From the IMG/VR virus record IMGVR_UViG_3300025141_000020, positions 62,001-126,000 of that record: DNA of 64,000 nucleotides. One strand, written 5' to 3'. The position numbers and the translations under genes are program-made. The notes beneath the pieces are model-generated. The model made no database searches and was not told the origin of the DNA. It saw nothing but the letters and a program-made list of their open reading frames with translations. Shown here in pieces: positions 1 through 64,000 of this stretch (positions within the stretch are counted from its first letter, which is position 1; the number at the start of each line of letters is the position of its first letter).

Positions 1-1107
1 GTTTGTATATGTTTGAAAATTACCCAAAATACTATCTGTTATTCCTGACACCGTAAAACATGGTTTACCAGATATAGCTCCAGGGCCAAAAGTCATACCA
101 CTGTATTGATTTATGTGGGTTGCTGAATCCAGAGGTAAATCTGGGTAGTCATTAAAATAACCTGTAGATGAACCTTGAAAACCACTTGGGTTACCAAATA
201 TATCATAGGTTGGTGGTCCCGTTAGGGGACTTGATTGGTCCATTTGAAATGGTGGAGTTGCTAATGGACCGGCCATAAATGGATAAGTCTCTAATGGTAG
301 TGATAATATTTTTTCAGTACTTAGTGGTCCCCATGGTGAATCTTGTGTAATGGTCACCTTATATTTTGCTGGTGTTGTCGGATAAATCTTTATATCTTGT
401 GTAGTTAAATTTGGAAAATACATGTGTTGCACTGATGTTCCGTCACCCCAGTCGATAGTATATGGTGACTTTTGTAATTGTTCGTAATATCCAAAATCAG
501 TAGTATTACTTACTAACACACCATAACCACTGTTGGATACACCAGAATAAACAAAGTTAGCGAAAACTTCTTGTTGTGATATATTTCCATCCCAAACAGA
601 ATAATGTCCAATATCATTAAAATCTTGACTTAAAAAAATTGGTACTTTACTAACATCTGGACCTAGTTGGTCTAGACATTCACAACCAAAAGTGTTTGGT
701 GTTATGTTAATAGGGTTATTATTACTTTGGCCAACATTTATAACACTCCTTGTTTGATTAAAACTATCACTGTATGTGGTTCCTAATAAGGTAACATGTA
801 GCCCTTTAAAAAGTATGTATAAAAAACTATCTACACTGGTACAGTGGTTAGGGCTATTATTAGGCCCTGTATTCCACAAAATAACACAAGGGTCACTTGG
901 GGAACAATGTTTTAGTTCTTCTGGGAATGTATTAAGTATGTCTCCATTAATTGCAGACATAACATCAACTCCAGTAGTATTGTACATAGTAATGCCAGAA
1001 CAATTTGTACTAGTGTTTATAGGCCAAAAATTTGTACCACCACTACAAGGTATTTCCCAATATATATCTGGGTTTATTCTCTTTATTCTAAATTTTTGTA
1101 CTTCCAT
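1..1107 (-). CDS. Uncharacterised virion-associated protein with PKD-like motif, truncated by window edge (not in ORF track)
   Basis: ATG at 1107, 3 nt after the upstream stop; manual translation is open to base 1 (MEVQKFRIKRINPDIYWEIPC...); contains YTIDWGDGT, a PKD-like motif. Confidence 0.75.
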   Translation of the reverse strand, partial: MEVQKFRIKRINPDIYWEIPCSGGTNFWPINTSTNCSGITMYNTTGVDVMSAINGDILNTFPEELKHCSPSDPCVILWNTGPNNSPNHCTSVDSFLYILFKGLHVTLLGTTYSDSFNQTRSVINVGQSNNNPINITPNTFGCECLDQLGPDVSKVPIFLSQDFNDIGHYSVWDGNISQQEVFANFVYSGVSNSGYGVLVSNTTDFGYYEQLQKSPYTIDWGDGTSVQHMYFPNLTTQDIKIYPTTPAKYKVTITQDSPWGPLSTEKILSLPLETYPFMAGPLATPPFQMDQSSPLTGPPTYDIFGNPSGFQGSSTGYFNDYPDLPLDSATHINQYSGMTFGPGAISGKPCFTVSGITDSILGNFQTYTN

Positions 1108-1110
1108 TAA

Positions 1111-1989
1111 TTATATTATATATTCATACCATGTTATAGGTTGTATAGATGTCATACCTTTTTCACCTAGAAAGACAGGGTTAAAAGGAAATCCTAATAA
1201 GTAAGCGTTATTATCAAACACCCTCACCTTATAACTATATTTTGGTGTTGTTAGTTCATTAACACTTATATTGACCTGGTAATAAAACCAGTTTGATGGT
1301 TCCATAGGTCCTACATTCCCACTTGGGTTTGCATTTACAAATCTATTTGATTTACCTGTTTTTGCATTAAAGAACTTGCATGACATGTAAAATGTTTCTA
1401 TCTCAAAAAGGTCTCTATTTTTTAACCAATGTATATAGTAACTCTCATCTTTTCCTGTGTATGGACCTAATTGTACTTCTGGTAACCAAACATCGTACTG
1501 GGTAGGTAGTGCTTGTGATGCTAGTTGGTAGTAAGCTACTGGGTCTTCGTCTTTGTCTATATTTACGGGATACTTACCACAGTTAGTGGTTGGTAGTATG
1601 ATAGTAAACATTAATTTTTGTTTTTCTCTTTCTGGACTGTCGTAGTAGTCGAACTTCCAAAAACTATTTGTAAAGGATTTTTTATTTCTATATAATTCAG
1701 CGTCAGTAAAGTCAGCATTATTAAAATTAACAGCGTTAGCTCCCCAGTTTTGATTAACTTCATCAAAAAATCTAAACTGATAAAATATATTATAATCCCC
1801 TGTGTCGTTACCATAATAATATCTTGTGGTTTCGTAGTCTTGGATTACATTTACGGCATCCTCCAACTCAACTTGTTCATAATCTGTAATAAGTTGTTCT
1901 CTACCAACTTCATCAAATATTTGACCTAGGGGTACGGTGATATTTTTTTCACCTGGGTTTACTCTTATTTGTATTCTATTCACAGACAT
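1111..1989 (-). CDS. Hypothetical structural protein (baseplate-distal cluster)
   Basis: Long ORF co-directional with neighbours; ATG at 1989 (MSVNRIQIRV) preferred over the track's TTG at 2007. Confidence 0.7.
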   Translation of the reverse strand: MSVNRIQIRVNPGEKNITVPLGQIFDEVGREQLITDYEQVELEDAVNVIQDYETTRYYYGNDTGDYNIFYQFRFFDEVNQNWGANAVNFNNADFTDAELYRNKKSFTNSFWKFDYYDSPEREKQKLMFTIILPTTNCGKYPVNIDKDEDPVAYYQLASQALPTQYDVWLPEVQLGPYTGKDESYYIHWLKNRDLFEIETFYMSCKFFNAKTGKSNRFVNANPSGNVGPMEPSNWFYYQVNISVNELTTPKYSYKVRVFDNNAYLLGFPFNPVFLGEKGMTSIQPITWYEYII

Positions 1990-3751
1990 CTCCAAATTCT
2001 TGTACAAAGTTTAGGGTATCTGCGCTATAACCATGTAATAGTGGTTCTACCATAAATTTAATCCCTAAATAAGGGTAATGTGCATCGTTTAAGTATGGAT
2101 AACTAACACCAATTTTCTTAAAACCACCAATTTCTTCATAAAAACCTATAGGTAGTATTGGTCTCCATCTATGCGTTGCCTCTGATTGTAAATATCTAGA
2201 GTATTGTGGTGAAGTAGTAAAATCGTCATTTGATTGTATGGTGTCCGAAAATTTTCTTATCGGTATTCTATAATGTGGTTGATACTTTTGTTTAGATAGT
2301 ACGGTAGTTGAAGCTCCTACCTCTACCATAGCATCGGTGTTAAACTTTAACGCGTGCCCTATTTCGGAGATAACATATTCTTTTAGTTCGTGTGGGTTAT
2401 ACTCTACAAAAGCTCCTCTAAAGATATCCCCTTTAACTGGTAAATTTATTCCGGATATACCATTTTGTGTTAATCGTGTAGGGTTAATTGCGTTATCTAT
2501 AGATGGGTCTACATGACCCGTATGTCTAAAATTCCAATCCCAACCATACCCAGCTGGAGAAAAATTAGGTGCGGATACAAAGTCCCAAACTAAATTACGA
2601 TTTGTGGTGAATATAGTTAAGTAAAAGTCGCTTACAGGTCTATTTAGATTATCGTAATATACTTCACGGTCTATATCTACATTACAATTCCATAAATATG
2701 ATTTGAAATCTTCTCTAATAACTGTTTTAGTTGTATTATCTGGTGTCTTAGCAGCATGAAAAACCCTCCCTTCTTTTCTATATATACCTTCCTCAAAACC
2801 AGCATTATCTAAAGTATAATCATTACTGTTTGTAATTAATTTATGTTCATGTACATAGTATTGTGACATTGTTTCAGCACTATTTCTTATATTACTTATT
2901 CTTTTAATGGTACCAACGTCATTTTGTCCTATAATATTTACCGGATATCCTACCATGTTTATATTTAAAACATATTTTTTACTATTTGTTAGTGTGCTAC
3001 CTAAAAAATCAACCTTAAATATATTTTCCTGTTTACTAAGTGGTACACCACCATAGGTGTATTCTACATCCAACGAACTAATTATGTTAGCTGCCCCTAT
3101 TGGTGTTGGGGTTGATTGTAATTGTATATATTCACCAGGTTTAATATTATGTGGTACTGGACAGGTTAGTCTAGCTACTAGTTGGCCATCTGGTGTGTTA
3201 CCACTAATAATTTCTGCCTCAAATGGTATCCCGTCAGCTGCTATAAAATTCATACCTGCTGAACCAACATAATCGCTATAATATGTCATTGATTGTCCTG
3301 TATTAGCTGAATATACATAAGATATGTATGTTACCCAATTATCTTGATAGGCGTCCATTGCTGTATATGTATTAGCTATTATAGATAACCCATATCTTTT
3401 TGGTGGTATAAAATCAAATGTCATTGCTGGTGGGGTGCCTATACATGGAGTTGCGGAACATCCAATCCAATCTGGTATAAAATACATATTTTCAAGATAG
3501 TTAACATCAGTTGATTCTCCACTTATAACATTATTGTAAACCACATCTATTTTACCATATAATCTATACGTACTAGAATATTCTCTTTCCGCTTCAAATT
3601 GGTCTACTAGATTTAATGAACGATTTCTATCACCTTGTATTAAAGTTCTTCTATCTGAAGTAATTAGTGGTGTTAAAGATACGTCTTTGTTTTGTGAACC
3701 AGCGTACCGTGAAGCTCCTCTAACTATTCTTATGTTCTTTTCGTTACTCAT
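1976..3751 (-). CDS. Hypothetical structural protein, 591 aa
   Basis: Long ORF; start overlaps upstream stop (TAATG); lies in baseplate operon. Confidence 0.7.
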   Translation of the reverse strand: MSNEKNIRIVRGASRYAGSQNKDVSLTPLITSDRRTLIQGDRNRSLNLVDQFEAEREYSSTYRLYGKIDVVYNNVISGESTDVNYLENMYFIPDWIGCSATPCIGTPPAMTFDFIPPKRYGLSIIANTYTAMDAYQDNWVTYISYVYSANTGQSMTYYSDYVGSAGMNFIAADGIPFEAEIISGNTPDGQLVARLTCPVPHNIKPGEYIQLQSTPTPIGAANIISSLDVEYTYGGVPLSKQENIFKVDFLGSTLTNSKKYVLNINMVGYPVNIIGQNDVGTIKRISNIRNSAETMSQYYVHEHKLITNSNDYTLDNAGFEEGIYRKEGRVFHAAKTPDNTTKTVIREDFKSYLWNCNVDIDREVYYDNLNRPVSDFYLTIFTTNRNLVWDFVSAPNFSPAGYGWDWNFRHTGHVDPSIDNAINPTRLTQNGISGINLPVKGDIFRGAFVEYNPHELKEYVISEIGHALKFNTDAMVEVGASTTVLSKQKYQPHYRIPIRKFSDTIQSNDDFTTSPQYSRYLQSEATHRWRPILPIGFYEEIGGFKKIGVSYPYLNDAHYPYLGIKFMVEPLLHGYSADTLNFVQEFGDVCE

Positions 3752-6700
3752 TACAATACGGTATTTGATAGTTCTTCATCAACATATTTACGTACGAATA
3801 CGTTGAATGCGGTTTGCCCTGGTCTTAGACCAAAGTAATAAAATACTGGTTGTGAAAAATTTATATGTGTTGGTGATGTTGGGGTTAGTATTGGTCTCGC
3901 CATAGATGAAAACATGTCATCTTGGTAGTCTCCCACAATAAGTGGGTCTGTACCCCAAGGAGACATGTAAGGACCAAACGTACCTCCATTACCCCAAGTA
4001 TCATAGTAATACTCACCCAATGTTCCATCCCAATCATTTTTCCAAGTACCAAACATATTACCTGGTGCACCTTCCATATGCCAAGGATAAAATGGCACTT
4101 CTTGTGAGGATGATGCTAAATCTAAGGTTAAACAGTCTATTAAGTCTTGTCCCGACATAATAACTTGTGTGGACGCGGTATACATAATTGGTTCCCACTT
4201 AATATCATACATTGGGTTTGTAACATTAATTGCGTTAGGTACGTAAGGACCACCTGTACCTCCTTGTGCCGGAGTGTTGCCGTTATGTGGTACCGGATAT
4301 TCTAATTGAGCGTTATCTGCAGGTGTTGTTGTTGGTCCTGTTGGGCAATCACATTCTGTACCACTCGTATTACTTTCATATCCATATACGCCTACCATAC
4401 AATTTTGCATTAATGCCTGTGCTACATCACCACCAATTTCTTTTTCAGGTCTTGGGAAAAATGTTCGTAGGACCATGTTGGGATTATCCATTTTAATGTT
4501 ATATGAATCTGAAACTAAATCTGTTATGTCTTGGAATGAGGTGCTACCTAGTTGGTCTGTTACTGAGCATTCTGTGGCAAATCTTTCGTCTAAACATATT
4601 TGTTGTATACATTGATTTCTAGAGCCCATATCTACAATTGTTGTTGGAAATAGAATATGTCTATCCATATCTCCAGTTGAATGGTTGTAGGAACTATTGT
4701 TTCCTGCTTGCCACCAAGGACTATATACACCATCATCATCACCCATAAAAGCACCTGGGGTTGCTAGATTTGTATTCTGTGCTGGGCAAGACCTATAATA
4801 AAATACGTGGTCTATTGGGTGTACATATACCACTTTTCTACAGTAACTGGAATTTTCGTAAGTATCGTGAACATCACCTTTCTTATCAGTAAATCCATTT
4901 ACAGCAAATTGTAGTTTTGCTTTAAACTGGTATTGGTATAAAAACCCGTTAACCCAATTATTTTCCCAGAAATAATTCATAATACCATTACATAATGCTA
5001 CTGCTACTTTCTCTCTACGTATGTATTCCCTTATTACCTTCATGTTGAAGTTTTGTGGTAGACATGCCATGTTAATACATATTATTTTGACATAACATCC
5101 TCCACCAGCATATTCATTCCATCCGTCTACACCAGCAGAAGAACCAGTTCCATCAAAAGTAGAGTCATAACCATAGTTATCCGGACAACATATTTCATCA
5201 TCTTCTTGATAATCTGGACAACAAATATCATCGCCCCAGATAAGAATATTAAATATGCTTGGACAATTTGTACAATCACCTACCGGACAGGGTTGATTAT
5301 TAATCCCTGGTGAAGCTCCACCACAATTAGTATCCAATAATGAACAACACGTACTTAGGGAAAGGTCCATCATATCTGAATTCGCTCCCGCTCTACATTT
5401 ACATCTCTCGCATTCTGGGTATTTCTGTTGGTGTAGAGAATAAAGGACTATCCCAAATCTAAATCCGAAATAACTACATCCGTCAGGTTCTCCTTGACAA
5501 CTACTTTGTAGGAATTGTATCCTTCCACACCCTAAATCTTGTGCAAAATCATATAAGTCTGAGAAGGGGTACCAACTAAAACCCCAAATAGAAAAACCAA
5601 TCGGTATTAGGAAACATATTAGATAACAGAGTACAGTTATAATTAAAAAAACGAAAAAGAATACTATACTTACTATTAGTGCTATAATAGCGGCTAGAGC
5701 TTGTAAAAAGAAAAATAGTCCTTGTAGTATTGTTAATAAAAACATGTACAACATTATTATGAATTTATTTCTCCTTACAGCACTATTTATAGGGAAAAAC
5801 ATTGCGCTTGTTGCACATTGTTGTGCCGCCTCCGGCATTATTTCTTTAACACCAATAAATTGCCTTCTACCAGAATGTTTTACGTGGTCATGAAATTGGG
5901 CTGGAGTATATACCCTATTAAAGGTCATATCATAAAAATAATCTTTAGCGGCCGGCATTAACTCCTGTTGTGCATGTGGTGGATAGTCAGAATATTTTAC
6001 ACTAAAAGCATAGGACCTATAATCGATACCAGGCCAATCACCTGCTAATTCTCTATTATATTCTCTTAGATTGGGTAATAAGTAGGAGGCTCTTCTAGCA
6101 AACCTTGCACTTCCACTTGCTTGTTCTGGTCTAACTCTAAACCTTACTCTAGCTCGAGTTGCAACACCAACTTCTGGGTCATAAGATAATACTAAATCAC
6201 CAAATTCGTCTGTTGTTATATGGTCTAAATTCATTGGTATGTGCTCCAACCAAGCTCCGGTGGAGTCTATAACTCTACCACCATTCGCTAAATAATACCT
6301 TTCTAAAAGTGGTACTGTCCCTCCTGTAGATGCAGACCCATATCCATATGCCCACTCGTCAAAAGTTGTGAATGGGGTATATCGAATGCAATCTATTATT
6401 CCTGGTTGGGTTACCAAACTACACAGTTCTCCCATGTGTTTTTTAGGTCTGCAGTTTTTGTTTACGAAATCTTTATCTGTATCTGTTCCTGTACTGCCCA
6501 TAAAAACAGCTGTCGGGTCTATTCTAATCCCTGAAACCCCCAAATCAAAGTCTACTCTAGTTATCGCGGCTTGGCATTCGTCTTCGTCACCCCAAAAAGG
6601 ATTTACCTCAATCACTTTAGTTTGGTTAACTATCTGAGGTAGAGTGTCTATTTCATTATCACCCCTAAACCTTGGTCCGTCAAAATCTGACTCTGGAGCC

Positions 6701-7269
6701 CCTTTAATTTTAAAGTCTTCTGGTAACATAGAAAAACACCCAATATCACTTAAGTCTACATCCATTACAATTGACTGTGAACCAGTAGGTACACCATAAA
6801 TCATAAAATCTCCAGCTTCATTTGTTTTTGCTGTGAATTTATAATATTTTTTAAATACGTACTCAACCTCTTGTTGGGTAAGTACGTCATTTAGTCTTGG
6901 GAAGGTTCCTACTGGTATGTGACAAACGAAATTTGGGTCTTTACTTAATAGGTTGTACCTTATACCTTCATCATTTTTATCAAATGGTTGTTTGTATGGG
7001 TATATTTGTTTAATTACCTCATTCTCTTCGTCCACACCGTCTAATGGTATGAATATAGAAACTTTTGCGTTAGGGATACCAAAACCACCGTTAACAATGA
7101 CTCTACCACAAACAACACCAAAATCAGCACACATTCTAGTGTATACCTCTCTTTGGGTTAACGATAGACTTAAGATTTCTAATAAATCAAAATCTTGTTT
7201 TAGTTCAAATGTTAAATTTTGGTCTTTACCGACCTCGGTTCTTACCCTAAATGATTTGCTTTCTGACAT
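3751..7269 (-). CDS. Large Cys-rich baseplate-associated protein with N-terminal carboxypeptidase-regulatory-like beta domain and central hydrophobic segment
   Basis: GVVCGRVIVNGGFGIPNAKVSIF and TNEAGDFMIYGVP motifs; ~65-aa hydrophobic stretch; directly follows baseplate wedge gene. Confidence 0.6.
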   Translation of the reverse strand: MSESKSFRVRTEVGKDQNLTFELKQDFDLLEILSLSLTQREVYTRMCADFGVVCGRVIVNGGFGIPNAKVSIFIPLDGVDEENEVIKQIYPYKQPFDKNDEGIRYNLLSKDPNFVCHIPVGTFPRLNDVLTQQEVEYVFKKYYKFTAKTNEAGDFMIYGVPTGSQSIVMDVDLSDIGCFSMLPEDFKIKGAPESDFDGPRFRGDNEIDTLPQIVNQTKVIEVNPFWGDEDECQAAITRVDFDLGVSGIRIDPTAVFMGSTGTDTDKDFVNKNCRPKKHMGELCSLVTQPGIIDCIRYTPFTTFDEWAYGYGSASTGGTVPLLERYYLANGGRVIDSTGAWLEHIPMNLDHITTDEFGDLVLSYDPEVGVATRARVRFRVRPEQASGSARFARRASYLLPNLREYNRELAGDWPGIDYRSYAFSVKYSDYPPHAQQELMPAAKDYFYDMTFNRVYTPAQFHDHVKHSGRRQFIGVKEIMPEAAQQCATSAMFFPINSAVRRNKFIIMLYMFLLTILQGLFFFLQALAAIIALIVSIVFFFVFLIITVLCYLICFLIPIGFSIWGFSWYPFSDLYDFAQDLGCGRIQFLQSSCQGEPDGCSYFGFRFGIVLYSLHQQKYPECERCKCRAGANSDMMDLSLSTCCSLLDTNCGGASPGINNQPCPVGDCTNCPSIFNILIWGDDICCPDYQEDDEICCPDNYGYDSTFDGTGSSAGVDGWNEYAGGGCYVKIICINMACLPQNFNMKVIREYIRREKVAVALCNGIMNYFWENNWVNGFLYQYQFKAKLQFAVNGFTDKKGDVHDTYENSSYCRKVVYVHPIDHVFYYRSCPAQNTNLATPGAFMGDDDGVYSPWWQAGNNSSYNHSTGDMDRHILFPTTIVDMGSRNQCIQQICLDERFATECSVTDQLGSTSFQDITDLVSDSYNIKMDNPNMVLRTFFPRPEKEIGGDVAQALMQNCMVGVYGYESNTSGTECDCPTGPTTTPADNAQLEYPVPHNGNTPAQGGTGGPYVPNAINVTNPMYDIKWEPIMYTASTQVIMSGQDLIDCLTLDLASSSQEVPFYPWHMEGAPGNMFGTWKNDWDGTLGEYYYDTWGNGGTFGPYMSPWGTDPLIVGDYQDDMFSSMARPILTPTSPTHINFSQPVFYYFGLRPGQTAFNVFVRKYVDEELSNTVL

Positions 7270-7284
7270 ACCTTACTTTAATAG

Positions 7285-7291
7285 ATAAATA
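7285..7291 (-). promoter_or_regulatory. TATTTAT putative late-promoter element
   Basis: 15 nt upstream of ATG 7269. Confidence 0.55.
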
Positions 7292-7339
7292 GTTATTCTA
7301 CTAAAACTAATAATAAGTTGTGCTTATTTTTAGTAAAGA

Positions 7340-9181
7340 TTATGAGAAAGTTGGTTTCTCTGGTTTTTTGATTCGGATAGCTATATCTTTATTAGGGATT
7401 CTAATTTGTAGTATCTCATTTGGTTGTGCGTAAATAGTGTCGTCAATTAGTTGTATTTCTCTATTTGTCTGTGGTATATAAGGCTGTGTAGATATGGATT
7501 GTGAATACTCCCCACCAACTTTATTAAATACTTTAATATCAACAATATTTATAACACCTGACTGTTCCATAATTAACGCTCTTAAAGAACCTAAGGATAC
7601 ATCAACACCCATTTCAGACCTATCAACATCAAAATAATCACCAACTTTAGTAATAACATTAGTAACTACTTCTCCTTGATTTGTTGATTGTTCTATTATT
7701 AAATCTATGGTAAATCCTATGTCAATAACTTTTGCTGAGCCCACACTAATGTAATCATTTAACATTCTATAATTAGATAAGTAGGTGGCTATATTATTTA
7801 TAAGTGCTTGTGGTACCATAGATGTTAATGCCCCACTTGGTGTGTATGATAATACGTTTAACATCACTTTGTTTTCTATCTCAGTTACTCCAACCTTTGC
7901 TGCTGCACCAAATACTCCTGGCATTGTCCTTACTTTTGATACATAGTCATTTATGGTTACCGCTCTATTTTGAGCTGAAAAATTATATGTTATGTAATTT
8001 CTTATTTCTTCCATAGACATTTGGTCTGCACCACCAATTGCTGCTGTTATATTGGTTACCGATAAACTTTGGTCTACGGATTGATTTATTGCTTGACTTG
8101 GTCCTGCTACCACAAAATCGTAAGTATTTAGTGTGGTTATTGCTCCTGCACCAACATTCGAAGCTTTTCCACCACCAACTCTATATTGTACAAATATGGT
8201 ACTATTAGCTTTAACCATATCACCTAATGCCATATTATTCAAGAATTTAGACATATCTATCTTAACCCCATTTTTACTAAAACTATCTAACAGATTTTGT
8301 GGTGTTTCATTTCCACCCCCAAAAGTTAAATGAAAGAATCCTTCTGGTGTGTATTCTGTTATAAACCTTTGGGTTGCTTTAAGGTATTTACCCACTTTAA
8401 TTCCAACATCATCTTGTGGTGATGATGGGTCAATAACAAACACTTCTTCTTGTGCTAACGCGTCCACTTCATACCATCTGTTAGCGGTATTATCCATAAA
8501 TTCAATATTGGTTGGTAAGCTCTGGTAGCCTGTTCCGTCTTTTTGTATCACAGCTGTAACACCCACTACATTATTTTCTGGTAAAAATAGTTTATAAAAA
8601 GGTTTAGTTAAGACGTCTGTTATTTCTTTTTTGAATACTTTTGTAACCCCGTTTACCGCTAGTACTTTTTTAGTTATAGTATAATTTCTTATAATCCCTG
8701 TAGGGCCTAAGTTAGGTATTTTAGTTCTATTTACAATACCTTCGTTATTGTATTGTGTTGAGAAGTCACAGTCTTCCATTAGTTCGAATATATTCCCACC
8801 ACCTTTAAATTGAGAGCCTCTTCTTAGTAATCCTAGGTATCTAAAGTCTTCTTTGTCCCCCAAGGCTGGAACTATTATCGAGACTTCACAAACAGTCAAA
8901 GATGGTCTATTGCCTGGTATTTTTAACCCATAAGTCCTTGCTAAATTATATAAAGAACTCCTTTCTTGTGCATATTGCAAGACTGTCTCTTGGAAGGTTC
9001 TGTCTATCTGGAAATTTAGGTTGTCGGCTACTGCAGCATTTAAATCTAAAAATACCGAGTACATGGACGCGTCATTTGCGTTTTTAATTAAATCGGGATA
9101 GTATCTGTTAGTTAATCTAACCAGTTCGTTTCTTATCCCTAAGAAATCTCTTTCCGTGTATGCTATTTTTTTATCACTCAT
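7340..9181 (-). CDS. Baseplate wedge subunit (T4 gp6 / baseplate J-like)
   Basis: N-terminal YTERDFLGIRNEL, QERSSLYNLARTYG, YRVGGGKASNVGAG, GGADQMSMEEIR and QNRAVTINDY motifs; next to gp25-like gene. Confidence 0.85.
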   Translation of the reverse strand: MSDKKIAYTERDFLGIRNELVRLTNRYYPDLIKNANDASMYSVFLDLNAAVADNLNFQIDRTFQETVLQYAQERSSLYNLARTYGLKIPGNRPSLTVCEVSIIVPALGDKEDFRYLGLLRRGSQFKGGGNIFELMEDCDFSTQYNNEGIVNRTKIPNLGPTGIIRNYTITKKVLAVNGVTKVFKKEITDVLTKPFYKLFLPENNVVGVTAVIQKDGTGYQSLPTNIEFMDNTANRWYEVDALAQEEVFVIDPSSPQDDVGIKVGKYLKATQRFITEYTPEGFFHLTFGGGNETPQNLLDSFSKNGVKIDMSKFLNNMALGDMVKANSTIFVQYRVGGGKASNVGAGAITTLNTYDFVVAGPSQAINQSVDQSLSVTNITAAIGGADQMSMEEIRNYITYNFSAQNRAVTINDYVSKVRTMPGVFGAAAKVGVTEIENKVMLNVLSYTPSGALTSMVPQALINNIATYLSNYRMLNDYISVGSAKVIDIGFTIDLIIEQSTNQGEVVTNVITKVGDYFDVDRSEMGVDVSLGSLRALIMEQSGVINIVDIKVFNKVGGEYSQSISTQPYIPQTNREIQLIDDTIYAQPNEILQIRIPNKDIAIRIKKPEKPTFS

Positions 9182-9182
9182 A

Positions 9183-9647
9183 TTACAAATTTATAATTAC
9201 AAAATCTCTAGCTTCAAAAACACCACTACCAATACTGTAATCAATACGTACCCGTAAAGTGTATTCATTGACTCCGTGTTTTTTATCAGAAAAACTAAAT
9301 GTCTTTTGGTCTCTCGTTGGGTCTTCTTCTTGAATATCTTCTTCTCTTAGGTCTTCAGCAGATTTAATCTCTACATCGGTAATATTTAAATTAGGTATGA
9401 ATTGTTTTACCGCATCTCTAATTTCTAAATCTATAGAAGTTCTGGTTCCTGTATCCAAAGGTTCAAATATATGTTTCATTAAATTTGTTCCGAATTCGGG
9501 TAAAAAATATCTAGAACCTTTTACTGATAAAACTAAATGAACTAAATTAGACCTTACTTCATCTTCTGGCAATTCGTTCATATGTAAAAATAGCCCTTCT
9601 TGACTATCTTTAAATGGGAATGATATACCGTATTTTGGATTGGGCAT
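9183..9647 (-). CDS. Baseplate wedge subunit, gp25/GPW-like
   Basis: YGISFPF...VRSNLVHLVLSVKGSRYFLPEFGTNL...FEP...AVKQFIP signature. Confidence 0.85.
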   Translation of the reverse strand: MPNPKYGISFPFKDSQEGLFLHMNELPEDEVRSNLVHLVLSVKGSRYFLPEFGTNLMKHIFEPLDTGTRTSIDLEIRDAVKQFIPNLNITDVEIKSAEDLREEDIQEEDPTRDQKTFSFSDKKHGVNEYTLRVRIDYSIGSGVFEARDFVIINL

Positions 9648-9658
9648 TGTTTTTTATA

Positions 9659-9665
9659 ATAAATA
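9659..9665 (-). promoter_or_regulatory. TATTTAT putative late-promoter element
   Basis: 11 nt upstream of ATG 9647. Confidence 0.55.
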
Positions 9666-9691
9666 CTTCTAATCTAGGTTTGTTTTCTAGT

Positions 9692-9886
9692 TTAGTTATG
9701 TTTAACTTCCTTTCCTTCTTCTTTATGTCCACAATGTGGACATATAATTAAATTAGGTACTATTTGTTCACTTTTTGGTACGTTATTAGAAAACAAATGG
9801 TAGTCAGCAATTGACCACCATTTATTACATTTACCACAATTAAAGTGGTATAAAGTTTCTTTACTATATTTGTGTTTCACTGACAC
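9692..9886 (-). CDS. Small zinc-ribbon protein
   Basis: CGKC...CPHC pair in 64 aa; fills the gap after RNR and overlaps its stop. Confidence 0.6.
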   Translation of the reverse strand: MSVKHKYSKETLYHFNCGKCNKWWSIADYHLFSNNVPKSEQIVPNLIICPHCGHKEEGKEVKHN

Positions 9887-11795
9887 CCACCTCTTTAGTT
9901 TCCCCGTTAATATCTGATTTTATTGTTTTTAAATCAACGTCTATTTCACAATTTCCTCCCGAACAAGCTAATTCACCTGATAGGTTTGTGTTGTCATCTA
10001 ATTCAACCACCTTAGTTAAATCCACATCTTTAAGTGATTTCATCATTTCGTAATACTCTTCCTCTGTAATATCTTCAAATGGTGCTTGTATATATGTTCC
10101 TCCGTTATATGGTAATACAGACAAACCATTATAAGATTTTCTATTTTTCCACATCCATTCTCCGGCAGCATCCCATTCATGGTCTCTTAATGATATTGTT
10201 GCTGAAACATTGTGTGAGTTTGAGCCTTTTCTATGTCCTGATTTTACCCATTCTGTTGCAACCTTTTTAACTCTTTCTAAAAGTTGGAAAGGAGATTCGG
10301 TTCTCATAATAGACCCTTTAGGTGCTTTTTGAGGGATACTGATTACGGCGGTGTCATGTGGTCTAAAATATTCATCTTCAACTAATTCAGGATGATTAAT
10401 AATTAAATAACCATAAATTGCCTCATTTTTTCCTACTCTAATTCTTCTAATATAATAATCGTTATGCCATGCATGAATACCTGATGAAGTTCCTAGTGTT
10501 AAAGAAGTGGTTCCTGCAGGTTTAACTGTAGTACATCTTGCTGATTGATTTATATCGATTAGTTTGGATACCCTGGTGTTTTCTCTTTTAACTAAACTGG
10601 CCGCTTTAGCCATATCATAAGTAAGAACTTTACCTGACCCAATTCCTGTCATTGAGACCCCTATTAAGGCATCTTTCTCAGTTGTTTCTTGCCATATTTC
10701 TCTTAAATAATGAAAAGAAGTGTATCCTGCTTGGAGTGTTCCTATAAATGCGGCTGTTTTTACTCTTTCATTTAAATCTTCTTGTGATTCTATATTTGAA
10801 ACATTTACTTCACATAAATTACAAAATTGATTTGGTCTTAAAGCTATTTCACAACAAGGGTTTGTTCCCCAATCTTTATCGTTGTTTAGATAAATACCTG
10901 GCTCTCCTGCTCCTGATAATTCAACTCTTTTCCACAAATCCATAAAAAATTCTTTAGTTATTTTATGTCTCATTAAACATGCTGAATTATTTGCTCTACC
11001 TCTCTGTGAATTTAACTCCCACCAATTACCAGTCTTACAACTAATCATTTCATCGTCATCTGCACTAAATAAACTAATAAGAGCAGCTCTACGAATACCA
11101 CCAGCCAATACTGCATCAGCAATATAGCATATAATATCATGTGTTTCTAATGTTGTTAATTGTTCTCCATTTTCTTTTTGATTTAATAACCCTTCTATCT
11201 TAACTAAACATTCTTTAAGTGGTTGTGGTCCAGGAGCTTTACCACCTGAAGTAATTAGTCTTGCACCTTTTGCTCTAATATCTGTATAATCAAAGTCTAC
11301 TCTAGACCCACCCCCATTCATATATGATTTCATAAGAACTTTAATCGAATCTGCCCAACCTTCAATTGAATCTCCAATTAAAAATCTTCGTTTTCTTTTT
11401 GGGTATGGTTTGCTAATGACGGGTAGTTTTTCTACGTGATGTTTTTGTACTGAGTAACCAACTCCCGTTCCTCCTAGTAATAAAAACATTGTTTCACTAA
11501 AAGCGTCTATGTGGTCTAATGGTACGTAAGCACAGTTATATATTCTATTTGGGCTAATCTCAATTGGTTTTCCTCCGAACTGCATTGACCTCATGGAAGG
11601 TAAAACTTTTTTAGTGTACACTAATTTATATTTTTCTTCTATCTCCTCTTTTAGTTCAGGATATTTTTTAATATGCATATTTTTATTACGTGTTACTAAC
11701 TCTTCCCATGTTTCTCTTCTGTTTAATTGGGGAAGGTACTTAGCGTATTTCATATATACAGTAATGTCCGATAGAATCTTGTTTGATGCTTCCAT
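9864..11795 (-). CDS. nrdJ: Class II (adenosylcobalamin-dependent) ribonucleotide reductase
   Basis: VLPSMRSMQFGG, NCAY, LLLGGTGVGYSV, GGIRRAA, TNPCCEI, FCNLCE, TTVKPAGT and C-terminal ACSGGNC motifs. Confidence 0.92.
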   Translation of the reverse strand: MEASNKILSDITVYMKYAKYLPQLNRRETWEELVTRNKNMHIKKYPELKEEIEEKYKLVYTKKVLPSMRSMQFGGKPIEISPNRIYNCAYVPLDHIDAFSETMFLLLGGTGVGYSVQKHHVEKLPVISKPYPKRKRRFLIGDSIEGWADSIKVLMKSYMNGGGSRVDFDYTDIRAKGARLITSGGKAPGPQPLKECLVKIEGLLNQKENGEQLTTLETHDIICYIADAVLAGGIRRAALISLFSADDDEMISCKTGNWWELNSQRGRANNSACLMRHKITKEFFMDLWKRVELSGAGEPGIYLNNDKDWGTNPCCEIALRPNQFCNLCEVNVSNIESQEDLNERVKTAAFIGTLQAGYTSFHYLREIWQETTEKDALIGVSMTGIGSGKVLTYDMAKAASLVKRENTRVSKLIDINQSARCTTVKPAGTTSLTLGTSSGIHAWHNDYYIRRIRVGKNEAIYGYLIINHPELVEDEYFRPHDTAVISIPQKAPKGSIMRTESPFQLLERVKKVATEWVKSGHRKGSNSHNVSATISLRDHEWDAAGEWMWKNRKSYNGLSVLPYNGGTYIQAPFEDITEEEYYEMMKSLKDVDLTKVVELDDNTNLSGELACSGGNCEIDVDLKTIKSDINGETKEVGVSETQI

Positions 11796-11808
11796 ATTTT
11801 ATTTTTTA

Positions 11809-13188
11809 TTAGTTATTTTTATTTATTACTTGTTCTCTTCTTTGTAGAGCTCTGGTGACTCTTTCACGATTTCTATTTGTTTTTTCTTCCTCAAAACCTA
11901 GGAATGTCGAAGTTGCGTCCGTATCTATATCTAGGGTGGCATTATCAAATTTACAATTTTCAAAAACTACACCGTCTTTACCTAGTCTAGATTTAACAAT
12001 CGCGATTGTTGCTAGTCCCATTTCTTTTTGTTGTAATGTTTTAGCTACAGATATGATAACATGACCTACTTGAGCTTTCTTAATTGACCCACCCATTTGG
12101 TCTGTTGTTACAACGTCTGAGGATATAGATGACCTATTACCTTGTGTAGCGGTCCATCCAGCTAAATTTAGTTCGTGACACATACCTTCAAATTTTCTCA
12201 TAACAGACCCTTCACCTTTCCACTCATCATTAAAGCTTCTGTCTGGTATAACACAATCAATATAATCTATAAGAACCATATCTAGTTTTACACCTTCAGA
12301 TATTATTTTACGTACTTGGTTTTTTATTTGTAGCATATTTAATTCGTCAGAAGGTAGTTTTTTTAATATCAGTCTACCACCTGTTTTTTTCATTTCATCC
12401 GCTTTATCCAATACAGTGTCTTTATGTTCACCTAAATCTTGTGAAGGAATCCCGGTCCAACAAGTAAAATGTTTTCTTTGGATTATCTTAGGGTTATCTT
12501 CAAAAAATATTTGTAGTACGTTACACCCCATATTATAAGCTGTATTGGCAAATCTGGTCAATAGTGTAGTTTTTCCTACCCCTGTAGGAGCTAAAATAAC
12601 ACCTATCTCACCTTTAGCTAAACCACCATTTAAAATATTATCTATCCCGTCTATACCAGTAGCTAATGGATGTCTATAATCTTCTTCTAATAATGCTTCT
12701 AGTTCACTGAATATTTCAAAATCTTCATTGCTTAATTCACCTGCACTAATAGCATCCCTAATATATTCTTCACACATATCATAACTCTCAAAGTCACCTT
12801 TTTCCATTATACCTTCCACTTTTCTTATAGCTTTTTTAAGTTCTTGTTGTTTACAAAATTTAATAGCTTTTTCTTTTATAAATAAATGGTCCTCAAATGA
12901 AGCGTCTTTAACTTCTTTTAACATATCAAAAACATATTTTTTTGCCATTTCTGAAGATATCTCAATCCTGGTAAGTTGGTCTAAAGCGTCAAATGATGGT
13001 GAGATTTGATAATTTTGGTAATATTCTTTTACCAACTGCATTATTAATTTAAAATACTGATTATCAAAATATTTTGGTAAAATTACGTCTATTATTGACG
13101 TAAAGAAGGTCTTATCCGTTATTATTAAATTTATTAGTTTTAGTTGGAAGCTGTGTCCCAGGTATCCGAAGTTTTTATTCTCATTCAT
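11809..13188 (-). CDS. DnaB/gp41-like replicative helicase
   Basis: Walker A APTGVGKT, LIDYID, ATQGNR and KSRLG motifs. Confidence 0.9.
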   Translation of the reverse strand: MNENKNFGYLGHSFQLKLINLIITDKTFFTSIIDVILPKYFDNQYFKLIMQLVKEYYQNYQISPSFDALDQLTRIEISSEMAKKYVFDMLKEVKDASFEDHLFIKEKAIKFCKQQELKKAIRKVEGIMEKGDFESYDMCEEYIRDAISAGELSNEDFEIFSELEALLEEDYRHPLATGIDGIDNILNGGLAKGEIGVILAPTGVGKTTLLTRFANTAYNMGCNVLQIFFEDNPKIIQRKHFTCWTGIPSQDLGEHKDTVLDKADEMKKTGGRLILKKLPSDELNMLQIKNQVRKIISEGVKLDMVLIDYIDCVIPDRSFNDEWKGEGSVMRKFEGMCHELNLAGWTATQGNRSSISSDVVTTDQMGGSIKKAQVGHVIISVAKTLQQKEMGLATIAIVKSRLGKDGVVFENCKFDNATLDIDTDATSTFLGFEEEKTNRNRERVTRALQRREQVINKNN

Positions 13189-13206
13189 TGATTATTTCCT
13201 TTTAAA

Positions 13207-13213
13207 ATAAATA
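13207..13213 (-). promoter_or_regulatory. TATTTAT element upstream of helicase
   Basis: Intergenic, 18 nt upstream of ATG 13188. Confidence 0.45.
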
Positions 13214-13221
13214 CTGTATCG

Positions 13222-13671
13222 CTACACATTAAGTGGGTAATCTTGGTAGTTACATGTAACTTTTTGTTGTGATAAAACTTGTGTTAGTTCTCTTAGCATT
13301 CTGGACATCTTTGGTCTTACGTCTACACTAAATCTTACCTTTGGGGGATAAATATCTGCACACGTTACTCTAGTGTAAACTTCTTTCGTTCCACATTTTA
13401 TGGTTATGGTAAAATAGTCCATACATTTATTGAGATTTAGGTAGTCTATATTTTTATCATTAAATGTACTATCTAACAATATTAAGGTTTTATATTTTAA
13501 ATCTTCTTTTAGTTCATTCATTATATCGGTAACCAAGTAATGTAGGTCTATTGATTGTGATGCGTATTTGTTAAAGTCTTTAACTGTGAAATATCTTTGG
13601 CAAACTATGTTATTACCTAATTTTAATAAAAACTCACATTTTTGTACTTCACCATAATTCTTATTTTTCAT
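13222..13671 (-). CDS. Hypothetical protein, 149 aa
   Basis: ORF tightly packed in the replication operon. Confidence 0.65.
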   Translation of the reverse strand: MKNKNYGEVQKCEFLLKLGNNIVCQRYFTVKDFNKYASQSIDLHYLVTDIMNELKEDLKYKTLILLDSTFNDKNIDYLNLNKCMDYFTITIKCGTKEVYTRVTCADIYPPKVRFSVDVRPKMSRMLRELTQVLSQQKVTCNYQDYPLNV

Positions 13672-13677
13672 CTTATT

Positions 13678-14694
13678 TTATTTTATTTTTTGTTTATAAA
13701 AGTCTTTTTCTATTCTAGATAATCTTAAAAATGGTTTTACAAAATCAACCCAAGAATCATCATACTTAGGTAAAATATTAAGAATTCCATCTGACATCAT
13801 CAAGCCTAAAGCGTTTTTCCAGTGTCTCCCTTCGGGGTCTATAGCTTCTTTTACTAAATCTTTTACACCAACTAAGGCTGTTTCTGTTAGAAATTGTTCC
13901 CCTATTCCAATTATTTTATAATTTGTTTCTAGAATGCCTACTTTATTTTTTTCTTTGGTTTGGTGTCTTTGCGTAACTTCTTCTAGTATGTTTTTTTCTT
14001 TCTTGGTCGGTTTATCTTTACTCTTTATAGTATCTATTATGTCTTTTAGAGTAACTTTATGTTCTAGTATTTCGGGTTTTATTTTTACTAGGGACTTTAT
14101 GCCTACCATTTTTATGCCATGTATGTTATCTGAAGAATCTCCACATATAGTCTTAACTACCCTAACATTTGTTGGTGGGATGTAAACTCCGTTTAGTGGT
14201 ACTTTATCACCAAATTTAAATAGTTTGTTTAATGATATTACGTGTAGTGATACTTTTTCTGAAATTAGTTGTAGAAGGTCCCTATCTGAAGTTAAAATTA
14301 TAATTTCTTCCTTTTGTGATTTTTCACAATAATGTCCTATACAATCGTCTGCTTCACAAAAATTAAAGGAAGATTGCCTTACATATAACTCTTCTAGATA
14401 TTGTTGTATTCGTAATTTTTGACGTGAATATGATTCTATTTCGTCTGTTGACTTTGTTTTCTGCCTCCTATTTAATTTATATTCGGGGTATATTTTGGTT
14501 CTAGGTTTTATGTTGTCCTTACCATCCCAGAACACAACAACCTTAGTTATTAGATAAGTGTCTAGATGCTTTCTTAAAGTGTTTAAGAAGTGATATAAAC
14601 CACCTATGTGGTCATCACCATTATACATATTTTTAATCCCATGAAAGCCAGTATTCAATAAAGAGTTTCCGTCAACTAATAAAGTTCTTGTCAC
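13678..14694 (-). CDS. 5'-3' exonuclease / RNase H (PolI N-terminal / FEN-like)
   Basis: LLVDGNSL, FWDG, YKLNR, EADD, LTSDRDLLQL and GDSSDNIHGIKMVG (H3TH) motifs. Confidence 0.9.
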   Translation of the reverse strand: MTRTLLVDGNSLLNTGFHGIKNMYNGDDHIGGLYHFLNTLRKHLDTYLITKVVVFWDGKDNIKPRTKIYPEYKLNRRQKTKSTDEIESYSRQKLRIQQYLEELYVRQSSFNFCEADDCIGHYCEKSQKEEIIILTSDRDLLQLISEKVSLHVISLNKLFKFGDKVPLNGVYIPPTNVRVVKTICGDSSDNIHGIKMVGIKSLVKIKPEILEHKVTLKDIIDTIKSKDKPTKKEKNILEEVTQRHQTKEKNKVGILETNYKIIGIGEQFLTETALVGVKDLVKEAIDPEGRHWKNALGLMMSDGILNILPKYDDSWVDFVKPFLRLSRIEKDFYKQKIK

Positions 14695-14724
14695 AATACA
14701 TTTATAAAAGGTTAAACAATTTTT

Positions 14725-15159
14725 TTACTTTACAACTTCTACTAACTCTATTTCAAAGTTTAAATCTTCACCAGCTAAAGGATGGTTCATATCAAGATTT
14801 ATACTCTCTTCTTCTATTTTTACAACTTGTCCTTGTACTGGTCTCCCTTCGTTATCCTGGCCTTGTATAAACCCGTTAAGTTCATATTTCATGCCTTCTG
14901 GGAATTCTGATTTAGGCACTGTTATGACAGCTTTATCTATATATTTACCATATGCTTCTTCTGAAGTTAGTGAAATAGTTTTTTTATCACCAACTTCCAG
15001 TTCTTTAACCGCGTCATTAAAACCTTTAAGTAATTTACCGTCATCTATTGAAAACTCTAACGGTTGGTTTTTGTCTCTAGAGCTGTCGAATACTTGCCCT
15101 TCTTTAATTGTACCTACATAATGTACTTTAACTTTGTCTCCTGTTTTTAATTTAGTCAT
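14725..15159 (-). CDS. slyD: FKBP-type peptidyl-prolyl isomerase (SlyD/SlpA-like, no His-rich tail)
   Basis: GDKVKVHYVG, FDSS, PLEF, EAYG, IF insertion domain and DMNHPLAGEDLNFEIEL. Confidence 0.9.
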   Translation of the reverse strand: MTKLKTGDKVKVHYVGTIKEGQVFDSSRDKNQPLEFSIDDGKLLKGFNDAVKELEVGDKKTISLTSEEAYGKYIDKAVITVPKSEFPEGMKYELNGFIQGQDNEGRPVQGQVVKIEEESINLDMNHPLAGEDLNFEIELVEVVK

Positions 15160-16156
15160 TTTCTTTTTCTATTTTTAAGTCGAACTCACCACCCGACCCT
15201 AATTGTTCGGACCAAAAGATAGCGTGTTCTTGTTTATAATTATCTATTGATTTCTTTTCCTCACTAGCTTCTCTACCGGATATAAAACCATGTGGTGTTA
15301 TAAGGATTTTTCCGTCCTCATATCCCAAACCATTTACGTGGTTTTTCATGATTGTTATTTTTGTTCTAGTAGCAAACTTTACTTTCCTCTTTTCTTTAAC
15401 TGCTGAAATATTTGTTGTTCCAGCATTTTTTTGGTTACCGAATCTAAAAACTAGGGTTGAGTTTAGCCATAAGGATTCTCCTCCTTTGGCCTTAATCTTA
15501 GGTTGGCCGAATGGGTTGTCTGGTAATTCTACCCATGGTTGGTTTACCACAACTAGAGTATTAGTATATTTAGAGTCCTGTCTTCTGGACTTTCCTATTC
15601 TTTGGTTAAGGCCCATTCCAATCTTATCGGCTAAAGTAGCTGCGTTATGCATTTTACCACCCTTACCATCAAAAGTCATTTTACATGGTACTGACCCTAC
15701 TGAATCCCATAAAAATAATAAATCGTATTCTAACTCACCATTAAGTTGTGCGTCCAATAAAGTGTTGATATAGTCGGTGATTTCTTCTATGTATTGGAAA
15801 TCGTTATTAAATAAGAAGAATCCATCCCAATCTACCTCACCAGTAGATTTGTCTACCACCTCCTCACAATCAAACCCTAAAAGTTTAGCGTGTTCAAATC
15901 CCCATTTTTGTTCAGTAATAATTAGTACAGGTAAAATTCCTTTATTTTGTGCATCAACCGCTGCCTTTATTAAAGCGGTAGTTTTTCCAGTATCTGAGTG
16001 CCCTAAAAACATCTGTAGATGCCCCATAGCTGGACCAGGTAAACCTGTAGCATTAAGGAAAGCTTCCCCTAAATCAAAAAATCTTTCTGGTTTAAAGTTA
16101 GCTTTCTTTGAGAATTTGTTTTTCAAGTCAGCGAATGTCCTTTTTTTCAATGCCAT
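15152..16156 (-). CDS. uvsX: RecA/UvsX-like recombinase
   Basis: Walker A GHSDTGKT, catalytic TE, WDSVGS, VNQPW and KGG motifs. Confidence 0.85.
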   Translation of the reverse strand: MALKKRTFADLKNKFSKKANFKPERFFDLGEAFLNATGLPGPAMGHLQMFLGHSDTGKTTALIKAAVDAQNKGILPVLIITEQKWGFEHAKLLGFDCEEVVDKSTGEVDWDGFFLFNNDFQYIEEITDYINTLLDAQLNGELEYDLLFLWDSVGSVPCKMTFDGKGGKMHNAATLADKIGMGLNQRIGKSRRQDSKYTNTLVVVNQPWVELPDNPFGQPKIKAKGGESLWLNSTLVFRFGNQKNAGTTNISAVKEKRKVKFATRTKITIMKNHVNGLGYEDGKILITPHGFISGREASEEKKSIDNYKQEHAIFWSEQLGSGGEFDLKIEKEND

Positions 16157-16166
16157 ATTTCTATAA

Positions 16167-17030
16167 TTAGAATGGTAAGTCTTCGTCTACTTTCTCGTTT
16201 GCTTGTGGGTCGGTACTACCTAAAACTGTAGTGTCTGTGGTGTTTTTTACCGCGTTTGGGTCATCATAAACATATTTCTTAAGTTCTGAATCCCATATTG
16301 GGTCTAATCCTTTAGCGATAGCTTCAAGATACTCTACTGGTTTTTGTGAATATACATCTTTCCAAGTTCTTTCATCTTCAGTCCAATCTTTTATTTTTTG
16401 TGCGTCATCCGAAAGTGGTGTTGGGTCTTCGTACATAACTGTTGATACTGTTGTATATTCTCCTCTACCTCCTGGTAATGGTACCGCTTGTAACATTAAT
16501 GTTAAGTCTCTACCTTCATTGGCGTCTGCCACATCACCTTTCTTTTGCCAAATAGGAATGATTTTATCGATAGGACCATCACCTTTCCAATTATGTTTAA
16601 ATCTCCAAAATTTAACACCGTCTTCTTCATTGTCTCTATCAATAACTTTTACAATATAAAATTTTTGTGAACGATAAGAACGCGCTAATTCTTTTGATTG
16701 TGCGTCTCCAGCTAATCTTAACGCTTCCTCAACTTCATTTAGTGGGCTTCTATCACCAGAAGGTTTTCCTTCTTCATTTTTACCTGGGTCATATAATTTT
16801 GTCCACCTTCCTTGTACTTGTATATTATGGAAATATACTTCTTTGAATGGGGACGTTCCGTCTTGTGTTGGTAGTATCCTTATTGTTTTTTCTCCTGATT
16901 TTGTTCCTTTAGGTAACATGATAGAAAGGTATTGTTTAAGTCTATCTTCTTGTGACATCATAGGTTTCGATGAACCTGATGTTTGTTTGTTTTTTTCGTA
17001 CTGGGATAGTACAGCGTCTAAACTACTCAT
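16167..17030 (-). CDS. Single-stranded DNA-binding protein (gp32-like)
   Basis: KTIRILP...PFKEVYFH, FYIVKVIDR, FWRF, GRDLTL and acidic C-terminal DEDLPF. Confidence 0.8.
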   Translation of the reverse strand: MSSLDAVLSQYEKNKQTSGSSKPMMSQEDRLKQYLSIMLPKGTKSGEKTIRILPTQDGTSPFKEVYFHNIQVQGRWTKLYDPGKNEEGKPSGDRSPLNEVEEALRLAGDAQSKELARSYRSQKFYIVKVIDRDNEEDGVKFWRFKHNWKGDGPIDKIIPIWQKKGDVADANEGRDLTLMLQAVPLPGGRGEYTTVSTVMYEDPTPLSDDAQKIKDWTEDERTWKDVYSQKPVEYLEAIAKGLDPIWDSELKKYVYDDPNAVKNTTDTTVLGSTDPQANEKVDEDLPF

Positions 17031-17073
17031 AAATTTTCAATTTTAATGTGTTAATAATATATCTTCTTTGTTA

Positions 17074-17103
17074 AATATAATAACATATTAATTAATAGTC
17101 AAA
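17074..17103 (-). promoter_or_regulatory. Host-type early/middle promoter TTGACT-N17-TATATT
   Basis: Read directly upstream of the SSB-RecA-FKBP-exonuclease operon. Confidence 0.65.
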
Positions 17104-17122
17104 CGTTATAATAAAAGGATTT

Positions 17123-17851
17123 TTAGTCTTCGCCGAAGCTTTGTTTGATTTCAGAATCATTATAATTTTCCACTTCTTCTGGTGTTAAAATATACTCTTG
17201 TTTACCCGTTTTGTCAAAAATTTCTTTTTTATCAACGAAAAAATCTGTTAAGGTGTTGTTAAATGGACCACTATCGTATTTTCTTAAGTCCAGCTTTTCT
17301 TTTGCAGTTCTTGGCCTGTACTTTTCTATCTTATCTTCAAGGTCGGAAATTTTATCTACCATGGTGTCCATAGAACTTAAGTGTTGTTCTAGGTCGTTTA
17401 ATTTATCCATTAGGTCCCCTAACCCCTCAGTGTTCTTTGATAGAATATCTTTTTGTGCTGTAAGTTCATCACTTATCTCATCATCTTTACTAACTAAGTC
17501 AGTAACATCTAATTCGGTTGTATTGTCTGTTGGTTCTTCCATGTCCATCAAATCTTCTTCTCCTTGTTCTTCGTCACCAACAACCACTTCTTCCTCTTCT
17601 GCAGGAAGTTCTCCCATCTCAGCTTCAGGGTCTGCAGATATTTCTACTTCATCTGTTGTTTCGTCTTCTACTGGTTCCTCTACATCTTCTTGTTCACCCA
17701 AATTAATATTAAACTTATTAGCCAATCTTTCTACATGACTTCCCATGCCTAAATTTTCCATCCCCATTGATTCATTTAAATTATCAGCGTTGTGTCTTAA
17801 AGTATTAAATCTAATTAATTCTTCTAATATTTTTCTATCCATCTTAGCCAT
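17123..17851 (-). CDS. Highly acidic coiled-coil protein, 242 aa
   Basis: D/E-rich middle region, then heptad LMDKLNDLEQHLSSMDTMVDKISDLEDKI. Confidence 0.7.
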   Translation of the reverse strand: MAKMDRKILEELIRFNTLRHNADNLNESMGMENLGMGSHVERLANKFNINLGEQEDVEEPVEDETTDEVEISADPEAEMGELPAEEEEVVVGDEEQGEEDLMDMEEPTDNTTELDVTDLVSKDDEISDELTAQKDILSKNTEGLGDLMDKLNDLEQHLSSMDTMVDKISDLEDKIEKYRPRTAKEKLDLRKYDSGPFNNTLTDFFVDKKEIFDKTGKQEYILTPEEVENYNDSEIKQSFGED

Positions 17852-18086
17852 TTAATAATTGTTTTACTTTTCCTGAAGGTGATTCAACATTAACCCGTCT
17901 ATTCACTCTGATACTGTTATCAACCCGTTCTATTAAACCATCTCTAGAACGAATGGTATAACATACACCGGTATCTAAGTCACAGACTTCTTTTCCGTCT
18001 TCATTTTGTCCGTGTTCAACTATATTATCCGTCTTTTTACCCATAAAATTTCCTAGTTTTTCTAAAAGTTTGTTGTCTGTAATCAT
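17844..18086 (-). CDS. Hypothetical protein, 80 aa
   Basis: Preceded by TATTTAT; stop overlaps next start. Confidence 0.6.
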   Translation of the reverse strand: MITDNKLLEKLGNFMGKKTDNIVEHGQNEDGKEVCDLDTGVCYTIRSRDGLIERVDNSIRVNRRVNVESPSGKVKQLLNG

Positions 18087-18109
18087 AGTATTGTAGTTTT
18101 TCTCATTAT

Positions 18110-18116
18110 ATAAATA
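18110..18116 (-). promoter_or_regulatory. TATTTAT putative late-promoter element
   Basis: Intergenic, 23 nt upstream of ATG 18086. Confidence 0.5.
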
Positions 18117-18141
18117 TCTGATAAAGTAATAATAGTCACCA

Positions 18142-21100
18142 TTAAGAATAATATTTTGGGAACAGAAGTACTGGGTCTAAATAATGTTCTACTATTCTAC
18201 CTTTACTATTTACAACGCCTCTTATAACTTCAACATGTAAGTGAGGCCCTTTAGACATTCCACTATTCCCTAACTTACCTATTTTAGTTTGTTGTAAAAG
18301 AACTGCGGTTGTGTCAAAATTAGCTATGGCATCACCCATAGGTACAATCCCATCTTTCCTTAAGAAACCATATATTACTTTGTAGTAAGCTGTCTCACCT
18401 TCACTAGGGAATTCTAATATATCTTTTTTGGTTATAACATAATTACCGTATTTTCCACAGCCATTATCTTTTTCTTGTGGGTCGCAATCACCTTTTCTAT
18501 CAATAACTATACCAGCCATAATTGGGTGTACTGCTATTCCTTCTGGACTACTTACTTCGTCTGTCTGAGCTGGTATTGGTGTTATATCAATTCCTAAATG
18601 TTTAGTTTTTTCATTTGTGATTTGTTGTGGGTTTACCAAACTTTCGTGGATTGGCGGTTTAAATTCTATTGTATCTGCCGACCAAGGTGTGTTACCTAAA
18701 TCTAAATAACCATTATCTTCTGGTGTTAATTTTAATTGTTTTGGTGTTGCGTTATTATCATCGTAGAACACATTTTCAATCTTTTCTTGTAATTTAGTTT
18801 CTGCTGCAGCATACAGTTTTTCATTAACCCTTTGTACTAAATCTGTTATATTTGGTAATTTAGGTATTGGTACTCTTACCCCTTCAAAACTTGTTTCTAT
18901 GCTATTAGGTGTTATATTATGTTCTACATTTATGATTAGGTAAGGCCCATTAAACATTGGTAGGTATCTTAATTGAAAATATTGTGTTGGTTGTATGGTC
19001 ACGTTACCCACACAACTAACTTTCGCTGTGTAAGACCTACTTGCGTACACATTATAGAGTGATGATGATGCCATACTTGTAGAGCCAGCACCACCAGAAT
19101 CGGCCATTTGTTGTAATATTTTATAACTCTCAGAAGTATTTTGGAATTGTTCTTGGTCAAGAGTTATGGATTCGAACATATTTTGGTTTGGTATACCAAA
19201 GTCCACTGTAAAGCCCATAACTTTATTAGATAGTTTTTTATCTCCACAGTCTGGTCCAGCTAGTGGGTTGTTACTTACTAAGTTTAACGCAAATCCATCA
19301 TTTGCATAACCATTATTAGGAGCTTTATTGTTTAACTGAGATGATGGTTTACCTACATACTGACATAAGAATACCGGTGAAGAATCTAGGTAATCTACTG
19401 TTTTGAATGTGCCAAACATAGCGTTACCTTGTTTCTGTGAATTATCGTTACCAACACTATAAAAGTTTATGTAAGATGGTAAGGGTATATAGTTAAAATA
19501 ATTATTTGCTAAAATTGTACTTATATAACTAGAAATACTCTGTGTTAATGTTTTATCGTTACCAGCATCAAACGGTGTATCAAGTTTTATTATGTCCCAT
19601 ATATTAATAATTGCTTGGTCCCCAATATCTTTATTTGCTCTATCAAAAAATAAGAATCTTTGGAATAGTGTTTGGCTTTGTAATTCCAGACCTGAAATCC
19701 ATCTGTCATTAAGTGTTTTAAACTGATTATATAGGTCTAATTTTAAATCGTCCCCTTCTATGCTGGTTCTGCTATCAGCCATATCTTCATTTGTAGTTTC
19801 TTTGTCGTCACTAATATTATCATTATTTGTTTTTACTAGTTGGTCTATATATAGGACTTCTTTTGACCTTAGGTTATCCAAATTAGTCATAAATGTTTGT
19901 AAGTAAGTGCTAGCTGGTATCATACCGTTAAGTGAACAGTGGGTCGCGTACAACCTTATAAATGGAGCAAATCCTTGTATGTTTTCGGAATTAAATGCAA
20001 TTCCATTATTTTTAATTGTGTTAAAAAAGTTTAATATTGGGTTTGCTAATGTATTTGATGTTAACATCATAAATTGAGTGTCGAACTGCGAGTAGTATTC
20101 TCCTACAAATAGTGCTACATCATTATATTCTTGAGACCCAACTACCGGTGGTATAGTTGTGGCGTCTAACGCCCCAAAATTGTATTCGTCATTTCCCGAT
20201 TCAATATCTTTTAATTTCTGTATTAATGTTGAGTTATTTACTACCTCACCTAAATTTGTTGTGGTCTTGTGGATATAACTCATTTTCATATTTAAGAATT
20301 TACCCATCACTTTTCCAAATTTCTTAAGTTGTGCTTTGGCAAGTAACCCTTCTAATCTAGTTACTGATTCTGGGTTTTCTACCCATTTTTTCTCAATAAC
20401 AGTAATATCTTGAATAATTTGTTTCATGCTACCTCCTAAGTTTGCGTCCCCGTCTACACTTGAGAACTTTAAGAATAGAGATTCGAAGAAATCTAATTGT
20501 TCTTTATTAAACACTCCCCTCAATTCGTCTATTGTGGAATAATCTGTAGATGGGCTTAACTCCCAAGAAATTTGTTTATTTTGTGTACTATCTATCCGTT
20601 TAAAGTAATTGTTTGGTAGTGGTCTGTAACTTGCGTTATGAGCAAAATAACCGTAGTTTGACATGCCCCACAACATCCTACACCCACCGTTATTTAAAGC
20701 GGTTACTTGTGGTGAAGAATAACTATCAATATCAGTATCTATTAAAGCACCTGAAGATGGGTATAAAATATAATATTCACGACCTCCACCTGCTGCACCT
20801 AATAGTGGGTTGGTTATGTTGCCAGAGTCTAGAGAAACGTCAAAAAACTTAAAGTTACTATTACTTGTTGTTATATTTGTATTTTGACTTATTGTAAGTG
20901 GTGCTCCCACTCCAATTATATCATTTAAATTTGTTACAATATTTGACATTATTTGTCCGGAAGCAATGTAGTGTACAGAAGTTATTATCTCTTGGTACAC
21001 CCCAAAATTAGTGGTAGAACCATTATAGTTTAGAGATGGCCCACCCGTACTATCTGTATAAGTAAATGACGCGTTTATGTTACCACCAAGTGGGTCGTAG

Positions 21101-24100
21101 GCCCACCCCACACCTACAGGACCACCTAAGTCGTTAAAATCAAAACCAATTAGGTCGGTACCGTTCTCTATATTATCTTTGTATCTATGCCATATAGAAC
21201 CTATTCTAAGTAGTACTGAAACTGGGACATCGTGAATAGCAGGAACCTGGTTAAACATCTGAGAAACATATGAACCAAATTCGGTTTCATTTTCAGTCTC
21301 ACCTTTTAACAACACTTTTTCTCTAAATGTCGGTAATGGTAATGAGTTTAAGAAAAGATACGCTGCGGATGTATATGGGTTAGGTACATCAACCATGTCA
21401 CCTGCTGCCCCTACATTAATTGCATTAATAAAATAAGGTGTGTTTAACATGGATGTATATAAGCTATAGTTTGATGTTGATGTTATGTTTCCATTGCTTG
21501 GGTTTGTCACTGTGGTATCATCTCTCCTTATAGCTCCTTCTGTAATCCCTAAAGGACTAGAAAAAGTATTTAGTTCTGTATAAAACTCTTCTGTTTGTGT
21601 ACTTAGTTTTTTTGGTACGTTATTAAACCTTGCCAAAGTATCTATTTCAAAACTAAAACAATATTTTTTGTCGGTTAAGTACATAACATTCCATTTATCC
21701 CTTACATTAAATGTGGAACCCAAATTATAATCCAACCCCTCACCTATATCGTAGAACTCCCCTATTTGGGTGTTGAGTCCATTGGCATAATTGACTTTGG
21801 CCCATGGACCAAATATTGTTGGGGCTAAATCATATACTCCAGTAGCGTCTTTTAATTTTTTTAACCCTTTTATATTTTCTGTAAACTCTTCCGGATTTAC
21901 AGTATACCCTAGTTCTGTATAACTATAGTTATAGGTTTTGGTGTTGGCTTGCGGTGTTATGGTGTCACTGTCTACGTATAGATTATACTTTTCTGGTTCA
22001 TTTGTCTCTAAAAAATTATTTACGTCTGAAAAATTTTTAACGTTTTTAAAAAATGTATTTAATGAAAATGAGTCACTAACTCTTTTGTAAAGATTTGTTC
22101 CGTCATATGTTCCTAATTCTAGTATGGTGTTGTCTATTTCTTGCCCTACTGTGGTTCCCATCATAAATCTTGTACTTAAACCACCATACCTTATTGTTTC
22201 TTGACTTCTTAATTTTATTTCCCACAATAAATTTACAAAATAACCATCATTATATGGTTCGTTTATGGTATTCCAGTCGTATAGGTTTATTGGGGTGAAA
22301 TCTTTAACGAATGCATTATTTGGTGTTTGTAGGTTGAAGTCAGAAGATTTATAAACACTTGTTTTAGTGTATTCTTCAACAAAATCTACTTCTGGCCACA
22401 CTTTTTTGTTATCTGCTCCAGTACTTTCTATAACATCTTTAGCTCCGGGATATTTTAAAACTGAAGATGTTGTACATTCATCCTCTTCCTCAACTACATA
22501 GTATTGTGGCCACGGAAATACGGTATCACTACTTTTACTATCCTTAGATATTTTTAATCTTTGTGGGTTACTTTTCTCTCCCATAGCATTAGTATGAACT
22601 ATATCCATTAACCTTAGGAACGTATCCGCTCCAGCAAGTATAATAGCAAATATGTTTCTTATAGTTGGTTTGAATCCGAGTTCATCCTGTAACCTTTCAT
22701 TTAATATATTGCTTACTTCTTTGGACATTAATGCAGCTTTTTTTTCGAATTCTGTTTCGTGAGTTGAGTATAGTTTGCCGTATGTCTTTTCTGGTCCATC
22801 TATAATAAACCAAGGTTCTAAGTCTGTAGATAACATTGATGCGTCGGGTATTCCTAGATTTTCTACTTTTTGGTCCTCTAGTAGACTTGGTGTTGGTCCA
22901 CCTCCTTCCAATGCATACCTCTTATTTAGTCTGGTTGATACTAAATATTTTCCACCACTACCGAATGTTTTATTTGTTTCCGCTTCTTCTATAAATGTAT
23001 TTATAATTCCTTGTAGAGACTCATTTGCTTTCTTAACTACACCTTGTTTATATTCTACAGGGTCTTCTGTTGCTGGAATTGTATCAATACCCTTTAATGG
23101 GTATGCGGTAACATTAATTGTTTTACCGGTTTGGGAGTCTACTGATGGGATTATTGCTTGTACAGTCACTGATTTTTTATTATCCAAATATCTATCTTTC
23201 CAACCATCTTTCTCTTTAAAAGATTTATTTAAATCTTTAAGTAATGCCTCGTAATCTAACCTATCGGTTGTCATCTGTAAACTACTTTCACCAAATAATT
23301 TACCTAAATTGTTATCTAATAATTTTAACTTTTCAATAAGGTCCACTAAAGTAATTTCAGATGTTATAGGAAAACTTTCACCAATCAAACCTTGTTGTCT
23401 ATATTTTTTATACACTTCTTTCAATACTTGTTTACCTCTTGTTTCACTAACACAACCACTTGCGTCACATTTAGTTGGGTACATGTATGGTGCGGTTAAA
23501 ACTTGATGCATATTTATATCTCTTAACAGAGCCACATGATTACCAATAAAATTACAAGTGACTAGGTAATCACCACTTGCTGGGTCAAACCTAGACGAAA
23601 ACTTCTGCATTGTTAGTTGGTATTTTACAGCTTTTCCGTAATACCCTTTAAGGGTTAGGAAGAATGTTGGGTATGGTAAATGAAAAAAAGCTGTGTAGGG
23701 TGTATTTCCTCTAGCTTGTTCAAATAAAGTTTTTCCTCTTACATCGGTAAAATTAATACTTACTTGGGGTATGTATGAGGCGTTTAATTTAACATTTATG
23801 GATGTTATTCCAAATCCTTGGAAGTCTAAAGTGTTTTGTGTTGTAACACCTATTGTGGTGCCTCTACTGTCTACCGTTTTAACTTTTTTATTTACGTCTG
23901 GATTAGTGAAGGTTTCGGTCCAATCTGAATTTAAGAAATCTGAGTTTTTTGGTTTTAAAAAGTTTAGTTCACCATTAAATATGTCTACCAATATTCTATC
24001 TCCTTGGTTTTGTGAACCAGAAATAACTTTGCTCCTAGGATAAATTGTGGCGGTAAGATTGGCGTACATCACCATATCTTCATGGTCTACTAACCTATCT

Positions 24101-24201
24101 TTTATAGTACCATCAACAACAATCTTATTTGGGTCTACGACAACAAGATTATTACCAACAGCGTTTGTATATATGTTACCAGTATTTAATTTATCTGCCA
24201 T
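18142..24201 (-). CDS. Baseplate hub-like protein with C-terminal M23 peptidase, 2019 aa
   Basis: Hub-like C-terminal SCVGNVTIQPTQYFQL...YLIINVEHNI; M23 motifs HLGID, YGNYV and IGKLGNSGMSKGPHLHVEV. Confidence 0.75.
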   Translation of the reverse strand: MADKLNTGNIYTNAVGNNLVVVDPNKIVVDGTIKDRLVDHEDMVMYANLTATIYPRSKVISGSQNQGDRILVDIFNGELNFLKPKNSDFLNSDWTETFTNPDVNKKVKTVDSRGTTIGVTTQNTLDFQGFGITSINVKLNASYIPQVSINFTDVRGKTLFEQARGNTPYTAFFHLPYPTFFLTLKGYYGKAVKYQLTMQKFSSRFDPASGDYLVTCNFIGNHVALLRDINMHQVLTAPYMYPTKCDASGCVSETRGKQVLKEVYKKYRQQGLIGESFPITSEITLVDLIEKLKLLDNNLGKLFGESSLQMTTDRLDYEALLKDLNKSFKEKDGWKDRYLDNKKSVTVQAIIPSVDSQTGKTINVTAYPLKGIDTIPATEDPVEYKQGVVKKANESLQGIINTFIEEAETNKTFGSGGKYLVSTRLNKRYALEGGGPTPSLLEDQKVENLGIPDASMLSTDLEPWFIIDGPEKTYGKLYSTHETEFEKKAALMSKEVSNILNERLQDELGFKPTIRNIFAIILAGADTFLRLMDIVHTNAMGEKSNPQRLKISKDSKSSDTVFPWPQYYVVEEEDECTTSSVLKYPGAKDVIESTGADNKKVWPEVDFVEEYTKTSVYKSSDFNLQTPNNAFVKDFTPINLYDWNTINEPYNDGYFVNLLWEIKLRSQETIRYGGLSTRFMMGTTVGQEIDNTILELGTYDGTNLYKRVSDSFSLNTFFKNVKNFSDVNNFLETNEPEKYNLYVDSDTITPQANTKTYNYSYTELGYTVNPEEFTENIKGLKKLKDATGVYDLAPTIFGPWAKVNYANGLNTQIGEFYDIGEGLDYNLGSTFNVRDKWNVMYLTDKKYCFSFEIDTLARFNNVPKKLSTQTEEFYTELNTFSSPLGITEGAIRRDDTTVTNPSNGNITSTSNYSLYTSMLNTPYFINAINVGAAGDMVDVPNPYTSAAYLFLNSLPLPTFREKVLLKGETENETEFGSYVSQMFNQVPAIHDVPVSVLLRIGSIWHRYKDNIENGTDLIGFDFNDLGGPVGVGWAYDPLGGNINASFTYTDSTGGPSLNYNGSTTNFGVYQEIITSVHYIASGQIMSNIVTNLNDIIGVGAPLTISQNTNITTSNSNFKFFDVSLDSGNITNPLLGAAGGGREYYILYPSSGALIDTDIDSYSSPQVTALNNGGCRMLWGMSNYGYFAHNASYRPLPNNYFKRIDSTQNKQISWELSPSTDYSTIDELRGVFNKEQLDFFESLFLKFSSVDGDANLGGSMKQIIQDITVIEKKWVENPESVTRLEGLLAKAQLKKFGKVMGKFLNMKMSYIHKTTTNLGEVVNNSTLIQKLKDIESGNDEYNFGALDATTIPPVVGSQEYNDVALFVGEYYSQFDTQFMMLTSNTLANPILNFFNTIKNNGIAFNSENIQGFAPFIRLYATHCSLNGMIPASTYLQTFMTNLDNLRSKEVLYIDQLVKTNNDNISDDKETTNEDMADSRTSIEGDDLKLDLYNQFKTLNDRWISGLELQSQTLFQRFLFFDRANKDIGDQAIINIWDIIKLDTPFDAGNDKTLTQSISSYISTILANNYFNYIPLPSYINFYSVGNDNSQKQGNAMFGTFKTVDYLDSSPVFLCQYVGKPSSQLNNKAPNNGYANDGFALNLVSNNPLAGPDCGDKKLSNKVMGFTVDFGIPNQNMFESITLDQEQFQNTSESYKILQQMADSGGAGSTSMASSSLYNVYASRSYTAKVSCVGNVTIQPTQYFQLRYLPMFNGPYLIINVEHNITPNSIETSFEGVRVPIPKLPNITDLVQRVNEKLYAAAETKLQEKIENVFYDDNNATPKQLKLTPEDNGYLDLGNTPWSADTIEFKPPIHESLVNPQQITNEKTKHLGIDITPIPAQTDEVSSPEGIAVHPIMAGIVIDRKGDCDPQEKDNGCGKYGNYVITKKDILEFPSEGETAYYKVIYGFLRKDGIVPMGDAIANFDTTAVLLQQTKIGKLGNSGMSKGPHLHVEVIRGVVNSKGRIVEHYLDPVLLFPKYYS

Positions 24202-24508
24202 AATAGAGGAAGTGTGTATCTACTTTTGATTTATATTCCTCAAGTGATGTCATTAATGGACTTGGTATTCTTATGAGTGTTCCATCTGGAATATTCCATT
24301 CTTGACCACCGTATTGTGGGTTGGCCTGCATAATTAACCATCCATAATATGGAGTGTCGTAGTATTGTTGGGACAGTTTGTCCATCCTTGTCTTACCCAC
24401 TTTATACACAGTTTCTCTGTCACTAGATTTTATATCCAAAATAATGCTAGGAACCATTATATAATCTCCATTTACAACAAATTCGCTATATCTATCATAA
24501 TAACTCAT
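24191..24508 (-). CDS. LysM/tail-X-like baseplate protein
   Basis: VYKVGKTRMDKLSQQYYDTPYYGWLIMQANP...IPDGTLIRIP. Confidence 0.75.
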   Translation of the reverse strand: MSYYDRYSEFVVNGDYIMVPSIILDIKSSDRETVYKVGKTRMDKLSQQYYDTPYYGWLIMQANPQYGGQEWNIPDGTLIRIPSPLMTSLEEYKSKVDTHFLYYGR

Positions 24509-24510
24509 AA

Positions 24511-25599
24511 TTAACTAATATATAATTGTCTTATCATCTTATGGTTAAATGTTGTGGTTTGTGAACCAACATTCCTACTTTTTAACTCGTTTCTAACTAA
24601 ATTTTGTGCGGTAGCTCCTGTATTTACCCCGTAACCCACATCATATGTGGAATTAAAAGTTTTCAAACCGTTTTCCAAAGTTTCATACCCAACATCAAGT
24701 GTGTTGTCAAACCTACTTTTTGTAAGACTTAAGTCATATGTCAACCAAGTAGTTATTATAGTTTGTAACAAACCTTTAAATCTCCTTTCTGTTTGGTGTC
24801 TTATTCCACTCACACAATTTTCATCTATTTTAAGTAATTTATCATACAATTCCCCATTTCTATATTTTAAAATATCTACAAGTTGGGTTTTATAACCACC
24901 TATAAAATTAAAAGCCATTGTCTTGTTTGTACATAACCTATTAATGAAAAATAGATATTCTTCTCCTCCAGGATAATTTTTACTAAACGTTGGTGTCACA
25001 TCTTTACTAATATAGTTATCTAATACTAGTGCTGTATCATTATAGTCTGTAGTTAAACTAGTTAATTCTGTTGCTCCAGTTAGTTGGTAGGCTTTAACTT
25101 GTCCACCAACGGTGGTTAAAAATTCGCCGTCGTAGTTATTTATCGTAACTAAATTTAATTTATCTACAGTGTTAACCAAATTAACTTGTTGTTGTCTAAA
25201 ACTATTTGTTGTAGACATAACTATATTTGTTATATTAGTTAATTCTTCTTCTAAAATATTTAATAATGTCAACTTAACATATAGTCTCTCTTTGCTGTTA
25301 GTGTTTAGTGTATTGAATTGTGTCTGTATAGTTGTTGTCTCTGAATTAATGCTGTCTTTTAAAGTGGTGTACTTGACCACGATATCATCTATTATGAATT
25401 GGGGTATCCCAACTAATTGACCATTTACATTACCTATGATTCCGTTTGTAAAAATTCTGTCAAACATGAATTCTTCCGTAAGTCCCATACTTTGTGTGAG
25501 AAACATCTTACTTAAACTATTTTTAACATCCAAAGCGTAAGCATTTGTGAGGTCCACAAAAGAATTTAATAAGTTTTTATATTTTATTTCGTTCGCCAT
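24511..25599 (-). CDS. Hypothetical tail-module protein, 362 aa
   Basis: Tightly packed ORF between hub components. Confidence 0.65.
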   Translation of the reverse strand: MANEIKYKNLLNSFVDLTNAYALDVKNSLSKMFLTQSMGLTEEFMFDRIFTNGIIGNVNGQLVGIPQFIIDDIVVKYTTLKDSINSETTTIQTQFNTLNTNSKERLYVKLTLLNILEEELTNITNIVMSTTNSFRQQQVNLVNTVDKLNLVTINNYDGEFLTTVGGQVKAYQLTGATELTSLTTDYNDTALVLDNYISKDVTPTFSKNYPGGEEYLFFINRLCTNKTMAFNFIGGYKTQLVDILKYRNGELYDKLLKIDENCVSGIRHQTERRFKGLLQTIITTWLTYDLSLTKSRFDNTLDVGYETLENGLKTFNSTYDVGYGVNTGATAQNLVRNELKSRNVGSQTTTFNHKMIRQLYIS

Positions 25600-25601
25600 A
25601 A

Positions 25602-28463
25602 TTATTTTAGTGCTCCACCTGTTAATCCGTCTACAGTGTTCTTTAAGCTATCATACTCATCTATAAACTGACTGTTTGCTTGAGTCATTCCGTCTAGGAT
25701 TGCCCCTTGGGCATTTTCAGTTTCTAAGATTAATTTAGTGTCTGTGACACTGTTTTCGTTATACACTTCCGTATTTGCAAAGAAATTATTAGATAAAGCG
25801 TTTTGTAATTCTGAAACTGGTTTTTCAAGACCTTGACCTCCAATATATTTAAAGTTCATCGATACGTTAGCTATCATCGGTTGTACACCTATTCCTTCTG
25901 GGTTTAAATCAAAAATAAGTGGGTCGTAACTAAAACTTACAGAATCTATAGCTATTTTGGTGTGGTAGAAATCACCAATTCTCATCACACATATTGGTGG
26001 TGCTCCAAAAGCTGTGTTTTCTGCATCAATGTTCTGTGCCCCTCCTTCAGTTTCTGTTGGTATTGTTCTTCCAGGTCTAGTACATTGTAATAAAAATGAT
26101 AGTCTATTATTTAATCCTTCTGGTGTCATAGCATGGAATGACGGGTGGAAGTATTTTAATTGTCTTTTTAGTGAGTTATAAACAAATTCTTCGTTTTCTT
26201 CTAAATGTTTAAAATAATTTTCTTCTCTCATTAAATTACTTAAAAGTCTTTTAGCGTTAACGTGTCCCCCAACAGCTTTCTTATAGAAATCGTTTGATGT
26301 TGATGATGGGGGCGGTGAAGTTTCAGTTCCTTTATCCAAATCTAACTCAGTAGACTCACCCGAAAAGTCACCACTAATATCTGTTGATTCCTTATCACCT
26401 TCATTAACCATCGTGTTTACTGTCTTATTATCTGGTACTTCTATGGTGTTCTGTATTATTTCTAAGTCTACTGCAGATAGTAAATCACCATATTTATCCG
26501 CTAATTCATATATATCAAATTTTTGACATCCAGCTATAAATGATTCTAGTATTGCGTCCGCTGTAGTATCAGGAGCCTTTGTTAGTTCTTTTGACGCAAT
26601 TACATCCATTATAGAAGAATGGTCAACCACTACTTTAAAACTTAATGTACCAATTCTTTCAGTATAATTGTAAGTATAGATAGGTTCTGGTCTGCCTAGG
26701 AAAGATACTGAATTCCATTGAGCTGAGTTTGTGTCGCCGACATTTATATCATAAGGTGGGAACCACATTATCCTCCCTCCGTTTGGTCCTTTCTCGGATG
26801 CTGGTAAAAAATCTAATTCTGGGGCACCTCTCCAAGCTAAATTTTCAAGAGAGAACATATATTTTTTAACCCCTTTCGCGTCCACATTATGCCCCATATT
26901 TGGAGCTATGTTTAAATCGTAAGTCTTTGATAGTACAGAATCTGGAGTGCCTCGTAGTAACCCATCACTTTTTTGTAAATTACTAAACGTGTAATATGGA
27001 TTATCTTTAGTCCAAGTTCTACAAAACTCTGTTGGGCCAACACCACCAAATATACCCTTATCAATAAATCTTGCTCCACTACCTTTGGATATATTTTTAT
27101 ATCCATCATTAAATATTTTTGATGTTTGGTCTATAGCGTGGCCGGCATGTTTTCTTTTTGCTCCACCCATTAAAGGAGCAGAATCTATTAATTTTTGTGT
27201 TTGGTCTAGTATCCCTCCAACCCTTTTTGGTTTTATAAATGACCTACTAAATAACATCCCTGGAGGTGCATTAAGTGACGCGATAGAAGTGCTACCGAAC
27301 CAAGTAAATCCTGCCGCTAAACCACCACCATCTGTATATGCCTTACCTTCTAAACCAAAATTATATTTTTTCCATAATGCAACACCGTTAACTGTTTCCA
27401 ATTCTTTAGCGACAGCACCTGGACCGTAAACTAATGATTTAGTTTTTATACCAAATTTGTTTGTTGGTGTCGCGTTATTTGGACTCTCGATATTAGATGG
27501 TTCTGTGCTTTTGGAACCTACATAGTAATATGGTGTTACATTGGTTACTTCTGGGTCTAGTTGTACTCTACTGTAGTCTGGCCTGTATTGGTTGTATACT
27601 AGATTGTCTTGGAATAAACTTTTTTGTTGTTGAGCACCCATATGTGATATAAAATTATCGCTTGGGTTGGGTACTGATAAGTCGTTTTGTGGTATATTAT
27701 TACCGTTATTATAATATTCTCCTATCGCGTCTGCGGTAGCTGATATATTATCTGTTACACCAGCATAATTAACACCGTTTAATTGTAGTTGATTTATGTC
27801 TGGAATAAATTGTAGATTTTGGTATTGTCCTGTTATTTCAGAGGTTCCGTCATAGTTACCGGATAACCTATTTAAATAATCTTCACCTTTAAGATATGTT
27901 AACCCTGGTGTTATACTTATATTATTACCATTTTCATTATCGTATATATTAAATGTTTGATTTTGTGAAAGATTTAATTGGAATAGGGGGAGTGCCGCTA
28001 TCATTAGTGGACTGTCAGACCCTATAGTTGTATTTTCACCAGTATATAATTCATATGTCCCATAACATGAAAGTGTAAACCCGATTGGTTGTAGTGTGTT
28101 TGGTGTTACATATTCTAAATGTGTTTCTGTAAATAACTTATTGGTGTTAATACTGAGTATGTCCTTGTATCCACCTGCGGGACCATACCTATTATCTAGA
28201 AAACTAACCCCTTTCCAGTATTCACCGGAATCCTCAACTGTTGTTTGGTCTATTACTGATTGTTCAACCGTTTGACTTATTACTTCACCTCCGGGTCGTT
28301 GTACACCAAATGGTGGTGATATAGGGTTGCCATCAGACAAATAAGAACTTTGTAAGTTCTTGCCTAATAAAAAAGTTCTTAGGGCTTCTGTGGAACCTGG
28401 TGTTGGTTTCCAAGGTCCTAAAGTTCCTGCACTTTTAATTCCTGTATTGGTGCCTATAGCCAT
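25602..28463 (-). CDS. Baseplate/tail-tube initiator-like protein, 953 aa
   Basis: WNSVSFLGRPEPIYTYNYTERIGTLSFKVVVDH and PPICVMRIGDFY tube-fold-like motifs; between tape measure and LysM genes. Confidence 0.55.
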   Translation of the reverse strand: MAIGTNTGIKSAGTLGPWKPTPGSTEALRTFLLGKNLQSSYLSDGNPISPPFGVQRPGGEVISQTVEQSVIDQTTVEDSGEYWKGVSFLDNRYGPAGGYKDILSINTNKLFTETHLEYVTPNTLQPIGFTLSCYGTYELYTGENTTIGSDSPLMIAALPLFQLNLSQNQTFNIYDNENGNNISITPGLTYLKGEDYLNRLSGNYDGTSEITGQYQNLQFIPDINQLQLNGVNYAGVTDNISATADAIGEYYNNGNNIPQNDLSVPNPSDNFISHMGAQQQKSLFQDNLVYNQYRPDYSRVQLDPEVTNVTPYYYVGSKSTEPSNIESPNNATPTNKFGIKTKSLVYGPGAVAKELETVNGVALWKKYNFGLEGKAYTDGGGLAAGFTWFGSTSIASLNAPPGMLFSRSFIKPKRVGGILDQTQKLIDSAPLMGGAKRKHAGHAIDQTSKIFNDGYKNISKGSGARFIDKGIFGGVGPTEFCRTWTKDNPYYTFSNLQKSDGLLRGTPDSVLSKTYDLNIAPNMGHNVDAKGVKKYMFSLENLAWRGAPELDFLPASEKGPNGGRIMWFPPYDINVGDTNSAQWNSVSFLGRPEPIYTYNYTERIGTLSFKVVVDHSSIMDVIASKELTKAPDTTADAILESFIAGCQKFDIYELADKYGDLLSAVDLEIIQNTIEVPDNKTVNTMVNEGDKESTDISGDFSGESTELDLDKGTETSPPPSSTSNDFYKKAVGGHVNAKRLLSNLMREENYFKHLEENEEFVYNSLKRQLKYFHPSFHAMTPEGLNNRLSFLLQCTRPGRTIPTETEGGAQNIDAENTAFGAPPICVMRIGDFYHTKIAIDSVSFSYDPLIFDLNPEGIGVQPMIANVSMNFKYIGGQGLEKPVSELQNALSNNFFANTEVYNENSVTDTKLILETENAQGAILDGMTQANSQFIDEYDSLKNTVDGLTGGALK

Positions 28464-28474
28464 ATTATTTTATT

Positions 28475-30661
28475 TTAAACACTATTTAGTTGTGAATACA
28501 TATCTTGTTTATTACCTGAAGGTAGTTTACTAAACGCATCCATAAAGGCTCTAGCATTAATTTTAGCGGATTCACCTTCACCTTGTACTGTTATTGTACC
28601 ACCAACTTGTAGTGTTCCACCACCTCCGCCACCTTGTGAACCCATTAATGCTGATTCTAAAGCATTTATACCTTGACCACCATCCATTTGTGTCCCAGTA
28701 ACAATAAAATCACCAGCTTTAGTTTTTCTAATCTCACCATCGGGGGAAATAATTGCGTCATTTAATTGGACTGCGTCTTTGAACATGTTAGTCACACTAT
28801 TTAGGAATTCTCCACTGAAGGAGTCCAATATTTCCTTTTTTTGCTTTTTCTGTTCTGCAAGTAATTTGTCTAAGGCATCTTGGTCGGTGGTACTTAATGT
28901 TCCTCCTCCCTGCTTTTTCTTTTCTTCTAAAATATCAATCTCCGCTTTCCTACCTTCAAGTTCTTTCTGTTGTGCTGGTGTTATTTTGTTGTCTGTTGGT
29001 AATGTATCGGCTAGCATTTGCGAAGCTGTCATCGCGTCCACATCAGTTGACTTGCCCCCCAGCACCCTTATCTGTACCCGAGCTGCCGCTTCAATACGGG
29101 CTAAAGCTTGTTCACTTTTTTCTGCGACCGTAAGTTGTTGTTTATATATATCAGTATCTGACATGCCCTCCTTTCTTAATAGCTCCATTTGTTCGTCAGT
29201 AACATTAGCGACATCAACCATTTCTTCAATACCAGGTATTTTAACTTGTGCGGTACCACCTTTCCCTATTTGAGCCATTGATGCTATTAACTCTTTGTCT
29301 GTTTCAGACATATCCCCAACAAATTCTAATTCTGAGAATACTGCTGCTCTTCTAGCAGATTTTACAGCTGTATCCGCTAATTCTTGATAACTCATCCCCA
29401 TAGCTTCCGCTTGGTCCCTTAATTGTCTTCTTGATTCTGGTGATATTGTAAATTTACCTTTTTCTTTATCGAAGGTAACAGCTGCAGCAGCGGTCTCCAC
29501 AATAGCGTCTTGTAATCCTTCTAGGTCGTTAGTAGCCATATACATTAACTTAAATGGGTCGGCTAGGTCTCCTACCGCACCACCAATTACCTGCATTCTA
29601 GCTGCAAAGTCTATCGCTCCTTCCGGGTCTAAGAATTTTTCTGCCATACCGGTTACAGTAGACATTTCTAAACCAAGAGCTTGTGAACGAACAACCATTC
29701 TCGCTAACCCTTCTACACCATTTTCAAATCCGTATGTATTAATTAATTTTATATTACCACTAACATCCGTTAAAAATTGTTCCATAGTAGCCCCTAACTC
29801 TTGTCCTGTTTGTATTACCTCTGTAAGGGCTCCATCAGCATCATTAATTCCACCAATAGCATCATCTAATGCATAACCCGCGGTATCAAAAGCGTCAGCA
29901 AATTTAGCAGCATCAAAACCATCTAAAGTTTTAGTTAATAATGCGGTTCTATCCATAACCTCAGGTGAAATATAGAGATTTCTCCCAATTTCTTGAGTCA
30001 TGGCTTTAAACACCGCTAATAACTCGTTTGCTTTTAGTCCATAGTTGGCTCCTTCTGTCGCAGCTTCATTAATTAACTCTATTTGGTCTATTAGTTGAGC
30101 GTTGGATAGTCCTATGGATTTAGATAGGTCTAGTCTTAGGGTATCTTCATAAGCTAATAAATCTAGTACTTTCCCCATATTATCTGCTGTCACTAGAGTA
30201 CCACGACTTATATCAGTTATAATCTTACTTATCTCTTGTATGTCACCAACAGACATATCAGCCATAGGTGTACGTTGTTTGTTAAGTTCGTCTAAGGTCT
30301 TCCATAACTCAGCATGTAAACCTGAACCAGTAACACTAGTTCTCTTAGCGTCATTACCTATATACCGTTGTAATTGTGCAACTTCTTTTTCTAATCTTGC
30401 AATTTTATCTGAGTCAGACTCTATAGGTGAAAAATAAGAAGGGATTGGGGTTTCTATACCTAATAATAAGGCTAGTTTATATGATATTGGATTACCTTTC
30501 TTTCCGTAACGTTTTATGGAATTTACTCGGTCTTTGTAAGTTGGTTCGTCTTTAGTGTTAAAAATACCTATTGGCACTCCTAATTCAGGGTGCGAAGCTA
30601 AATAAGACTTAGCTCCAGATAAAATACGTTCAATGGATAATTGTTTTAACAAACTAATCAT
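28475..30661 (-). CDS. Tape measure protein (putative)
   Basis: Helical Ala/Glu/Gln-rich 728 aa; follows tube and chaperone genes in canonical order. Confidence 0.7.
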   Translation of the reverse strand: MISLLKQLSIERILSGAKSYLASHPELGVPIGIFNTKDEPTYKDRVNSIKRYGKKGNPISYKLALLLGIETPIPSYFSPIESDSDKIARLEKEVAQLQRYIGNDAKRTSVTGSGLHAELWKTLDELNKQRTPMADMSVGDIQEISKIITDISRGTLVTADNMGKVLDLLAYEDTLRLDLSKSIGLSNAQLIDQIELINEAATEGANYGLKANELLAVFKAMTQEIGRNLYISPEVMDRTALLTKTLDGFDAAKFADAFDTAGYALDDAIGGINDADGALTEVIQTGQELGATMEQFLTDVSGNIKLINTYGFENGVEGLARMVVRSQALGLEMSTVTGMAEKFLDPEGAIDFAARMQVIGGAVGDLADPFKLMYMATNDLEGLQDAIVETAAAAVTFDKEKGKFTISPESRRQLRDQAEAMGMSYQELADTAVKSARRAAVFSELEFVGDMSETDKELIASMAQIGKGGTAQVKIPGIEEMVDVANVTDEQMELLRKEGMSDTDIYKQQLTVAEKSEQALARIEAAARVQIRVLGGKSTDVDAMTASQMLADTLPTDNKITPAQQKELEGRKAEIDILEEKKKQGGGTLSTTDQDALDKLLAEQKKQKKEILDSFSGEFLNSVTNMFKDAVQLNDAIISPDGEIRKTKAGDFIVTGTQMDGGQGINALESALMGSQGGGGGGTLQVGGTITVQGEGESAKINARAFMDAFSKLPSGNKQDMYSQLNSV

Positions 30662-30677
30662 AATAATTCTGTTTATT

Positions 30678-30684
30678 ATAAATA
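30678..30684 (-). promoter_or_regulatory. TATTTAT putative late-promoter element
   Basis: 16 nt upstream of tape measure ATG. Confidence 0.55.
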
Positions 30685-30685
30685 G

Positions 30686-30901
30686 TTAGGATGAGGATTT
30701 CCTTTTGTTATTTGCTTGTTCTATTGCTTCATTTTTCTTATTAAACTCATCCGTCAAGAAATTAACATAAAATCTCCTCTCAAATGTAGGCATAACCAGT
30801 ATATCACTCCAAGGGATATGTAAGTGCCTCATAAGGTAGTAAAATTCTTGTAATAGGGCGTTCCTATATGCCGTAGAAAGGACGAAAAAACTCAATTCCA
30901 A
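30686..30901 (-). CDS. Tail assembly chaperone frameshift extension (GT-like)
   Basis: No ATG start; overlaps chaperone 3' end in +1 frame across G-TTT-TTT-C; ends just before tape measure. Confidence 0.65.
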   Translation of the reverse strand: MELSFFVLSTAYRNALLQEFYYLMRHLHIPWSDILVMPTFERRFYVNFLTDEFNKKNEAIEQANNKRKSSS

Positions 30902-31616
30902 AGGCTATTCTAGCGCCAATCTCCTGGTTGGATGGGGTCTTAACTTTAATGTTAAGGTCTAGTTCTGGGGCATTTTCTCTAACCACTTTTCTAATGGTTT
31001 GGGAATCTTTTATAGGCATAATCTGAATAGTCTGTGATAGTGTCATTGGGTCTCTAACACCGTCTATCTCTTTCACCACCATCTCTAACTGTTTTGTTAT
31101 ATAAGGGTTAATAGGGTGGTCTTTATAGGTCTCGTTAATTTTTTGTAAGGCTTTTTCTATTTTAGGTGAAATTAGTGTTAGCTTACATTTCTTTTTTGAT
31201 ATCTCTAAGTAATGGTCAAACTCACCTTTTTCATCTAATTCAACACCAACCTCTTTTGTTTTTAATACAGATAGGTCAATAGTTGTGTCGAACTCTTTAT
31301 CAGTTTTTGGGTCTTTAATTGTCACCTTATAGTCGGAACCAAAAGCTGTGTTACGTAAGAAAATTAATATGGCTTCTTTATCACAGTCAGCTAATTCATC
31401 TACACGTATATCTTTATCTAATATTTTTCTTTCTAATAAGCTATTAACTAAATTAATACTACCGACCATAGATGGTGTAGATAATAGATTCTCGTCAGAA
31501 GCATTTAGGTAAGTTACTTTAACACTCTTTTTATTTGTTGTATAAAAAACCCCTTGTGATGGTAAAGCTACCATATCATAAGGTAATATTGACTCTTGTG
31601 GTTGTTCTGTTTGCAT
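30864..31616 (-). CDS. Tail/baseplate assembly chaperone (gp26-like)
   Basis: LPSQGVFY, YLNASDENLLS, DKEAILIFLRNTAFG and C-terminal FGIEFFRP; between tube and tape measure. Confidence 0.75.
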   Translation of the reverse strand: MQTEQPQESILPYDMVALPSQGVFYTTNKKSVKVTYLNASDENLLSTPSMVGSINLVNSLLERKILDKDIRVDELADCDKEAILIFLRNTAFGSDYKVTIKDPKTDKEFDTTIDLSVLKTKEVGVELDEKGEFDHYLEISKKKCKLTLISPKIEKALQKINETYKDHPINPYITKQLEMVVKEIDGVRDPMTLSQTIQIMPIKDSQTIRKVVRENAPELDLNIKVKTPSNQEIGARIAFGIEFFRPFYGI

Positions 31617-31681
31617 ATTATTAATATATTTTAATTGCTTTAATTGTAAATACTTAGATTTATGTTTTATAAGCTATTGCA

Positions 31682-31709
31682 ATGATATTATTACAAATAC
31701 TAAAGTCAA
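31682..31709 (-). promoter_or_regulatory. Possible promoter TTGACT-N16-TATCAT (TATTTAC variant also at 31646-31652)
   Basis: Between tube terminator and chaperone ATG. Confidence 0.4.
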
Positions 31710-31732
31710 GACATAAGATAAATTAATAGCAT

Positions 31733-31756
31733 AAAAAAAGTCTCTTACGAGACCTT
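31733..31756 (-). terminator. Intrinsic terminator after tail tube gene
   Basis: GGTCTC-GTAA-GAGACT followed by T-run on minus strand. Confidence 0.75.
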
Positions 31757-31778
31757 AATTATTTTTATGTAAAATATA

Positions 31779-32267
31779 TTAGTAAACCAAGATACATCTA
31801 TCTGGTCTTAAGGTAGCTGATATATTGGCTAAACCATCATCGCTATAACTTAAATCGTTAAAGTTAACGTCAGTTAAGAAAGCTCCTTGTAATATCCATT
31901 TTTCTACTACCACCCCTGTTGGGTCTAACAACTCTAAATCTATATTTTTCTTATATCCTGCGGCATAACCCATTCTACCTGTAACTGACTCTGAATGCAT
32001 TCTTACCCACTCCATAAGTGCTTGTGCTGCTGAAGGACCGATAGGGTCTCTAAAGGTTACGTTGATTGTTCCCCAAACAAATCTACCAGCAACATATGTT
32101 GATGTGTTTAGAAAAGGTACCTCTACGGAGTTTATAGTAATTTGTGGTCTAGATGTACTTTCCACATACCATTCATTGATGCCTAAAGAAGAGTCAAATC
32201 TTAGGATAAACCTATTTTTCTTTTTAGGTTCGTAAGGTACGGGCATTTTCATTAACAAGTCAGCCAT
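31779..32267 (-). CDS. Tail tube protein (gp19-like)
   Basis: YEPKKKNRFILRF, RPQITINSVEVPFLN, WGTINVTFRD, YKKNIDLELLDPTG..VEKWILQGAF. Confidence 0.88.
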   Translation of the reverse strand: MADLLMKMPVPYEPKKKNRFILRFDSSLGINEWYVESTSRPQITINSVEVPFLNTSTYVAGRFVWGTINVTFRDPIGPSAAQALMEWVRMHSESVTGRMGYAAGYKKNIDLELLDPTGVVVEKWILQGAFLTDVNFNDLSYSDDGLANISATLRPDRCILVY

Positions 32268-32326
32268 TGTATTTTATTTTTTTTTAATTGTTATTTTTTT
32301 ACTAATAGGAATAAAATCCTTTTATT

Positions 32327-32333
32327 ATAAATA
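32327..32333 (-). promoter_or_regulatory. TATTTAT putative late-promoter element
   Basis: Intergenic, about 60 nt upstream of tube ATG. Confidence 0.55.
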
Positions 32334-32358
32334 TACGGTTATGGGAAAAAATGTGTGT

Positions 32359-33219
32359 TTAACCTTTCTTAATTATAATTTTTCCATATCCACCTTCAGA
32401 TGTGTCATAAACAATAAATGACATTTCTGGAAACTCGTATTGTAATTCATCTTTAATATAGTTAACCATAGCATTTACATTACCTAAATCATCATCACTA
32501 AACCCTATAGATAATTTATTATATTTGGAATTAACCATTTTATTTGCCCCGTTCATAACTTTCCTAACGTAACTTCTAAAAGCTAATTTTTTATTTTCTT
32601 CTGGGTTTATAGCTGAACTATGTTCTATACCAAATTTATCAGCAAACTCAATAGATGATACTGGGTGGTATTCTATATTATCTAAATATACCTCTAAAGT
32701 CTTGTCTGGTGTTAAATACTTAGTTTCTGGATAGGCTTGTTGTATGTTGGTTAACATATCAGACAATTCATCTTCATTAAAAGTTCTAGCTATAATTAAG
32801 TCCATACCCTTTCTCAATGTTATTGGTTGGTGTCCTCTGGCTGTTATAATAGATATTGGGTTTGCATATATTAAAGCTTCTTTAAACTTATCGAAGGACG
32901 GTGCAAAAGATTCCTTTTCTATTGCTTTTTTTAAATCTTTAATGAATTCCTTTTCTTCTCTAAAATTATAAAATGCGTCATCATCTAATTTATAATTTTT
33001 ATCATTTCTTACTTTTGAGAATTCTTCTGTGGATACTTGTGTTGCCTTCCATTTACCATTTTCGTATTTAACCATTCTAATTAGTGTGGGCATATTAACT
33101 ATGTTGTCGTCCCAATCAAAAGAATAGGCTCTAAGTGTATTATCCACCTCATTGTTTTGTTCTAATAGTTTAGATAACCATTTAACTTGTCTTTCACTAA
33201 TTATTATTTTTTGTTTCAT
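32359..33219 (-). CDS. HAD-superfamily phosphatase-like protein
   Basis: Motif I FDWDDN, motif II ITARG, motif III NKK, motif IV GFSDDD. Confidence 0.7.
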   Translation of the reverse strand: MKQKIIISERQVKWLSKLLEQNNEVDNTLRAYSFDWDDNIVNMPTLIRMVKYENGKWKATQVSTEEFSKVRNDKNYKLDDDAFYNFREEKEFIKDLKKAIEKESFAPSFDKFKEALIYANPISIITARGHQPITLRKGMDLIIARTFNEDELSDMLTNIQQAYPETKYLTPDKTLEVYLDNIEYHPVSSIEFADKFGIEHSSAINPEENKKLAFRSYVRKVMNGANKMVNSKYNKLSIGFSDDDLGNVNAMVNYIKDELQYEFPEMSFIVYDTSEGGYGKIIIKKG

Positions 33220-33224
33220 ATAAT

Positions 33225-33231
33225 ATAAATA
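33225..33231 (-). promoter_or_regulatory. TATTTAT putative late-promoter element
   Basis: 5 nt upstream of ATG 33219. Confidence 0.5.
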
Positions 33232-33239
33232 CTATTTTA

Positions 33240-33271
33240 TTTGGTTAATCTATATTTTTTATTTATCTTTG
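33240..33271 (+). promoter_or_regulatory. Bacteroidota-type promoter TTTG-N20-TATCTTTG
   Basis: Exact match to the -33 TTTG / -7 TAnnTTTG consensus, upstream of ORF 33363. Confidence 0.6.
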
Positions 33272-33362
33272 TAGTAGAATTAATAATAGTAATGATGTAA
33301 CCTAAACCCGAATTAGTTCGTATATATATGTAAGAAAGTATTAACCACCTAAAAAAATAATT

Positions 33363-33614
33363 ATGACACTTGTAGAAACCTTAACCACTTATTTGGTTTG
33401 TTCCGAAATATTAATGATGTTTTTCTTAATGATTAACTCAGAAGAAATTAAAAAGTCTTATATCTCGTTTGAGGATAAGAGAAATGAGGTTCCTTCTGGT
33501 AACTGGTATACTTTTTATATTCTAACCCACATTTTAAAAGCTCCTTTATTGGCCCCGTACATCGTAATTCTAATATTGCTTAATGGTGGTAAATTACTTC
33601 CTGACGAAAATTAA
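33363..33614 (+). CDS. Small membrane protein with two hydrophobic segments
   Basis: 83 aa; hydrophobic N- and C-terminal stretches; own promoter and terminator. Confidence 0.6.
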   Translation: MTLVETLTTYLVCSEILMMFFLMINSEEIKKSYISFEDKRNEVPSGNWYTFYILTHILKAPLLAPYIVILILLNGGKLLPDEN

Positions 33615-33620
33615 ACCATA

Positions 33621-33645
33621 AAAAAAGGTCCTAGTGGACCTTTTT
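33621..33645. terminator. Bidirectional intrinsic terminator
   Basis: AAAAAAGGTCC-TAGT-GGACCTTTTT between convergent genes. Confidence 0.85.
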
Positions 33646-33648
33646 AAT

Positions 33649-34476
33649 TTAAATTCTTGATATTGGTTTAATAACCTGTTTCATTTTTTTGATGTCTTCC
33701 TGAATCAGTCTTTCCCTTTTATCTTCTTTGGTTTCTTCTATATTCTCAGAATCATGAATATGGTCATAATGCATGTCATCTTCTAAATCGTCTATATGAT
33801 ATTCACTGCCCCCATCATGTTTTAAGTCATAAAGTTCTTTGTCGTCATGACCTTCGTCTCTACCGTAATTCATCGCTTCATCATGACCAGAATCTTCTTT
33901 AACTTCTTTAGAAGCTTTTTTCATTGACTCTTTCTTGTCTCCATCACCATCAAGGTCTAAAAAATCCGGTTTTACACCTTCTTCTAATTCTGGATAAGGT
34001 AAATCGTCAGAAACATCTTCATAACTTCTAGGGGTTCTTTGTGATGAACCTGACCCTATTAATTCTGCTGTATAAGTCATAAAGTTTCCTAATTTAGTGA
34101 TTGAGTTTGCTAACTTTCTTCTAGTATCACTATCCTTAATCATGTCATAAGCTTTCTTGATACCATTAATAACGTTTTCTATACCTTCACCTGCGGCAAC
34201 CCCAGGATTTCTATTGTACATTCCTTGTTCCATGATAGTATCAGTATAGTCCTTAATGTTTAAATCTAGATTTTCTTTAACGATAGCTTTACGAATCAGT
34301 CTAAATGCATCACTAATTACAGATTCTACCATAACAGGATTATTAACTTTACCCAACAACCTTTCTAGTTGTTCCTCACTAATAATCACATTCTGTTTTT
34401 TTCCTTCAGTAAAAGTTTTTTTACCACTTAATTGTGACTGGATTGTTTCACTTAACGTTTTTTTATTAAATTTCAT
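33649..34476 (-). CDS. Hypothetical protein with DxDxDG loop and His/Asp-rich tail
   Basis: PDFLDLDGDGDKKESMKKA; HDDKELYDLKHD...HYDHIHD. Confidence 0.7.
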   Translation of the reverse strand: MKFNKKTLSETIQSQLSGKKTFTEGKKQNVIISEEQLERLLGKVNNPVMVESVISDAFRLIRKAIVKENLDLNIKDYTDTIMEQGMYNRNPGVAAGEGIENVINGIKKAYDMIKDSDTRRKLANSITKLGNFMTYTAELIGSGSSQRTPRSYEDVSDDLPYPELEEGVKPDFLDLDGDGDKKESMKKASKEVKEDSGHDEAMNYGRDEGHDDKELYDLKHDGGSEYHIDDLEDDMHYDHIHDSENIEETKEDKRERLIQEDIKKMKQVIKPISRI

Positions 34477-34490
34477 GTTCTCTTTTGTTT

Positions 34491-34497
34491 ATAAATA
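34491..34497 (-). promoter_or_regulatory. TATTTAT putative late-promoter element
   Basis: 14 nt upstream of ATG 34476. Confidence 0.55.
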
Positions 34498-34546
34498 TAC
34501 TTTAAATACGAATGGGGACATTTCCCCACTCATATTATTAATTATT

Positions 34547-37500
34547 CTAAATGTCCTCAAATGATGCCCCTGTAGGTGTTACTAAGAACTCAACAAAAAT
34601 GTATTCTAATGCTCTGGTAGGTTTAATGTATATTTTACCACTCATTTCATTTCTATCTATTTCTTCTGGGTCACTCGAAAGTACTACTCTAAAGTCAGTT
34701 AACCCTCTATCTCTTCTAATAGAATCTAATATTGGATTTACTAAATCTAGGAATTGTTGTCTTACTATGTCGTCATTTTGTTCAAATATTAACCTTACTG
34801 AAACAGCTGATATTAATTTTCTGGTTTGTAATAACAATCTTCTAACATTAATTCTATCTAAAGCAGATTCTTTAAGTTGTAGTGTTTTATTACCCCAAAT
34901 AATTGGTCCTACATCACTAAAGGTTGCGATAGGATTAAGTCTACCAACATATAACGTATCTCTTTCATCTAAAGTTAACTTCTTTCTAGCTTTAACAGCG
35001 TTTACAACACCTCTAGTATAACCAGCCGAAGCAAACCACGGGAATGATACATTATCAGTTAATGCTATATTTCTCATAACTTCTGCCGTTGGTGGTATAA
35101 AGATTTGTTTGTTATTTGCTGCGTCTCTTATTTGTATCCATGGGTAATAAGTGGCTGTATAATTTGAGTCTAGTAATGAGTCTTCCATTCCGTCTACAGC
35201 TTCCTCTGGACTTATCATATTAGTAGCGTCAGTAGTGTTTGCAACAAACATATTATAATCTGGTGTTGTTGTTACATATAATGAATCAGCTCTTTCGTCC
35301 TCAATCATATCAATAGTTTCGTTGACTAGCCCTAAATTATCCACATAATTAATCCCTGGTGTTGCGAAAACATTAATGTCTACAGCTTCTGGATTACTAA
35401 ACGTGTTAATACCTCTTAAGTATGCGTAATAATCTGTGTTAGCTTCAGTACTACTTAGTTTCTTAAATGACCCGTCTCCTACACCAGCAAATTCTGATGT
35501 CGGGCAAGTTCCGTTTAAGAACCCGGTTAATCCCATTCTGTAATCGTCAGTGTTAGACCTTGTTTTTCTATATATATCCCATCCATCGAACCCACCATGT
35601 GGTAATACTGTCCATTTACGAGCTCTTAATTTTTTATATGGGTCCGTACTTAGGGTTGGTTCTGTTCGGAATGTCGCAACCCCACACTGGAATACAGATT
35701 TATTATTTAGTGTTGTTGATGACCAAGATATATATGTCCCTATACCACCTCTAATAACTGTTGCTCCAGAGTCCATATGGAATCCTTGTGTTATTGTATC
35801 CCAGTCTGTACCTTCTGTTCCAGTACATATAGTAGGTGGTTGTAATGATTTATAATCAAAGAAATCGGTGTCGTATCCCACTCCCGCTGAATTACTTATA
35901 CCTAGATAAACTTTTGATAGTTTGTCTCCACCACTTAGAACTTTATTATTCCCTGTACCTGAACCGAATGGTGGGTCATAAATCGCTTCACCCGGAGTAA
36001 AATACTTAGTTTTATAATTTATCCAAGGGTTGAGTGAACAATTATAGGTTCTAAATCTATATCCTTCAAAACCACAAGGTAATGAGCCTACGTAAGTACC
36101 GTCTAGTACACCGTCTCCTAAAAATAACATAATATATTTAGACTTTAACTCAAACTCACCAGTAGAAGTACCTACTTTTCTACCCACAAAAGAAACTTTC
36201 GTTGGGTCCATACTACATCTAGTAAATTTCTCTAACACATTAGGTGCTGCATCACTATCATAGAAGTCTCTAACTAAAATATCAAACTCTCCTCGTTCAA
36301 AAGATAGGTTAGCAAATGATATTTTTACTTCTCTGTTTGCTGAAGTTCCGTCGGATATTGAAACGCATTTAAATAGTCTGAACACGTCAGTACCTTGTAA
36401 TTCAGATACAATCCATGGTGTCTCTGGTGTTCTCCATTCATTCATCTTCCAAGCGATTGTATGTGTGTTTGTCGTTGCTCTTGCTGATGGCAAATATTGT
36501 AAACAACATTGTAACCCTCTAACCTTACCTTTATTCCATAAGTCTTTTAATAATACCGGATAAGTTTCTTCAATAAACAATGGAACATCCTCTTTCTTTT
36601 TATCAAAAGGACTAACCCCAAATACCTTAGACACATAATCTTTAGATGTGTTAGTCATGGAAGTTTTAAATGTATATATGTTTCCAGCCGCTGTTTGTGC
36701 ACTAATTCCAAATGGCTTAAATGGGTCTTCTAATACATCCGCATAAGTTCCTGAACAATCAAAAGTAGTTGTGTCAGCAGTAAGTTCATAAACTGGACCT
36801 CCTGATGATGTAGTACTTATACCCCTGGACCTAAGTGTTGCTACGACAACTCCATCATATTCAGTGTAAGCTGGAACATCACTATATAGTTCTACATTCA
36901 CAGTACATGTTGCTGAATAAACTACTGTTCCTGATAACGCTCCTGCTGTAGAGTCTGTAGTTCCAGTCCCTCCAGAGTAAACAGTTCCTCCGGAATAATT
37001 CCCATGAGTGTCCGCTGATAGTCCCCCGTGATATAATTGATATGACATACCACTATAGGTTCCTCCACTACAACAATCGCTATTTGAGTATGTAAATAAC
37101 CCATAGTACCAAGGGTCATTTTTATATGATGTGTAATCTGTGCAGTCAGTACTTAATCTGTCTGTTATTACTTGTGTTGTGTAACCACTAGTATTTCCAG
37201 TCGCTATTGTGGTTGCTGACGATGTCATACAACCATATTGGTATATTCCTCCATTGTATGCCCAACAACTGCCTGTTGTTGCGGAACAAGTTGCGTTATA
37301 TGCATGATTGGTATTCGTTACAGTGGCTGTTATCCAGGTTATTAAATCTGCGTTAAGTGTTGGTAATGTGGAACCGTTATTTAATGTAATTGTAGATGTA
37401 GCGAAACTAGTGTCTACTATAGGTAAAGTTTGTATTGTTGATAATGTACCGTCAGTGTAAACATCTGACCCTAAAGCTGTACCACTACTACCAGTAATTG

Positions 37501-37942
37501 GTACAAATATATTAAAGAAAGCCGAATAAGCAGTGTCCGTACCTCCAGTATTCCCAACCGTACCACCAGTAGCTACACTAAACTGAGAAGAATCTAAACT
37601 CCCTAAAGTTTTTATAGACCATGATGGTCCTGCGTCAAAACCACTAAGACCTAACACTCTTGTTACAAATAGTTGATTTGATTGACTTAGGTATGATTTT
37701 GATATGTACCCTAATTCGTATTTAGGTATTTGTGAACCTACATATTTTGTTGGCGATGTACCACCAAAACGTGTTATGAAATCATCGTATGATTGTATGA
37801 AAATTGGTTCGAAGGCTGGCCCTTTTAATGCCTCACCTACTAACCCTAATGTTGTAACACCAACACTTTGTGCTACAAATGTTAAATCTTTCTCTGACGT
37901 ATATACACCAGGAGAAACAAATACTTTATTACCGTCTGCCAT
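34547..37942 (-). CDS. Contractile tail sheath protein, 1131 aa
   Basis: FVSPGVYTSEKD, VGEALKGPAFEP, FATPGI, YTATYYPW, PWFASAGYTRG, WGNKTLQ, LDRINVRRLL and IYIKPTRALEYI motifs. Confidence 0.93.
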   Translation of the reverse strand: MADGNKVFVSPGVYTSEKDLTFVAQSVGVTTLGLVGEALKGPAFEPIFIQSYDDFITRFGGTSPTKYVGSQIPKYELGYISKSYLSQSNQLFVTRVLGLSGFDAGPSWSIKTLGSLDSSQFSVATGGTVGNTGGTDTAYSAFFNIFVPITGSSGTALGSDVYTDGTLSTIQTLPIVDTSFATSTITLNNGSTLPTLNADLITWITATVTNTNHAYNATCSATTGSCWAYNGGIYQYGCMTSSATTIATGNTSGYTTQVITDRLSTDCTDYTSYKNDPWYYGLFTYSNSDCCSGGTYSGMSYQLYHGGLSADTHGNYSGGTVYSGGTGTTDSTAGALSGTVVYSATCTVNVELYSDVPAYTEYDGVVVATLRSRGISTTSSGGPVYELTADTTTFDCSGTYADVLEDPFKPFGISAQTAAGNIYTFKTSMTNTSKDYVSKVFGVSPFDKKKEDVPLFIEETYPVLLKDLWNKGKVRGLQCCLQYLPSARATTNTHTIAWKMNEWRTPETPWIVSELQGTDVFRLFKCVSISDGTSANREVKISFANLSFERGEFDILVRDFYDSDAAPNVLEKFTRCSMDPTKVSFVGRKVGTSTGEFELKSKYIMLFLGDGVLDGTYVGSLPCGFEGYRFRTYNCSLNPWINYKTKYFTPGEAIYDPPFGSGTGNNKVLSGGDKLSKVYLGISNSAGVGYDTDFFDYKSLQPPTICTGTEGTDWDTITQGFHMDSGATVIRGGIGTYISWSSTTLNNKSVFQCGVATFRTEPTLSTDPYKKLRARKWTVLPHGGFDGWDIYRKTRSNTDDYRMGLTGFLNGTCPTSEFAGVGDGSFKKLSSTEANTDYYAYLRGINTFSNPEAVDINVFATPGINYVDNLGLVNETIDMIEDERADSLYVTTTPDYNMFVANTTDATNMISPEEAVDGMEDSLLDSNYTATYYPWIQIRDAANNKQIFIPPTAEVMRNIALTDNVSFPWFASAGYTRGVVNAVKARKKLTLDERDTLYVGRLNPIATFSDVGPIIWGNKTLQLKESALDRINVRRLLLQTRKLISAVSVRLIFEQNDDIVRQQFLDLVNPILDSIRRDRGLTDFRVVLSSDPEEIDRNEMSGKIYIKPTRALEYIFVEFLVTPTGASFEDI

Positions 37943-37984
37943 GTCTATTATTTTTTAAAGTTATTATTATTCTGTATTTTATTA

Positions 37985-37991
37985 ATAAATA
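37985..37991 (-). promoter_or_regulatory. TATTTAT putative late-promoter element (second copy 38028-38034)
   Basis: 42 nt upstream of sheath ATG. Confidence 0.55.
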
Positions 37992-38022
37992 CCTAATCTA
38001 AACCCAAAAGTTTTTTGAAATG

Positions 38023-38038
38023 GATGTATAAATACATC
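38023..38038. promoter_or_regulatory. Inverted repeat GATGTAT-AA-ATACATC, candidate operator
   Basis: 7-bp perfect arms between divergent sheath and RHH-like genes; contains a TATTTAT copy. Confidence 0.4.
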
Positions 38039-38100
38039 AGGTAGGAAAAAATTCATACTATTTTCATATTTTCTAATAATTATAGTAAAATACCCTCTAT

Positions 38101-38271
38101 ATGAAGGCAAACAATAAAAAAGAAAAAGAGATAAAAAATATTAAGATTAGTGTTGAGTCTCATCACTTACTTAAAAAGTACTGTAAAAAACACGGACTTA
38201 AAATGTTTGCTTTTGTAGAGCTTTTAATAAAAGATAAATGTAAGTCTGTTAAAGAAATCTATTTTGAGTAG
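38101..38271 (+). CDS. Small ribbon-helix-helix-like DNA-binding protein, 56 aa (not in ORF track)
   Basis: Manual translation MKANNKKEKEIKNIKISVESHHLLKKYCKKHGLKMFAFVELLIKDKC...: beta-strand, helix, G-turn, helix pattern. Confidence 0.65.
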   Translation: MKANNKKEKEIKNIKISVESHHLLKKYCKKHGLKMFAFVELLIKDKCKSVKEIYFE

Positions 38272-38272
38272 T

Positions 38273-39340
38273 CTATCTTACTAGTGTTTCTGTTATTATA
38301 ATGTAGGAAGAGGTGGTCGTGGTATTTTTAACTATAGTAATATTTAATGTGTCTCCAGGATTAACCATTACGGGTTCAGTTAATACAATATTATTAATAC
38401 TAAACTGTACCCCATTAGTATTATATGCAAATGCGTCGACATTTTCTGTCCTAGCTAAAGTAATGTTAGTTTTATAGTTATATGTTCTTGTTGTTGCAGT
38501 AGTAACCGAGTCAAATTTAATTTTATGGTTAACTTTATTATCGTCTTTTTTTCGATTATGTGTTTTTTCACCACCCATTAAAACTATCGTTCTACTAACA
38601 GCTGGAGTTACCTCAAATTCATCCTCATCAATTAAAAATCCTTGTAGTTGGAATTGATAATTTTGTTGGTAGTATCTTCTTTCTTCTGTGTCTATCACCG
38701 ACTCATCACCTATGGTCTCCATAACAATTGGGATGTAGTGTCCTTTAACGTATGTGTATGCTTGTCTAGATGTGAATTTTTGTAACACTACTTTATTAAA
38801 TTGATTTAGTTCTCTCATTCTATTACAAACTATTTTGACGTCATAGGTGACATCCACTGGGACTGGTTGGGGAATAGTGTATATGTCATACCCCTTCCTA
38901 TTACCGTCCCACGTTGGTACTTTTGCGTAATGTACTTGTTTTCTATTAGGTATGGTGTATTGTAACGATGGGTTAGTTCCGTATTGTACATCTGGTTTTC
39001 TAACTACAACTATAAATGGTAATGACACATTTTTATCTTTGGTGGAGAATGACCATGTTTGTGCGAATTCCCCCCATCTTTGTAATGTTAGGATTCTGTC
39101 TATCACCGGTATTTTTTTACCACTAACTGTTGCTGGGATGTCATCTATAACAAAATCTAACATACCTCTATCTAAATCTGCGTGTAAAACAGATTTTGGT
39201 AAAAAAGTTCCGTCTTCAGTAATTAAATCAGCTAGTTCTTTTCTTCTTATTGGTGTACTTACGCCGTCATATCCATAAGGGTAATGTCCTTGTACTTGAC
39301 CTGGTGTTATATTTATATTTTTTTTAATTGGTAGTGCCAT
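38273..39340 (-). CDS. Tail terminator / sheath stabiliser (gp15-like)
   Basis: LPFIVVVRKP, PQPVPVDVTYDVKIVCNRMRELNQF; next to neck gene; ATG 39340 preferred over track start. Confidence 0.65.
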   Translation of the reverse strand: MALPIKKNINITPGQVQGHYPYGYDGVSTPIRRKELADLITEDGTFLPKSVLHADLDRGMLDFVIDDIPATVSGKKIPVIDRILTLQRWGEFAQTWSFSTKDKNVSLPFIVVVRKPDVQYGTNPSLQYTIPNRKQVHYAKVPTWDGNRKGYDIYTIPQPVPVDVTYDVKIVCNRMRELNQFNKVVLQKFTSRQAYTYVKGHYIPIVMETIGDESVIDTEERRYYQQNYQFQLQGFLIDEDEFEVTPAVSRTIVLMGGEKTHNRKKDDNKVNHKIKFDSVTTATTRTYNYKTNITLARTENVDAFAYNTNGVQFSINNIVLTEPVMVNPGDTLNITIVKNTTTTSSYIIITETLVR

Positions 39341-39341
39341 T

Positions 39342-39857
39342 TTATATTCCGTCAAATTCATTCTCACTAACAAATGAACATTTTATTGTTCTGTAGAAAG
39401 CTTTATACCCACCTATTGTGTGCACATTATCAGATGTAACCCTACCATCATCTGTGACGACATAATATCTCATTCTTTCTTCTGTTTCATTATACCCAAT
39501 ATAATCTCCATAATTTATATCTATGTCTAATTCCTCTAAATGTTTCATGTACACGCTAAAAGTTAAATTCCCTGGTTCCATTTGATTTACAAGTCCCGAA
39601 GCATAACTTTTATTTTGTGCTTCTGATATATCAACATAACCTTTAATTTCCACCGGAGCTTTATATCTAATTTCCTCTTTGCCAGCTTCACCATAAACAT
39701 CGTCAACATCACTAAGTTTTTTATCCACTCTAAATAAAACCAAAGTAAAATGCATGTCGCCATGCAACCACTCCATTCCAATATTTTGTTCTAAAGCAAA
39801 ATCTTCTGAACCAAAAAATTTAGATATTCTTGTTATAGGTACTTTTTTATTACTCAT
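39342..39857 (-). CDS. Head closure / neck protein (gp14-like)
   Basis: YKAPVEIKGYV, GNLTFSVY, INYGDYIGY...YYVV pattern; next to tail terminator. Confidence 0.6.
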   Translation of the reverse strand: MSNKKVPITRISKFFGSEDFALEQNIGMEWLHGDMHFTLVLFRVDKKLSDVDDVYGEAGKEEIRYKAPVEIKGYVDISEAQNKSYASGLVNQMEPGNLTFSVYMKHLEELDIDINYGDYIGYNETEERMRYYVVTDDGRVTSDNVHTIGGYKAFYRTIKCSFVSENEFDGI

Positions 39858-39875
39858 ATTGTATAACTCTTTATT

Positions 39876-39882
39876 ATAAATA
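39876..39882 (-). promoter_or_regulatory. TATTTAT putative late-promoter element
   Basis: 18 nt upstream of ATG 39857. Confidence 0.55.
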
Positions 39883-39886
39883 CATT

Positions 39887-39915
39887 TTGACTTCCTTTTC
39901 TCTTTTTATTATATT
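39887..39915 (+). promoter_or_regulatory. Host-type promoter TTGACT-N17-TATATT
   Basis: Ends 7 nt before SNF2 ATG. Confidence 0.65.
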
Positions 39916-39922
39916 TTAGATT

Positions 39923-41656
39923 ATGGATATAAAATTACCAGAAATTATAGCTAAAGATAAATTACTGTCTTATAGTGGGGCTAATAACTATATTATTGGT
40001 TTAAGGGATTCAGTTAAATCTGGTAAAATGTCTATCCTTACCCTAGAACAATCTGAGTATATTATAGATAATTTTACTTCCGTACCAAAAATTGTGCGTA
40101 GGTGGGTTGATATCGATGAACCCTATTCTAACGAATTACTGGCCACAAAATTTTTATCAAAAGCTCCCTCTAGTATCTGGATTGAAAAGTTATTGTTATT
40201 AGGTGATGAAAAGTACCATGTTTGGGGTAAGATTCTGGAGGATAGTGCTTTAACGTCATTTTGGGTTCCTAGGACACAATTAATTTCACAAGTTAAAAAA
40301 GATGTTGTTGTGGATTTTAGGGAATTTTCACACCGACCCCCTTTTGAACACCAAAAAGAAGCTGTAACTAAACTAGTGTCTAATAAAAAATATATTTTGG
40401 CGGATGATATGGGTCTTGGTAAAACTAGTTCCGCAATTATGGCAACAATTAACTTAAAATTAAAAAAAGTTTTAATTATATGTCCCGCGTCTTTAAAAGT
40501 TAACTGGAAACGGGAAATAGAAAATTATAGTGACGACCAGGTAGGTATTGTGGAGGGTAAAAAATGGGAAGACGGTAAATATGTTATTATAAATTATGAT
40601 ATTTTAAAAAATTTTCATTCATTACCTAGGGATTCGGACAAAAAAACTAAGCTCCTGGATTCCAAATTTGATTTGGTTATAATAGATGAAGCTCATTATG
40701 TTTCTAATGGTAAAGCACAAAGAACTAAATTAGTTAACAATCTCACTAATAAAATAAGTAGGTTGTGGTTATTGTCTGGTACACCTATGACCTCTAGGCC
40801 CATGAATTATTATAACTTATTAAAACTGGTTGGTTCTAGGGTTGCTAATAACTGGATTAGTTATGTTAGGCGATATTGTGATGGTAAACAAATTTTTAGA
40901 GGCTATAGAAAAATTTGGTTGACTTTTGGCGCTACTAATCTTGAAGAATTGCGTGACAAGACTAACGATAAAGTTTTGCGTAGATTAAAAGAAGATGTTT
41001 TAGATTTGCCTGATAAAATCATAACCCCTATATATATGGAGTTAAAATCAAAAGAATATGAAGATGAGGTTGGTGAGTATAAGGATTGGAGACGGGAGAA
41101 TAAAAATAAGGGTTTGTCTATACAGTTATCTAAATTAATGAAGGTTAGACAAATAATAGCTTTGGCTAAGGTTGGGGAGACTTCGCAACTCATAGAACAG
41201 TGTTTACAACAGGACAAAAAAGTTATTGTATTCACAAACTTTACCGAACCGTTAATGCAGTTACATGAAAAATATAAAAAGGAATCAGTAATACTTAACG
41301 GTACTATGAAAAAAGAAGCTAGACAAGAAAGTGTGGACAGATTTCAAAACGACGAAAAAATAAAAATATTTATAGGTAATGTAAAAGCTGCTGGGGTTGG
41401 TATTACGTTGACCTCAGCGGAGGTGGTAATATTTAATGATTTGTCATTTGTGCCTTCAGATATGTCACAATGTGAAGACCGGGCATTTAGAATAGGGCAA
41501 GATAAAAAAGTATCTTGTTTATACCCTATATATCAAAATACTCTAGAATATAAAATATACAACATTGTTAATAATAAAAAATCTGTTATAGACACGGTAA
41601 TGGGTGATAATATAGGTGACGAAGATATTATGTCAGAAATTGTAAGTATATTGTAG
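39923..41656 (+). CDS. SNF2-family (SWI/SNF, HARP-like) helicase
   Basis: LADDMGLGKT, ICPASL, IIDEAH, LSGTP, LRRLKEDV, AAGVGITL and QCEDRAFRIGQ motifs. Confidence 0.92.
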   Translation: MDIKLPEIIAKDKLLSYSGANNYIIGLRDSVKSGKMSILTLEQSEYIIDNFTSVPKIVRRWVDIDEPYSNELLATKFLSKAPSSIWIEKLLLLGDEKYHVWGKILEDSALTSFWVPRTQLISQVKKDVVVDFREFSHRPPFEHQKEAVTKLVSNKKYILADDMGLGKTSSAIMATINLKLKKVLIICPASLKVNWKREIENYSDDQVGIVEGKKWEDGKYVIINYDILKNFHSLPRDSDKKTKLLDSKFDLVIIDEAHYVSNGKAQRTKLVNNLTNKISRLWLLSGTPMTSRPMNYYNLLKLVGSRVANNWISYVRRYCDGKQIFRGYRKIWLTFGATNLEELRDKTNDKVLRRLKEDVLDLPDKIITPIYMELKSKEYEDEVGEYKDWRRENKNKGLSIQLSKLMKVRQIIALAKVGETSQLIEQCLQQDKKVIVFTNFTEPLMQLHEKYKKESVILNGTMKKEARQESVDRFQNDEKIKIFIGNVKAAGVGITLTSAEVVIFNDLSFVPSDMSQCEDRAFRIGQDKKVSCLYPIYQNTLEYKIYNIVNNKKSVIDTVMGDNIGDEDIMSEIVSIL

Positions 41657-41673
41657 AAATGAGTTATTCGGTA

Positions 41674-41680
41674 TATTTAT
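41674..41680 (+). promoter_or_regulatory. TATTTAT putative late-promoter element
   Basis: 16 nt upstream of ATG 41697. Confidence 0.55.
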
Positions 41681-41696
41681 AATAAAAACAAATATC

Positions 41697-42311
41697 ATGG
41701 GCAAAAAAGAACTAACAAAAAAACAACTTAAAAAAAGTCTTAAAAATATAACCGAGGGTTCTGTTCAAATGAAGGGCCATTTAAAAACGGCATATAACGC
41801 AATAAAAAAGTTAGATAAAATATCGGTAGGCCAAAAAATTAAAAATAATAAAGGTGATAATGTAACTGTAACACCAAAAGATAATGATAAAATTCTTGCA
41901 GCAATGAGAAAAGTAGAGGATATATATAGAGATATTATTGGTGGTGAGATAAAAGATAAGGAGGATAAGGATGAAAAAGAAAAAGCTACAGAGGTAACAG
42001 CTAAAAATGAAAAATCTGAAGGTCACGGAAAAATGCCGAGTGAGGTTGTTGGTGAAAATACCGTTAAACTATCGCAAAAGAAATTAAATTCTATCATAAA
42101 AAGAGTAATTATAGAAAGAAAGAAACAACTTAATGAGCAAGCAGAAAAAGCGTCCCCAGTATCGAGATTGATATACGATGCACAACAAATGGCTAAATGG
42201 GCAGATGAGGCTGGTGGAGCAGTATCATTTGATGAGTCGTTATTACAAGATGGTGAATTTAATAAACTTGTGGTGAGGATTAAAGATGCAATTAATGATG
42301 TTAAACTATAA
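41697..42311 (+). CDS. Hypothetical Lys/Glu-rich protein, 204 aa
   Basis: ORF flanked by its own TATTTAT element and terminator. Confidence 0.65.
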   Translation: MGKKELTKKQLKKSLKNITEGSVQMKGHLKTAYNAIKKLDKISVGQKIKNNKGDNVTVTPKDNDKILAAMRKVEDIYRDIIGGEIKDKEDKDEKEKATEVTAKNEKSEGHGKMPSEVVGENTVKLSQKKLNSIIKRVIIERKKQLNEQAEKASPVSRLIYDAQQMAKWADEAGGAVSFDESLLQDGEFNKLVVRIKDAINDVKL

Positions 42312-42339
42312 AAACTAATATATTATAACATATTTTATT

Positions 42340-42365
42340 AAAGGTCCTAAATAAGGGCCTTTTTT
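42340..42365 (+). terminator. Intrinsic terminator
   Basis: AAAGGTCCT-AAATA-AGGGCCTTT followed by T-run. Confidence 0.7.
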
Positions 42366-42381
42366 AATGCCAACTTCCAAG

Positions 42382-42388
42382 TATTTAT
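42382..42388 (+). promoter_or_regulatory. TATTTAT putative late-promoter element
   Basis: After a terminator, 16 nt upstream of ATG 42405. Confidence 0.6.
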
Positions 42389-42404
42389 ATAAAAAGGATA
42401 TATT

Positions 42405-43529
42405 ATGCCAGTAACAATTGACCCAATAAAAAGAGAAAAATTATTTACTCAAGTAAAGCATTTATTAGGTGCTCCCTTAAGAGGGGTTGAGCTTGAGGAT
42501 GAAATGTTAGATACGGCTATAGAATTAGCTGTTCTTGATTATGGCCAATATGTTCAGGATTGGTTGATAGAAAACCAATGGTCTGCTCTATATGGTCAAG
42601 ACCTAGATGTTATTTCTTTAACTAACGCTTTTTTAACTAGGGACTTAAGTTTTGAAACGTCCTTTACTTATGCCTATTCCAAGATAGTGGGGTTACAAGC
42701 TGGTGGAGGTTATGAGTTAAAACGAGACTTTGTAGATTTAGTTACAAACCAACAAATATATACAATACCAGCTGGAAGAGAAATAAATGAGGTTTTATGG
42801 TACACAAGAGCTGAACTAAATGAAGCCTTTATAGACCCATTTTTAGGTGGTTTCGGTGGTCTAGGTGGTAACTTGGGTATGGGTGGTGCTCAAATGGGAA
42901 TGCAAGGTTCTTACTTTATGATGCCAGCTTTTGACATATTACTAAGAATGCAGGATAGAAATTTAAAAAATAGGATGATTGGTGGTGACATGACTTATCG
43001 GATTACTGCTGGAGCTGGTGGTATTCATGGAGAAAAATTCTTACACCTTTACAATGTTCCTGGTGGAAGATTTGATTTTGGTAATATTATGACCAACCAA
43101 CACAGAGTTTGGTATTGGTATTATGATTCCGGCCCTGAGACTAGGAACGAATGTTTGTTAGCTAATAAAGATATTGTTCTTTTACCCAGTGATGTGACAT
43201 TAGATGAAATGTCTTATGGTGACCTTAATGCCCCAGCACAATCGTGGGTTAGAAAATACTTTTTTGCTAAAGCTAAGGAGATGTTGGGTCGTGTTCGTGG
43301 TAAATTTTCCGGAGCTTTAAAGACCCCGGGAGCTGAATTAACTCTTGAGTATGATGCTTTATTGTCAGAGTCAAAAGATGAGGTAGCTAAACTAGTAGAA
43401 GAACTTACCCTAAGACTAGAGAGATTAAGAAATGATAAAATGTTAGAAAGAAAAGCTCTTGAAGCTGAAAACTTAAATAAGTCACTTGGGTTTAGACCAA
43501 TGAACCCAGGAACAATATTCACAATATAA
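42405..43529 (+). CDS. Neck / head-tail connector protein (gp13-like)
   Basis: LLGAPLRGVELEDEML..AIELA, WVRKYFFAKAKEMLGRVRGKF..PG..LTL...L.SE motifs. Confidence 0.75.
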   Translation: MPVTIDPIKREKLFTQVKHLLGAPLRGVELEDEMLDTAIELAVLDYGQYVQDWLIENQWSALYGQDLDVISLTNAFLTRDLSFETSFTYAYSKIVGLQAGGGYELKRDFVDLVTNQQIYTIPAGREINEVLWYTRAELNEAFIDPFLGGFGGLGGNLGMGGAQMGMQGSYFMMPAFDILLRMQDRNLKNRMIGGDMTYRITAGAGGIHGEKFLHLYNVPGGRFDFGNIMTNQHRVWYWYYDSGPETRNECLLANKDIVLLPSDVTLDEMSYGDLNAPAQSWVRKYFFAKAKEMLGRVRGKFSGALKTPGAELTLEYDALLSESKDEVAKLVEELTLRLERLRNDKMLERKALEAENLNKSLGFRPMNPGTIFTI

Positions 43530-43530
43530 T

Positions 43531-44535
43531 ATGGGGTTTTTTACTAAGATTGATTATAATAGACAGTTAAGACAAAGTGGTGGTACAGCTACTTTTTCTG
43601 GTAGTACACATATGACAAATGATTTGTCTTTCGTGGGTCACTTATCAGGTTATGTAGCTGATTGGCAAAGTACTTTAGTTGCTGGTTCTGGATTTCCATG
43701 TTCTACTGGGAATACTTTTATTGTTGGTCCTCATGATGCTACATCTGCTTCATGTAATGTAAATATAACTTCTTTTTCTGGGGTAAGTGGTACAACCGCG
43801 GTACTATCAATAGGTCAGGTACCGATTGACCCTATAAGTGGTGGTTCCGTAAATCCAGGTATTAGTGCTAGTACTTTACAAATTAAAAACACTGGCCTTA
43901 TGGATGCTGTTGGTAGTTATAGTGATTTGTCTATTGATACGTCTGGTAATGTTGTTAAGGGTGGTAGTTCATCACTAAGATACAAAACTAATTTGGTACC
44001 TGTAGAGTCAGGTAGATATATGGGATTACTTAAGTTGAGTTCATATAGCTTTAACTACAAATCAAGTGGCATACCTAGTTTTGGTCTTATAGCTGAAGAA
44101 TTACACTCTCTTGGTTATGATGAATTAGTAATGTATGACGAAAATAGGAGGCCAGATAACATACATTATAAATTGTTGTCGGTAGCTCTTTTACAACTCA
44201 TAAAAGATATAAGAAAAGATATGTATAGTGGTGATATTGGCGTCAATATACCAGAAAAAAATACATTAACTAAGGTGGTTACAGAAGATTATACAACTAA
44301 TGGTGAATACCTACTAGTGAGTACGTCTGACTCAACTATAACTCTAAATTCTGCTGTTGGTACTAAAGTAAGGATAAAATCCTTATCTAATACTAGTGTG
44401 GTTCCTGATATAGGTCTTATTGATAGTAGGTGGGAAAATGTAGAATTAGATAATAATAGTTCTGTAGAATTTGTGTTTGTGTCGGAGTTAAACTACTGGG
44501 TAATTGTTAGTTCAGACGGAATTAAGGATTCCTAA
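43531..44535 (+). CDS. Tail fibre/spike-like protein with internal peptidase S74 intramolecular chaperone
   Basis: G/S/T-rich N-terminal part; SSLRYKTN...GLIAEEL...IHY..L...LLQLIK signature. Confidence 0.75.
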   Translation: MGFFTKIDYNRQLRQSGGTATFSGSTHMTNDLSFVGHLSGYVADWQSTLVAGSGFPCSTGNTFIVGPHDATSASCNVNITSFSGVSGTTAVLSIGQVPIDPISGGSVNPGISASTLQIKNTGLMDAVGSYSDLSIDTSGNVVKGGSSSLRYKTNLVPVESGRYMGLLKLSSYSFNYKSSGIPSFGLIAEELHSLGYDELVMYDENRRPDNIHYKLLSVALLQLIKDIRKDMYSGDIGVNIPEKNTLTKVVTEDYTTNGEYLLVSTSDSTITLNSAVGTKVRIKSLSNTSVVPDIGLIDSRWENVELDNNSSVEFVFVSELNYWVIVSSDGIKDS

Positions 44536-47229
44536 TTCTTCCATAAAATAATTTTCACTTAATTTTAGTTTTTCCCAAAAAACTTTTTCTTCTACAGATA
44601 ACTCAAGAATGTTTTCTAAAGTATCTTGGTCTGCTTCTTTTCTAGGTATGCCGTTTATTAGTGTGCATTGTGATTTTGTAAAATACTCCCTATCTTCTGG
44701 TTTAGCTTTTAGTAAGCTTTCCCTAACTTCTGGTTTAAAACAAACTAACAATGGTTCTACACGCTTGTTATATATAGAAATATACCTAGGGACATTATAT
44801 TCACCCTTTTTATCTGAAGTTAAATCAACTTCCTCAATCTGATAACAGTTAAGTTGTATGATATCTTCTTGTCCAGCCTTCTTTTTTCTTTGTACGTCAC
44901 CATGTGACTTAGCTTTACCATTATTAACATAGTGTATTGTATCACCTAAAGATACTGGTATGTTATTATTAATAACTAACTCCATATGTGCTTGTCTAGC
45001 CATTAACGCTCCAGACTTGCTTCGTTGGCCGCATCTTTTTTTGTAAGACTCTACGGTTTGTTTTACCCTTGCTTTATTAGCTATTTGACTTAAAGGAATT
45101 TCTTTATTGTATATTATGTTTAAATATTCGTAGTAATACTCAACAAACTCATCGCCCTTACCGTTTAGTAATAACTTTAAACCTTTATCAATAAAAATCT
45201 CCATATAACCTTGTATTTTTTTAGATTTGATTGAGTTTCCTGTTAATTTTACCTCGTAGTCTGAAGTTAATAAAGCATAATTTTTTCTTGCAACGTTAAT
45301 ACATGATGGCCATTGCCCATCAGTATCTAGACCCATTTCTCCTCTCATAAACAAATCGTTATACTCTGCGACATCAGCTTCACTCCCAATATACAGTTTA
45401 TCTTTAATTACCAGGCCATTATTGCCCAAACCAATATATTCTCTATCTTCAACATTACTAGGGCAAGAAAAGTTTACCCCGTCGGTATCCATAACTAATG
45501 GGTCATAACCTTTCCCCATAAAAAATCTAACCATTTGTCTAAGATATTGTCTTGCGGTACAAGTAACTTTTTCACCCATATCCATGTCACCCCAAGGAAA
45601 TACGTGTGGTGCGGATAATGAACCAAACATAGAATTTATAAAAATCTTAATTGGTAGTTGTTTCCTACCAAAGGATTCTGATTTCTTTTTATCTATAGAA
45701 TAGTATTCTGACGCTAAGTTTTTGTATTTAATCCTTGCATCTCTAAAATATTTCAACATACCTTTCATCGCTTCACTTATATCACATTCCGGAAATACGT
45801 CATGGACCAATTGTATTGATGGGTATAGTGAACTAAAGTCTAGTTTTAGTACATTTGTTGAATATCCGGTTTTAACTAGTCTAGATAATCCACCAACAAA
45901 AGGTCTTTTAGATTCCTTTGCTGGTATTGCTAGTCCAGTGTGGTAAGACCACGCCAACATCAACATTTTCCATAAAGTTGCTGTTCCCATTGTTGATACT
46001 CTTTCGTATGTGGTAGGTACCATTCCGGCTAACAGAAATGAAGCTTGGTTGAATTGTTCATCTACCACCATAGTTTCCCAAAGGTCGTCTATTAAATACT
46101 GTTCTACAATATACTCACCGGAAACTTTTTTATATACTTCTGGAAATTTTATATCTAGGTCTTTTAGTTTATTGTCATCTATTGATTTATATACCCCATT
46201 ATCAACATTTAGATAAAATTCTTTATTCTCTTTGTATGTAGAAGCAATTTTATTTCCGGGAACATATACACGGTTAGGTTTTTCAGCTTTTGCAAACTGA
46301 GTTATATACTTTAACCCCCAACTTTTTATTTCTGAATTAATGGTTTGTGTTCTTCTAACAGAATGGGCTATATCAATAGAATTGGTTCCCCATATTTGTA
46401 CCTGACTATACTTTTCCATTTCTGCACCTAATTTAAGTACCCCTTCTTTTATCTTATAACCTTCGTTTGGGTTTAGTGTTTTAAATCTTGTTTTGTCCAT
46501 CCCAAGTATGTCAGCTCTGGTAAATAGCCAGTTCCAGTCAAAGTTAGAGGAATTGTATCCTCCCACCATGGTTGGTTGTATCTTGCTTACTTCATCAAAA
46601 AATTCGTATATTGCCTCTCTTTCAGATTCATCATTATCTGATATTTCTATAACTCGTTCATAACCCCTATTGTCTTTCATACCAATCATAAAAATTCTAC
46701 CTTCCTCTGGAGCTAAAGAAGTTGTCTCCAGGTCAAAAACAAACCTATGCACTTCATCATAATCTTCGAACCCTTTAAATAACCTCTTTTTTTTCTGAAC
46801 TAAATATTGTTCTACCGGTGATAATATTTGTATGGACTCTCTACTGTTCTCACCCCAAGGATTTAAACCGCCTTGTGTAAAAAAACTAACTAAGTCTCTA
46901 TATGTTTTTGTTGTTTTAACTAAATAACATAAACCGTTTTTTAGTCTTTCGTTATCACCATCAAATAACCTTTCAATCATAATCCCGTATTTGGATATGG
47001 CTTCTTTCTGTAAAGCTTTGCTTCCTTTATAAAAATTTTTATCTTTAAGGTCCCCAACCCAACAAAAAGGAATAAAAGTATCACTTTTAATTGACTTTCC
47101 TTTTACTGGGTCTTCTATGATTTTATAGATTTTACTTGTTCTCCATCCATATTCTATGGATACAATATATTTTTCTGGGTCATTTCCTTGTAGGAATTGT
47201 TCTATTTCTTCTGAAGTTGGTTTATTCAT
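44512..47229 (-). CDS. Family B DNA polymerase with 3'-5' exonuclease
   Basis: FDLET, GYNSSNFD, DFSSLYPS, KIFINSMFG and MDTDG motifs; ATG 47229 preferred over track start 47268. Confidence 0.93.
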   Translation of the reverse strand: MNKPTSEEIEQFLQGNDPEKYIVSIEYGWRTSKIYKIIEDPVKGKSIKSDTFIPFCWVGDLKDKNFYKGSKALQKEAISKYGIMIERLFDGDNERLKNGLCYLVKTTKTYRDLVSFFTQGGLNPWGENSRESIQILSPVEQYLVQKKKRLFKGFEDYDEVHRFVFDLETTSLAPEEGRIFMIGMKDNRGYERVIEISDNDESEREAIYEFFDEVSKIQPTMVGGYNSSNFDWNWLFTRADILGMDKTRFKTLNPNEGYKIKEGVLKLGAEMEKYSQVQIWGTNSIDIAHSVRRTQTINSEIKSWGLKYITQFAKAEKPNRVYVPGNKIASTYKENKEFYLNVDNGVYKSIDDNKLKDLDIKFPEVYKKVSGEYIVEQYLIDDLWETMVVDEQFNQASFLLAGMVPTTYERVSTMGTATLWKMLMLAWSYHTGLAIPAKESKRPFVGGLSRLVKTGYSTNVLKLDFSSLYPSIQLVHDVFPECDISEAMKGMLKYFRDARIKYKNLASEYYSIDKKKSESFGRKQLPIKIFINSMFGSLSAPHVFPWGDMDMGEKVTCTARQYLRQMVRFFMGKGYDPLVMDTDGVNFSCPSNVEDREYIGLGNNGLVIKDKLYIGSEADVAEYNDLFMRGEMGLDTDGQWPSCINVARKNYALLTSDYEVKLTGNSIKSKKIQGYMEIFIDKGLKLLLNGKGDEFVEYYYEYLNIIYNKEIPLSQIANKARVKQTVESYKKRCGQRSKSGALMARQAHMELVINNNIPVSLGDTIHYVNNGKAKSHGDVQRKKKAGQEDIIQLNCYQIEEVDLTSDKKGEYNVPRYISIYNKRVEPLLVCFKPEVRESLLKAKPEDREYFTKSQCTLINGIPRKEADQDTLENILELSVEEKVFWEKLKLSENYFMEELGILNSV

Positions 47230-47295
47230 CTTATATTTTTTCGTTTGTAACATTATCTTCATACACACATATGAATTTTACTTAACATTCAAAAA

Positions 47296-47324
47296 AATAT
47301 AACAAAATTTTGTTTAGTAATCAA
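47296..47324 (-). promoter_or_regulatory. Host-type promoter TTGATT-N17-TATATT
   Basis: Intergenic, upstream of DNA polymerase. Confidence 0.6.
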
Positions 47325-47330
47325 CCTATA

Positions 47331-47711
47331 TTAACAAGGAGATTTTACAAATGAGTCGGAAACAGTTATAAATAGGTCTTCTCTTATTGGGACTATCAAT
47401 TCTGTATTATCTGAATGAAAATATATTATAAATTGCCCTTCGTATCTACCTACTTTATTGACATTGTTTTTAGTCCATTTATAATATATGTAATATTCAG
47501 TAGGGGCGTTTGGTGTTGTTGGTACTTTAGATACTATATAAGCCTGTTTATTGGCAACCTTCAGTATGCCGGTATCAACACTTTTCATTGAGAAGTATAT
47601 TGTGGAATTAGCTAACTTATTATGAAAGTTATTAAAGTCATTTCTTCCGTCTAATACTAATTGCATCTTTAGTATCGGGTCTGTTGAGTCTTTTCTTATA
47701 AAAAATTCCAT
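47331..47711 (-). CDS. BppU/DUF2479-like adaptor protein
   Basis: FFIRKDSTDPILKMQL...YYKW...GRYEGQFIIYF...LIVP pattern. Confidence 0.55.
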   Translation of the reverse strand: MEFFIRKDSTDPILKMQLVLDGRNDFNNFHNKLANSTIYFSMKSVDTGILKVANKQAYIVSKVPTTPNAPTEYYIYYKWTKNNVNKVGRYEGQFIIYFHSDNTELIVPIREDLFITVSDSFVKSPC

Positions 47712-47727
47712 TATTTAATTGTTTATT

Positions 47728-47734
47728 ATAAATA
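47728..47734 (-). promoter_or_regulatory. TATTTAT putative late-promoter element
   Basis: 16 nt upstream of ATG 47711. Confidence 0.55.
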
Positions 47735-47740
47735 TCTTGT

Positions 47741-50700
47741 TTAACAAGAACTGTCACATGCGTTTGGACAACACGATAACCAAGCTGGGTTTGTATCTGG
47801 TGCACCATATTGTGCGAAGTCAGAACATTGGAAATACCCACCAACATTCATTGTACCACATAAGTAACAACAACCATTATAGATTACGTTATCATTTTCT
47901 TGGTAGTTTATGAACGCGCTGTTGTACTCACCTCCTGACCAACCATATGAACTAGTGTTTAGTTGAGCTGGGTTTATCAGGCCGTTTATGTTGTTAGTTG
48001 CACATACATCACAACTACTTAAACAACAACTATAATCTGTACCCCCCCAAATGTTAGAACAGTCTGATGTTGCTATTGGGTTATATCCAAAAGAACTGGC
48101 GTCTGTACATCCTGATATGGATGTAAGTGGTGTGTAGGTACAACAACTATAATTTGTACCACCAATAGTACTAATACAATCGCAAGTCGCTTCATTATTA
48201 TAATTAAGTGCCGTTATATCCGTACATCCAGAAATACATACACCTGCTCCACCATATTCACAACAGTGTGTACTACTTCCACCCCCAACACCCCAACAAT
48301 CACATGTTGCGGCACCATTATAGTTAGATGCTGTTACATCCATACAACCAGGTACACAAGGTGGGTCAAAAATACAACAACTAATATCATAACCACCATT
48401 GTTATAGTTTACACCATTACAATCACAATATGGGTCAATATTAGCGTTACCACCCACACCATAATTAACAGCGGTATAAGCCATACAACCACTAGGACAA
48501 ATGGTGTCACATCCTGGACCCAAATACTCAGTACATAAACAACAATTTTCAAAAGCTGTACCCACTGAAAGTTCATCCCATTCACCAACCCAAGCAAAGT
48601 CACCTGAATTATTCCATGGTAATGTTCCTCCTGGACTATTTGAATAGTATCCCCCACTACTTGACGTCATATTTACAATATTAGTAGACGTTGTTGCGGT
48701 TAACCCCAAATAAGTAAAACACGCCCAACTACCATATAGGTCTGGGTCAGAAATTTTAGTTAGATAAGCCCCACCTAAACTAGTCCCTACTGTTGGTTGT
48801 CCTACTGAGTCCCAGAATAAGTTACTGTTATTAGTGTTACAAGGCTCAAACTCATTGTACCCTGGTAAAGTATCGTCAAGAAATACAATTTCGGTGACAC
48901 CTGAAAATATTTGCTCTAATGTTCCTCCAGAGTTTTGGCCTTCAGTCTCATTCCACTGCACAGAGCTACAGTAACTCCACATATGTAAATAACAGTTTTG
49001 TGGTTCTGGTGGTGGTTCTCCTGTTGGTACTGGTAATTCACAATCTCGACAACCTCCTGGACAATTCTTACATTCCTCACAATCAATTAGCGAATACCTT
49101 TCTTTATTTATTAAAAAATTATGATATACCTCATCAGCTGTTAGAGGTTTAATATAATACATCATTTGTGATATTCCCCCTATAAATGAACCAGCAAAGA
49201 ATTGTGATATTAGGTCGTTATCCTGTAGTACTGGTTTTTTGTTCTCTCTATATCCCCACGCTCCACCACCCCAAGACATATTATACGACACGCCAAATTG
49301 GCTTTCTGGTGTTTGATTTGTATGCCTAGGTATTATTTCTTCGTAGTCATTAACTGTGTGTACAATTCTACCATTTACATAGAATTTAAGTGTACCCATT
49401 CTCAAGTCTTTATCTGTAAACCAATGATATATGGTATTTGCGGAACAATATAGATTAAGTTTTCCTGGAATAAAGGTGTCACATATATTATTAGCGGAAT
49501 AAGGGTAGGTTCCAGTTATTAAGTCGTTAATACCACCCTTATTTAATAAATCACAATCTTCTAAATATATATTTCGGTCAAATACAACATCTACTTGTAT
49601 CCACGTATCAGCACAATTACCACTTAGTTCTGTAATAAAGGGGCAAATTGGTTCGGAATAAGATTCTTCTAACCCCCAACCGCAAGTCCATTGGGAGTTG
49701 GGGTTACATTCCCCACTCGTATCAATACAATCACCAGTATACCTTAGAGTCCTATAACCAATCCTCATATCGTCAGTTATTCTAAACCCTAAAACATTAC
49801 TATAGACATCTGTGGTTTGACCTTCTCTCAATCCTTTAAAAAAGAAAAATCCTGAATTATTTGTTACACCAGTGATTATACTACTTGAGTTCTTCCAGCT
49901 ATAATTCGTTAAGTTGTGAGGCATGGTGTCGCTCATACTATTAGGTGGGGTGTTACTGCATAATGTTGTTGAGCTTATCCCATTATATCCACTAGCGTTA
50001 TAACAGTTCTGTAATTGGTATCCTATGGTATTCAGTTTTAAATAACTGCTAAATGACCATCCTTTATTTGGTCTGGTAGGTAATACCTCATAATCATATC
50101 CGTGTAGTTTATAGAATCCTTGGTAAAACCCTCCTTTTAACTCTTGGTAATATCCTGAACTATCGTAAGCATTCATTATTGACGTGTCGGTAAAATAAGA
50201 GATTCCTGTTAATGGTAGGCCATATCCTTTAACCTGACTCATTTTAAACCTTTTATCAAAATGTAATTTGTTAAATGTGGATGCTATAGGTATTTGTTTG
50301 TAAATCTCTACACAATCAGATGGGGGGAGAAGTTGCACATTGGCTATATTAATATCATTATATAGTCCATTACTTCTAGCTGTCTCTGCTATTATTAAAT
50401 CACATTTTTTATCCACAGTTATACCACTACAATCACATACTGTTTTTGCACTTAACCAGGTAAATTTACTTAATATTGTAAAAGGTTCTGATGTTTGTGG
50501 TGATGCTGAAAGTACTGGATATTGGGTGAAACATGTTGTTATTGGTTGAGATGAACTGTCTGAGTCATTTAAGTCTATTAGTACTGGTAATACTGTAGTA
50601 TCACCTAACCCTATGATGTTGTTTGACCAAACCACTTCTGTATTAAAATCCTTTTCATCGGACACTAAAAAGAAGTCATAGTAGGAGCTATAGTTTAATT

Positions 50701-50749
50701 TAGCGTCAATCCTATTAAAATTATAATTGTTTAAATTTTGTGTTCCCAT
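47741..50749 (-). CDS. Large Cys-rich virion/adhesin-like protein, 1002 aa (LamG-like N-terminal half, Cys repeats, CBM-like end)
   Basis: WIQVDVVF...LKFYVNG...FIGGISQMMYYIKPLTADEV (LamG-like); PPPEP linker; four GCxD..NYN repeats. Confidence 0.6.
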   Translation of the reverse strand: MGTQNLNNYNFNRIDAKLNYSSYYDFFLVSDEKDFNTEVVWSNNIIGLGDTTVLPVLIDLNDSDSSSQPITTCFTQYPVLSASPQTSEPFTILSKFTWLSAKTVCDCSGITVDKKCDLIIAETARSNGLYNDINIANVQLLPPSDCVEIYKQIPIASTFNKLHFDKRFKMSQVKGYGLPLTGISYFTDTSIMNAYDSSGYYQELKGGFYQGFYKLHGYDYEVLPTRPNKGWSFSSYLKLNTIGYQLQNCYNASGYNGISSTTLCSNTPPNSMSDTMPHNLTNYSWKNSSSIITGVTNNSGFFFFKGLREGQTTDVYSNVLGFRITDDMRIGYRTLRYTGDCIDTSGECNPNSQWTCGWGLEESYSEPICPFITELSGNCADTWIQVDVVFDRNIYLEDCDLLNKGGINDLITGTYPYSANNICDTFIPGKLNLYCSANTIYHWFTDKDLRMGTLKFYVNGRIVHTVNDYEEIIPRHTNQTPESQFGVSYNMSWGGGAWGYRENKKPVLQDNDLISQFFAGSFIGGISQMMYYIKPLTADEVYHNFLINKERYSLIDCEECKNCPGGCRDCELPVPTGEPPPEPQNCYLHMWSYCSSVQWNETEGQNSGGTLEQIFSGVTEIVFLDDTLPGYNEFEPCNTNNSNLFWDSVGQPTVGTSLGGAYLTKISDPDLYGSWACFTYLGLTATTSTNIVNMTSSSGGYYSNSPGGTLPWNNSGDFAWVGEWDELSVGTAFENCCLCTEYLGPGCDTICPSGCMAYTAVNYGVGGNANIDPYCDCNGVNYNNGGYDISCCIFDPPCVPGCMDVTASNYNGAATCDCWGVGGGSSTHCCEYGGAGVCISGCTDITALNYNNEATCDCISTIGGTNYSCCTYTPLTSISGCTDASSFGYNPIATSDCSNIWGGTDYSCCLSSCDVCATNNINGLINPAQLNTSSYGWSGGEYNSAFINYQENDNVIYNGCCYLCGTMNVGGYFQCSDFAQYGAPDTNPAWLSCCPNACDSSC
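48013..48493 (-). repeat. Four 39-47-codon Cys-rich protein repeats (xGCxDxxAxNYNxxATCDC...GG...CC)
   Basis: GC codons start near 48490, 48349, 48229 and 48112. Confidence 0.8.
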
Positions 50750-50754
50750 TATTA

Positions 50755-50797
50755 ATAAATATAAATGTAATACTATTTAATTCTTATCGATATTTAT
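50755..50797. promoter_or_regulatory. Divergent pair of TATTTAT elements (50755-50761 minus; 50791-50797 plus)
   Basis: Each is in sense orientation, 5 and 12 nt from its ATG. Confidence 0.55.
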
Positions 50798-50809
50798 AAT
50801 AAAAGTGAA

Positions 50810-51706
50810 ATGAAAAGAATAGACGCTATATCATATGTAATTACTAAATTAAACCTTTTAAAAGAGGATTTAAAAGGGGGTGATTCTATATCACCCACAG
50901 AATTTATGAAATTGTCTGAAGTATTTAAATTTGGTATTATGCCTGTTAAGGATAGGTTTACAGCTACAATACTAGATGAGGCATCTAAAACTACAAGTGA
51001 TGCCGAACATTTAGATATGATAGATAGTATGGTAGGAGGTATAGTTGCTGGGGAAATAGATGAATATAACGAGGAAAATGAGGTTGCTGATGATGCTCCT
51101 GAAGAACAAGAAGGTGAGTTAGATGAATTGGTGGATTATGATGGGTCAATTATGAGTAGTAAAATCCCTATGGGTAGTGAGACAAATCAAACTATTGGTA
51201 CTACTAAGACTACCGACGATATTAGCAGAGCGACATCACAGTATGGTGTTTGGTCTAATGGTGGTAATTTTTTCAAAAGGTATTACGGTGAGTCTGTGGA
51301 AGAAGTTAGTGAAATAGATAAGACTGGTGTTTTAGGTGTTGAAGAAACAGACCAGTTGGATTTTGATGGTGCTGTGGAGTATTATGAGAATGAGTTATCG
51401 ATACCCAAAGATGAGGCTATAGAAAGGGTAGAAAAAGAACGTGGCCCTGAAAAGTTAGAAAAAAATAAATCTGACGGTTCTTTCACTAGACATAGGTTAA
51501 CCGAAAAGGAGCGTTTGACAAAAATTGCTGAGGATAAAGCTAAAGATATGTTAGAAGTGTTATTGTCAGATAAAGATGATTCAAAGGAACTATCTTCTTC
51601 CGATAATTTATTAAAAAGTAAAATTACCTCTTTAATTAAATTGGCTCAAGCTAACAATGTTAGTGTTGAGGACCTAAAGGATATGTTTCCTCATAGTTAT
51701 GAATAG
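50810..51706 (+). CDS. Hypothetical acidic protein, 298 aa
   Basis: First gene of a TATTTAT-led operon. Confidence 0.7.
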   Translation: MKRIDAISYVITKLNLLKEDLKGGDSISPTEFMKLSEVFKFGIMPVKDRFTATILDEASKTTSDAEHLDMIDSMVGGIVAGEIDEYNEENEVADDAPEEQEGELDELVDYDGSIMSSKIPMGSETNQTIGTTKTTDDISRATSQYGVWSNGGNFFKRYYGESVEEVSEIDKTGVLGVEETDQLDFDGAVEYYENELSIPKDEAIERVEKERGPEKLEKNKSDGSFTRHRLTEKERLTKIAEDKAKDMLEVLLSDKDDSKELSSSDNLLKSKITSLIKLAQANNVSVEDLKDMFPHSYE

Positions 51707-52154
51707 TGATTTAAAACATGATAAGTATGTTTTACCTGATGAATTAGTAAGTACCCTTACAACCAATATAGGTAATATGGAGTCTAACGATAAGGGTTAT
51801 GGTAGAATTAAAAACCTATTAGATGATGGGCATTTAAAATATAGTCAAGCTAAGAAGTTTAAGCATGAACTAGAAAATGAATTAGAAGGTAATGACTATG
51901 AAAATGTTTGTGGGGATGATATGTTGTCATTCATAAATGATTGTTTAGATGCTAGGAGAGATGGTGTTAGGTCGGGTAAAAAATCCAGAATGGATGCTGG
52001 TATGGAGAATCAGTTTTTAAAGACACATAAAAAAGATAAAAGTAGTAGTCCTACAAAAGTAAGAAAAATAAAAGTCGCTACAAAAAGTGATGACATAAAC
52101 AAAAACAGAGCTATTTATGAAGAAATAAATAGAATAAAACAACTTTTAAAATAA
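51699..52154 (+). CDS. Hypothetical protein, 151 aa
   Basis: Overlapping start/stop; C-terminal YEEINRIKQLLK. Confidence 0.7.
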   Translation: MNSDLKHDKYVLPDELVSTLTTNIGNMESNDKGYGRIKNLLDDGHLKYSQAKKFKHELENELEGNDYENVCGDDMLSFINDCLDARRDGVRSGKKSRMDAGMENQFLKTHKKDKSSSPTKVRKIKVATKSDDINKNRAIYEEINRIKQLLK

Positions 52155-52160
52155 AAAATT

Positions 52161-52502
52161 ATGGCAGATTTTAATCAAAAACAACCGGGTGAAGCATTAA
52201 CTAATTCTTCTGATAAATTTAGAAAACAAATGATAGTTAAAAATATTTACCCAACCTCCGATACGGAAGGTTACAGTCCTGGTCACCCAAATGCTTTATC
52301 AGATGGGGATGATAAGGGTAAGGGTAATGCTATATACCTTGGGGTATATGGTGAAGATATTGGGACTCGTACGGATATTATGGGTAATGGTGAAGCTAAT
52401 ACTGGTAGAATGAATAACTTAAAAACTAATTTATATGGCAAAGATAACGAGTACGGGTCTGGAAATATAGATTCTGGTGAAGGTTACGCTCCCCAACAAT
52501 AA
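52161..52502 (+). CDS. Hypothetical Gly/Asn/Asp-rich protein, 113 aa
   Basis: Tightly packed ORF. Confidence 0.65.
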   Translation: MADFNQKQPGEALTNSSDKFRKQMIVKNIYPTSDTEGYSPGHPNALSDGDDKGKGNAIYLGVYGEDIGTRTDIMGNGEANTGRMNNLKTNLYGKDNEYGSGNIDSGEGYAPQQ

Positions 52503-52507
52503 ATTAC

Positions 52508-52909
52508 ATGAAATTATTCAAAACCTTAATAACTCTTTTAACTGAGGGTGTTAGTAATAGTGTGATAAAGGACGCTGTAATTAACAAACACACTTGTGAC
52601 TTAAGGTATTTGGATGATGAAAAACTACCTGGAGGTGGGCAACCTCGTATAATAGAACCGGTAGCGTACGGTTATTCGTTAAAAAATAACCCCGTAATAA
52701 GAGCATACCAAACATCAGGTCCTTCACTTAAGGTGAGTAAAGATGGTATTCCTTTACCAGCGTGGCGATTATTTAGGACAGATAGGATAAAAAGTATGAA
52801 ACCAATTAAAGGTGATGATAGTTTATTCTTGACTTTTGGTGAACCGCCGTTATATGATACTACAGGGGATAAATCTATGAATAGAATGATGTATAACTCA
52901 AAATTTTAA
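52508..52909 (+). CDS. Stand-alone WYL-domain protein
   Basis: LRY...PRIIEPVAYG...VIRAYQ...WRLFRTDRIKSM, a WYL SH3-like fold signature. Confidence 0.8.
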   Translation: MKLFKTLITLLTEGVSNSVIKDAVINKHTCDLRYLDDEKLPGGGQPRIIEPVAYGYSLKNNPVIRAYQTSGPSLKVSKDGIPLPAWRLFRTDRIKSMKPIKGDDSLFLTFGEPPLYDTTGDKSMNRMMYNSKF

Positions 52910-52915
52910 AATACT

Positions 52916-53545
52916 ATGGCAGACATTTCAACATTACAACAATCATTAATAAACGCTAAGAAAGTGATGCAGAAGGTAGACGGTGGAAATTTCACTAAAG
53001 GTAGTGGGTCAATGCCCAATGTACCAGCGGACCAATTAATGGAATCTTTACCACCAGTACAAGCACTACCAAATGTGCCTCAAGCAACCGCAGCTGACAG
53101 ACAAGATTTAACACCCAAAAAATATATAACTGAAGAAAGAATTAACAACTCAAAATTACCTGATGTTATTAAGCAAGCGATGATTAAAAGTCCTATACCA
53201 GAAATACCATTTAACGGTGGTGTTGGTTTAACTGAGGACTTTTTAAGTGGTGTTAAAGAACAGATGGTTAAGCAAGATATTCCTGTTTCATCTAGTTCTC
53301 TTGAGTCAACCATACTTAAATCTAGTAAGTCTGTTGGTCGTACCAACAAAAAATCAAATAAATTAACTTCATCTAACCTAAAATCCATTATAAAAGAGAG
53401 TGTTCGGGAATTAATAACTGAAGTTGTTGACGATAGAATAGATGAAGCCATAAACATGAAAACATCTTCTGATGAAAACTTTCAATTTAAGGTTGGTGAC
53501 CGTATTTTTTATGGTAAAATTACATCTAGTAAGTCTGTAAAATAA
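52916..53545 (+). CDS. Hypothetical protein, 209 aa
   Basis: Last gene of the operon. Confidence 0.7.
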   Translation: MADISTLQQSLINAKKVMQKVDGGNFTKGSGSMPNVPADQLMESLPPVQALPNVPQATAADRQDLTPKKYITEERINNSKLPDVIKQAMIKSPIPEIPFNGGVGLTEDFLSGVKEQMVKQDIPVSSSSLESTILKSSKSVGRTNKKSNKLTSSNLKSIIKESVRELITEVVDDRIDEAINMKTSSDENFQFKVGDRIFYGKITSSKSVK

Positions 53546-53558
53546 TCTCCTTACCCCT

Positions 53559-53587
53559 TTGACTATTTAATTATTTCGTGTTATTAT
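53559..53587 (+). promoter_or_regulatory. Host-type promoter TTGACT-N17-TATTAT
   Basis: Ends 6 nt before first glycosyltransferase ATG. Confidence 0.6.
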
Positions 53588-53593
53588 TTTAAC

Positions 53594-54829
53594 ATGACAA
53601 ATAAAAAATATAAAATCTGTGTATTACCTTCGGATAGGACGGGAGTTTCTAAATTTCGTTCGGTAGACCCACACATATACTTACAAAAAATGTACCCAGA
53701 CGAATTCTGGGTGGATATAATATATGACCCACCATATCAAGATGATAGCTTTTGGAAACAGTTTGACTTAGTACATTATCATAGGAGTGTTGGACCTAAT
53801 CACGAATTAGCCAAAATGGTACAAAGAAAATTAACTAAGTGGGGAATTCCGCATATAATGGATTTGGATGATTATTGGTTGCCCACTTCTGACCATCCAG
53901 CTTATATGATGATTAAAGAAAGTAATTTACATAAGCATATAATGGACAACCTTAAGTTAGCTGGTCATGTAACTACCACCACTCCAGATTTTGTTACTGA
54001 GATTAAAAAGTTTAATAATAATGTATCCATATACCCCAATGGTATTGACCACAAAGAAAAGCAGTACGTTCCTAAACCCACTATTTCTGATAAAATTAGA
54101 GTTGGTTGGTTAGGTGGTTCTTCACATATAAGGGATTTGGAAATTTTAAATGGTGTTTTTGGTAGGCTTCATAGTGAACGAGCTGAGTCATTTCAAACAG
54201 TACTATGTGGTTATGATTTACGAGGGACTATGACTGAAATGGATAAAGTTACTGGAAAACAAAAACAAAGACCTATTTTACCAATTGAGTCTGTCTGGTA
54301 TAAATATGAACAGATATTCACCAACAACCACCAAAACCTATCTGAGGATTATAAGAAAGAACTAATGGAATTTAAAAAGAAATCTATAACTGGTGATTTG
54401 GATTCTGTTTATAGGAGGGTTTGGACTAAGCCTATAACGACCTACGCTTCCAACTATAACTACTTTGATGTTAGTTTGGCTCCCTTAAAAGAACATATTT
54501 TTAATAAGGTTAAGTCTCAGTTAAAGGTTATTGAGTCTGGATTTCATAAAAAAGCTTTAATCGCACAAGATTTTGGTCCTTACCAGATAGATTGTGTTAA
54601 CTTATTTGAGCGTGGTGGTAAATTAAACCCAAAAGGTAATTGTTTATTGGTTGATACAAATAAAAATCATAAGTTGTGGTATAAGTACATAAAGTACCTC
54701 ATAGATAATCCTAACGCGGTCACGGACTTAGGTGAAAAATTATACGAAACCGTGTATCCAAAATACTCACTAGAAAAAATTACAGAAACTAGAGCGGAGT
54801 TTTATAGGGAGTTAATAAAAAAATCATAA
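53594..54829 (+). CDS. GT-B fold (GT4-like) glycosyltransferase
   Basis: MDLDDYW, YPNGID, VGWLGGSSH and DVSLAPL...NKVKSQLKVIE motifs. Confidence 0.8.
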   Translation: MTNKKYKICVLPSDRTGVSKFRSVDPHIYLQKMYPDEFWVDIIYDPPYQDDSFWKQFDLVHYHRSVGPNHELAKMVQRKLTKWGIPHIMDLDDYWLPTSDHPAYMMIKESNLHKHIMDNLKLAGHVTTTTPDFVTEIKKFNNNVSIYPNGIDHKEKQYVPKPTISDKIRVGWLGGSSHIRDLEILNGVFGRLHSERAESFQTVLCGYDLRGTMTEMDKVTGKQKQRPILPIESVWYKYEQIFTNNHQNLSEDYKKELMEFKKKSITGDLDSVYRRVWTKPITTYASNYNYFDVSLAPLKEHIFNKVKSQLKVIESGFHKKALIAQDFGPYQIDCVNLFERGGKLNPKGNCLLVDTNKNHKLWYKYIKYLIDNPNAVTDLGEKLYETVYPKYSLEKITETRAEFYRELIKKS

Positions 54830-54843
54830 ATAAAAAAATCATA
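54814..54843 (+). repeat. Perfect 15-bp tandem duplication (AATAAAAAAATCATA)x2
   Basis: Copies at 54814-54828 and 54829-54843, spanning the glycosyltransferase stop. Confidence 0.85.
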
Positions 54844-54854
54844 AATAAAAAAAA

Positions 54855-55034
54855 ATGGCAGTAGAAATTAATATAATAGAGAATGGACCTATATTGGTCA
54901 AAGGAGAAACTACCGTAACAAAAGGTGGTGAAGAAGTAGTAGTTAGTGAAAATTATGCGTTGTGTAGATGTGGTCAATCCAAGAATCAACCAATGTGTGA
55001 TGGAGCACATAAATCATGTAATTTTAAAGGATAA
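54855..55034 (+). CDS. CDGSH iron-sulfur (NEET-type 2Fe-2S) protein, 59 aa (not in ORF track)
   Basis: Manual translation MAVEINIIENGPILVKG...ALCRCGQSKNQPMCDGAHK matches NGP...LCRCGxSxxxPxCDGxH. Confidence 0.88.
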   Translation: MAVEINIIENGPILVKGETTVTKGGEEVVVSENYALCRCGQSKNQPMCDGAHKSCNFKG

Positions 55035-55038
55035 AAAT

Positions 55039-55272
55039 ATGTATTATCAAGCAATCGTTGCATTCGAAACCGGAGTTATGGATAACGAAGGAAATGCTAA
55101 AGTTAAAAAATTTAAATATATTGTAGAAGCAGAATCTCTTTTTGAGGTTAATAAAAGGTTGGCGTCATATCTATCGGAAGATACGAGAGATTCAGAAATT
55201 GTGTCAATTGTTAAAGCTCCTTTTGAGGATTTTTTACATCCTCAATTAACCCCTAAGTATTATAATCTTTAA
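55039..55272 (+). CDS. DUF4494-like protein
   Basis: MYYQAIVAF...GNAKVKKFKYIVEAESLFEVNKRL resembles Bacteroidota DUF4494; true start is ATG 55039 after the CDGSH stop. Confidence 0.55.
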   Translation: MYYQAIVAFETGVMDNEGNAKVKKFKYIVEAESLFEVNKRLASYLSEDTRDSEIVSIVKAPFEDFLHPQLTPKYYNL

Positions 55273-55273
55273 T

Positions 55274-55855
55274 ATGAGTTTAAAAAAAGCGTCAACACCG
55301 TCTAATAAGTTTAATAATGAAGAAGCTATGTTTCGTCAATTAGGGATAGATGACGATATGATTAAAAAACTAGAAGAGGCGAGTTTAGATGCTGCCCGAG
55401 AAAAAGTTAAAATTAGTGTTAGGTATGTAAATACTAGCGATAATAGCGACCTTTCTTACAAGTATATTGATGATAGTGGGATGGACCTCCGAGCTAATTT
55501 AACAAATAGTTTAGTTATTAACCCAGGTGAAAGAATTTTAATTCCGACGGGGATTCATTTTGAACTACCTGAAAGTATGGAAATTCAAGTAAGACCTAGG
55601 TCTGGTTTAGCTATAAAAAATGGTATAACTGTCCTTAACACCCCAGGAACTGTAGATAGGGGTTATAATGGTGAAATTAAAGTTATTTTAATAAATTTAA
55701 GTAACGAAAAATTTACAGTAAATCATGGTGATAGAGTTGCTCAAGCTGTCATTTCTCCAGTCATATCTGGTAGGTGGTCAAAAATAATAAAAGTCGACTC
55801 GTTAAATGACTCTAGTAGAGGTGACGGTGGATTTGGTAGTACTGGAATAAATTAA
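55274..55855 (+). CDS. dut: Trimeric dUTPase with N-terminal extension
   Basis: SGMDL, RPRSGLA, GTVDRGYNGEI, GDRVAQ and RGDGGFGSTG motifs. Confidence 0.93.
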   Translation: MSLKKASTPSNKFNNEEAMFRQLGIDDDMIKKLEEASLDAAREKVKISVRYVNTSDNSDLSYKYIDDSGMDLRANLTNSLVINPGERILIPTGIHFELPESMEIQVRPRSGLAIKNGITVLNTPGTVDRGYNGEIKVILINLSNEKFTVNHGDRVAQAVISPVISGRWSKIIKVDSLNDSSRGDGGFGSTGIN

Positions 55856-55857
55856 TT

Positions 55858-57498
55858 ATGTCATTAACAGTTGTATTTAGTACAAAAAAAATAAACTTAG
55901 ATTTTGTAGAAATAATAAAGGCAACATCTGGTGTTCATAACATAGAGATACTTCCTTATGAAAACCCTGGAAAATACTCATTAACTGAAGTTTATAATAT
56001 GGGTATTAAAAAAGCTAAAAACGATATTATAATTTTTTGTCATGATGATATAAAGTTTGATACAAAAAACTGGGGTAGAAAAATATTAAAATTGTTTAAA
56101 AGGCATTCAGAATTTGGTATTATTGGTGTCGCTGGTAGTAGGTATATGCCTGAATCTGGTAAATGGTGGGAGGATTTCTCTAAAATGCATGGAGCGGTAT
56201 ACCATGAACACGAAGGAAAAAGATGGTTGTCCAGGTATTCCAACGATATAGGAAATTATTTAGATGAGGTTATTTTAGTAGACGGGTTATTTTTTGGTGT
56301 TCATAAAGATAGAATTTCACACCAATTTAATGAAGAGGTTGATGGATTTCATTTTTATGATGTTGACTTTTCTTTTTCTAATCATTTGTCTGGGACTAGA
56401 GTTGGTGTGTGTACAAATATAAAAATTACTCACTTGTCTATTGGGCAAACCAATTCTGAGTGGGAAGAAAATAGAATTATATTTGCGGAAAGATATAAGG
56501 ATTCTTTACCCTTAAAAATAAATCGTACCTTACGAAAGAACGAAAAACTAAACATACTCATTGGTTGCTTAAACTTTAATGATTATACTGGTTCTGAACT
56601 ACATGTATATGAGTTAGCTAAAGGTTTAAAAAAGTTGGGTCATAACATTACTATATGTTCTAATGTTGGTGGTGACATGAAAAATAAAGTTAACTCTTTA
56701 GGTATTCAGACTTTCCCTCTTAACGAACCACCAGGATTTAAATTAGGTGATGGGAAAACTAAGATTAATACTCCTGAAGGTGTTAAAATTCCTGCAGAGG
56801 GTCAACTATACCAAATAGAACCAATAAAATTTGACCTTATGCATCTACATCATAAGCCTATAACAGAACACTTATTAAAACTATACCCAACCACACCAAC
56901 TGTATGTACTATACATTCCGAAGTTATTGATTTAGAACACCCAGTAATAGATGGTAGGATTAAAAAATATATTTGTATACGACCAGAAATACAAAAATTT
57001 ATAACTGAGGACTTTGGTATTGCGGTAGATAAGACCAACGTAATTTATAATCCTTTTGATGTTGATAGATTTAAAACGTATCCTAAGCCAAAAACTGATA
57101 AAGAGAGGGTTTTGTTTATTGGTACGATAGATTACTTACGTCAAGAAGCTATAGAAGATTTAATAAATAAAACCAGGGAGGCTAATCAAGAACTATGGAT
57201 TGTAGGTAAAAAAAGGGAAGATTTTTTAGATGATTTAGATTTACCTCACCTTAAGTATTTTGACCCTACTTGGGATGTTGAGTCCTATATTAAACAGTGT
57301 CATTATACGGCAGGGATATTATTAGGTAGGACCACCATTGAGGGTTGGTTGTGTGGTAGAGAAGGGTGGATTTACGATGTTGATTCTAGTGGTAACATTA
57401 ATGGAGTTACTTTGAATGGGGTTCCTTCTGATATGGATAAATTTCACTCTAATAATGTTATGGATAAGATATTAACCACTTACGAAGAAATATTATAG
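55858..57498 (+). CDS. GT-A (GT2-like) plus GT-B (GT4-like) fusion glycosyltransferase
   Basis: YNMG...IIFCHDD...LDGLF...FHFYDVDF; then YTGSELHVYELAKGL...GHNITI, IYNPFD and FIGT. Confidence 0.75.
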   Translation: MSLTVVFSTKKINLDFVEIIKATSGVHNIEILPYENPGKYSLTEVYNMGIKKAKNDIIIFCHDDIKFDTKNWGRKILKLFKRHSEFGIIGVAGSRYMPESGKWWEDFSKMHGAVYHEHEGKRWLSRYSNDIGNYLDEVILVDGLFFGVHKDRISHQFNEEVDGFHFYDVDFSFSNHLSGTRVGVCTNIKITHLSIGQTNSEWEENRIIFAERYKDSLPLKINRTLRKNEKLNILIGCLNFNDYTGSELHVYELAKGLKKLGHNITICSNVGGDMKNKVNSLGIQTFPLNEPPGFKLGDGKTKINTPEGVKIPAEGQLYQIEPIKFDLMHLHHKPITEHLLKLYPTTPTVCTIHSEVIDLEHPVIDGRIKKYICIRPEIQKFITEDFGIAVDKTNVIYNPFDVDRFKTYPKPKTDKERVLFIGTIDYLRQEAIEDLINKTREANQELWIVGKKREDFLDDLDLPHLKYFDPTWDVESYIKQCHYTAGILLGRTTIEGWLCGREGWIYDVDSSGNINGVTLNGVPSDMDKFHSNNVMDKILTTYEEIL

Positions 57499-57499
57499 T

Positions 57500-58159
57500 A
57501 TGAAATTATTAATTAAATTTCCAACTAGAGTAAGGTCTAGAAAATTTTTAAAGGTGTTAAGTAAGTATGTGCGATTACTGGACGACAAAACAACCCAAAT
57601 AATAGTATCTTGTGATGATGACGACATTTCTATGAAAGAAGAGTTTGTTACCGAGGTAATTAGTCAATACGATAATGTTGAGGTTCAGTTTAACAATAAT
57701 TCTAATAAAATAGAAGCTATAAATCATAATATGGAAAACTTGGATTTTGATGTGGTTTTACTAGCTTCTGATGATATGGTTCCTAGGGTTAAAGGGTTTG
57801 ATACAATTATAAGAGAAAAGATGTTATCTCATTATCCAGATACTGATGGTGTATTATGGTTTAATGATGGATATAAAGGAAACGAACTAAATACTTTGTG
57901 TATCTTAGGTAAAAAATATTATGAAAGGTTTGGTTACATATACAGTCCGGAATATAAGTCTGTCTGGTGTGATAATGAGTTTATGGATGTATCAAAGTTA
58001 TTGGATAAGGTAACTTATTTCGATGAGGTTATAATTAGGCATGAACATCCTGACTGGGGGTTTGGTTCTAACGATGCCATACATATGAATAATATTAAAC
58101 ATGAAAGTGCTGATAGACTTACCTACGAAAGAAGAAAACAAAAAAATTTTGGTCTATGA
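57500..58159 (+). CDS. GT-A (GT2-like) glycosyltransferase
   Basis: IKFPTR, VSCDDDD, LLASDDMVP and WCDNEF motifs. Confidence 0.7.
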   Translation: MKLLIKFPTRVRSRKFLKVLSKYVRLLDDKTTQIIVSCDDDDISMKEEFVTEVISQYDNVEVQFNNNSNKIEAINHNMENLDFDVVLLASDDMVPRVKGFDTIIREKMLSHYPDTDGVLWFNDGYKGNELNTLCILGKKYYERFGYIYSPEYKSVWCDNEFMDVSKLLDKVTYFDEVIIRHEHPDWGFGSNDAIHMNNIKHESADRLTYERRKQKNFGL

Positions 58160-59016
58160 AACAAATATGTACAGTATCAGACATAAATTATCTCAATAAA
58201 GGATTAACATTATACGAGTCTCTTATTAAAAACACTAATGATTTTATTTTACATTACTTGTGCATAGATGAAGCTACACATAAAAAAATACTACCTTTTG
58301 CATGTTCTTCTTTAAAGGTTTATGACCTTAATGATTTGTTAAGTGGTGATAAGTTTCTAAATGACCTTAAAAGTTCAGAGTATAGTTATTTTTGTTGGTC
58401 CTTGGCTTCCTATTTTAGTAATTTCTTACTTTACGCGATAGATGAGGATATAACTTATATTGATAGTGACATTTATTTCCACAAAAGTTTAGATATTGTT
58501 TTAGATGAAATTGGGTCTAGGGATGTAGGCATTTTTAGACATCGTCAATTTCCTTTAAATTTATATAGACCTGAAGGGTTGTATAATGTTGGCGTTGTAC
58601 ATTTTAAATCAACTGAATTAGGCATTAAAACTTCTGATTGGTGGAAAGAATCGGTTTTGCATAAAAGACACCCAGAGTATGCTACTTGTGGTGACCAAAA
58701 ATATTTAGAGTATTTTCCTATATTATGTGATAAAGATTCAATATATATTGATGATAATGTGGGTCATGGTGCACCATGGCATTGGCAAACATTTGAGTTT
58801 TTAGGTGGTGGTAAAATAAAGTATGGTGGTCAGGAACAGGATTTGGTATTTACTCACTTCTCCCAATTTTCTGATGACGGTGAAACCTACATCCCATCAA
58901 AAATGCACCATATCTACACACCCCTTAAAGAATACTCAAATAACCCACAACTAAAGGCTATTTATGATGAATACCATTTAGAATTAAATAAAACAAAAAA
59001 TAAATATGGTGAATAA
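58156..59016 (+). CDS. GT-A nucleotide-diphospho-sugar transferase (GT8-like)
   Basis: TYIDSDIYF, YNVGVV, GDQKYL and FTHFS motifs. Confidence 0.7.
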   Translation: MKQICTVSDINYLNKGLTLYESLIKNTNDFILHYLCIDEATHKKILPFACSSLKVYDLNDLLSGDKFLNDLKSSEYSYFCWSLASYFSNFLLYAIDEDITYIDSDIYFHKSLDIVLDEIGSRDVGIFRHRQFPLNLYRPEGLYNVGVVHFKSTELGIKTSDWWKESVLHKRHPEYATCGDQKYLEYFPILCDKDSIYIDDNVGHGAPWHWQTFEFLGGGKIKYGGQEQDLVFTHFSQFSDDGETYIPSKMHHIYTPLKEYSNNPQLKAIYDEYHLELNKTKNKYGE

Positions 59017-59743
59017 TAAAGTGGTAAAAATACCAGCTCATAAATTAAATCCTCTTCTTGATACCATACATGGTCACACATTTAGAAGTGATTTATTAAC
59101 TAAAGGTGGCTATGTTCTAGACCTAGGTTGTAATGATTTTGTATTTTCTAATTACATGCTTAGTATAGGGATGAAGGTAATCGCGTTAGACCCAATAAAA
59201 GATTTACGTATCCCTAGTAATTTTAAACATCTAGAAAATAACCCAAATTTTACATACCTACAAAGAGCTTGTGTTGGTGTTAAGAATGGCGATACCGCGA
59301 CATATTACGAATATCTCCATTGGGGGGCAAACTCTTTAGTAAATAAACCAGAGATGTTACATAGGAGTACTAATGGTGGTCATGCTAATAACCCCTATAA
59401 GGCATCATATGAAGTTCCCTTAACTACATTAACAGAATTAATGTCAGAATTTAATATACCAAAATTTGAATTTATTAAAATTGATGTTGAGGGCTCTGAA
59501 TATGGTATTCTCTCTACTTTTCCGCATGAATGCACAAAACAATTATCGGTAGAGTTCCACGCTTTTCTAGGTTTAAATCCGTCAGATGATGTTGAGGGTT
59601 ATCATGACGATTTAACTAATAATAAATTATCGTCCTATAGTCTTGAATTTGAGGACAAGGACCTGTTGGATTCTTCTGGTGGTGAGTACGGAGAGGTTTT
59701 TCAAAGAAATGATGTTTTGTATGTATTAAAAAAATATACCTAA
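59006..59743 (+). CDS. FkbM-family SAM-dependent methyltransferase
   Basis: VLDLGCN, ALDP, IKIDVEGSE and QLSVEFH motifs. Confidence 0.8.
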   Translation: MVNNKVVKIPAHKLNPLLDTIHGHTFRSDLLTKGGYVLDLGCNDFVFSNYMLSIGMKVIALDPIKDLRIPSNFKHLENNPNFTYLQRACVGVKNGDTATYYEYLHWGANSLVNKPEMLHRSTNGGHANNPYKASYEVPLTTLTELMSEFNIPKFEFIKIDVEGSEYGILSTFPHECTKQLSVEFHAFLGLNPSDDVEGYHDDLTNNKLSSYSLEFEDKDLLDSSGGEYGEVFQRNDVLYVLKKYT

Positions 59744-60627
59744 TGAAAATAGCGTTTGGAATGATAGTATTTGAAGGAGATTATGTTCTTAAACAATGTT
59801 TGGAACAGGTTTACCCGTTTGCTGAACAAATACTTATTTCTGAGGGACCTGTATCTTATTGGCAAAAGCAGGGTAGGACAACATCTTTAGATAATACTAA
59901 TAAGATTTTATCCGACTTCCCAGACCCAGATAATAAAATTAAAGTTGTGCATGGTCAATTTAATGAAAAAGATGACCAATGTAAGGCGTATATGCAATAT
60001 ATTAATGACGATATAGAGTATATATGGAATTTAGATTCTGATGAAATATATAAAACTGATGATTTAAAAAAAATAATAAGTTTTTTAGAGTCTGAGTCCC
60101 CAACTAGTGTTGGTGTTAGGAGTTGTTCTTTTTATGGTGGTTTTGATGATTATTTAACTGGTTTCGAATTAAATAGGGATAATTTTCTAAGAATATTTAG
60201 GTATGTTAAGGGTTCTACTTGGTTGACCCATAGACCACCCACAATTCAATACCCTGTAGGTTCAAATATTAGTAAACATCACATAGATAGTGAAACCCTT
60301 TATAATAAATTAGGGGTACAAATGTATCACTACTCATATACCTTCCCTGACCAAGTTTATAAAAAAGTTAATTACTATAAAGATAGTGTTAGTAAAGATA
60401 ATTGTATTGATGATTATTTTAATAGGGTTTATCTTCCGTGGGTTAATGGAGATAGAACTCGTATTGAAAAACAGTTTCTAGGGGTTCACGAATTTAAACC
60501 TCATTCAAGAGGAGAATGTTTTACATCTCCCTTTATTTTATCACACCCCGAATCTATAATTAATGATATGGAGGAATTAAAAAATAAATTTAAAAAACAA
60601 CTAAAAAAATATAAATATGTTAAGTAA
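59743..60627 (+). CDS. GT2-like glycosyltransferase
   Basis: IAFGMIVFEG, ISEG and WNLDSDEIY motifs. Confidence 0.7.
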   Translation: MKIAFGMIVFEGDYVLKQCLEQVYPFAEQILISEGPVSYWQKQGRTTSLDNTNKILSDFPDPDNKIKVVHGQFNEKDDQCKAYMQYINDDIEYIWNLDSDEIYKTDDLKKIISFLESESPTSVGVRSCSFYGGFDDYLTGFELNRDNFLRIFRYVKGSTWLTHRPPTIQYPVGSNISKHHIDSETLYNKLGVQMYHYSYTFPDQVYKKVNYYKDSVSKDNCIDDYFNRVYLPWVNGDRTRIEKQFLGVHEFKPHSRGECFTSPFILSHPESIINDMEELKNKFKKQLKKYKYVK

Positions 60628-61429
60628 TGAAGAGGGTAATAATTTTATAAAGGAAAAGATTTTATCTGGTGAACCATTTATAGCTAGTAAGATGGGTGGT
60701 GTTGAGCAAAATGTAATTTTATGTAATATGAATGGTAACTATCATCATATACGTGAAATGGCTTCAACTAATGCAGGAATAACACCAGCTGACGATAACA
60801 CATTAAATTACTTCTGTGAACGATATATTGATGCGTTGGGTAAGGTTGACATATTAGGTCACATGCCATCACCACAAGAGAAACATATACTATCAACATA
60901 TGCCCCACAATCTAAATTTTCAGAGTTAAGGTTGTTAGAACCTTTTTATTTTGATAATCCTTGGAGTGAAACATTAAAAGGTAAAAAAGTGTTAGTGATA
61001 CATCCATTTGAAGACACCATATTAAAACAATTTGTTAATAGGGAAAAATTATTTGATAACGAGAAGGTGTTGCCAGATTTTACTTTACTAACCATTAAGT
61101 CTGAACAAACTAATGGTGGTGGTACCGGAAATAATAAACCATTCAAAGAATCTATGGAATTAATGGAAGATAAGATTCTTAAATCTGATTTTGATGTTGC
61201 TATTATTGGTTGTGGTGCTTATGGATTACCGTTAGCCTTAGTTTGTAAAGAGATGGGTAAACAAGCAATTCATATAGGTGGTGGGTTACAAATACTATTT
61301 GGTATTAAAGGTAAACGTTGGGATGTTCACCCGGAAATAAGTGCTATGTACAACGACTATTGGACAAGACCTATGGATAATGAAAAAACAATAAACTTCC
61401 AATCTATAGAGGGTGGTACTTATTGGTAA
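60617..61429 (+). CDS. Putative GT-D-fold-like glycosyltransferase
   Basis: KKVLVIHPF, DFDVAIIGCGAYGLPLA...GKQAIHIGG..QILFGI motifs. Confidence 0.5.
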   Translation: MLSNEEGNNFIKEKILSGEPFIASKMGGVEQNVILCNMNGNYHHIREMASTNAGITPADDNTLNYFCERYIDALGKVDILGHMPSPQEKHILSTYAPQSKFSELRLLEPFYFDNPWSETLKGKKVLVIHPFEDTILKQFVNREKLFDNEKVLPDFTLLTIKSEQTNGGGTGNNKPFKESMELMEDKILKSDFDVAIIGCGAYGLPLALVCKEMGKQAIHIGGGLQILFGIKGKRWDVHPEISAMYNDYWTRPMDNEKTINFQSIEGGTYW

Positions 61430-61441
61430 ATAAATTTTAAT

Positions 61442-62293
61442 ATGAGGAATGTCTTCTTAATAAATGTTAGTGAAAATCCGTTAGTGGTAAAAAATCAAAT
61501 AGATAATATTAAAAAATTTGTATCTAACGATGAGGTTATTGTGCTACACATATCTAATACAACTAAAGATAATTTTATTAACGACTCTAATACCCATAAT
61601 TTAGATTTCTATAATATGGAATCTGATGGTATATATGTAAACCCAACAAATATACCTACTCAACGAGGTCATTTATTGACTGATGCTTTCTTATCTAGTT
61701 TCGATTTTATAAAAGGTAGGGTGGACTTTGGTAAAGTGGTTTTAAACAGCAGTAATCAGTTATTTTTCAAACATGGGTTTAAAGAACATTTAGATAATTA
61801 TAGAGTTGGTTTATATAAAATAGAAACATTGGGTCCGTCTGGAATGTTCCCAAATGCTAAGCCGAAACCATTTATTACTAAAATATTTGGTGAGGAGAGA
61901 AAGAGTTATTGGTCATACCATGAGGGTAGTTTTTTTGATAAGGGTGATTTTGAGACTATTAGTGATTTAATCAAAGACAATAATTTTGACGGAACTAGTG
62001 AGGAACAAACAATACCCACTTTATTCCATAATCTATATAATGATAAAGACCTTAAAATCTCCCCAACATCAGTGTGGATGAATCTTTATTTGTCACTTGA
62101 TGAGATTTCAGCTATGAAACTTATATTAGATTCTGAATATGAGAAATTACGTGGATATGTACGTTACGGTTTAGCTGATAGTACTAACACCCCTCTTAGA
62201 GATGTTATGTTGTCTGGTGATTTTTTATTTGGGATTAAACGGGTTGGTAGGACTATGGATTGTCCAACCAGGTCATTCATTAACGGCTTATGA
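61442..62293 (+). CDS. Hypothetical protein in glycosylation operon, 283 aa
   Basis: Long ORF in the operon; no motif recognised with confidence. Confidence 0.6.
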   Translation: MRNVFLINVSENPLVVKNQIDNIKKFVSNDEVIVLHISNTTKDNFINDSNTHNLDFYNMESDGIYVNPTNIPTQRGHLLTDAFLSSFDFIKGRVDFGKVVLNSSNQLFFKHGFKEHLDNYRVGLYKIETLGPSGMFPNAKPKPFITKIFGEERKSYWSYHEGSFFDKGDFETISDLIKDNNFDGTSEEQTIPTLFHNLYNDKDLKISPTSVWMNLYLSLDEISAMKLILDSEYEKLRGYVRYGLADSTNTPLRDVMLSGDFLFGIKRVGRTMDCPTRSFINGL

Positions 62294-62294
62294 T

Positions 62295-63113
62295 ATGAAT
62301 AGTATATTAGGCTTAAAGGGAAATTCAGGTTGTGAGTTAGCTATTTTAGGAGATACGATTCGAAAGTCTTGCGAACGTAACTATAACGATAGGTTAAAAT
62401 TACAGTGTAAAAAACAAACTGATTTTAATAATGGTATATTTAGTACACCAAAAGTTTATGAATCTGGTATAGACAATCAAGGAAAATTCTTTTTTAATAT
62501 GGAATTCATGCCGTGTAAAACGTTTGATAGGGTATTTAATACTGCAACTAAGGCTTATTTAGATACTATTATAGGAAAACTCTTGGATTTCACAATAGCG
62601 AATACTAAAAAAACAACGGATTTTTCAAGTAAGATAATAACCACCAAATATGAATCAGTAAAAAATAACATAAGGGCACAGAAAAATATTGATGTTAGCT
62701 ATTTAGACGATATTTTTTATTCATTAGATGAAACTATAAACATACCTGAAGGTTATTGTCATGGAGATTTAACATTTTCTAATTTATTATTCGATGGAGA
62801 TAATATAGTTTTGTTAGATTTTTTAGATACCTATCTAGACTCACCAATGCAGGACATTGTAAAAATTAGACAAGATACAAAATATCATTGGTCTATAAGA
62901 ATGTTAGATTGTAAGTTTGATGGAGTAAAATTGACTCAGTGCCTAAATTATATTGATAAAAAAATAGATTATGAGTTCTCAAAAAATGAGTACTATGTAG
63001 AATACTATGCAGTTTTTCAGATTCTAAATTTACTTAGAATAGTACCATACTGTAAAGAAATAAAGAATGTTAATTATTTAATAAATGAAGTAGATAAGTT
63101 ATGTCAACACTAA
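62295..63113 (+). CDS. APH/choline-kinase-like phosphotransferase
   Basis: MEFM hinge, CHGDLTFSNLL and LLDF motifs; ATG 62295 preferred over track start 62202. Confidence 0.8.
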   Translation: MNSILGLKGNSGCELAILGDTIRKSCERNYNDRLKLQCKKQTDFNNGIFSTPKVYESGIDNQGKFFFNMEFMPCKTFDRVFNTATKAYLDTIIGKLLDFTIANTKKTTDFSSKIITTKYESVKNNIRAQKNIDVSYLDDIFYSLDETINIPEGYCHGDLTFSNLLFDGDNIVLLDFLDTYLDSPMQDIVKIRQDTKYHWSIRMLDCKFDGVKLTQCLNYIDKKIDYEFSKNEYYVEYYAVFQILNLLRIVPYCKEIKNVNYLINEVDKLCQH

Positions 63114-64000
63114 TAATACCATGTGCAGGTAGAAGCACAAGATTCCCTAACTCTAGGCCTAAATGGTCTCTTACCCATCCTTACGGAGACTTAATGTTTA
63201 TTCAGTCGATTAAGGGGTTAGATTTAAGCAAATACTCAGAAATAGTATCAGTTTTTCTAAAAGAAGACATCGAAAAGTTTAATTTATTAGATGGGCTTAA
63301 TCAGTCTCTTGGAGAAATAGACGTGAAAACATCAATAGTTTTACTTGAGGAACCAACATCTAGCCAAAGCGAAACTGTTTCAGAAGCTATAAAGGCATTA
63401 AACCTTAAGGGAGATATCCTAATAAAAGATTGTGACGCATATTTTACAGCTGAATATAGTACTGGAAATTTTGTTTATACTTCAAATCTTAGAGATGTTT
63501 CAAACATCAAAGCAAGTAGTAAGAGTTATGTTGATGTGGATAAGAATGGAATAATACAAACAGTAGTAGAAAAAGATGTAATTAGTAATGAATTTTGCTG
63601 CGGTGGATATGGATTTTCAGACGCAGAAAAGTTTGTACAGACCTATGATAAGCTAAAAGATTCTGCAGAAGGAGAAATTTATATTTCACATATAATTTTT
63701 CAACAACTACTAGATGGAGAACAGTTTATTACTTGTAGTACTTCAAACTTCAATGATTGGGGAACATTAAAGGATTGGAATGAGTATAAAAAACAATATA
63801 AAACTTTATTTTTAGACTTGGATGGTGTATTGGTGGAAAATTCGGGAGAATATATAGGAAAAAGATGGGGCACCACTGATGCTCTAGAATCAAATAAAGA
63901 CTACATAAACAATTTGTATGAAACAGGCAAGGTGAGAATAATATTCACAACTTCTAGAAAGAGTAAATTTAAAGGTGAAACTATTTCACAACTAGAAAAA
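63101..64000 (+). CDS. Nucleotidyltransferase-HAD phosphatase fusion, truncated by window edge (not in ORF track)
   Basis: Manual translation: IIPCAGRSTRFP..RPKW, KDCD and DWGT, then LFLDLDGVL and IIFTTSR; open to 64000. Confidence 0.82.
   Translation, partial: MSTLIIPCAGRSTRFPNSRPKWSLTHPYGDLMFIQSIKGLDLSKYSEIVSVFLKEDIEKFNLLDGLNQSLGEIDVKTSIVLLEEPTSSQSETVSEAIKALNLKGDILIKDCDAYFTAEYSTGNFVYTSNLRDVSNIKASSKSYVDVDKNGIIQTVVEKDVISNEFCCGGYGFSDAEKFVQTYDKLKDSAEGEIYISHIIFQQLLDGEQFITCSTSNFNDWGTLKDWNEYKKQYKTLFLDLDGVLVENSGEYIGKRWGTTDALESNKDYINNLYETGKVRIIFTTSRKSKFKGETISQLEK

What the first reader, a model, noticed from the sequence alone, without database searches (positions are those of the whole stretch)
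7285..50797. TATTTAT element upstream of 15 genes: a candidate late promoter that is the reverse complement of the T4 late box
Sense-strand TATTTAT (often TATTTATA) lies 5-60 nt before starts at 7285, 9659, 13207, 18110, 30678, 32327, 33225, 34491, 37985, 39876, 47728 and 50755 (minus) and 41674, 42382 and 50791 (plus). Most of these genes are structural or hypothetical; the helicase is the main exception. The T4 gp55 promoter is TATAAATA, and at co-directional junctions (7285, 30678, 34491, 42382) only the inverted reading points into a gene. No -35 partner is evident. This suggests a distinct phage sigma factor or RNA polymerase specificity.
Basis: partly seen in the sequence, partly recalled or inferred. 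Interest (0 to 1): 0.7.

Follow-up and report, generated by a model that had tools for sequence, protein, structure and literature searches.

The report
Phage late-gene promoter box TATTTAT
A seven-letter DNA signal, TATTTAT, sits just ahead of the particle-building genes of this uncultured marine giant phage and its relatives; it is most likely the switch that turns those genes on late in infection, probably read by a phage-made sigma factor that is a distant cousin of phage T4's gp55.

Summary
All 15 sites exist. TATTTAT is not enriched in the window overall, but it is strongly concentrated on the sense strand just upstream of genes: in co-directional spacers TATTTATA occurs 29 times against 3.4 expected from AT-matched shuffles, while the T4 spelling TATAAATA occurs 2 times against 4.4. 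No one-mismatch variant is enriched and no -35 partner exists. The box heads sheath, tube, baseplate, neck, portal, terminase and protease genes, but not DNA polymerase, RNR, SSB or UvsX. It is invariant in about 60 relatives although flanks and leader lengths diverge. It recurs in a cultured Microcystis phage whose host belongs to another phylum. Two metatranscriptome contigs end 10 nt downstream of the tail-tube box.

Best reading: this is a T4-style late promoter with a single tight TATA-like box. "Reverse complement" is a coincidence of a near-palindrome. In the same orientation the box differs from TATAAATA only at -10/-9. The likely reader is a 233-aa phage sigma outside the window whose σ2 domain is closest to gp55. 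Open points: no gp45-type clamp was found, a second RpoD-like phage sigma exists, and no true 5'-end or timing data are available. This is a new variant of a known kind and is testable in the cultured phage.

The parts
7285..7291 (-). TATTTAT box 15 nt before the 1172-aa ORF 3751-7269 (no PHROG hit); co-directional junction
9659..9665 (-). box 11 nt before the baseplate-wedge gene 9183-9647; the gp6-like wedge gene 7340-9181 follows in the same operon
13207..13213 (-). box 18 nt before the DnaB-like replicative helicase 11809-13188 (the one replication gene with a box); RNR 9864-11795 follows
18110..18116 (-). box 23 nt before the 80-aa ORF 17844-18086
30678..30684 (-). box 16 nt before the 728-aa ORF 28475-30661, which heads a run of large ORFs (953, 362, 105 and 2019 aa) without boxes of their own
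32327..32333 (-). box 59 nt before the tail-tube gene 31779-32267. The heptamer is invariant in about 60 distinct relatives while flanks and leader length (28-75 nt) diverge. Two ~97%-identical metatranscriptome contigs end at 32317, 10 nt downstream of the heptamer
33225..33231 (-). box exactly 5 nt before the ATG of the 286-aa ORF 32359-33219. The arrangement TATTTAT-N5-ATG is kept in 23 of 28 distinct relatives down to about 54% protein identity; candidate leaderless mRNA
34491..34497 (-). box 14 nt before the 275-aa ORF 33649-34476; preceded by a short GC hairpin (about 34514-34527) after the sheath stop; relatives' RNA contigs carry TATTTATA at this junction
   Evidence: (table 5c)
37985..37991 (-). 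box 42 nt before the tail-sheath gene 34547-37942 (31-43 nt in relatives)
39876..39882 (-). box 18 nt before the 171-aa ORF 39342-39857, in a 65-nt divergent spacer that also holds a host-type promoter candidate for the + strand
41674..41680 (+). box 16 nt before the 204-aa ORF 41697-42311
42382..42388 (+). box 16 nt before the neck/head-tail adaptor-like gene 42405-43529; preceded by a terminator-like hairpin plus T-run (about 42342-42365)
47728..47734 (-). box 16 nt before the 126-aa ORF 47331-47711
50755..50761 (-). box 5 nt before the ATG of the 1002-aa ORF 47741-50749 (leaderless-class spacing); one of a back-to-back pair in a 60-nt divergent spacer
50791..50797 (+). box 12 nt before the 298-aa ORF 50810-51706; partner of the divergent pair
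52112..52118 (+). sense heptamer inside ORF 51699-52154, 42 nt before ORF 52161-52502; weaker flanks; possible internal promoter or chance
58959..58965 (+). sense heptamer inside ORF 58156-59016, 40 nt before the methyltransferase-like ORF 59006-59743; weaker flanks; possible internal promoter or chance

Best explanation
TATTTAT, usually (A)TATTTATA followed by an A-rich stretch, is the core and apparently only sequence-specific element of the late promoters of this phage lineage. The architecture is that of T4 late promoters: one tightly conserved A/T 'TATA-like' box where a -10 element would lie, an A/T-rich melting segment downstream, no -35 element, about 55 copies per genome on either strand, each pointing into virion, packaging or unknown genes. 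Host RNA polymerase core is inferred to be redirected to these boxes by a phage-encoded sigma-like protein of 233 aa. That protein lies outside the window at genome 137007-137708(+), which would be window position 75007-75708. Its N-terminal sigma-2 domain is structurally closest to T4 gp55. Transcription would start about 12-16 nt from the first T of the box. This gives either very short leaders, typically about 0-10 nt, which fits a host that does not use Shine-Dalgarno sequences (probably Bacteroidota), or leaderless mRNAs where the ATG sits exactly 5 nt after the heptamer. Read in the same orientation, the box differs from T4's TATAAATA only at -10 and -9 (AA to TT). SHOWN: location, orientation, tightness, gene-class association, conservation across relatives, recurrence in a phage of another host phylum, presence and sigma fold of the protein. 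INFERRED: that it is a promoter, the start-site position, late timing, and which protein reads it.
For: Statistics: (sense-only, intergenic, exact-match-only enrichment against AT-matched shuffles). Architecture: no information upstream of -2 and A-rich downstream. This matches the T4 late-promoter description in PMC2988020 (8-bp box, AT-rich downstream segment, no -35, about 50 sites, both polarities). Gene class: boxes directly precede sheath, tube, baseplate wedge, neck, portal, large terminase and prohead protease. DNA polymerase, RNR, SSB, UvsX, exonuclease, SF2 helicase and dUTPase lack one (Fisher p = 0.025 on 18 annotated genes). Conservation: the heptamer is invariant before the tube gene in about 60 distinct relatives with diverged flanks. 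Clade-wide, sense TATTTATA occurs 192 times against about 23 expected, and TATAAATA 35 against about 25, in 406 spacers. Spacing: exact N5 for one gene in 23/28 relatives but 13-75 nt for three others, which is the pattern of leaderless plus leadered transcripts from one promoter type. RNA: in two metatranscriptomes, contigs about 97% identical to the tube gene both end at 32317, 10 nt past the heptamer, and none at >=90% identity crosses the box. Phage-encoded determinant: the cultured Microcystis phage Mel-JY01 (cyanobacterial host, Shine-Dalgarno-type leaders of about 34 nt) has sense ATATTTAT 10 times against 1.1 +/- 1.0 expected, antisense 0. It encodes a clear member of the same sigma-like family (hhalign probability 99.3%, E 4e-20). 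Its complete genome lacks any canonical Sigma70_r2 gene. Sigma-like protein: phrog_234 'late sigma transcription factor' E 8e-4 (18 of 74 family members, best 7.5e-6); Sigma70_r2 in 28 of 74 (best 5e-7). The profile's only PDB sequence hits are sigmas, including gp55. The AlphaFold model has pLDDT 93. Foldseek's top 50 are almost all sigmas. VIA-align's top hit is T4 gp55 7d7c_F, Z 10.7, residues 9-132. hhalign to gp55 gives E 1.5e-4. gp55 pocket residues Y97, R57, L54 and F86 are matched by Y92, R53, I50 and F81, whereas the -9-pocket residues H95 and N13 fall on Y90 and P13 (with PMC7892883). No phage RNAP beta-like gene.
Against: There is no direct 5'-end mapping and no time course. The RNA evidence is two assembled contigs from environmental samples, which could end at a processing site or an assembly break. 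The link between the box and the 233-aa protein is correlative. Its similarity to gp55 is weak at sequence level (hhalign probability 51%; Pfam below the gathering score), and helical folds give inflated Z-scores. The protein has an extra C-terminal helical domain that gp55 lacks, which may be sigma-3/4-like. No gp45-type sliding clamp was detected (phrog_223, PF02916) in this contig or in 93-99% complete relatives, and no gp33 was recognised. The T4 activation mechanism may therefore not apply. The phage also encodes a full RpoD-like sigma that could take part. The helicase gene carries a box. The contig end (position 16 from the first T) and the leaderless spacing (position 12) differ by 4 nt.
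Confidence: 0.7

Rival explanations
1. The box is a promoter, but it is read by something other than the gp55-like protein: the host's own primary or alternative sigma (possibly with a phage appropriator), or the phage's second, RpoD-like sigma (266 aa, genome 26029-26829(-)). In that reading the embedded TATAAT acts as a -10 element with an upstream 'TATT' extension.
For: A canonical sigma with regions 1.2-4 is encoded and conserved in relatives. 10 of 37 spacer boxes continue as TATTTATAAT, which embeds a perfect TATAAT. With that register the start would fall about 16-17 nt from the first T, exactly where the two RNA contigs end. Extended -10 promoters need no -35 (own knowledge).
Against: Only the heptamer is conserved. 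The three following bases complete TATAAT in a minority of boxes, with information content of 0.15-0.23 bits. The same heptamer is used by Mel-JY01, whose complete genome has no canonical sigma gene and whose host is a cyanobacterium rather than a probable Bacteroidota, so neither the RpoD-like phage sigma nor one particular host sigma explains it. The box does not match the Bacteroidota -7 consensus TAnnTTTG, which appears separately before SSB and helicase genes. The N5-ATG class would start inside the ORF under this register.
Confidence: 0.15
2. The box is an RNA-level signal, such as an endonuclease processing site, a stability element or an A/U-rich translation enhancer, rather than a promoter.
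For: It is A/U-rich and lies close to start codons (mostly 5-19 nt) in a genome without Shine-Dalgarno sequences. The RNA contig ends could be cleavage products.
Against: Distance to the ATG is not fixed: 5-85 nt here, and 28-75 nt for the tube gene among relatives. In Mel-JY01 the box sits about 34 nt upstream of genes that have their own GGAG-type sites. The tube RNA contigs end downstream of the box, so the box is not in the mature mRNA. Boxes occur at divergent junctions, one per direction (50755/50791), as promoters do. Exact-match-only conservation of 7 bases is unusual for an S1-type enhancer.
Confidence: 0.07
3. The literal 'inverted T4 box' reading: a T4-type TATAAATA on the opposite strand drives transcription away from the adjacent gene (antisense or upstream-directed RNAs), or is recognised on the template strand.
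For: TATTTATA is the exact reverse complement of TATAAATA. Template-strand promoter reading exists in phage AR9's non-virion RNAP (own knowledge).
Against: Orientation always follows the downstream gene on both strands. At co-directional junctions the opposite reading would fire into the 3' end of the preceding gene. The asymmetric flanks (A-rich on the gene side, nothing on the other) fit melting towards the gene. Exact spacing to an ATG in one class and RNA ends on the gene side also fit. No phage RNAP was found.
Confidence: 0.03

Closest known systems
Bacteriophage T4 late promoters and the gp55/gp33/gp45 late-transcription system
   Same: A single, tightly conserved 8-bp A/T box in the -10 position, an A/T-rich segment downstream, no -35, roughly 50 copies per genome on both strands, ahead of virion genes. 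A small phage sigma whose sigma-2 domain is the best structural match. Six of eight box positions are identical in the same orientation, including A(-12) and A(-8), which gp55 flips out (PMC2988020, PMC7892883).
   Different: The consensus is TATTTATA, not TATAAATA (positions -10 and -9). The T4 spelling is at or below chance here. The sigma is 233 aa with an extra C-terminal helical domain and is only marginally similar in sequence. No gp45-type clamp or gp33 was recognised. Leaders are extremely short or absent. The host is probably Bacteroidota.
Late promoters of other T4-related phages (KVP40, 44RR, S-PM2, Aeh1; cyanophage NATAAATA)
   Same: In-silico-defined late boxes that co-vary with gp55 homologues. 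Small departures from TATAAATA are known, for example a/gC at -13/-12 in Aeh1 (PMC2988020).
   Different: Known variants change the 5' edge of the box. Here the centre of the box is changed, and the sigma lies far outside the recognised gp55 family.
Bacteroidota primary-sigma promoters (-33 TTG / -7 TAnnTTTG; own knowledge)
   Same: An A/T-rich element close to the start site and short leaders without Shine-Dalgarno sequences. Candidates of this type exist in the same genome before SSB and SF2-helicase genes.
   Different: TATTTAT does not fit TAnnTTTG, there is no -33 TTG, and the box is shared with a cyanophage.
Extended -10 sigma-70 promoters
   Same: They function without a -35. A TATAAT is embedded in about a quarter of the boxes.
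   Different: The conserved part is TATTTAT, not TGnTATAAT, and the bases that would complete TATAAT are weakly conserved.
'Moraphages', aquatic jumbo phages up to 307 kb with predicted Bacteroidota hosts (PMC12619734)
   Same: Genome size (relatives reach about 297 kb), habitat, T4-like structural core, a sigma factor among the core genes, no RNAP. This is probably the lineage of this contig.
   Different: Membership was not verified by sequence. That paper contains no promoter analysis.

Membership tests
T4-type (gp55-dependent) late promoter | Single conserved A/T-rich octamer in the -10 region with no conserved -35 element | tested here: met
   Information content is about 0 from -50 to -3 relative to the box. 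No enriched upstream word with flexible spacing.
T4-type (gp55-dependent) late promoter | Consensus sequence TATAAATA | tested here: not met
   Sense TATAAATA 2 against 4.4 expected; TATTTATA 29 against 3.4 in co-directional spacers. Clade-wide 35 against 192.
T4-type (gp55-dependent) late promoter | Consensus tightly adhered to; tens of copies per genome, either polarity, before late (virion) genes | tested here: met
   57 sense-upstream copies in 210 kb on both strands. No one-mismatch variant is enriched. Sheath, tube, wedge, neck, portal, TerL and protease carry it.
T4-type (gp55-dependent) late promoter | Transcription start about 6 nt downstream of the octamer | tested here: inconclusive
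   The conserved N5-ATG class implies a start about 4-5 nt after the octamer. Two RNA contigs end 9 nt after it. No true 5'-end data.
T4-type (gp55-dependent) late promoter | Late timing, dependent on DNA replication | not testable with these tools
   The phage is uncultured. Only steady-state environmental metatranscriptome contigs are available.
T4 late-transcription machinery | gp55 homologue (sigma-2-like specificity factor) | tested here: inconclusive
   233-aa ORF: phrog_234 E 8e-4; hhalign to gp55 E 1.5e-4 with probability 51%; VIA-align top hit gp55, Z 10.7. BLASTP is insignificant, and there is an extra C-terminal domain.
T4 late-transcription machinery | gp45 sliding clamp as activator | tested here: inconclusive
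   phrog_223 and PF02916 find nothing in this contig or in the 93% and 99% complete relatives. Neither search had a true positive control, and a small AAA+ with clamp-loader similarity exists, so a divergent clamp is possible.
T4 late-transcription machinery | gp33 co-activator | tested here: inconclusive
   The conserved 127-aa ORF directly after the sigma gene has no PHROG or PDB match. It folds as one long helix with pTM 0.29. Its Mel-JY01 counterpart is syntenic but only marginally similar (E 0.003). T4 gp33 itself was not compared.
Sigma-70 family (for the 233-aa protein) | Sigma region 2 fold and sequence signature | tested here: met
   Sigma-2 domains of RpoS, SigA, SigW and SigK superpose at 2.3-3.0 A over 82-96 residues. 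28 of 74 family members hit Sigma70_r2 (best 5e-7). This protein alone scores 16.8 bits, below the 24-bit cutoff.
Sigma-70 family (for the 233-aa protein) | Region 4 helix-turn-helix that reads a -35 element | tested here: inconclusive
   Whole-chain alignments to sigma-70, sigma-S and sigma-E run to residue 233 but at about 12 A rmsd. No Sigma70_r4 hit in 74 members. No -35 element in the promoters.
Bacteroidota primary-sigma promoter | -7 element TAnnTTTG with -33 TTG | tested here: not met
   TATTTAT(A) mismatches TAnnTTTG at two fixed positions. There is no upstream TTG conservation. Candidates of that type occur elsewhere in the genome.

The most novel reading that the evidence does not exclude
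A large, previously unrecognised family of phage sigma factors combines a gp55-like sigma-2 domain with an extra C-terminal domain. It has about 1200 representative clusters, in abundant marine jumbo phages and in Microcystis phages. It directs late transcription from a -10-only box whose specificity has shifted at the centre (TATTTATA). It does so without a T4-type sliding-clamp activator and across hosts of different phyla, and it produces leaderless late mRNAs in hosts that do not use Shine-Dalgarno sequences. More distant members, such as the 484-kb phage LR756508.1, have moved to another box, ACTTAAA.
Probability: 0.35. Interest if true: 0.65.

Novelty: new variant of a known kind. Interest (0 to 1): 0.5.

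Why it matters
It gives a concrete, testable regulatory code for an abundant and almost unstudied group of ocean jumbo phages. One exact heptamer marks late transcription units, which helps to annotate the many unknown genes as late or virion genes and to read metatranscriptomes by infection stage. It would extend the T4 late-promoter paradigm to a sigma far outside the recognised gp55 family, with a shift at the positions that gp55 reads through its -9 pocket. That offers a natural experiment in how sigma-2 domains change -10 specificity. The same box and sigma family occur in the cultured Microcystis phage Mel-JY01, so the hypothesis can be tested at the bench. It also raises the question of whether clamp-coupled activation is dispensable in this lineage.

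Tried and rejected
(1) Whole-window enrichment: none. The signal is positional only. (2) Direct T4 gp55 protein search in the contig: nothing; BLASTP of the candidate against gp55 is insignificant. (3) phrog_12791 (another late-sigma family): no hit. (4) gp45 clamp by phrog_223 and PF02916 in the own contig and in near-complete relatives: nothing. (5) -35 partner search with fixed and flexible spacing: only generic A/T words and a faint T-run at about -21 to -15, partly from upstream terminators. (6) An RNA run holding this exact phage: none. Only relatives in marine metatranscriptomes, kept as contigs. Most of the depth over the tube leader came from 31-mer scraps of the A-rich leader and was ignored. 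(7) gp33-likeness of the 127-aa ORF after the sigma gene: no PHROG or PDB sequence hit, and the model is a single long helix with pTM 0.29, so no fold search was run. (8) Literature: no paper in the library links TATTTAT(A) to a phage late promoter. No paper on Mel-JY01 was found. The Ma-LMM01 transcriptome paper reports only sigma-70-like motifs (PMC5780444). (9) LR756508.1 as a third test of box and sigma co-occurrence: the box is absent and a different word is enriched. (10) Reading the box as an extended -10 around TATAAT: rejected as the main reading because the completing bases are weakly conserved; kept as a rival. (11) T7-type RNAP search (PF00940): no hit, but the control set was silent, so it is uninformative.


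Full report
CONTEXT. The window is bases 62001-126000 of a 210,568-bp IMG/VR viral contig (GC 33.6%, CheckV about 66% complete). The tail sheath, tube, baseplate wedge, neck, portal, terminase and prohead protease are T4-like. Relatives are very abundant in Tara and JGI marine data and reach about 297 kb. Shine-Dalgarno words before starts are at background level (7 of 199 genes), and A is enriched at -3 and at -11 to -14. Several box-less upstream regions carry TTG(AC)-N~19-TAnnTTT(G). From my own knowledge these are Bacteroidota signatures. They agree with the 'moraphage' description: aquatic jumbo phages up to 307 kb, predicted Bacteroidota hosts, a core sigma factor, no RNAP, and no promoter analysis (PMC12619734). 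Membership of that group was not verified by sequence.

1. THE OBSERVATION.
- The window as a whole is not enriched: 42 copies against 54.5 +/- 6.6.
- The signal is positional. Genome-wide, 60 of 168 copies lie in the 4.3% of DNA that is intergenic.
- TATTTAT is the top 7-mer in the 60 nt before starts: 50 genes against 4.3 expected.
Sense TATTTAT: 37 against 7.0 +/- 2.5 (max 14 of 300). TATTTATA: 29 against 3.4. Antisense ATAAATA: 5 against 12. TATAAATA: 2 against 4.4.
- The heptamer is all-or-none. None of its 21 one-mismatch variants is sense-biased.
- Aligned sites show 'not T' at -1, A at +8, and an A-rich run followed by purines downstream. Nothing is conserved upstream from -50 to -3, and no -35-like word appears with flexible spacing.
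- Flank scores separate the 57 upstream boxes from the 111 other heptamers (p about 1e-22).

2. WHICH GENES.
- In the window the box directly precedes baseplate wedge (9183-9647), tail tube, tail sheath, a neck/adaptor-like gene, several large unknown ORFs, and the DnaB-like helicase.
- Outside the window it precedes portal, large terminase and prohead protease.
- DNA polymerase, RNR, SSB-like, UvsX-like, exonuclease, SF2 helicase, dUTPase and the glycosyl/methyltransferase block lack it.
- On 18 annotated genes the association with virion and packaging functions gives Fisher p = 0.025.
- SSB and the SF2 helicase instead carry host-type candidates, at window 17073-17102(-) and 39887-39916(+).

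3. CONSERVATION.
- Before the tail-tube gene the heptamer is invariant in about 60 distinct relatives (85-100% tube identity). The flanks are unalignable and the distance to the ATG varies from 28 to 75 nt.
- Over 406 co-directional spacers in 80 related loci, sense TATTTATA occurs 192 times (about 23 expected) and TATAAATA 35 times (about 25). TATTTATA wins in 69 loci and loses in 2.
- Spacing is bimodal by gene. The 286-aa gene keeps TATTTAT-N5-ATG in 23 of 28 distinct relatives down to about 54% protein identity. The sheath (31-43 nt), the 275-aa gene (13-65 nt) and the tube (28-75 nt) drift.
- A fixed-distance translational element cannot explain that pattern. One promoter type serving leaderless and leadered mRNAs can. 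It puts the start about 12-13 nt from the first T, which is 4-6 nt after the octamer, as in T4 (TATAAATA at -13 to -6; PMC2988020, PMC7892883).

4. RNA.
- No public RNA run holds this exact phage.
- In marine metatranscriptomes, contigs about 97% identical to the tube gene from two runs (387 nt and 263 nt) both end at window 32317, 10 nt downstream of the heptamer. No contig of >=90% identity crosses the box.
- Contigs of more distant relatives that bridge the sheath/275-aa junction carry TATTTATA in the unaligned insert (table 5c).
- This is suggestive only, because contigs are not 5' ends. It is consistent with a start just downstream of the box and with the box being absent from the mRNA.

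5. WHO READS IT.
- No RNAP beta-like domain is present here or in two near-complete relatives, with all 14 positive controls ringing.
- Candidate A is a 233-aa ORF at genome 137007-137708(+), outside the window. It hits the gp55 PHROG (E 8e-4) and Sigma70_r2 (E 6e-3, below cutoff).
- Its family is large: 1187 representatives at E <= 1e-3. Of 74 diverse members, 28 hit Sigma70_r2 and 18 hit the gp55 PHROG, and nothing else recurs. The profile's only PDB sequence hits are sigmas, including gp55.
- The AlphaFold model (pLDDT 93) retrieves almost only sigma factors. VIA-align ranks T4 gp55 first (Z 10.7, residues 9-132) and fits isolated sigma-2 domains at 2.3-3.0 A. Whole-chain alignments to sigma-70, sigma-S and sigma-E extend to the C-terminus, so there is an additional C-terminal domain that gp55 lacks.
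- hhalign to gp55 gives E 1.5e-4 but only 51% probability. In that alignment the gp55 pocket residues Y97 (stacks on A-12), R57, L54 and F86 fall on Y92, R53, I50 and F81. H95 and N13, which form the A(-9) pocket, fall on Y90 and P13 (PMC7892883).
- Read in the T4 register the box is T A T T T A T A at -13 to -6. A(-12) and A(-8) are retained and only -10 and -9 change. The residue pattern is therefore what a shifted -9 specificity would predict, but the alignment is too weak to lean on.
- Candidate B is a second, canonical sigma (266 aa, genome 26029-26829(-); Sigma70_r2 63.7 bits; SigA/RpoD/RpoS regions 1.2-4, E about 1e-42), conserved in relatives.

6. A DISCRIMINATING COMPARISON.
- The cultured Microcystis phage Mel-JY01 (sheath about 32% identical) has the same box in its structural module. 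Sense ATATTTAT occurs 10 times against 1.1 +/- 1.0 expected (max 5 of 300), antisense 0, about 34 nt before genes that have GGAG-type ribosome sites.
- It encodes a clear member of candidate A's family (hhalign 99.3%, E 4e-20), followed by a syntenic ~130-aa ORF.
- Its complete genome has no canonical Sigma70_r2 gene.
- So the box follows the phage lineage and candidate A across two host phyla, and it does not need candidate B.
- The 484-kb phage LR756508.1 has a homologue of candidate A that is only about 23% identical. It lacks the box and shows another enriched word, ACTTAAA, 8 times against 0.7 expected. This suggests that specificity diversifies within the family.

7. WHAT IS MISSING FOR 'T4-LIKE'.
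- No gp45-type clamp was found, although a small AAA+ resembling a clamp loader exists.
- The 127-aa ORF after the sigma gene could not be classified.
- Timing is unknown.
- I therefore describe the box as working like a T4 late promoter, and I do not file the system as a member of the gp55/gp33/gp45 machinery.

8. VERDICT.
It is a late, sigma-type promoter. The 'reverse complement' reflects the near-palindromic T4 box, and the simpler description is a two-base central variant in the same orientation.
- No paper in the searchable library describes this box.
- Novelty: a new variant of a known kind.
- Confidence is about 0.85 that it is a late-class promoter core, and about 0.6-0.65 that the gp55-like protein reads it.

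Caveats: gene starts come from crude longest-ORF calling. Related loci are not phylogenetically independent. The RNA evidence is contig-level.

Noticed in passing
genome 26029-26829 (-), outside the window (L106:1072-1872:-): A second, canonical phage sigma factor (266 aa; Sigma70_r2 63.7 bits; SigA/RpoD/RpoS regions 1.2-4, E about 1e-42). It is conserved in near-complete relatives and is preceded by a TTG...TAnnTTTG-type sequence about 87 nt upstream. Its target promoters are unknown; it may serve a middle class.
   Followed up: partly
window 17073-17102 (-) and 39887-39916 (+); also genome 168802, 171314, 182047: A second promoter-like class, TTG(AC)-N15-21-TAnnTTT(G), lies before SSB-like, SF2-helicase and other non-structural genes. 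It resembles Bacteroidota primary-sigma promoters (own knowledge). Statistics are modest: 9 of 46 genome-wide matches are sense-upstream.
   Followed up: partly
whole contig (199 gene starts): Essentially no Shine-Dalgarno usage (7 of 199 genes, equal to the random rate), with A-enrichment at -3 and at -11 to -14. This points to a Bacteroidota-like host translation style.
   Followed up: partly
window 33225-33231/ATG 33219, 50755-50761/ATG 50749; 8 sites genome-wide with 5-nt spacing: A class of genes whose ATG lies exactly 5 nt after the heptamer, with spacing conserved in relatives. These are candidate leaderless late mRNAs.
   Followed up: partly
L097 (LR756508.1, 183090-226212): This 484-kb uncultured phage has a distant homologue of the gp55-like sigma but no TATTTAT box. 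ACTTAAA(G) is the top upstream word (8 genes against 0.7 expected) and may be its own late box.
   Followed up: no
genome 137726-138109 (+), outside the window (L002:2133-2516): A conserved 127-aa ORF lies immediately after the gp55-like sigma gene, with its own box 4 nt before the ATG. Mel-JY01 has a syntenic 131-aa ORF (26% identity, E 0.003). It is predicted as one long helix. It might be a co-factor but is unclassified.
   Followed up: partly
window 18142-24201 (-): A 2019-aa ORF whose last ~30 residues hit an endolysin PHROG (E 5e-5). It sits in a run of very large ORFs (728, 953, 362 and 2019 aa) downstream of the box at 30678. These are probably tail, baseplate or fibre proteins.
   Followed up: no
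window 53594-61429 (+): A block of glycosyltransferase- and methyltransferase-like genes plus a dUTPase/dCTP-deaminase-like gene, without late boxes in its spacers. It is possibly a DNA-modification or surface-glycan module.
   Followed up: no
genome 164993-167035 (+), outside the window: An FtsH-like ATP-dependent protease (phrog_4871, E 9e-234) preceded by a 243-nt box-less spacer.
   Followed up: no
window ~34514-34527 (-) and ~42342-42365 (+): Short GC hairpins, the second followed by a T-run, lie directly upstream of two boxes. They are terminator-like elements separating successive late units.
   Followed up: no
genome 133639-134052 (+), outside the window: A 257-aa frame with clamp-loader-like AAA+ similarity (phrog_168, E 6e-7), although no gp45-type clamp is detectable. 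The clamp system may be divergent.
   Followed up: no

Follow-up and report, generated by a model that had tools for sequence, protein, structure and literature searches.

The window analysed here, 64,000 nucleotides covering positions 62,001 to 126,000 of IMG/VR virus record IMGVR_UViG_3300025141_000020, is part of a 210.6-kb viral genome with 33.6% G+C. At the locus under study, a tail tube gene, a gene for a 250-aa protein (ORF1), a short open reading frame (ORF) that overlaps the end of ORF1 in the +1 frame and a gene for a 728-aa protein follow each other in this order; they and the surrounding genes are all on the minus strand (Table 1). The same order is present in Flavobacterium phage immuto, Microcystis phage Mel-JY01 and contig L114, and 74 related loci have a tube gene on the upstream side of ORF1. 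The region had no match in a phage collection by megablast, and no tRNA genes were found in the genome record, which is estimated to be 66% complete.

Table 1 Features of the tube to tape measure region, in order of transcription (window coordinates)
Feature	Position	Strand	Remarks
Tail sheath protein, 1131 aa	34547..37942	-	PHROG 23 E 8e-52; Pfam Phage_sheath_1C right at cut-off
Two genes between sheath gene and tube gene	between 34547 and 32267	-	Without assigned role
Tail tube protein, gp19-like	31779..32267	-	PHROG 4542 E 4.5e-32; directly upstream of ORF1
ORF1, 250 aa, gp26-type probable chaperone ('G' form)	30864..31616	-	Ends ...FGIEFFRPFYGI*; PF12322
Predicted +1 fusion (P0001), 309 aa	30689..31616	-	Inferred product: ORF1 residues 1-244, then VLSTAYR...
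ORF1/+1 ORF dual-coding overlap	30864..30892	-	Wobble entropy drop
Proposed shift site GAG TTT TTT CGT	30882..30893	-	T6 at 30885-30890
+1-frame ORF ('T' extension), 68 codons + stop	30686..30892	-	Begins SFFVLSTAYRNALLQEFYYLMRHLHIPWSDILVMPTFERRFYVNFL...; stop TAA 30686-30688
Putative tape measure protein, 728 aa	28475..30661	-	Position, size, weak immuto match

The 728-aa protein has no Pfam or PHROG match, and a BLASTP comparison with T4 gp29 found nothing. By BLASTP it does weakly match the protein annotated as tape measure in immuto (E 0.03), and from this match, its position and its size it is a putative tape measure protein. Its gene starts 24 nt past the stop of the +1 ORF, so that the second frame ends just before the tape measure gene, as a preliminary description of this DNA had put it. 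The locus probably represents the gene pair for the tail-tube/tape-measure chaperone in a marine jumbo myovirus, with 'chaperone' to be read as a putative function.

ORF1 and the overlapping frame

ORF1 is a protein of the T4 gp26 family (PF12322). It scores 34.4 bits against the Pfam model (T4_baseplate, curated cut-off 24.5) and 33.8 bits in the genome search, and it also matches PHROG 150. In T4 itself, PF12322 recovers gp26 (E 8e-65) and residues 1-201 of gp51 (E 4e-52). An AF2 model of ORF1 (pLDDT 85) gave 58 viral matches at E<=1e-3 when searched with Foldseek against BFVD, named baseplate hub subunit, 'baseplate hub assembly chaperone' or gp26 and including gp26 of Aeromonas phage 25. 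No match was obtained in a PDB sequence search or by Foldseek of the model against PDB and AFDB Swiss-Prot, and no tail assembly chaperone family of Pfam or PHROG was matched. Comparisons of our profiles with the single T4 gp26 and gp51 sequences (hhalign) were not significant, with suggestive alignments.

The 3' end of ORF1 reads GGA ATT GAG TTT TTT CGT CCT TTC TAC GGC ATA TAG, and the overlapping frame TAG CCT TTG GAA TTG AGT TTT TTC GTC CTT TCT ACG GCA TAT AGG. The slippery T6 run in the last codons of ORF1, reported in the preliminary description, is thereby confirmed on the sequence, and so are the further features that it listed. The second frame, given there as open for about 65 more codons, has 68 codons when counted from AGT (30892) to its stop; it has no ATG near its start, the earliest being codon 21, and it carries TTG codons at 30901 and 30895. 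Its register relative to ORF1 is +1, or equivalently -2, and a TGA shortly before T6 closes the -1 frame. The in-frame sequence TTT_TTT_CGN occurs once in the 146 long ORFs of the 210-kb genome.

Conservation and coding selection

A protein-guided scan of viral contigs gave at least 573 matching stretches, from which 80 loci with 45-100% identity to ORF1 were taken. All but one of them share the motif GAR TTT TTT CGY CCY TTC TAY GG..TA TAR, an ORF1 stop nine codons past the Glu codon (seven past the second TTT) and a +1 ORF that is open for 48-69 codons (79/80 in each case). The -1 frame is not conserved across these 79 related loci. The T6 run is kept in 63 of 64 distinct junctions, and a block of approximately 35 nt around the overlap is invariant in one alignment of relatives. 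Conservation of T6C and of both frames had been proposed earlier as a check, and both the run and the two frames do recur in the 79 loci. Since the register is identical in all of them, the arrangement is far beyond chance.

The same comparison bears on the possibility that the split is an artefact, either a homopolymer assembly indel or a decaying gene, and that the true gene is one continuous ORF. Losing a single T would indeed join both frames. However, 79 loci of differing sample origin, drawn from the at least 573 matching stretches, all have this T6 and this split, and contigs from four independent metagenome DNA runs span T6 without gaps or an indel, which bears, at the level of contigs, on the read check suggested in the preliminary description. 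In addition, the ORF1 tail RPFYGI* is conserved at the protein level. The artefact reading is effectively refuted, and we regard its probability as negligible. ORF1 has 1,171 homologues; the best 120 of them are 183-254 aa long, all belong to PF12322 and span only the ORF1 part of the 309-aa fusion query, and none of these 120 is a continuous fusion ORF. As these best 120 of 1,171 match the ORF1 part only, the split between ORF1 and the +1 ORF is maintained.

Column entropy was measured on 64 distinct junction sequences, with means averaged from the per-column table. At the zero-frame wobble position it amounts to 1.30 bits upstream, variable right to the base before T6, and to 0.44 across the 27-nt overlap. 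Past the ORF1 stop the periodicity tracks the +1 frame, with 1.35 at the wobble position vs 0.97 and 0.77 at positions 1 and 2. Judged by these entropies, selection acts on the +1 ORF as coding sequence from the start of the overlap, and both frames appear to be translated. Residues 1-32 of the +1 product are well conserved and read FFxLSTxYKKGQLDEILFLVKRGFSYGDIL in most lineages.

A different explanation for a conserved second frame is that the +1 ORF is a separate small gene, starting at TTG (30901 or 30895) or further downstream, and that no fusion is made. A +1-frame TTG or GTG is present at or before the site in 51 of the 64 relatives, the window sequence included, the GenBank annotation of Mel-JY01 uses a TTG start, and cyanophage gp51 is annotated as a gene of its own. 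The two TTG codons of the window, however, arise as a consequence of the ORF1 codons for F-G-I/V-E, and they lack conservation. In 13 of the 64 distinct relatives, a synonymous GTT to GTA change in ORF1 turns the nearest +1-frame TTG into TAG, which places a stop codon immediately before AGT/AAT TTT TTC, and the ORF is nevertheless retained. This makes initiation at TTG 30901, named in the preliminary description as an outcome that would overturn the frameshift, unlikely. An upstream +1-frame ATG exists in only 3/64 relatives, and in three relatives (L046, L054 and L066) the +1 ORF is entirely devoid of ATG, GTG and TTG, with residues 1-32 still conserved. No Shine-Dalgarno-like sequence precedes the +1 ORF in the window.

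Natural fusions add to the case against a separate gene. An HMM search with the +1 products recovered mostly short ORFs, together with two true single-frame fusions. One (P0252, 331 aa) consists of PF12322 followed by ...NFFGLPDNYRENLMDEIF... with the T motif. The other (P0204, 293 aa) lies directly after a separate 252-aa G-like paralogue, in a cluster where a 162-aa upstream gene may encode the tube and a 743-aa downstream gene the tape measure. Such fusions, like T4 gp51, show the extension to be functional in one polypeptide with a gp26-like domain, and lineages without recoding appear to keep a short and a long gene, as T4 does. Short cyanophage sequences that look like in-frame fusions (P0293, P0299 and others of this kind) were disregarded as possible indel artefacts, at least one of them coming from a long-read assembly with gp26 in pieces. 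Given the stop directly before the +1 ORF in 13/64 relatives and the several relatives without a usable start, the +1 ORF would be reached by recoding, and we consider independent initiation highly improbable.

Direction of the probable shift

The preliminary description had proposed a programmed frameshift that yields a fusion of the chaperone with its extension. This proposal is supported by the slippery run, the dual-coding conservation, the +1 periodicity, the relatives without a start codon and the distant in-frame fusions, and it is very likely that some form of programmed recoding yields a G-T fusion. As to the form, a +1 ribosomal slip at UUU_C is the probable one on the sequence comparisons that follow. 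We infer, rather than demonstrate, the direction, site and efficiency of the slip.

In this model, two proteins would be made from one start codon. Most ribosomes would produce the 250-aa gp26-like 'G' form, and a minority would slip +1 with tRNA-Phe on the second UUU of GAG_UUU_UUU_CGU. The P-site codon would be the second TTT (30885-30887), from which the tRNA would re-pair to TTC (30884-30886) while the rare zero-frame CGT/CGU (30882-30884) waits in the A site. The slipped ribosomes would complete a 309-aa fusion, ...GIEFF-VLSTAYR..., with the last 65 residues forming the gp51-C-like 'T' domain and a junction peptide with two Phe, IAFGIEFFVLSTAYR. The sequence of P0001 is accordingly a translation with one step TTTC=F.

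The preliminary description had left the choice between +1 and -2 open; a shift into that frame stands, and of the two, +1 at UUU_Y is the better supported. In a -2 shift on U6, tRNA-Phe would move back two bases onto UUU, adding an extra Phe (...EFFFVLS...) and giving the junction peptide IAFGIEFFFVLSTAYR. Such a shift would be compatible with the family's invariant full T6 (T7 in some relatives), and -2 is the mode reported for the tail chaperone pair of phage Mu (PMC5009743). Outside the core of the family the sites vary. The same +1 layout occurs at AAC TTT TTT TGG in Mel-JY01, TTT TTT TGG in L113 and L114, AGC TTT CTT TGG in immuto and AAC TTT CTA in the 484-kb phage LR756508, and variant sites inside the family are TTT TTT CTC (L037) and GAA TTC TTT CGC (L072). 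What unites every lineage with the +1 layout is solely an in-frame TTT with a pyrimidine as the next base. Immuto, LR756508 and L072 thus share the frame layout without a run long enough for -2 re-pairing, whereas a +1 slip from UUU to UUY covers every case with one mechanism. For this reason the +1 slip is favoured, and a -2 shift appears unlikely.

The event could also take place in transcription. RNA polymerase slippage on the A6/T6 template would produce some mRNAs without one U or with two extra, and these would encode the fusion in one frame. The homopolymer is located exactly at the junction, but its six bases are short next to the runs known for productive slippage (approximately 7-9 or more), and distant relatives have TTTCTTT or TTTCTA and no such homopolymer. 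No length variants are seen in the contigs, although contigs drop rare variants. Slippage is an established route to another frame (PMC5009743); at this locus we regard it as very unlikely. It is the whole T6, and not just TTT_C, that is kept within the family, which -2 or RNA polymerase slippage would fit too, and because of this strict conservation both stay live rivals to the +1 slip.

Several local features bear on a +1 slip at UUU_C. UUU_Ynn is +1-prone in bacteria (argI, Yersinia YopN-TyeA), and the +1 site of influenza PA-X is UCC_UUU_CGU (PMC5009743), of which the A-site CGU is rare (PMC8310308). In this genome, CGT and CGC are used 2.5 and 0.2 times per 1,000 codons vs 20.4 for AGA, and CGY together accounts for 2.7 per 1,000 codons, or 8.5% of Arg codons. 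Two observations count against the +1 reading: the +1-frame A-site codon GTC is also rare (2.9 per 1,000), and the 'hungry codon' argument fails for relatives with TGG, CTT or CTA. No stable RNA structure is predicted downstream of the site (z = +1.74), a result compatible with a simple shift-prone site. We also rejected a stimulator of the Shine-Dalgarno type upstream of the site: the G-rich stretch of the relatives codes for Gly, and the window has no such stretch.

The gp26/gp51 family and known systems

The only family matched by the +1 ORF of the window is PHROG 634 ('baseplate hub assembly catalyst'), at E 1.7e-3, and E 5e-4 is reached in a six-frame search of the genome. PHROG 634 also matches the +1 ORFs of 6 of 20 relatives, with a best E of 4.2e-5. 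This PHROG covers the C-terminal part of T4 gp51, which is made up of a PF12322 domain (aa 1-201) and the PHROG 634 C-terminus. A broad alignment of +1 products compared with 120 cyanophage Gp51_C sequences by hhalign gave a probability of 78% and E 1.8e-5, and the alignment is colinear from Phe-Phe onward. HMMs built from the +1 ORFs reach cyanophage gp51 ORFs only at E 0.02-0.07, where one antisense ORF scores better, presumably by chance, and they do not reach T4 gp51. Homology of the +1 extension to the gp51 C-terminal domain is probable on these profile matches, as a remote link. Pfam now has a Gp51_C family (PF28602), and at least one GenBank record calls a gp51 homologue 'tape measure protein assembly chaperone'. 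A complex prediction of the T extension with the tube protein scored 0.00, a value that has no bearing on binding either way.

In the cyanophages P-SSM2 and S-PM2 and the pelagiphage HTVC008M, a single PF12322 gene runs directly into an overlapping Gp51_C ORF, which is in frame -1. Their junctions are AGT TTT TTC GTA TAA, TCT TTT TTC GCA TAA and AGT TTT TTT TAA, respectively, each a classical heptamer U_UUU_UUY just before the stop. The 'gp51' of their GenBank records begins at an internal ATG, and in HTVC008M approximately 20 conserved codons come before any ATG. By sequence, gp26-gp51 of these phages looks like an unannotated -1 G/GT pair of the same family with the same Phe-Phe hinge.

We lean towards a wider reading of these arrangements, by a small balance of probability, in which the short and long forms of the gp26/gp51 family can arise in any of three ways that are interchangeable, always hinged on the same conserved Phe-Phe codons, and T4 gp26/gp51 would be the counterpart of lambda G/GT. 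The first way would be a +1 shift at UUU_Y, as in this jumbo-phage clade, immuto, Mel-JY01 and the 484-kb phage; the second a -1 shift at U_UUU_UUY, as in the cyanophages and a pelagiphage; and the third two separate paralogous genes, as in T4 26/51 and contig L112. If true, T4 gp26/gp51 would be the long-missing T4 counterpart of lambda G/GT, and evolution would have switched between -1 and +1 recoding at one homologous site. The sequence bridge consists of a gp26-like protein in the G position and a gp51 C-domain in the T position, parts that many phages would connect through recoding and T4 through gene fusion together with duplication.

Frameshifting in the tail assembly chaperone is a textbook case of phage recoding, and to our knowledge T4-type phages are regarded as being without it. 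The conserved tail chaperone frameshift is already known, its reported forms being -1, -2 (Mu) or +1 (PMC5009743). Four aspects appear to be new: a protein family, gp26/gp51, that is not gpG-like and has no detectable sequence or fold relation to it; a UUU_CGY +1 site that is kept throughout a very large clade of marine phages; the implied equivalence of T4 26/51 to G/GT; and the occurrence of +1, -1 and two-gene solutions side by side within a single family. No literature linking gp26 or gp51 with a frameshift or a tail assembly chaperone was found, in a search that most subscription journals lay outside. With more than 570 viral contigs matched, UUU_CGY would be a deeply conserved bacterial-virus example of a PA-X-type +1 site. 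Annotation pipelines miss or truncate the +1 ORF, which is unannotated in immuto and given an internal ATG or TTG start in other phages. The cultured relatives immuto, Mel-JY01 and the cyanophages would permit direct tests.

T4 gp26 and gp51 are hub assembly chaperones whose mechanism remains unknown, and gp51 is absent from the particle (Leiman et al., PMC3004832). Gene order and homology to these T4 proteins suggest a joint role of the short form and the fusion in chaperoning the tape measure and the hub and in starting tube polymerization, with the tape measure and hub as putative binding partners. The two forms would act at a fixed ratio, as lambda G/GT do.

The likeness to lambda G/GT and P2 E/E' drawn in the preliminary description holds for the gene arrangement and does not extend to the proteins, as no sequence or fold relation of ORF1 to lambda G or P2 E was detected. 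The lambda G/GT and P2 E/E+E' systems (Levin 1993; Xu, Hendrix and Duda 2004, as cited in PMC5009743) likewise have a pair of overlapping ORFs flanked by the tube and tape measure genes. There, as here, the downstream ORF lacks an initiation site and is accessed through a slippery sequence close to the 3' end of the upstream ORF, and a short form and a C-terminally extended form, here predicted, are made. The lambda and P2 shifts are -1 on an X_XXY_YYZ heptamer, whereas the second ORF here occupies the +1 frame, with the -1 frame closed. ORF1, at 250 aa, is also larger than the chaperones of the lambda gpG type. Phage Mu (-2) and the haloarchaeal myovirus HSTV-2 (+1) likewise have a tail chaperone pair with the second ORF in the +1 frame (PMC5009743), but probably with other protein families and other shift sites. 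With bacterial UUU_Ynn sites and influenza PA-X the site shares a P-site UUU followed by a pyrimidine, a tRNA-Phe that would move to UUC, a rare A-site CGU and no need for a 3' structure. These systems differ in host and gene, and the E-site codon is GAR here and UCC in PA-X.

Closer in protein family are the Kyanoviridae (P-SSM2, S-PM2) and HTVC008M, which have a PF12322 gene, an overlapping Gp51_C ORF, a putative tape measure gene downstream and a shift site on the same conserved Phe-Phe codons. They differ in having a -1-frame second ORF, at U_UUU_UUY, that is annotated as an independent small gene. T4 gp26/gp51 share with the present locus the PF12322 membership of ORF1 and the match of the +1 extension to a PHROG built around the gp51 C-terminus. 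In T4, however, the short and long forms are two divergently transcribed paralogous genes, without a frameshift and away from the sheath and tube genes, whereas here there is one gene with probable recoding, in the canonical order of tube, chaperone and tape measure.

Junction block and gene annotation

The +1 ORF, which carries the T extension of the chaperone, is missed or truncated by the public annotations of the cultured phages immuto and Mel-JY01. In metagenomes, the junction itself disturbs assembly. Across four marine metagenomes, contigs terminate at a junction block of about 40 nt (window 30851-30904), over which the summed k-mer depth climbs above the flanking level, by a factor of up to about ten. 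The block fragments assemblies because it is present in near-identical copies in many co-occurring phages. In one long-read contig (L117), the pieces of a broken gp26 continue in frame into gp51, and the breaks are probably homopolymer indel errors. Hence, short 'PF12322+Gp51_C' database proteins are unreliable as evidence of natural fusions. Upstream in the window, the sheath domains are confined to the last ~300 residues of the sheath protein, and one of the two genes that separate sheath from tube encodes a very acidic 275-aa protein.

Features of the chaperone region in the window and in related loci
Feature	Source	Coordinates	Strand	Remarks
Sheath protein	window	34547-37942	-	1131 aa, unusually long
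Gene between sheath and tube	window	33649-34476	-	no family assignment
Gene between sheath and tube	window	32359-33219	-	no family assignment
+1 ORF region	Flavobacterium phage immuto	L092:4995-5958		only a 36-aa piece annotated, from an internal ATG
+1 ORF region	Mel-JY01	L091:5920-7000		annotated start is a TTG within ORF1, the gp26-type gene
gp26 in three pieces	387-kb long-read, pilon-polished contig	L117:1875-2779		
Chaperone-type gene cluster	uncultured phage contig	L112:116-5697		
'gp51' ORF region	P-SSM2	L109:3496-4391		-1 frame overlap with gp26 end
'gp51' ORF region	S-PM2	L104:2071-2400		-1 frame overlap with gp26 end
'gp51' ORF region	HTVC008M	L110:5367-6256		-1 frame overlap with gp26 end
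Genes 26, 26' and 51	T4	L090:3803-5229		

Family of the T domain

Judged by profile matches, the Pfam family DUF6760 may be the wider family of the T extension. Weak, colinear matches to it came from eight of the 24 aligned T-domain sequences (window 30689-30892 (-) and relatives) and from the single-frame fusion protein P0252; the best E among all of these is 0.005, below the cut-off. The T-domain profile is short and rich in K, E and Y, and its weak E-values call for caution, given that the widened HMM also matched an antisense ORF of 47 aa that lies within one of the tail genes of P-SSM2 (L109:8549-8689 (-)) at E 5e-5, presumably a chance match of compositional origin.

Other arrangements of the chaperone genes

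In the L112 cluster, which encodes proteins of 162 aa (may be the tube), 252 aa (G-like), 293 aa (a G-like paralogue), 297 aa and 743 aa (may be the tape measure protein), the T domain is fused in frame to the 293-aa paralogue; this is the same chaperone system as two tandem genes. In P-SSM2, S-PM2 and HTVC008M, the annotated ATG of 'gp51' is preceded by open frame, and the site of the gp26/'gp51' overlap is U_UUU_UUY, immediately 5' of the gp26 stop. On sequence grounds, gp26/'gp51' in these phages looks like an unannotated chaperone pair made by -1 frameshifting.

For T4 gene 26, an internal in-frame product, 26', is also annotated. PF12322 spans residues 1-201 of T4 gp51 (E 4e-52), and given that gp51 is a gp26 paralogue with an extra C-terminal domain, the two divergent T4 genes 26 and 51 seem to encode the G form and the GT form separately.

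What the first reader, a model, noticed from the sequence alone, without database searches (positions are those of the whole stretch)
54855..55034. Phage-encoded CDGSH (NEET-type) 2Fe-2S protein missed by the ORF track
The 59-aa ORF has the complete 3Cys-1His ligand set (C37, C39, C48, H52). NEET proteins hold labile, redox- and pH-sensitive clusters and transfer them to other proteins. Here it could supply or scavenge Fe-S clusters or sense redox state during infection. To my knowledge this is an unusual phage gene.
Basis: partly seen in the sequence, partly recalled or inferred. Interest (0 to 1): 0.6.

Follow-up and report, generated by a model that had tools for sequence, protein, structure and literature searches.

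The report
Phage-encoded type 4 CDGSH iron-sulfur protein
A 59-codon gene in an uncultured marine jumbo phage encodes a complete bacterial-type (type 4) CDGSH [2Fe-2S] protein kept under purifying selection; such genes are missing from reference phage collections and from the literature searched, yet recur in uncultured marine viral contigs.

Summary
The ORF at 54855..55034 (+) is real. It has the full CDGSH signature (C37, C39, C48, H52) and scores 62.4 bits against Pfam zf-CDGSH (cut-off 29.5). The window is part of a 210.6-kb IMG/VR myovirus-like record.

By sequence, predicted fold and predicted dimer it is a prokaryotic type 4 CISD, like RsCISD (PDB 3TBM). It is not a NEET (type 1) protein.

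At least 21 IMG/VR contigs and about 70 protein clusters from marine metagenomes carry orthologues (60-100% identity). They sit in the same slot: glycosyltransferase, CDGSH, DUF4494-like, dUTPase. Median dN/dS is 0.18 and the ligands never change. The phage copies form one clade next to Bacteroidota CISDs, at no more than 55% identity. Some relatives lack the gene, so it is accessory.

"Unusual phage gene" is half right. There is no PHROG, no structural match in BFVD, one borderline hit in 50,697 GenBank phage records, and no paper. However, at least 120 IMG/VR contigs carry CDGSH motifs in about six architectures.

The function is inferred: a small homodimeric redox-active or labile [2Fe-2S] protein supporting the infected cell's redox or Fe-S economy. 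No phage-encoded client was found. Cluster binding and expression are untested.

The parts
54855..55034 (+). CDGSH gene (59 aa plus TAA): a stand-alone type 4 CDGSH iron-sulfur domain protein
   Evidence: ORF. Pfam PF09360 62.4 bits, E 4.9e-17. Profile match to PDB 3TBM at E 1.4e-16 over residues 3-58. dN/dS median 0.18.
54963..55010 (+). Cluster-binding loop, codons 37-52 (CRCGQSKNQPMCDGAH), with predicted ligands C37, C39, C48, H52
   Evidence: Read directly. C37, C39, C48, D49, G50 and H52 are invariant in 22 distinct nucleotide versions, with synonymous variation at C48, D49, G50 and H52. C55 is not conserved (C/E/N/T), so it is not a ligand.
54885..54899 (+). [quoted passage not shown]
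   Evidence: G11, P12, L14 and V15 are invariant and I13 nearly so in alignment A2. The motif and its N-terminal position define types 3/4 in Lin et al. 2011 (PMC3174974).
54815..54844 (+). Perfect 15-nt tandem duplication ATAAAAAAATCATAA x2. The first copy is the 3' end and stop of the upstream gene. The second copy fills most of the 25-nt A-rich, Shine-Dalgarno-less spacer before the CDGSH ATG.
   Evidence: Relatives carry 0-3 extra small genes at this junction.
53594..54829 (+). Upstream gene (411 aa), a glycosyltransferase; the conserved left border of the slot
   Evidence: phrog_7162 glycosyltransferase, E 9.9e-39. Present in all relatives examined.
53559..53587 (+). Sigma-70-like promoter candidate TTGACT-17-TATTAT with a TG extension, just before the 411-aa gene; a possible start of the transcription unit that includes the CDGSH gene
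   Evidence: Consensus scan only; not evidence of function.
55039..55272 (+). Downstream gene (77 aa), DUF4494-like, starting 4 nt after the CDGSH stop; the conserved right neighbour
   Evidence: PF14902 at 22 bits, below its cut-off of 27. Present in all relatives, including those lacking the CDGSH gene.
55274..55855 (+). dUTPase gene
   Evidence: PF00692 at 87.4 bits; phrog_135 E 3.7e-52.

Best explanation
The gene encodes a soluble, stand-alone type 4 CDGSH iron-sulfur domain protein (CISD). It is predicted to form an intertwined homodimer. Each subunit would hold one [2Fe-2S] cluster through C37, C39, C48 and H52, under the lid proline P12. An ancestor of this marine jumbo-phage lineage took the gene long ago from a bacterium, most likely of the Bacteroidota. 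The lineage has kept it under purifying selection as an accessory gene in a variable slot between a glycosyltransferase gene and a DUF4494-like/dUTPase pair. It is probably co-transcribed with those genes.

Inferred function: during infection it acts as a small one-electron carrier and/or donor of a labile, His-ligated cluster. It would add to or replace the host's own CISD activity, supporting the redox and Fe-S economy of the infected cell.

Shown: the sequence family, motif conservation, selection, synteny, and distribution. Predicted: the fold and the dimer. Inferred: cluster binding, expression, and physiological role.
For: Identity:
- Pfam zf-CDGSH 62.4 bits against a 29.5 cut-off.
- Full-length profile match to the type 4 CISD 3TBM, E 1.4e-16.
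- The AF2 model has five N-terminal strands. Its only confident PDB match is 3tbm_A: prob 1.00, TM 0.60, 46% identity.
- Homodimer model ipSAE 0.92 against a best control of 0.03. In the tool's calibration the mark was reached by 20 of 30 solved pairs and 1 of 23 single chains. Runs agree in at least 97% of contacts and partner pLDDT is at least 95 (96 in each run).
- In that model beta1 (residues 3-7) pairs with beta3' (19-23), and R38-G40 touch across the dyad. Lin et al. 2011 describe the same features for RsCISD.
- K53 after the His ligand matches the conserved Lys57 of RsCISD.

Real gene in real phages:
- 73 related protein clusters and 21 IMG/VR loci.
- The same gene order on contigs up to 289,567 b, whose name ends in '_c' (taken as circular).
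- One copy in each of 5 related virus records, one of them 93% complete.
- dN/dS median 0.18 over 230 pairs, with invariant ligands.
- GC 33.9% against 33.5% for the window.

Origin:
- The phage copies form one clade (SH-aLRT 93). It sits in a polytomy with Bacteroidota CISDs and is separated (94) from the Actinomycetota/Pseudomonadota/Rokubacteria group.
- The best cellular identity is 55%.
- 193 of 301 Flavobacteriaceae genomes match over the full length, mostly as Fer4_19+CISD proteins.
- Pelagibacteraceae match only the cluster loop.
Against: - No experiment shows cluster binding here.
- Expression is untested; no RNA run could be listed.
- No physiological function is reported for type 4 CISDs in the papers read here, and I know of none, so the role rests on the chemistry of the family.
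- No phage-encoded Fe-S or Fe(II) client was found. Radical_SAM, 2OG-FeII_Oxy_3 and Fe-S_biosyn gave 0 hits in the own record. Ribonuc_red_sm, 2OG-FeII_Oxy_5 and Fer2 gave 0 of 5 records.
- Two related contigs (L232, L233) lack the gene and carry a 35-aa hydrophobic ORF in its place, so it is dispensable for the lineage.
- The dimer score may reflect the model's memory of 3TBM.
- The tree rests on 60 columns and is poorly resolved.
- The host is not identified.
Confidence: 0.55

Rival explanations
1. The phage CISD works mainly by pairing with the host's own CISD. The type 4 fold is an obligate intertwined dimer, and most Flavobacteriaceae carry a Fer4_19+CISD (type 7) protein. The phage's bare CISD module could therefore form heterodimers with the host protein, diverting or blocking its electron or cluster pathway, or it could act as a redox or iron sensor. 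It would not be a plain extra carrier.
For: The phage protein is the CISD module alone, whereas the best Flavobacteriaceae matches carry an N-terminal Fer4_19 domain. Dimerisation through beta-strand swapping is predicted with high confidence and is described for RsCISD. The phage copy is distinct from cellular copies (at most 55% identity), so it is more than a spare copy of the host gene.
Against: No heterodimer was modelled or tested, and the host is unknown. At 45-55% identity the interface may not be compatible. Nothing in the locus points to regulation. This is pure inference.
Confidence: 0.15
2. The gene is a nearly neutral passenger (moron) in a hypervariable slot, with no specific role in infection.
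For: The slot between the glycosyltransferase and the DUF4494-like gene varies. It holds 0-3 extra small genes in relatives. In L232/L233 the CDGSH gene is replaced by a 35-aa ORF. One contig (P0070) carries an in-frame fusion that deletes the cluster loop.
Against: dN/dS is 0.18 with invariant ligands, at synonymous divergence up to about 0.87 from the window copy. The copies form one clade. The gene is present in 5 of 5 large related records, in 21 IMG/VR loci and in the 22 contigs read for one cluster. Its composition is fully ameliorated.
Confidence: 0.12
3. The protein binds zinc or another metal, or no metal at all, and serves as a small structural or nucleic-acid-binding 'zinc finger'. 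This is what the historical Pfam name suggests.
For: [quoted passage not shown] No metal analysis exists for this protein.
Against: The crystal structures described in Lin et al. 2011 (types 1, 3, 4 and 6) all hold [2Fe-2S]. The full ligand set, the lid proline and the Lys after His are conserved here.
Confidence: 0.04
4. The gene is not viral. It would be host DNA on a misassembled or misclassified contig.
For: IMG/VR contigs are metagenomic. The record is linear and estimated 66% complete.
Against: Phage genes flank it on both sides within the window. The same synteny occurs on many independent assemblies from different samples, including a 289,567-b contig whose name ends in '_c' (taken as circular). 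Cellular homologues are at most 55% identical and lie in unrelated contexts.
Confidence: 0.02

Closest known systems
RsCISD, the type 4 CDGSH iron-sulfur protein of Ralstonia solanacearum (PDB 3TBM; Lin et al. 2011, PMC3174974)
   Same: Full-length sequence match (E 1.4e-16), with 46% identity in the structural alignment. [quoted passage not shown] The predicted strand-swapped homodimer has the same beta1-beta3' pairing and R-C-G contact across the dyad.
   Different: The gene is encoded by a phage. The protein is shorter (59 aa against 69 aa) with almost no tails. It belongs to a separate clade found only on viral contigs. Cluster binding has not been shown for it.
Type 7 CISDs of Bacteroidota (Fer4_19/DUF1271 + CISD, about 140-160 aa)
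   Same: These are the closest cellular relatives of the CISD module (up to 55% identity over residues 3-59). They share the P motif and CDGSH loop and are common in the suspected host group (193 of 301 Flavobacteriaceae genomes matched).
   Different: The phage protein has no Fer4_19 domain. The tree cannot say whether it derives from a type 7 or a stand-alone type 4 gene.
mitoNEET/CISD1 and other NEET proteins (type 1 CISDs)
   Same: The same 3Cys-1His [2Fe-2S] ligand set and 17-residue binding loop. By analogy, the cluster is probably redox-active, pH-sensitive and transferable (established knowledge of the family).
   Different: There is no membrane anchor. The order of the P motif and the CDGSH motif is reversed, and nothing follows the CDGSH loop. 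The sequence match to CISD1 covers only residues 30-56 (E 1.8e-6 for the best CISD1 chain, about 1e-5 to 1e-4 for most others). The fold class is different (Lin et al. 2011).
Other CDGSH-bearing ORFs on IMG/VR viral contigs
   Same: The same cluster-binding loop on uncultured, mostly AT-rich viral contigs, some next to hallmark phage genes (T4-like terminase and portal, tail fibre, RNR, GroEL).
   Different: Most lack the beta-cap. They comprise bare 20-93-aa loops (60 contigs), a loop fused to a 2OG-Fe(II) oxygenase domain (17), proteins of about 72 aa with a C-terminal loop (21), tandem 79-aa forms (3), and PCMT+CDGSH (1). Only 3 further contigs outside the jumbo clade carry a type-4-like protein.
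Phage-encoded ferredoxins and Fe-S cluster assembly genes described as marine viral auxiliary metabolic genes (my own knowledge, not checked here)
   Same: Small host-derived Fe-S or redox genes carried by marine phages, thought to sustain host metabolism during infection.
   Different: The fold and ligand set are different. No Fer2 or IscA-type gene was found in this phage lineage. No CDGSH gene is mentioned in the phage literature searched.

Membership tests
CDGSH iron-sulfur domain (Pfam zf-CDGSH, PF09360) | Signature C-X-C-X2-(S/T)-X3-P-X-C-D-G-(S/A/T)-H with three Cys and one His ligand | tested here: met
   C37-R-C39-G-Q-S42-K-N-Q-P46-M-C48-D49-G50-A51-H52. The ligands are invariant in 22 distinct gene versions.
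CDGSH iron-sulfur domain (Pfam zf-CDGSH, PF09360) | Score above the curated gathering threshold over the whole profile | tested here: met
   62.4 bits against 29.5; profile positions 1-48 of 48. The genome-level search gave 61.8 bits.
CDGSH iron-sulfur domain (Pfam zf-CDGSH, PF09360) | Binds a [2Fe-2S] cluster | not testable with these tools
   Needs purified protein (UV-vis, EPR, Fe/S analysis). Inferred from the complete ligand set and the family's solved structures.
Type 4 CISD (RsCISD-like, prokaryote-specific fold; Lin et al. 2011) | [quoted passage not shown] | tested here: met
   G11-P12-I13-L14-V15. G11, P12, L14 and V15 are invariant in A2. Definition.
Type 4 CISD (RsCISD-like, prokaryote-specific fold; Lin et al. 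2011) | Five consecutive beta-strands N-terminal to the cluster loop that build the beta-sandwich | tested here: met
   The AF2 model has strands 4-7, 13-16, 19-23, 26-30 and 34-36 (mean pLDDT 75.5). The top PDB match is 3tbm_A with prob 1.00 and TM 0.60. This is a prediction, not a structure.
Type 4 CISD (RsCISD-like, prokaryote-specific fold; Lin et al. 2011) | Intertwined homodimer with intermolecular beta1-beta3' pairing and back-to-back cluster modules | tested here: met
   ipSAE 0.92 against a best control of 0.03 (calibration: 20 of 30 solved pairs and 1 of 23 single chains reach the mark). Residues 3-7 contact 19-23 of the other chain, and 36-40 contact 36-40. The pass may partly reflect memory of 3TBM. 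It supports likeness and does not prove binding.
Type 4 CISD (RsCISD-like, prokaryote-specific fold; Lin et al. 2011) | Lys or Arg directly after the His ligand (Lys57 of RsCISD, conserved in more than 90% of type 4 CISDs) | tested here: met
   K53 in the window. The position is K or T across the clade.
NEET proteins (type 1 CISD: mitoNEET/CISD1, CISD2) | [quoted passage not shown] | tested here: not met
   The protein is 59 aa with no hydrophobic N-terminal segment. It ends 7 residues after H52, and the P motif is N-terminal. NEET chains match only residues 30-56.
Type 7 CISD (Fer4_19/DUF1271 + CISD) | Fer4_19 (DUF1271) domain fused to the CISD | tested here: not met
   Pfam finds only zf-CDGSH in the phage protein. 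The Flavobacteriaceae relatives have both domains.
Phage auxiliary (host-derived) gene | Cellular homologues exist, and the gene sits on bona fide phage genomes, is inherited within the phage lineage and is under purifying selection | tested here: met
   Cellular homologues at up to 55% identity. Phage synteny. One clade, SH-aLRT 93. dN/dS 0.18. Expression during infection was not tested.

The most novel reading that the evidence does not exclude
CDGSH modules may be a widespread, so far undescribed class of viral Fe-S/redox genes in the ocean. They occur in at least six architectures: stand-alone type 4 proteins in jumbo phages, bare cluster loops, loops fused to 2OG-Fe(II) oxygenases or to a PCMT methyltransferase, C-terminal loops on proteins of about 72 aa, and tandem forms next to T4-like terminases. 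On this reading, phages use them to keep iron enzymes reduced or to redirect labile iron and clusters in iron-poor water. In this jumbo phage the bare CISD module may do so by pairing with the host's Fer4_19-CISD protein.
Probability: 0.3. Interest if true: 0.65.

Novelty: new member of a known kind. Interest (0 to 1): 0.42.

Why it matters
CDGSH/NEET proteins are studied intensively in eukaryotes. Their bacterial relatives still have no known job, and the two evolutionary surveys of the family read here do not mention viruses.

A phage lineage has kept a minimal 59-residue CISD for a long time. This gives a compact, easily expressed model protein. It also implies that CISD activity matters during a short, well-defined physiological episode, namely infection, which could help reveal what prokaryotic CISDs do.

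If the wider set of viral CDGSH ORFs is real and expressed, it adds an iron/redox item to the list of functions that marine phages bring into their hosts. That is relevant to iron-limited oceans. The finding itself is an ordinary member of a known protein family in a new carrier, not a new kind of system.

Tried and rejected
1. A YfaE-like role, as a 2Fe-2S reductant maintaining the class Ia RNR small subunit. Rejected. The phage RNR (9864-11795) carries the B12-dependent class II insertion domain, and no Ribonuc_red_sm was found in 5 related records.

2. A partner among phage-encoded Fe-S or Fe(II) enzymes. Radical_SAM, 2OG-FeII_Oxy_3 and Fe-S_biosyn gave no hit in the own record. 2OG-FeII_Oxy_5 and Fer2 gave no hit in 5 of 5 records. 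Only a glutaredoxin-like ORF exists, outside the window. These records are 48-93% complete, so absence is not proven.

3. A Cas4-like Fe-S nuclease as client. A PDDEXK_1 nuclease occurs in 3 of 5 relatives, but its 255-259-aa sequence lacks the CX2CX5C cluster motif.

4. Guilt by association in bacteria. Neighbours of cellular type 4 CISDs are not conserved (adenylate kinase and RF3; LutB-like and peroxiredoxin; a phosphorylase). None resembles the phage's DUF4494-like protein, dUTPase or 411-aa protein.

5. Obligate coupling with the downstream DUF4494-like gene. Rejected, because L232 and L233 keep that gene without the CDGSH gene.

6. Expression. No RNA run could be listed.

7. Host assignment.
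- Shine-Dalgarno cores occur before only 3 of 50 genes, and leaders are A-rich. The closest CISDs are from Bacteroidota. The DNA polymerase's nearest catalogued phages are Salinibacter phages at 24% identity. These points lean towards a Bacteroidota host.
- Against that, the Bacteroidota -7 promoter motif TAnnTTTG is not enriched and the window has no tRNA.
- The host is left open.

8. Phage collections. tblastn of the 73-aa, tandem and 51-aa viral CDGSH classes against GenBank phages found nothing. The 280-aa fusion matched cyanophage 2OG-Fe(II) oxygenases only outside its CDGSH loop.

9. The large representative-protein search was not run.

Full report
**The observation**

The ORF at 54855..55034 (+) is present as described. 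It is 59 codons long, and its ATG is the first start after an in-frame stop. Residues 37-52 read CRCGQSKNQPMCDGAH. This is the complete CDGSH signature, with ligands C37, C39, C48 and H52.

Pfam zf-CDGSH matches over its whole profile at 62.4 bits (cut-off 29.5, E 4.9e-17). PHROGs and NCBIfam have no model that matches. The ORF was missed earlier simply because it is shorter than 60 aa.

**The carrier**

The window is bases 62001-126000 of a linear IMG/VR virus record of 210,568 b, with a CheckV completeness estimate of 66%.
- It encodes a baseplate wedge protein, tail sheath, DnaB-like helicase, family B DNA polymerase and ribonucleotide reductase.
- It also encodes a 5'-3' exonuclease, an FKBP-type isomerase, a gp32-like protein and an SNF2 helicase.
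- GC content is 33.5%.

This is a large myovirus-type phage with no close cultured relative. The nearest catalogued DNA polymerases are those of Salinibacter phages, at 24% identity.

**The locus**

All genes in this region are on the + strand and tightly packed:
- a glycosyltransferase (53594-54829; phrog_7162);
- a 25-nt A-rich spacer;
- the CDGSH gene;
- a 4-nt gap;
- a 77-aa DUF4494-like gene (55039-55272);
- a dUTPase (55274-55855);
- a run of glycosyltransferases.

A sigma-70-like promoter match lies just before the 411-aa gene. This is a consensus match only. The spacer before the CDGSH gene is largely a perfect 15-nt tandem duplication of the end of the upstream gene.

**What kind of CDGSH protein it is**

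A profile of the phage family matches the type 4 CISD of Ralstonia (PDB 3TBM) over its full length, at E 1.4e-16. NEET proteins match only the cluster loop.

An AlphaFold2 model (mean pLDDT 75.5) has five beta-strands before the loop. Its only confident PDB match is 3tbm_A: prob 1.00, TM 0.60, 46% identity.

Lin et al. 2011 (PMC3174974) define type 4 by four features:
- five N-terminal strands;
- a strand-swapped homodimer with beta1-beta3' pairing;
- a conserved Lys after the His ligand.

All four are present or predicted here. The P motif is G11-P12-I13-L14-V15 and the Lys is K53.

The homodimer model, with two 2Fe-2S clusters riding along, scored ipSAE 0.92 against a best control of 0.03. 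In the tool's calibration the mark was reached by 20 of 30 solved pairs and 1 of 23 single chains. The runs agree in at least 97% of contacts and partner pLDDT is at least 95 (96 in each run). Residues 3-7 contact 19-23 of the other chain, and residues 36-40 meet across the dyad. The pass may partly be memory of 3TBM. It shows likeness, not binding.

The protein is therefore not NEET-type in the strict sense. It has no membrane anchor, and nothing follows the loop.

**Is it a real, maintained phage gene?**

The word search found 73 related protein clusters. About 69 of them are proteins of 50-74 aa at 65-97% identity, from marine metagenomes including Tara, on contigs up to 289,567 b. IMG/VR holds 21 loci of the family.

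In every context examined, the order CDGSH, DUF4494-like, dUTPase, glycosyltransferase is kept. Each of five large related records, one of them 93% complete, has exactly one copy.

Among 22 distinct nucleotide versions:
- the median pairwise dN/dS is 0.18, with dS up to about 0.87 relative to the window copy;
- C37, C39, C48, D49, G50 and H52 never change, despite synonymous variation at C48, D49, G50 and H52;
- C55 is variable, so it is not a ligand.

Composition matches the phage, with GC 33.9% and GC3 16.7%.

The gene is nevertheless accessory. The stretch between the glycosyltransferase and the CDGSH gene holds 0-3 extra small genes in relatives. Two related contigs (L232, L233) have a 35-aa hydrophobic ORF in place of the CDGSH gene.

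**Origin**

Cellular relatives reach at most 55% identity.

A maximum-likelihood tree of 88 CISD domains was built on 60 columns and is poorly resolved. It puts all phage copies on one branch (SH-aLRT 93). That branch sits in a polytomy with Bacteroidota type 4 and type 7 CISDs. It is separated (94) from the Actinomycetota/Pseudomonadota/Rokubacteria group.

The phage protein matches 193 of 301 sampled Flavobacteriaceae genomes over its full length. Most of those matches lie in frames of about 140-160 aa, and the two examined are Fer4_19+CISD, that is type 7. It matches 97 of 151 Pelagibacteraceae genomes, mostly over the cluster loop alone, in tandem-type frames.

This fits one old acquisition from a Bacteroidota-like source followed by vertical descent. 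The host itself is not established:
- the lack of Shine-Dalgarno sites (3 of 50 genes) and the A-rich leaders point the same way;
- the Bacteroidota promoter motif is not enriched.

**How unusual is it?**

In catalogued phages the gene is very unusual.
- There is no PHROG.
- Nothing similar exists in BFVD (best prob 0.38 and TM 0.40 in separate rows, E of 0.6 or more).
- 50,697 GenBank phage records gave one hit, at E 2e-3. It is a 64-aa type-4-like ORF on an unverified faecal phage scaffold, MT835643.1.
- Full-text searches found no paper on phage CDGSH genes.
- The two surveys of CDGSH evolution read here never mention viruses.

In uncultured viral contigs it is not rare. I sorted these and spot-checked them with Pfam:

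| Architecture | Contigs |
|---|---|
| This jumbo-phage family | 15 |
| Other type-4-like proteins | 3 |
| N-terminal CDGSH loop fused to a 2OG-Fe(II) oxygenase domain | 17 |
| Proteins of about 72 aa with a C-terminal loop | 21 |
| Tandem 79-aa proteins | 3 |
| PCMT+CDGSH | 1 |
| Short ORFs that are little more than the loop | 60 |

Some of these sit next to hallmark phage genes: a T4-like terminase and portal, a tail fibre gene, RNR, and GroEL.

**Function**

This part is inference. The conserved 3Cys-1His site, lid proline and dimer module predict a redox-active [2Fe-2S] protein with a His-ligated, potentially labile cluster.

I looked for a phage-encoded client and found none. Radical SAM, IscA-type and 2OG-FeII_Oxy_3 genes were not found in the own record, and NrdB, Fer2 and 2OG-FeII_Oxy_5 genes were not found in any of the five related records. 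The RNR is the B12-dependent class II type. A PD-(D/E)XK nuclease in relatives lacks the Cas4 cluster motif. Bacterial neighbours of type 4 CISDs give no consistent hint.

The most likely reading is a small electron carrier and/or cluster donor that supplements the host's own CISD function during infection. A more speculative variant is pairing with the host's Fer4_19-CISD protein.

Expression could not be checked, because no RNA run could be listed.

**Verdict**

It is a new member (a new carrier) of a known protein kind, type 4 CISD, not a new system. It has moderate interest for two reasons: phage CISDs are undescribed, and they appear recurrent in marine viral metagenomes.

The costly representative-protein search was not needed and was not run.

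Noticed in passing
IMG/VR loci L114:5136-5975 (+), L115:8635-9363 (+), L197:2756-3631 (+), and 14 more: Proteins of 165-292 aa on viral contigs whose first ~20 residues are a bare CDGSH cluster loop, fused to a 2OG-FeII_Oxy_3 domain (Pfam). L114 lies next to a tail-fibre gene. In GenBank phages only the oxygenase part has relatives, in Synechococcus phages at 26-37% identity. This may be a built-in Fe-S module for an Fe(II) oxygenase.
   Followed up: partly
IMG/VR loci L110-L229, classes: Sixty viral contigs carry ORFs of 20-93 aa that are essentially only the CDGSH loop, for example 39 aa in L110:3280-3396 (-) at 31.9 bits. Another 21 carry proteins of about 72 aa with the loop at the C-terminus. 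Three carry tandem 79-aa CISDs, one (L135) beside a T4-like terminase and portal. It is unknown whether a loop without the beta-cap can hold a cluster.
   Followed up: partly
L214:2028-2717 (+): A 230-aa protein on a viral contig that combines a protein-L-isoaspartate O-methyltransferase (PCMT, 180.6 bits) with a C-terminal CDGSH loop (35.3 bits).
   Followed up: no
L233:2616-2729 and L232 (same region): Two related phage contigs lack the CDGSH gene. Between the 412-aa glycosyltransferase and the DUF4494-like gene they carry a 35-aa hydrophobic ORF (MGILTLIIGFGVGLVSGLYLSSQIEKNINKRINKK), read off the alignment consensus. The slot behaves as a small-gene cassette site.
   Followed up: partly
Protein P0070 (79 aa, ENA contig of 1049 b): The first ~30 residues of the CDGSH protein are joined in frame to the C-terminal ~45 residues of the downstream DUF4494-like protein, deleting the cluster loop. 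This is either a natural deletion variant or an assembly artefact.
   Followed up: no
window 54815-54844: A perfect 15-nt tandem duplication (ATAAAAAAATCATAA x2) spans the stop of the glycosyltransferase gene and most of the spacer before the CDGSH start. It may be a recombination scar at the variable junction.
   Followed up: partly
window, all 50 long ORFs: Only 3 of 50 genes have a Shine-Dalgarno core upstream (background 7.9%). Positions -14 to -11 are about 60% A. This suggests translation initiation of the Bacteroidota or cyanobacterial type. There is no tRNA gene in the window.
   Followed up: partly
window 9864-11795 (-) and G000:C1:162625-162795 (-): The phage RNR is the B12-dependent class II type (RNR-II insertion domain), with no small subunit in five related records. 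A glutaredoxin-like ORF lies outside the window.
   Followed up: partly
window 18142-24201 (-), 3751-7269 (-), 25602-28463 (-), 28475-30661 (-), 47741-50749 (-): Five very large ORFs (2019, 1172, 953, 728 and 1002 aa) have no PHROG match at 1e-5. They are probably lineage-specific structural or replication proteins.
   Followed up: no
window 53594-54829 and 55858-64000 (+); L002-L008: The CDGSH gene is embedded in a long island of glycosyltransferases. In relatives the island also holds sugar epimerases/dehydratases and methyltransferases. This suggests glycan or DNA-sugar modification by this phage lineage. The window also encodes an FKBP-type isomerase (14725-15159), and relatives carry a cyclophilin-type isomerase next to the CDGSH gene.
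   Followed up: no
MT835643.1 14065-14814 (L230:268-462, +): An unverified, unannotated 23-kb 'Bacteriophage sp.' scaffold from faecal metagenomes encodes a 64-aa type-4-like CISD with the motif CRCGKSSNQPFCDGSH. It was the only CDGSH hit among 50,697 GenBank phage records.
   Followed up: partly
PMC12972064 (Southern Ocean gene catalogue): [quoted passage not shown] Whether phage or Flavobacteriaceae CISDs contribute to this was not examined.
   Followed up: no
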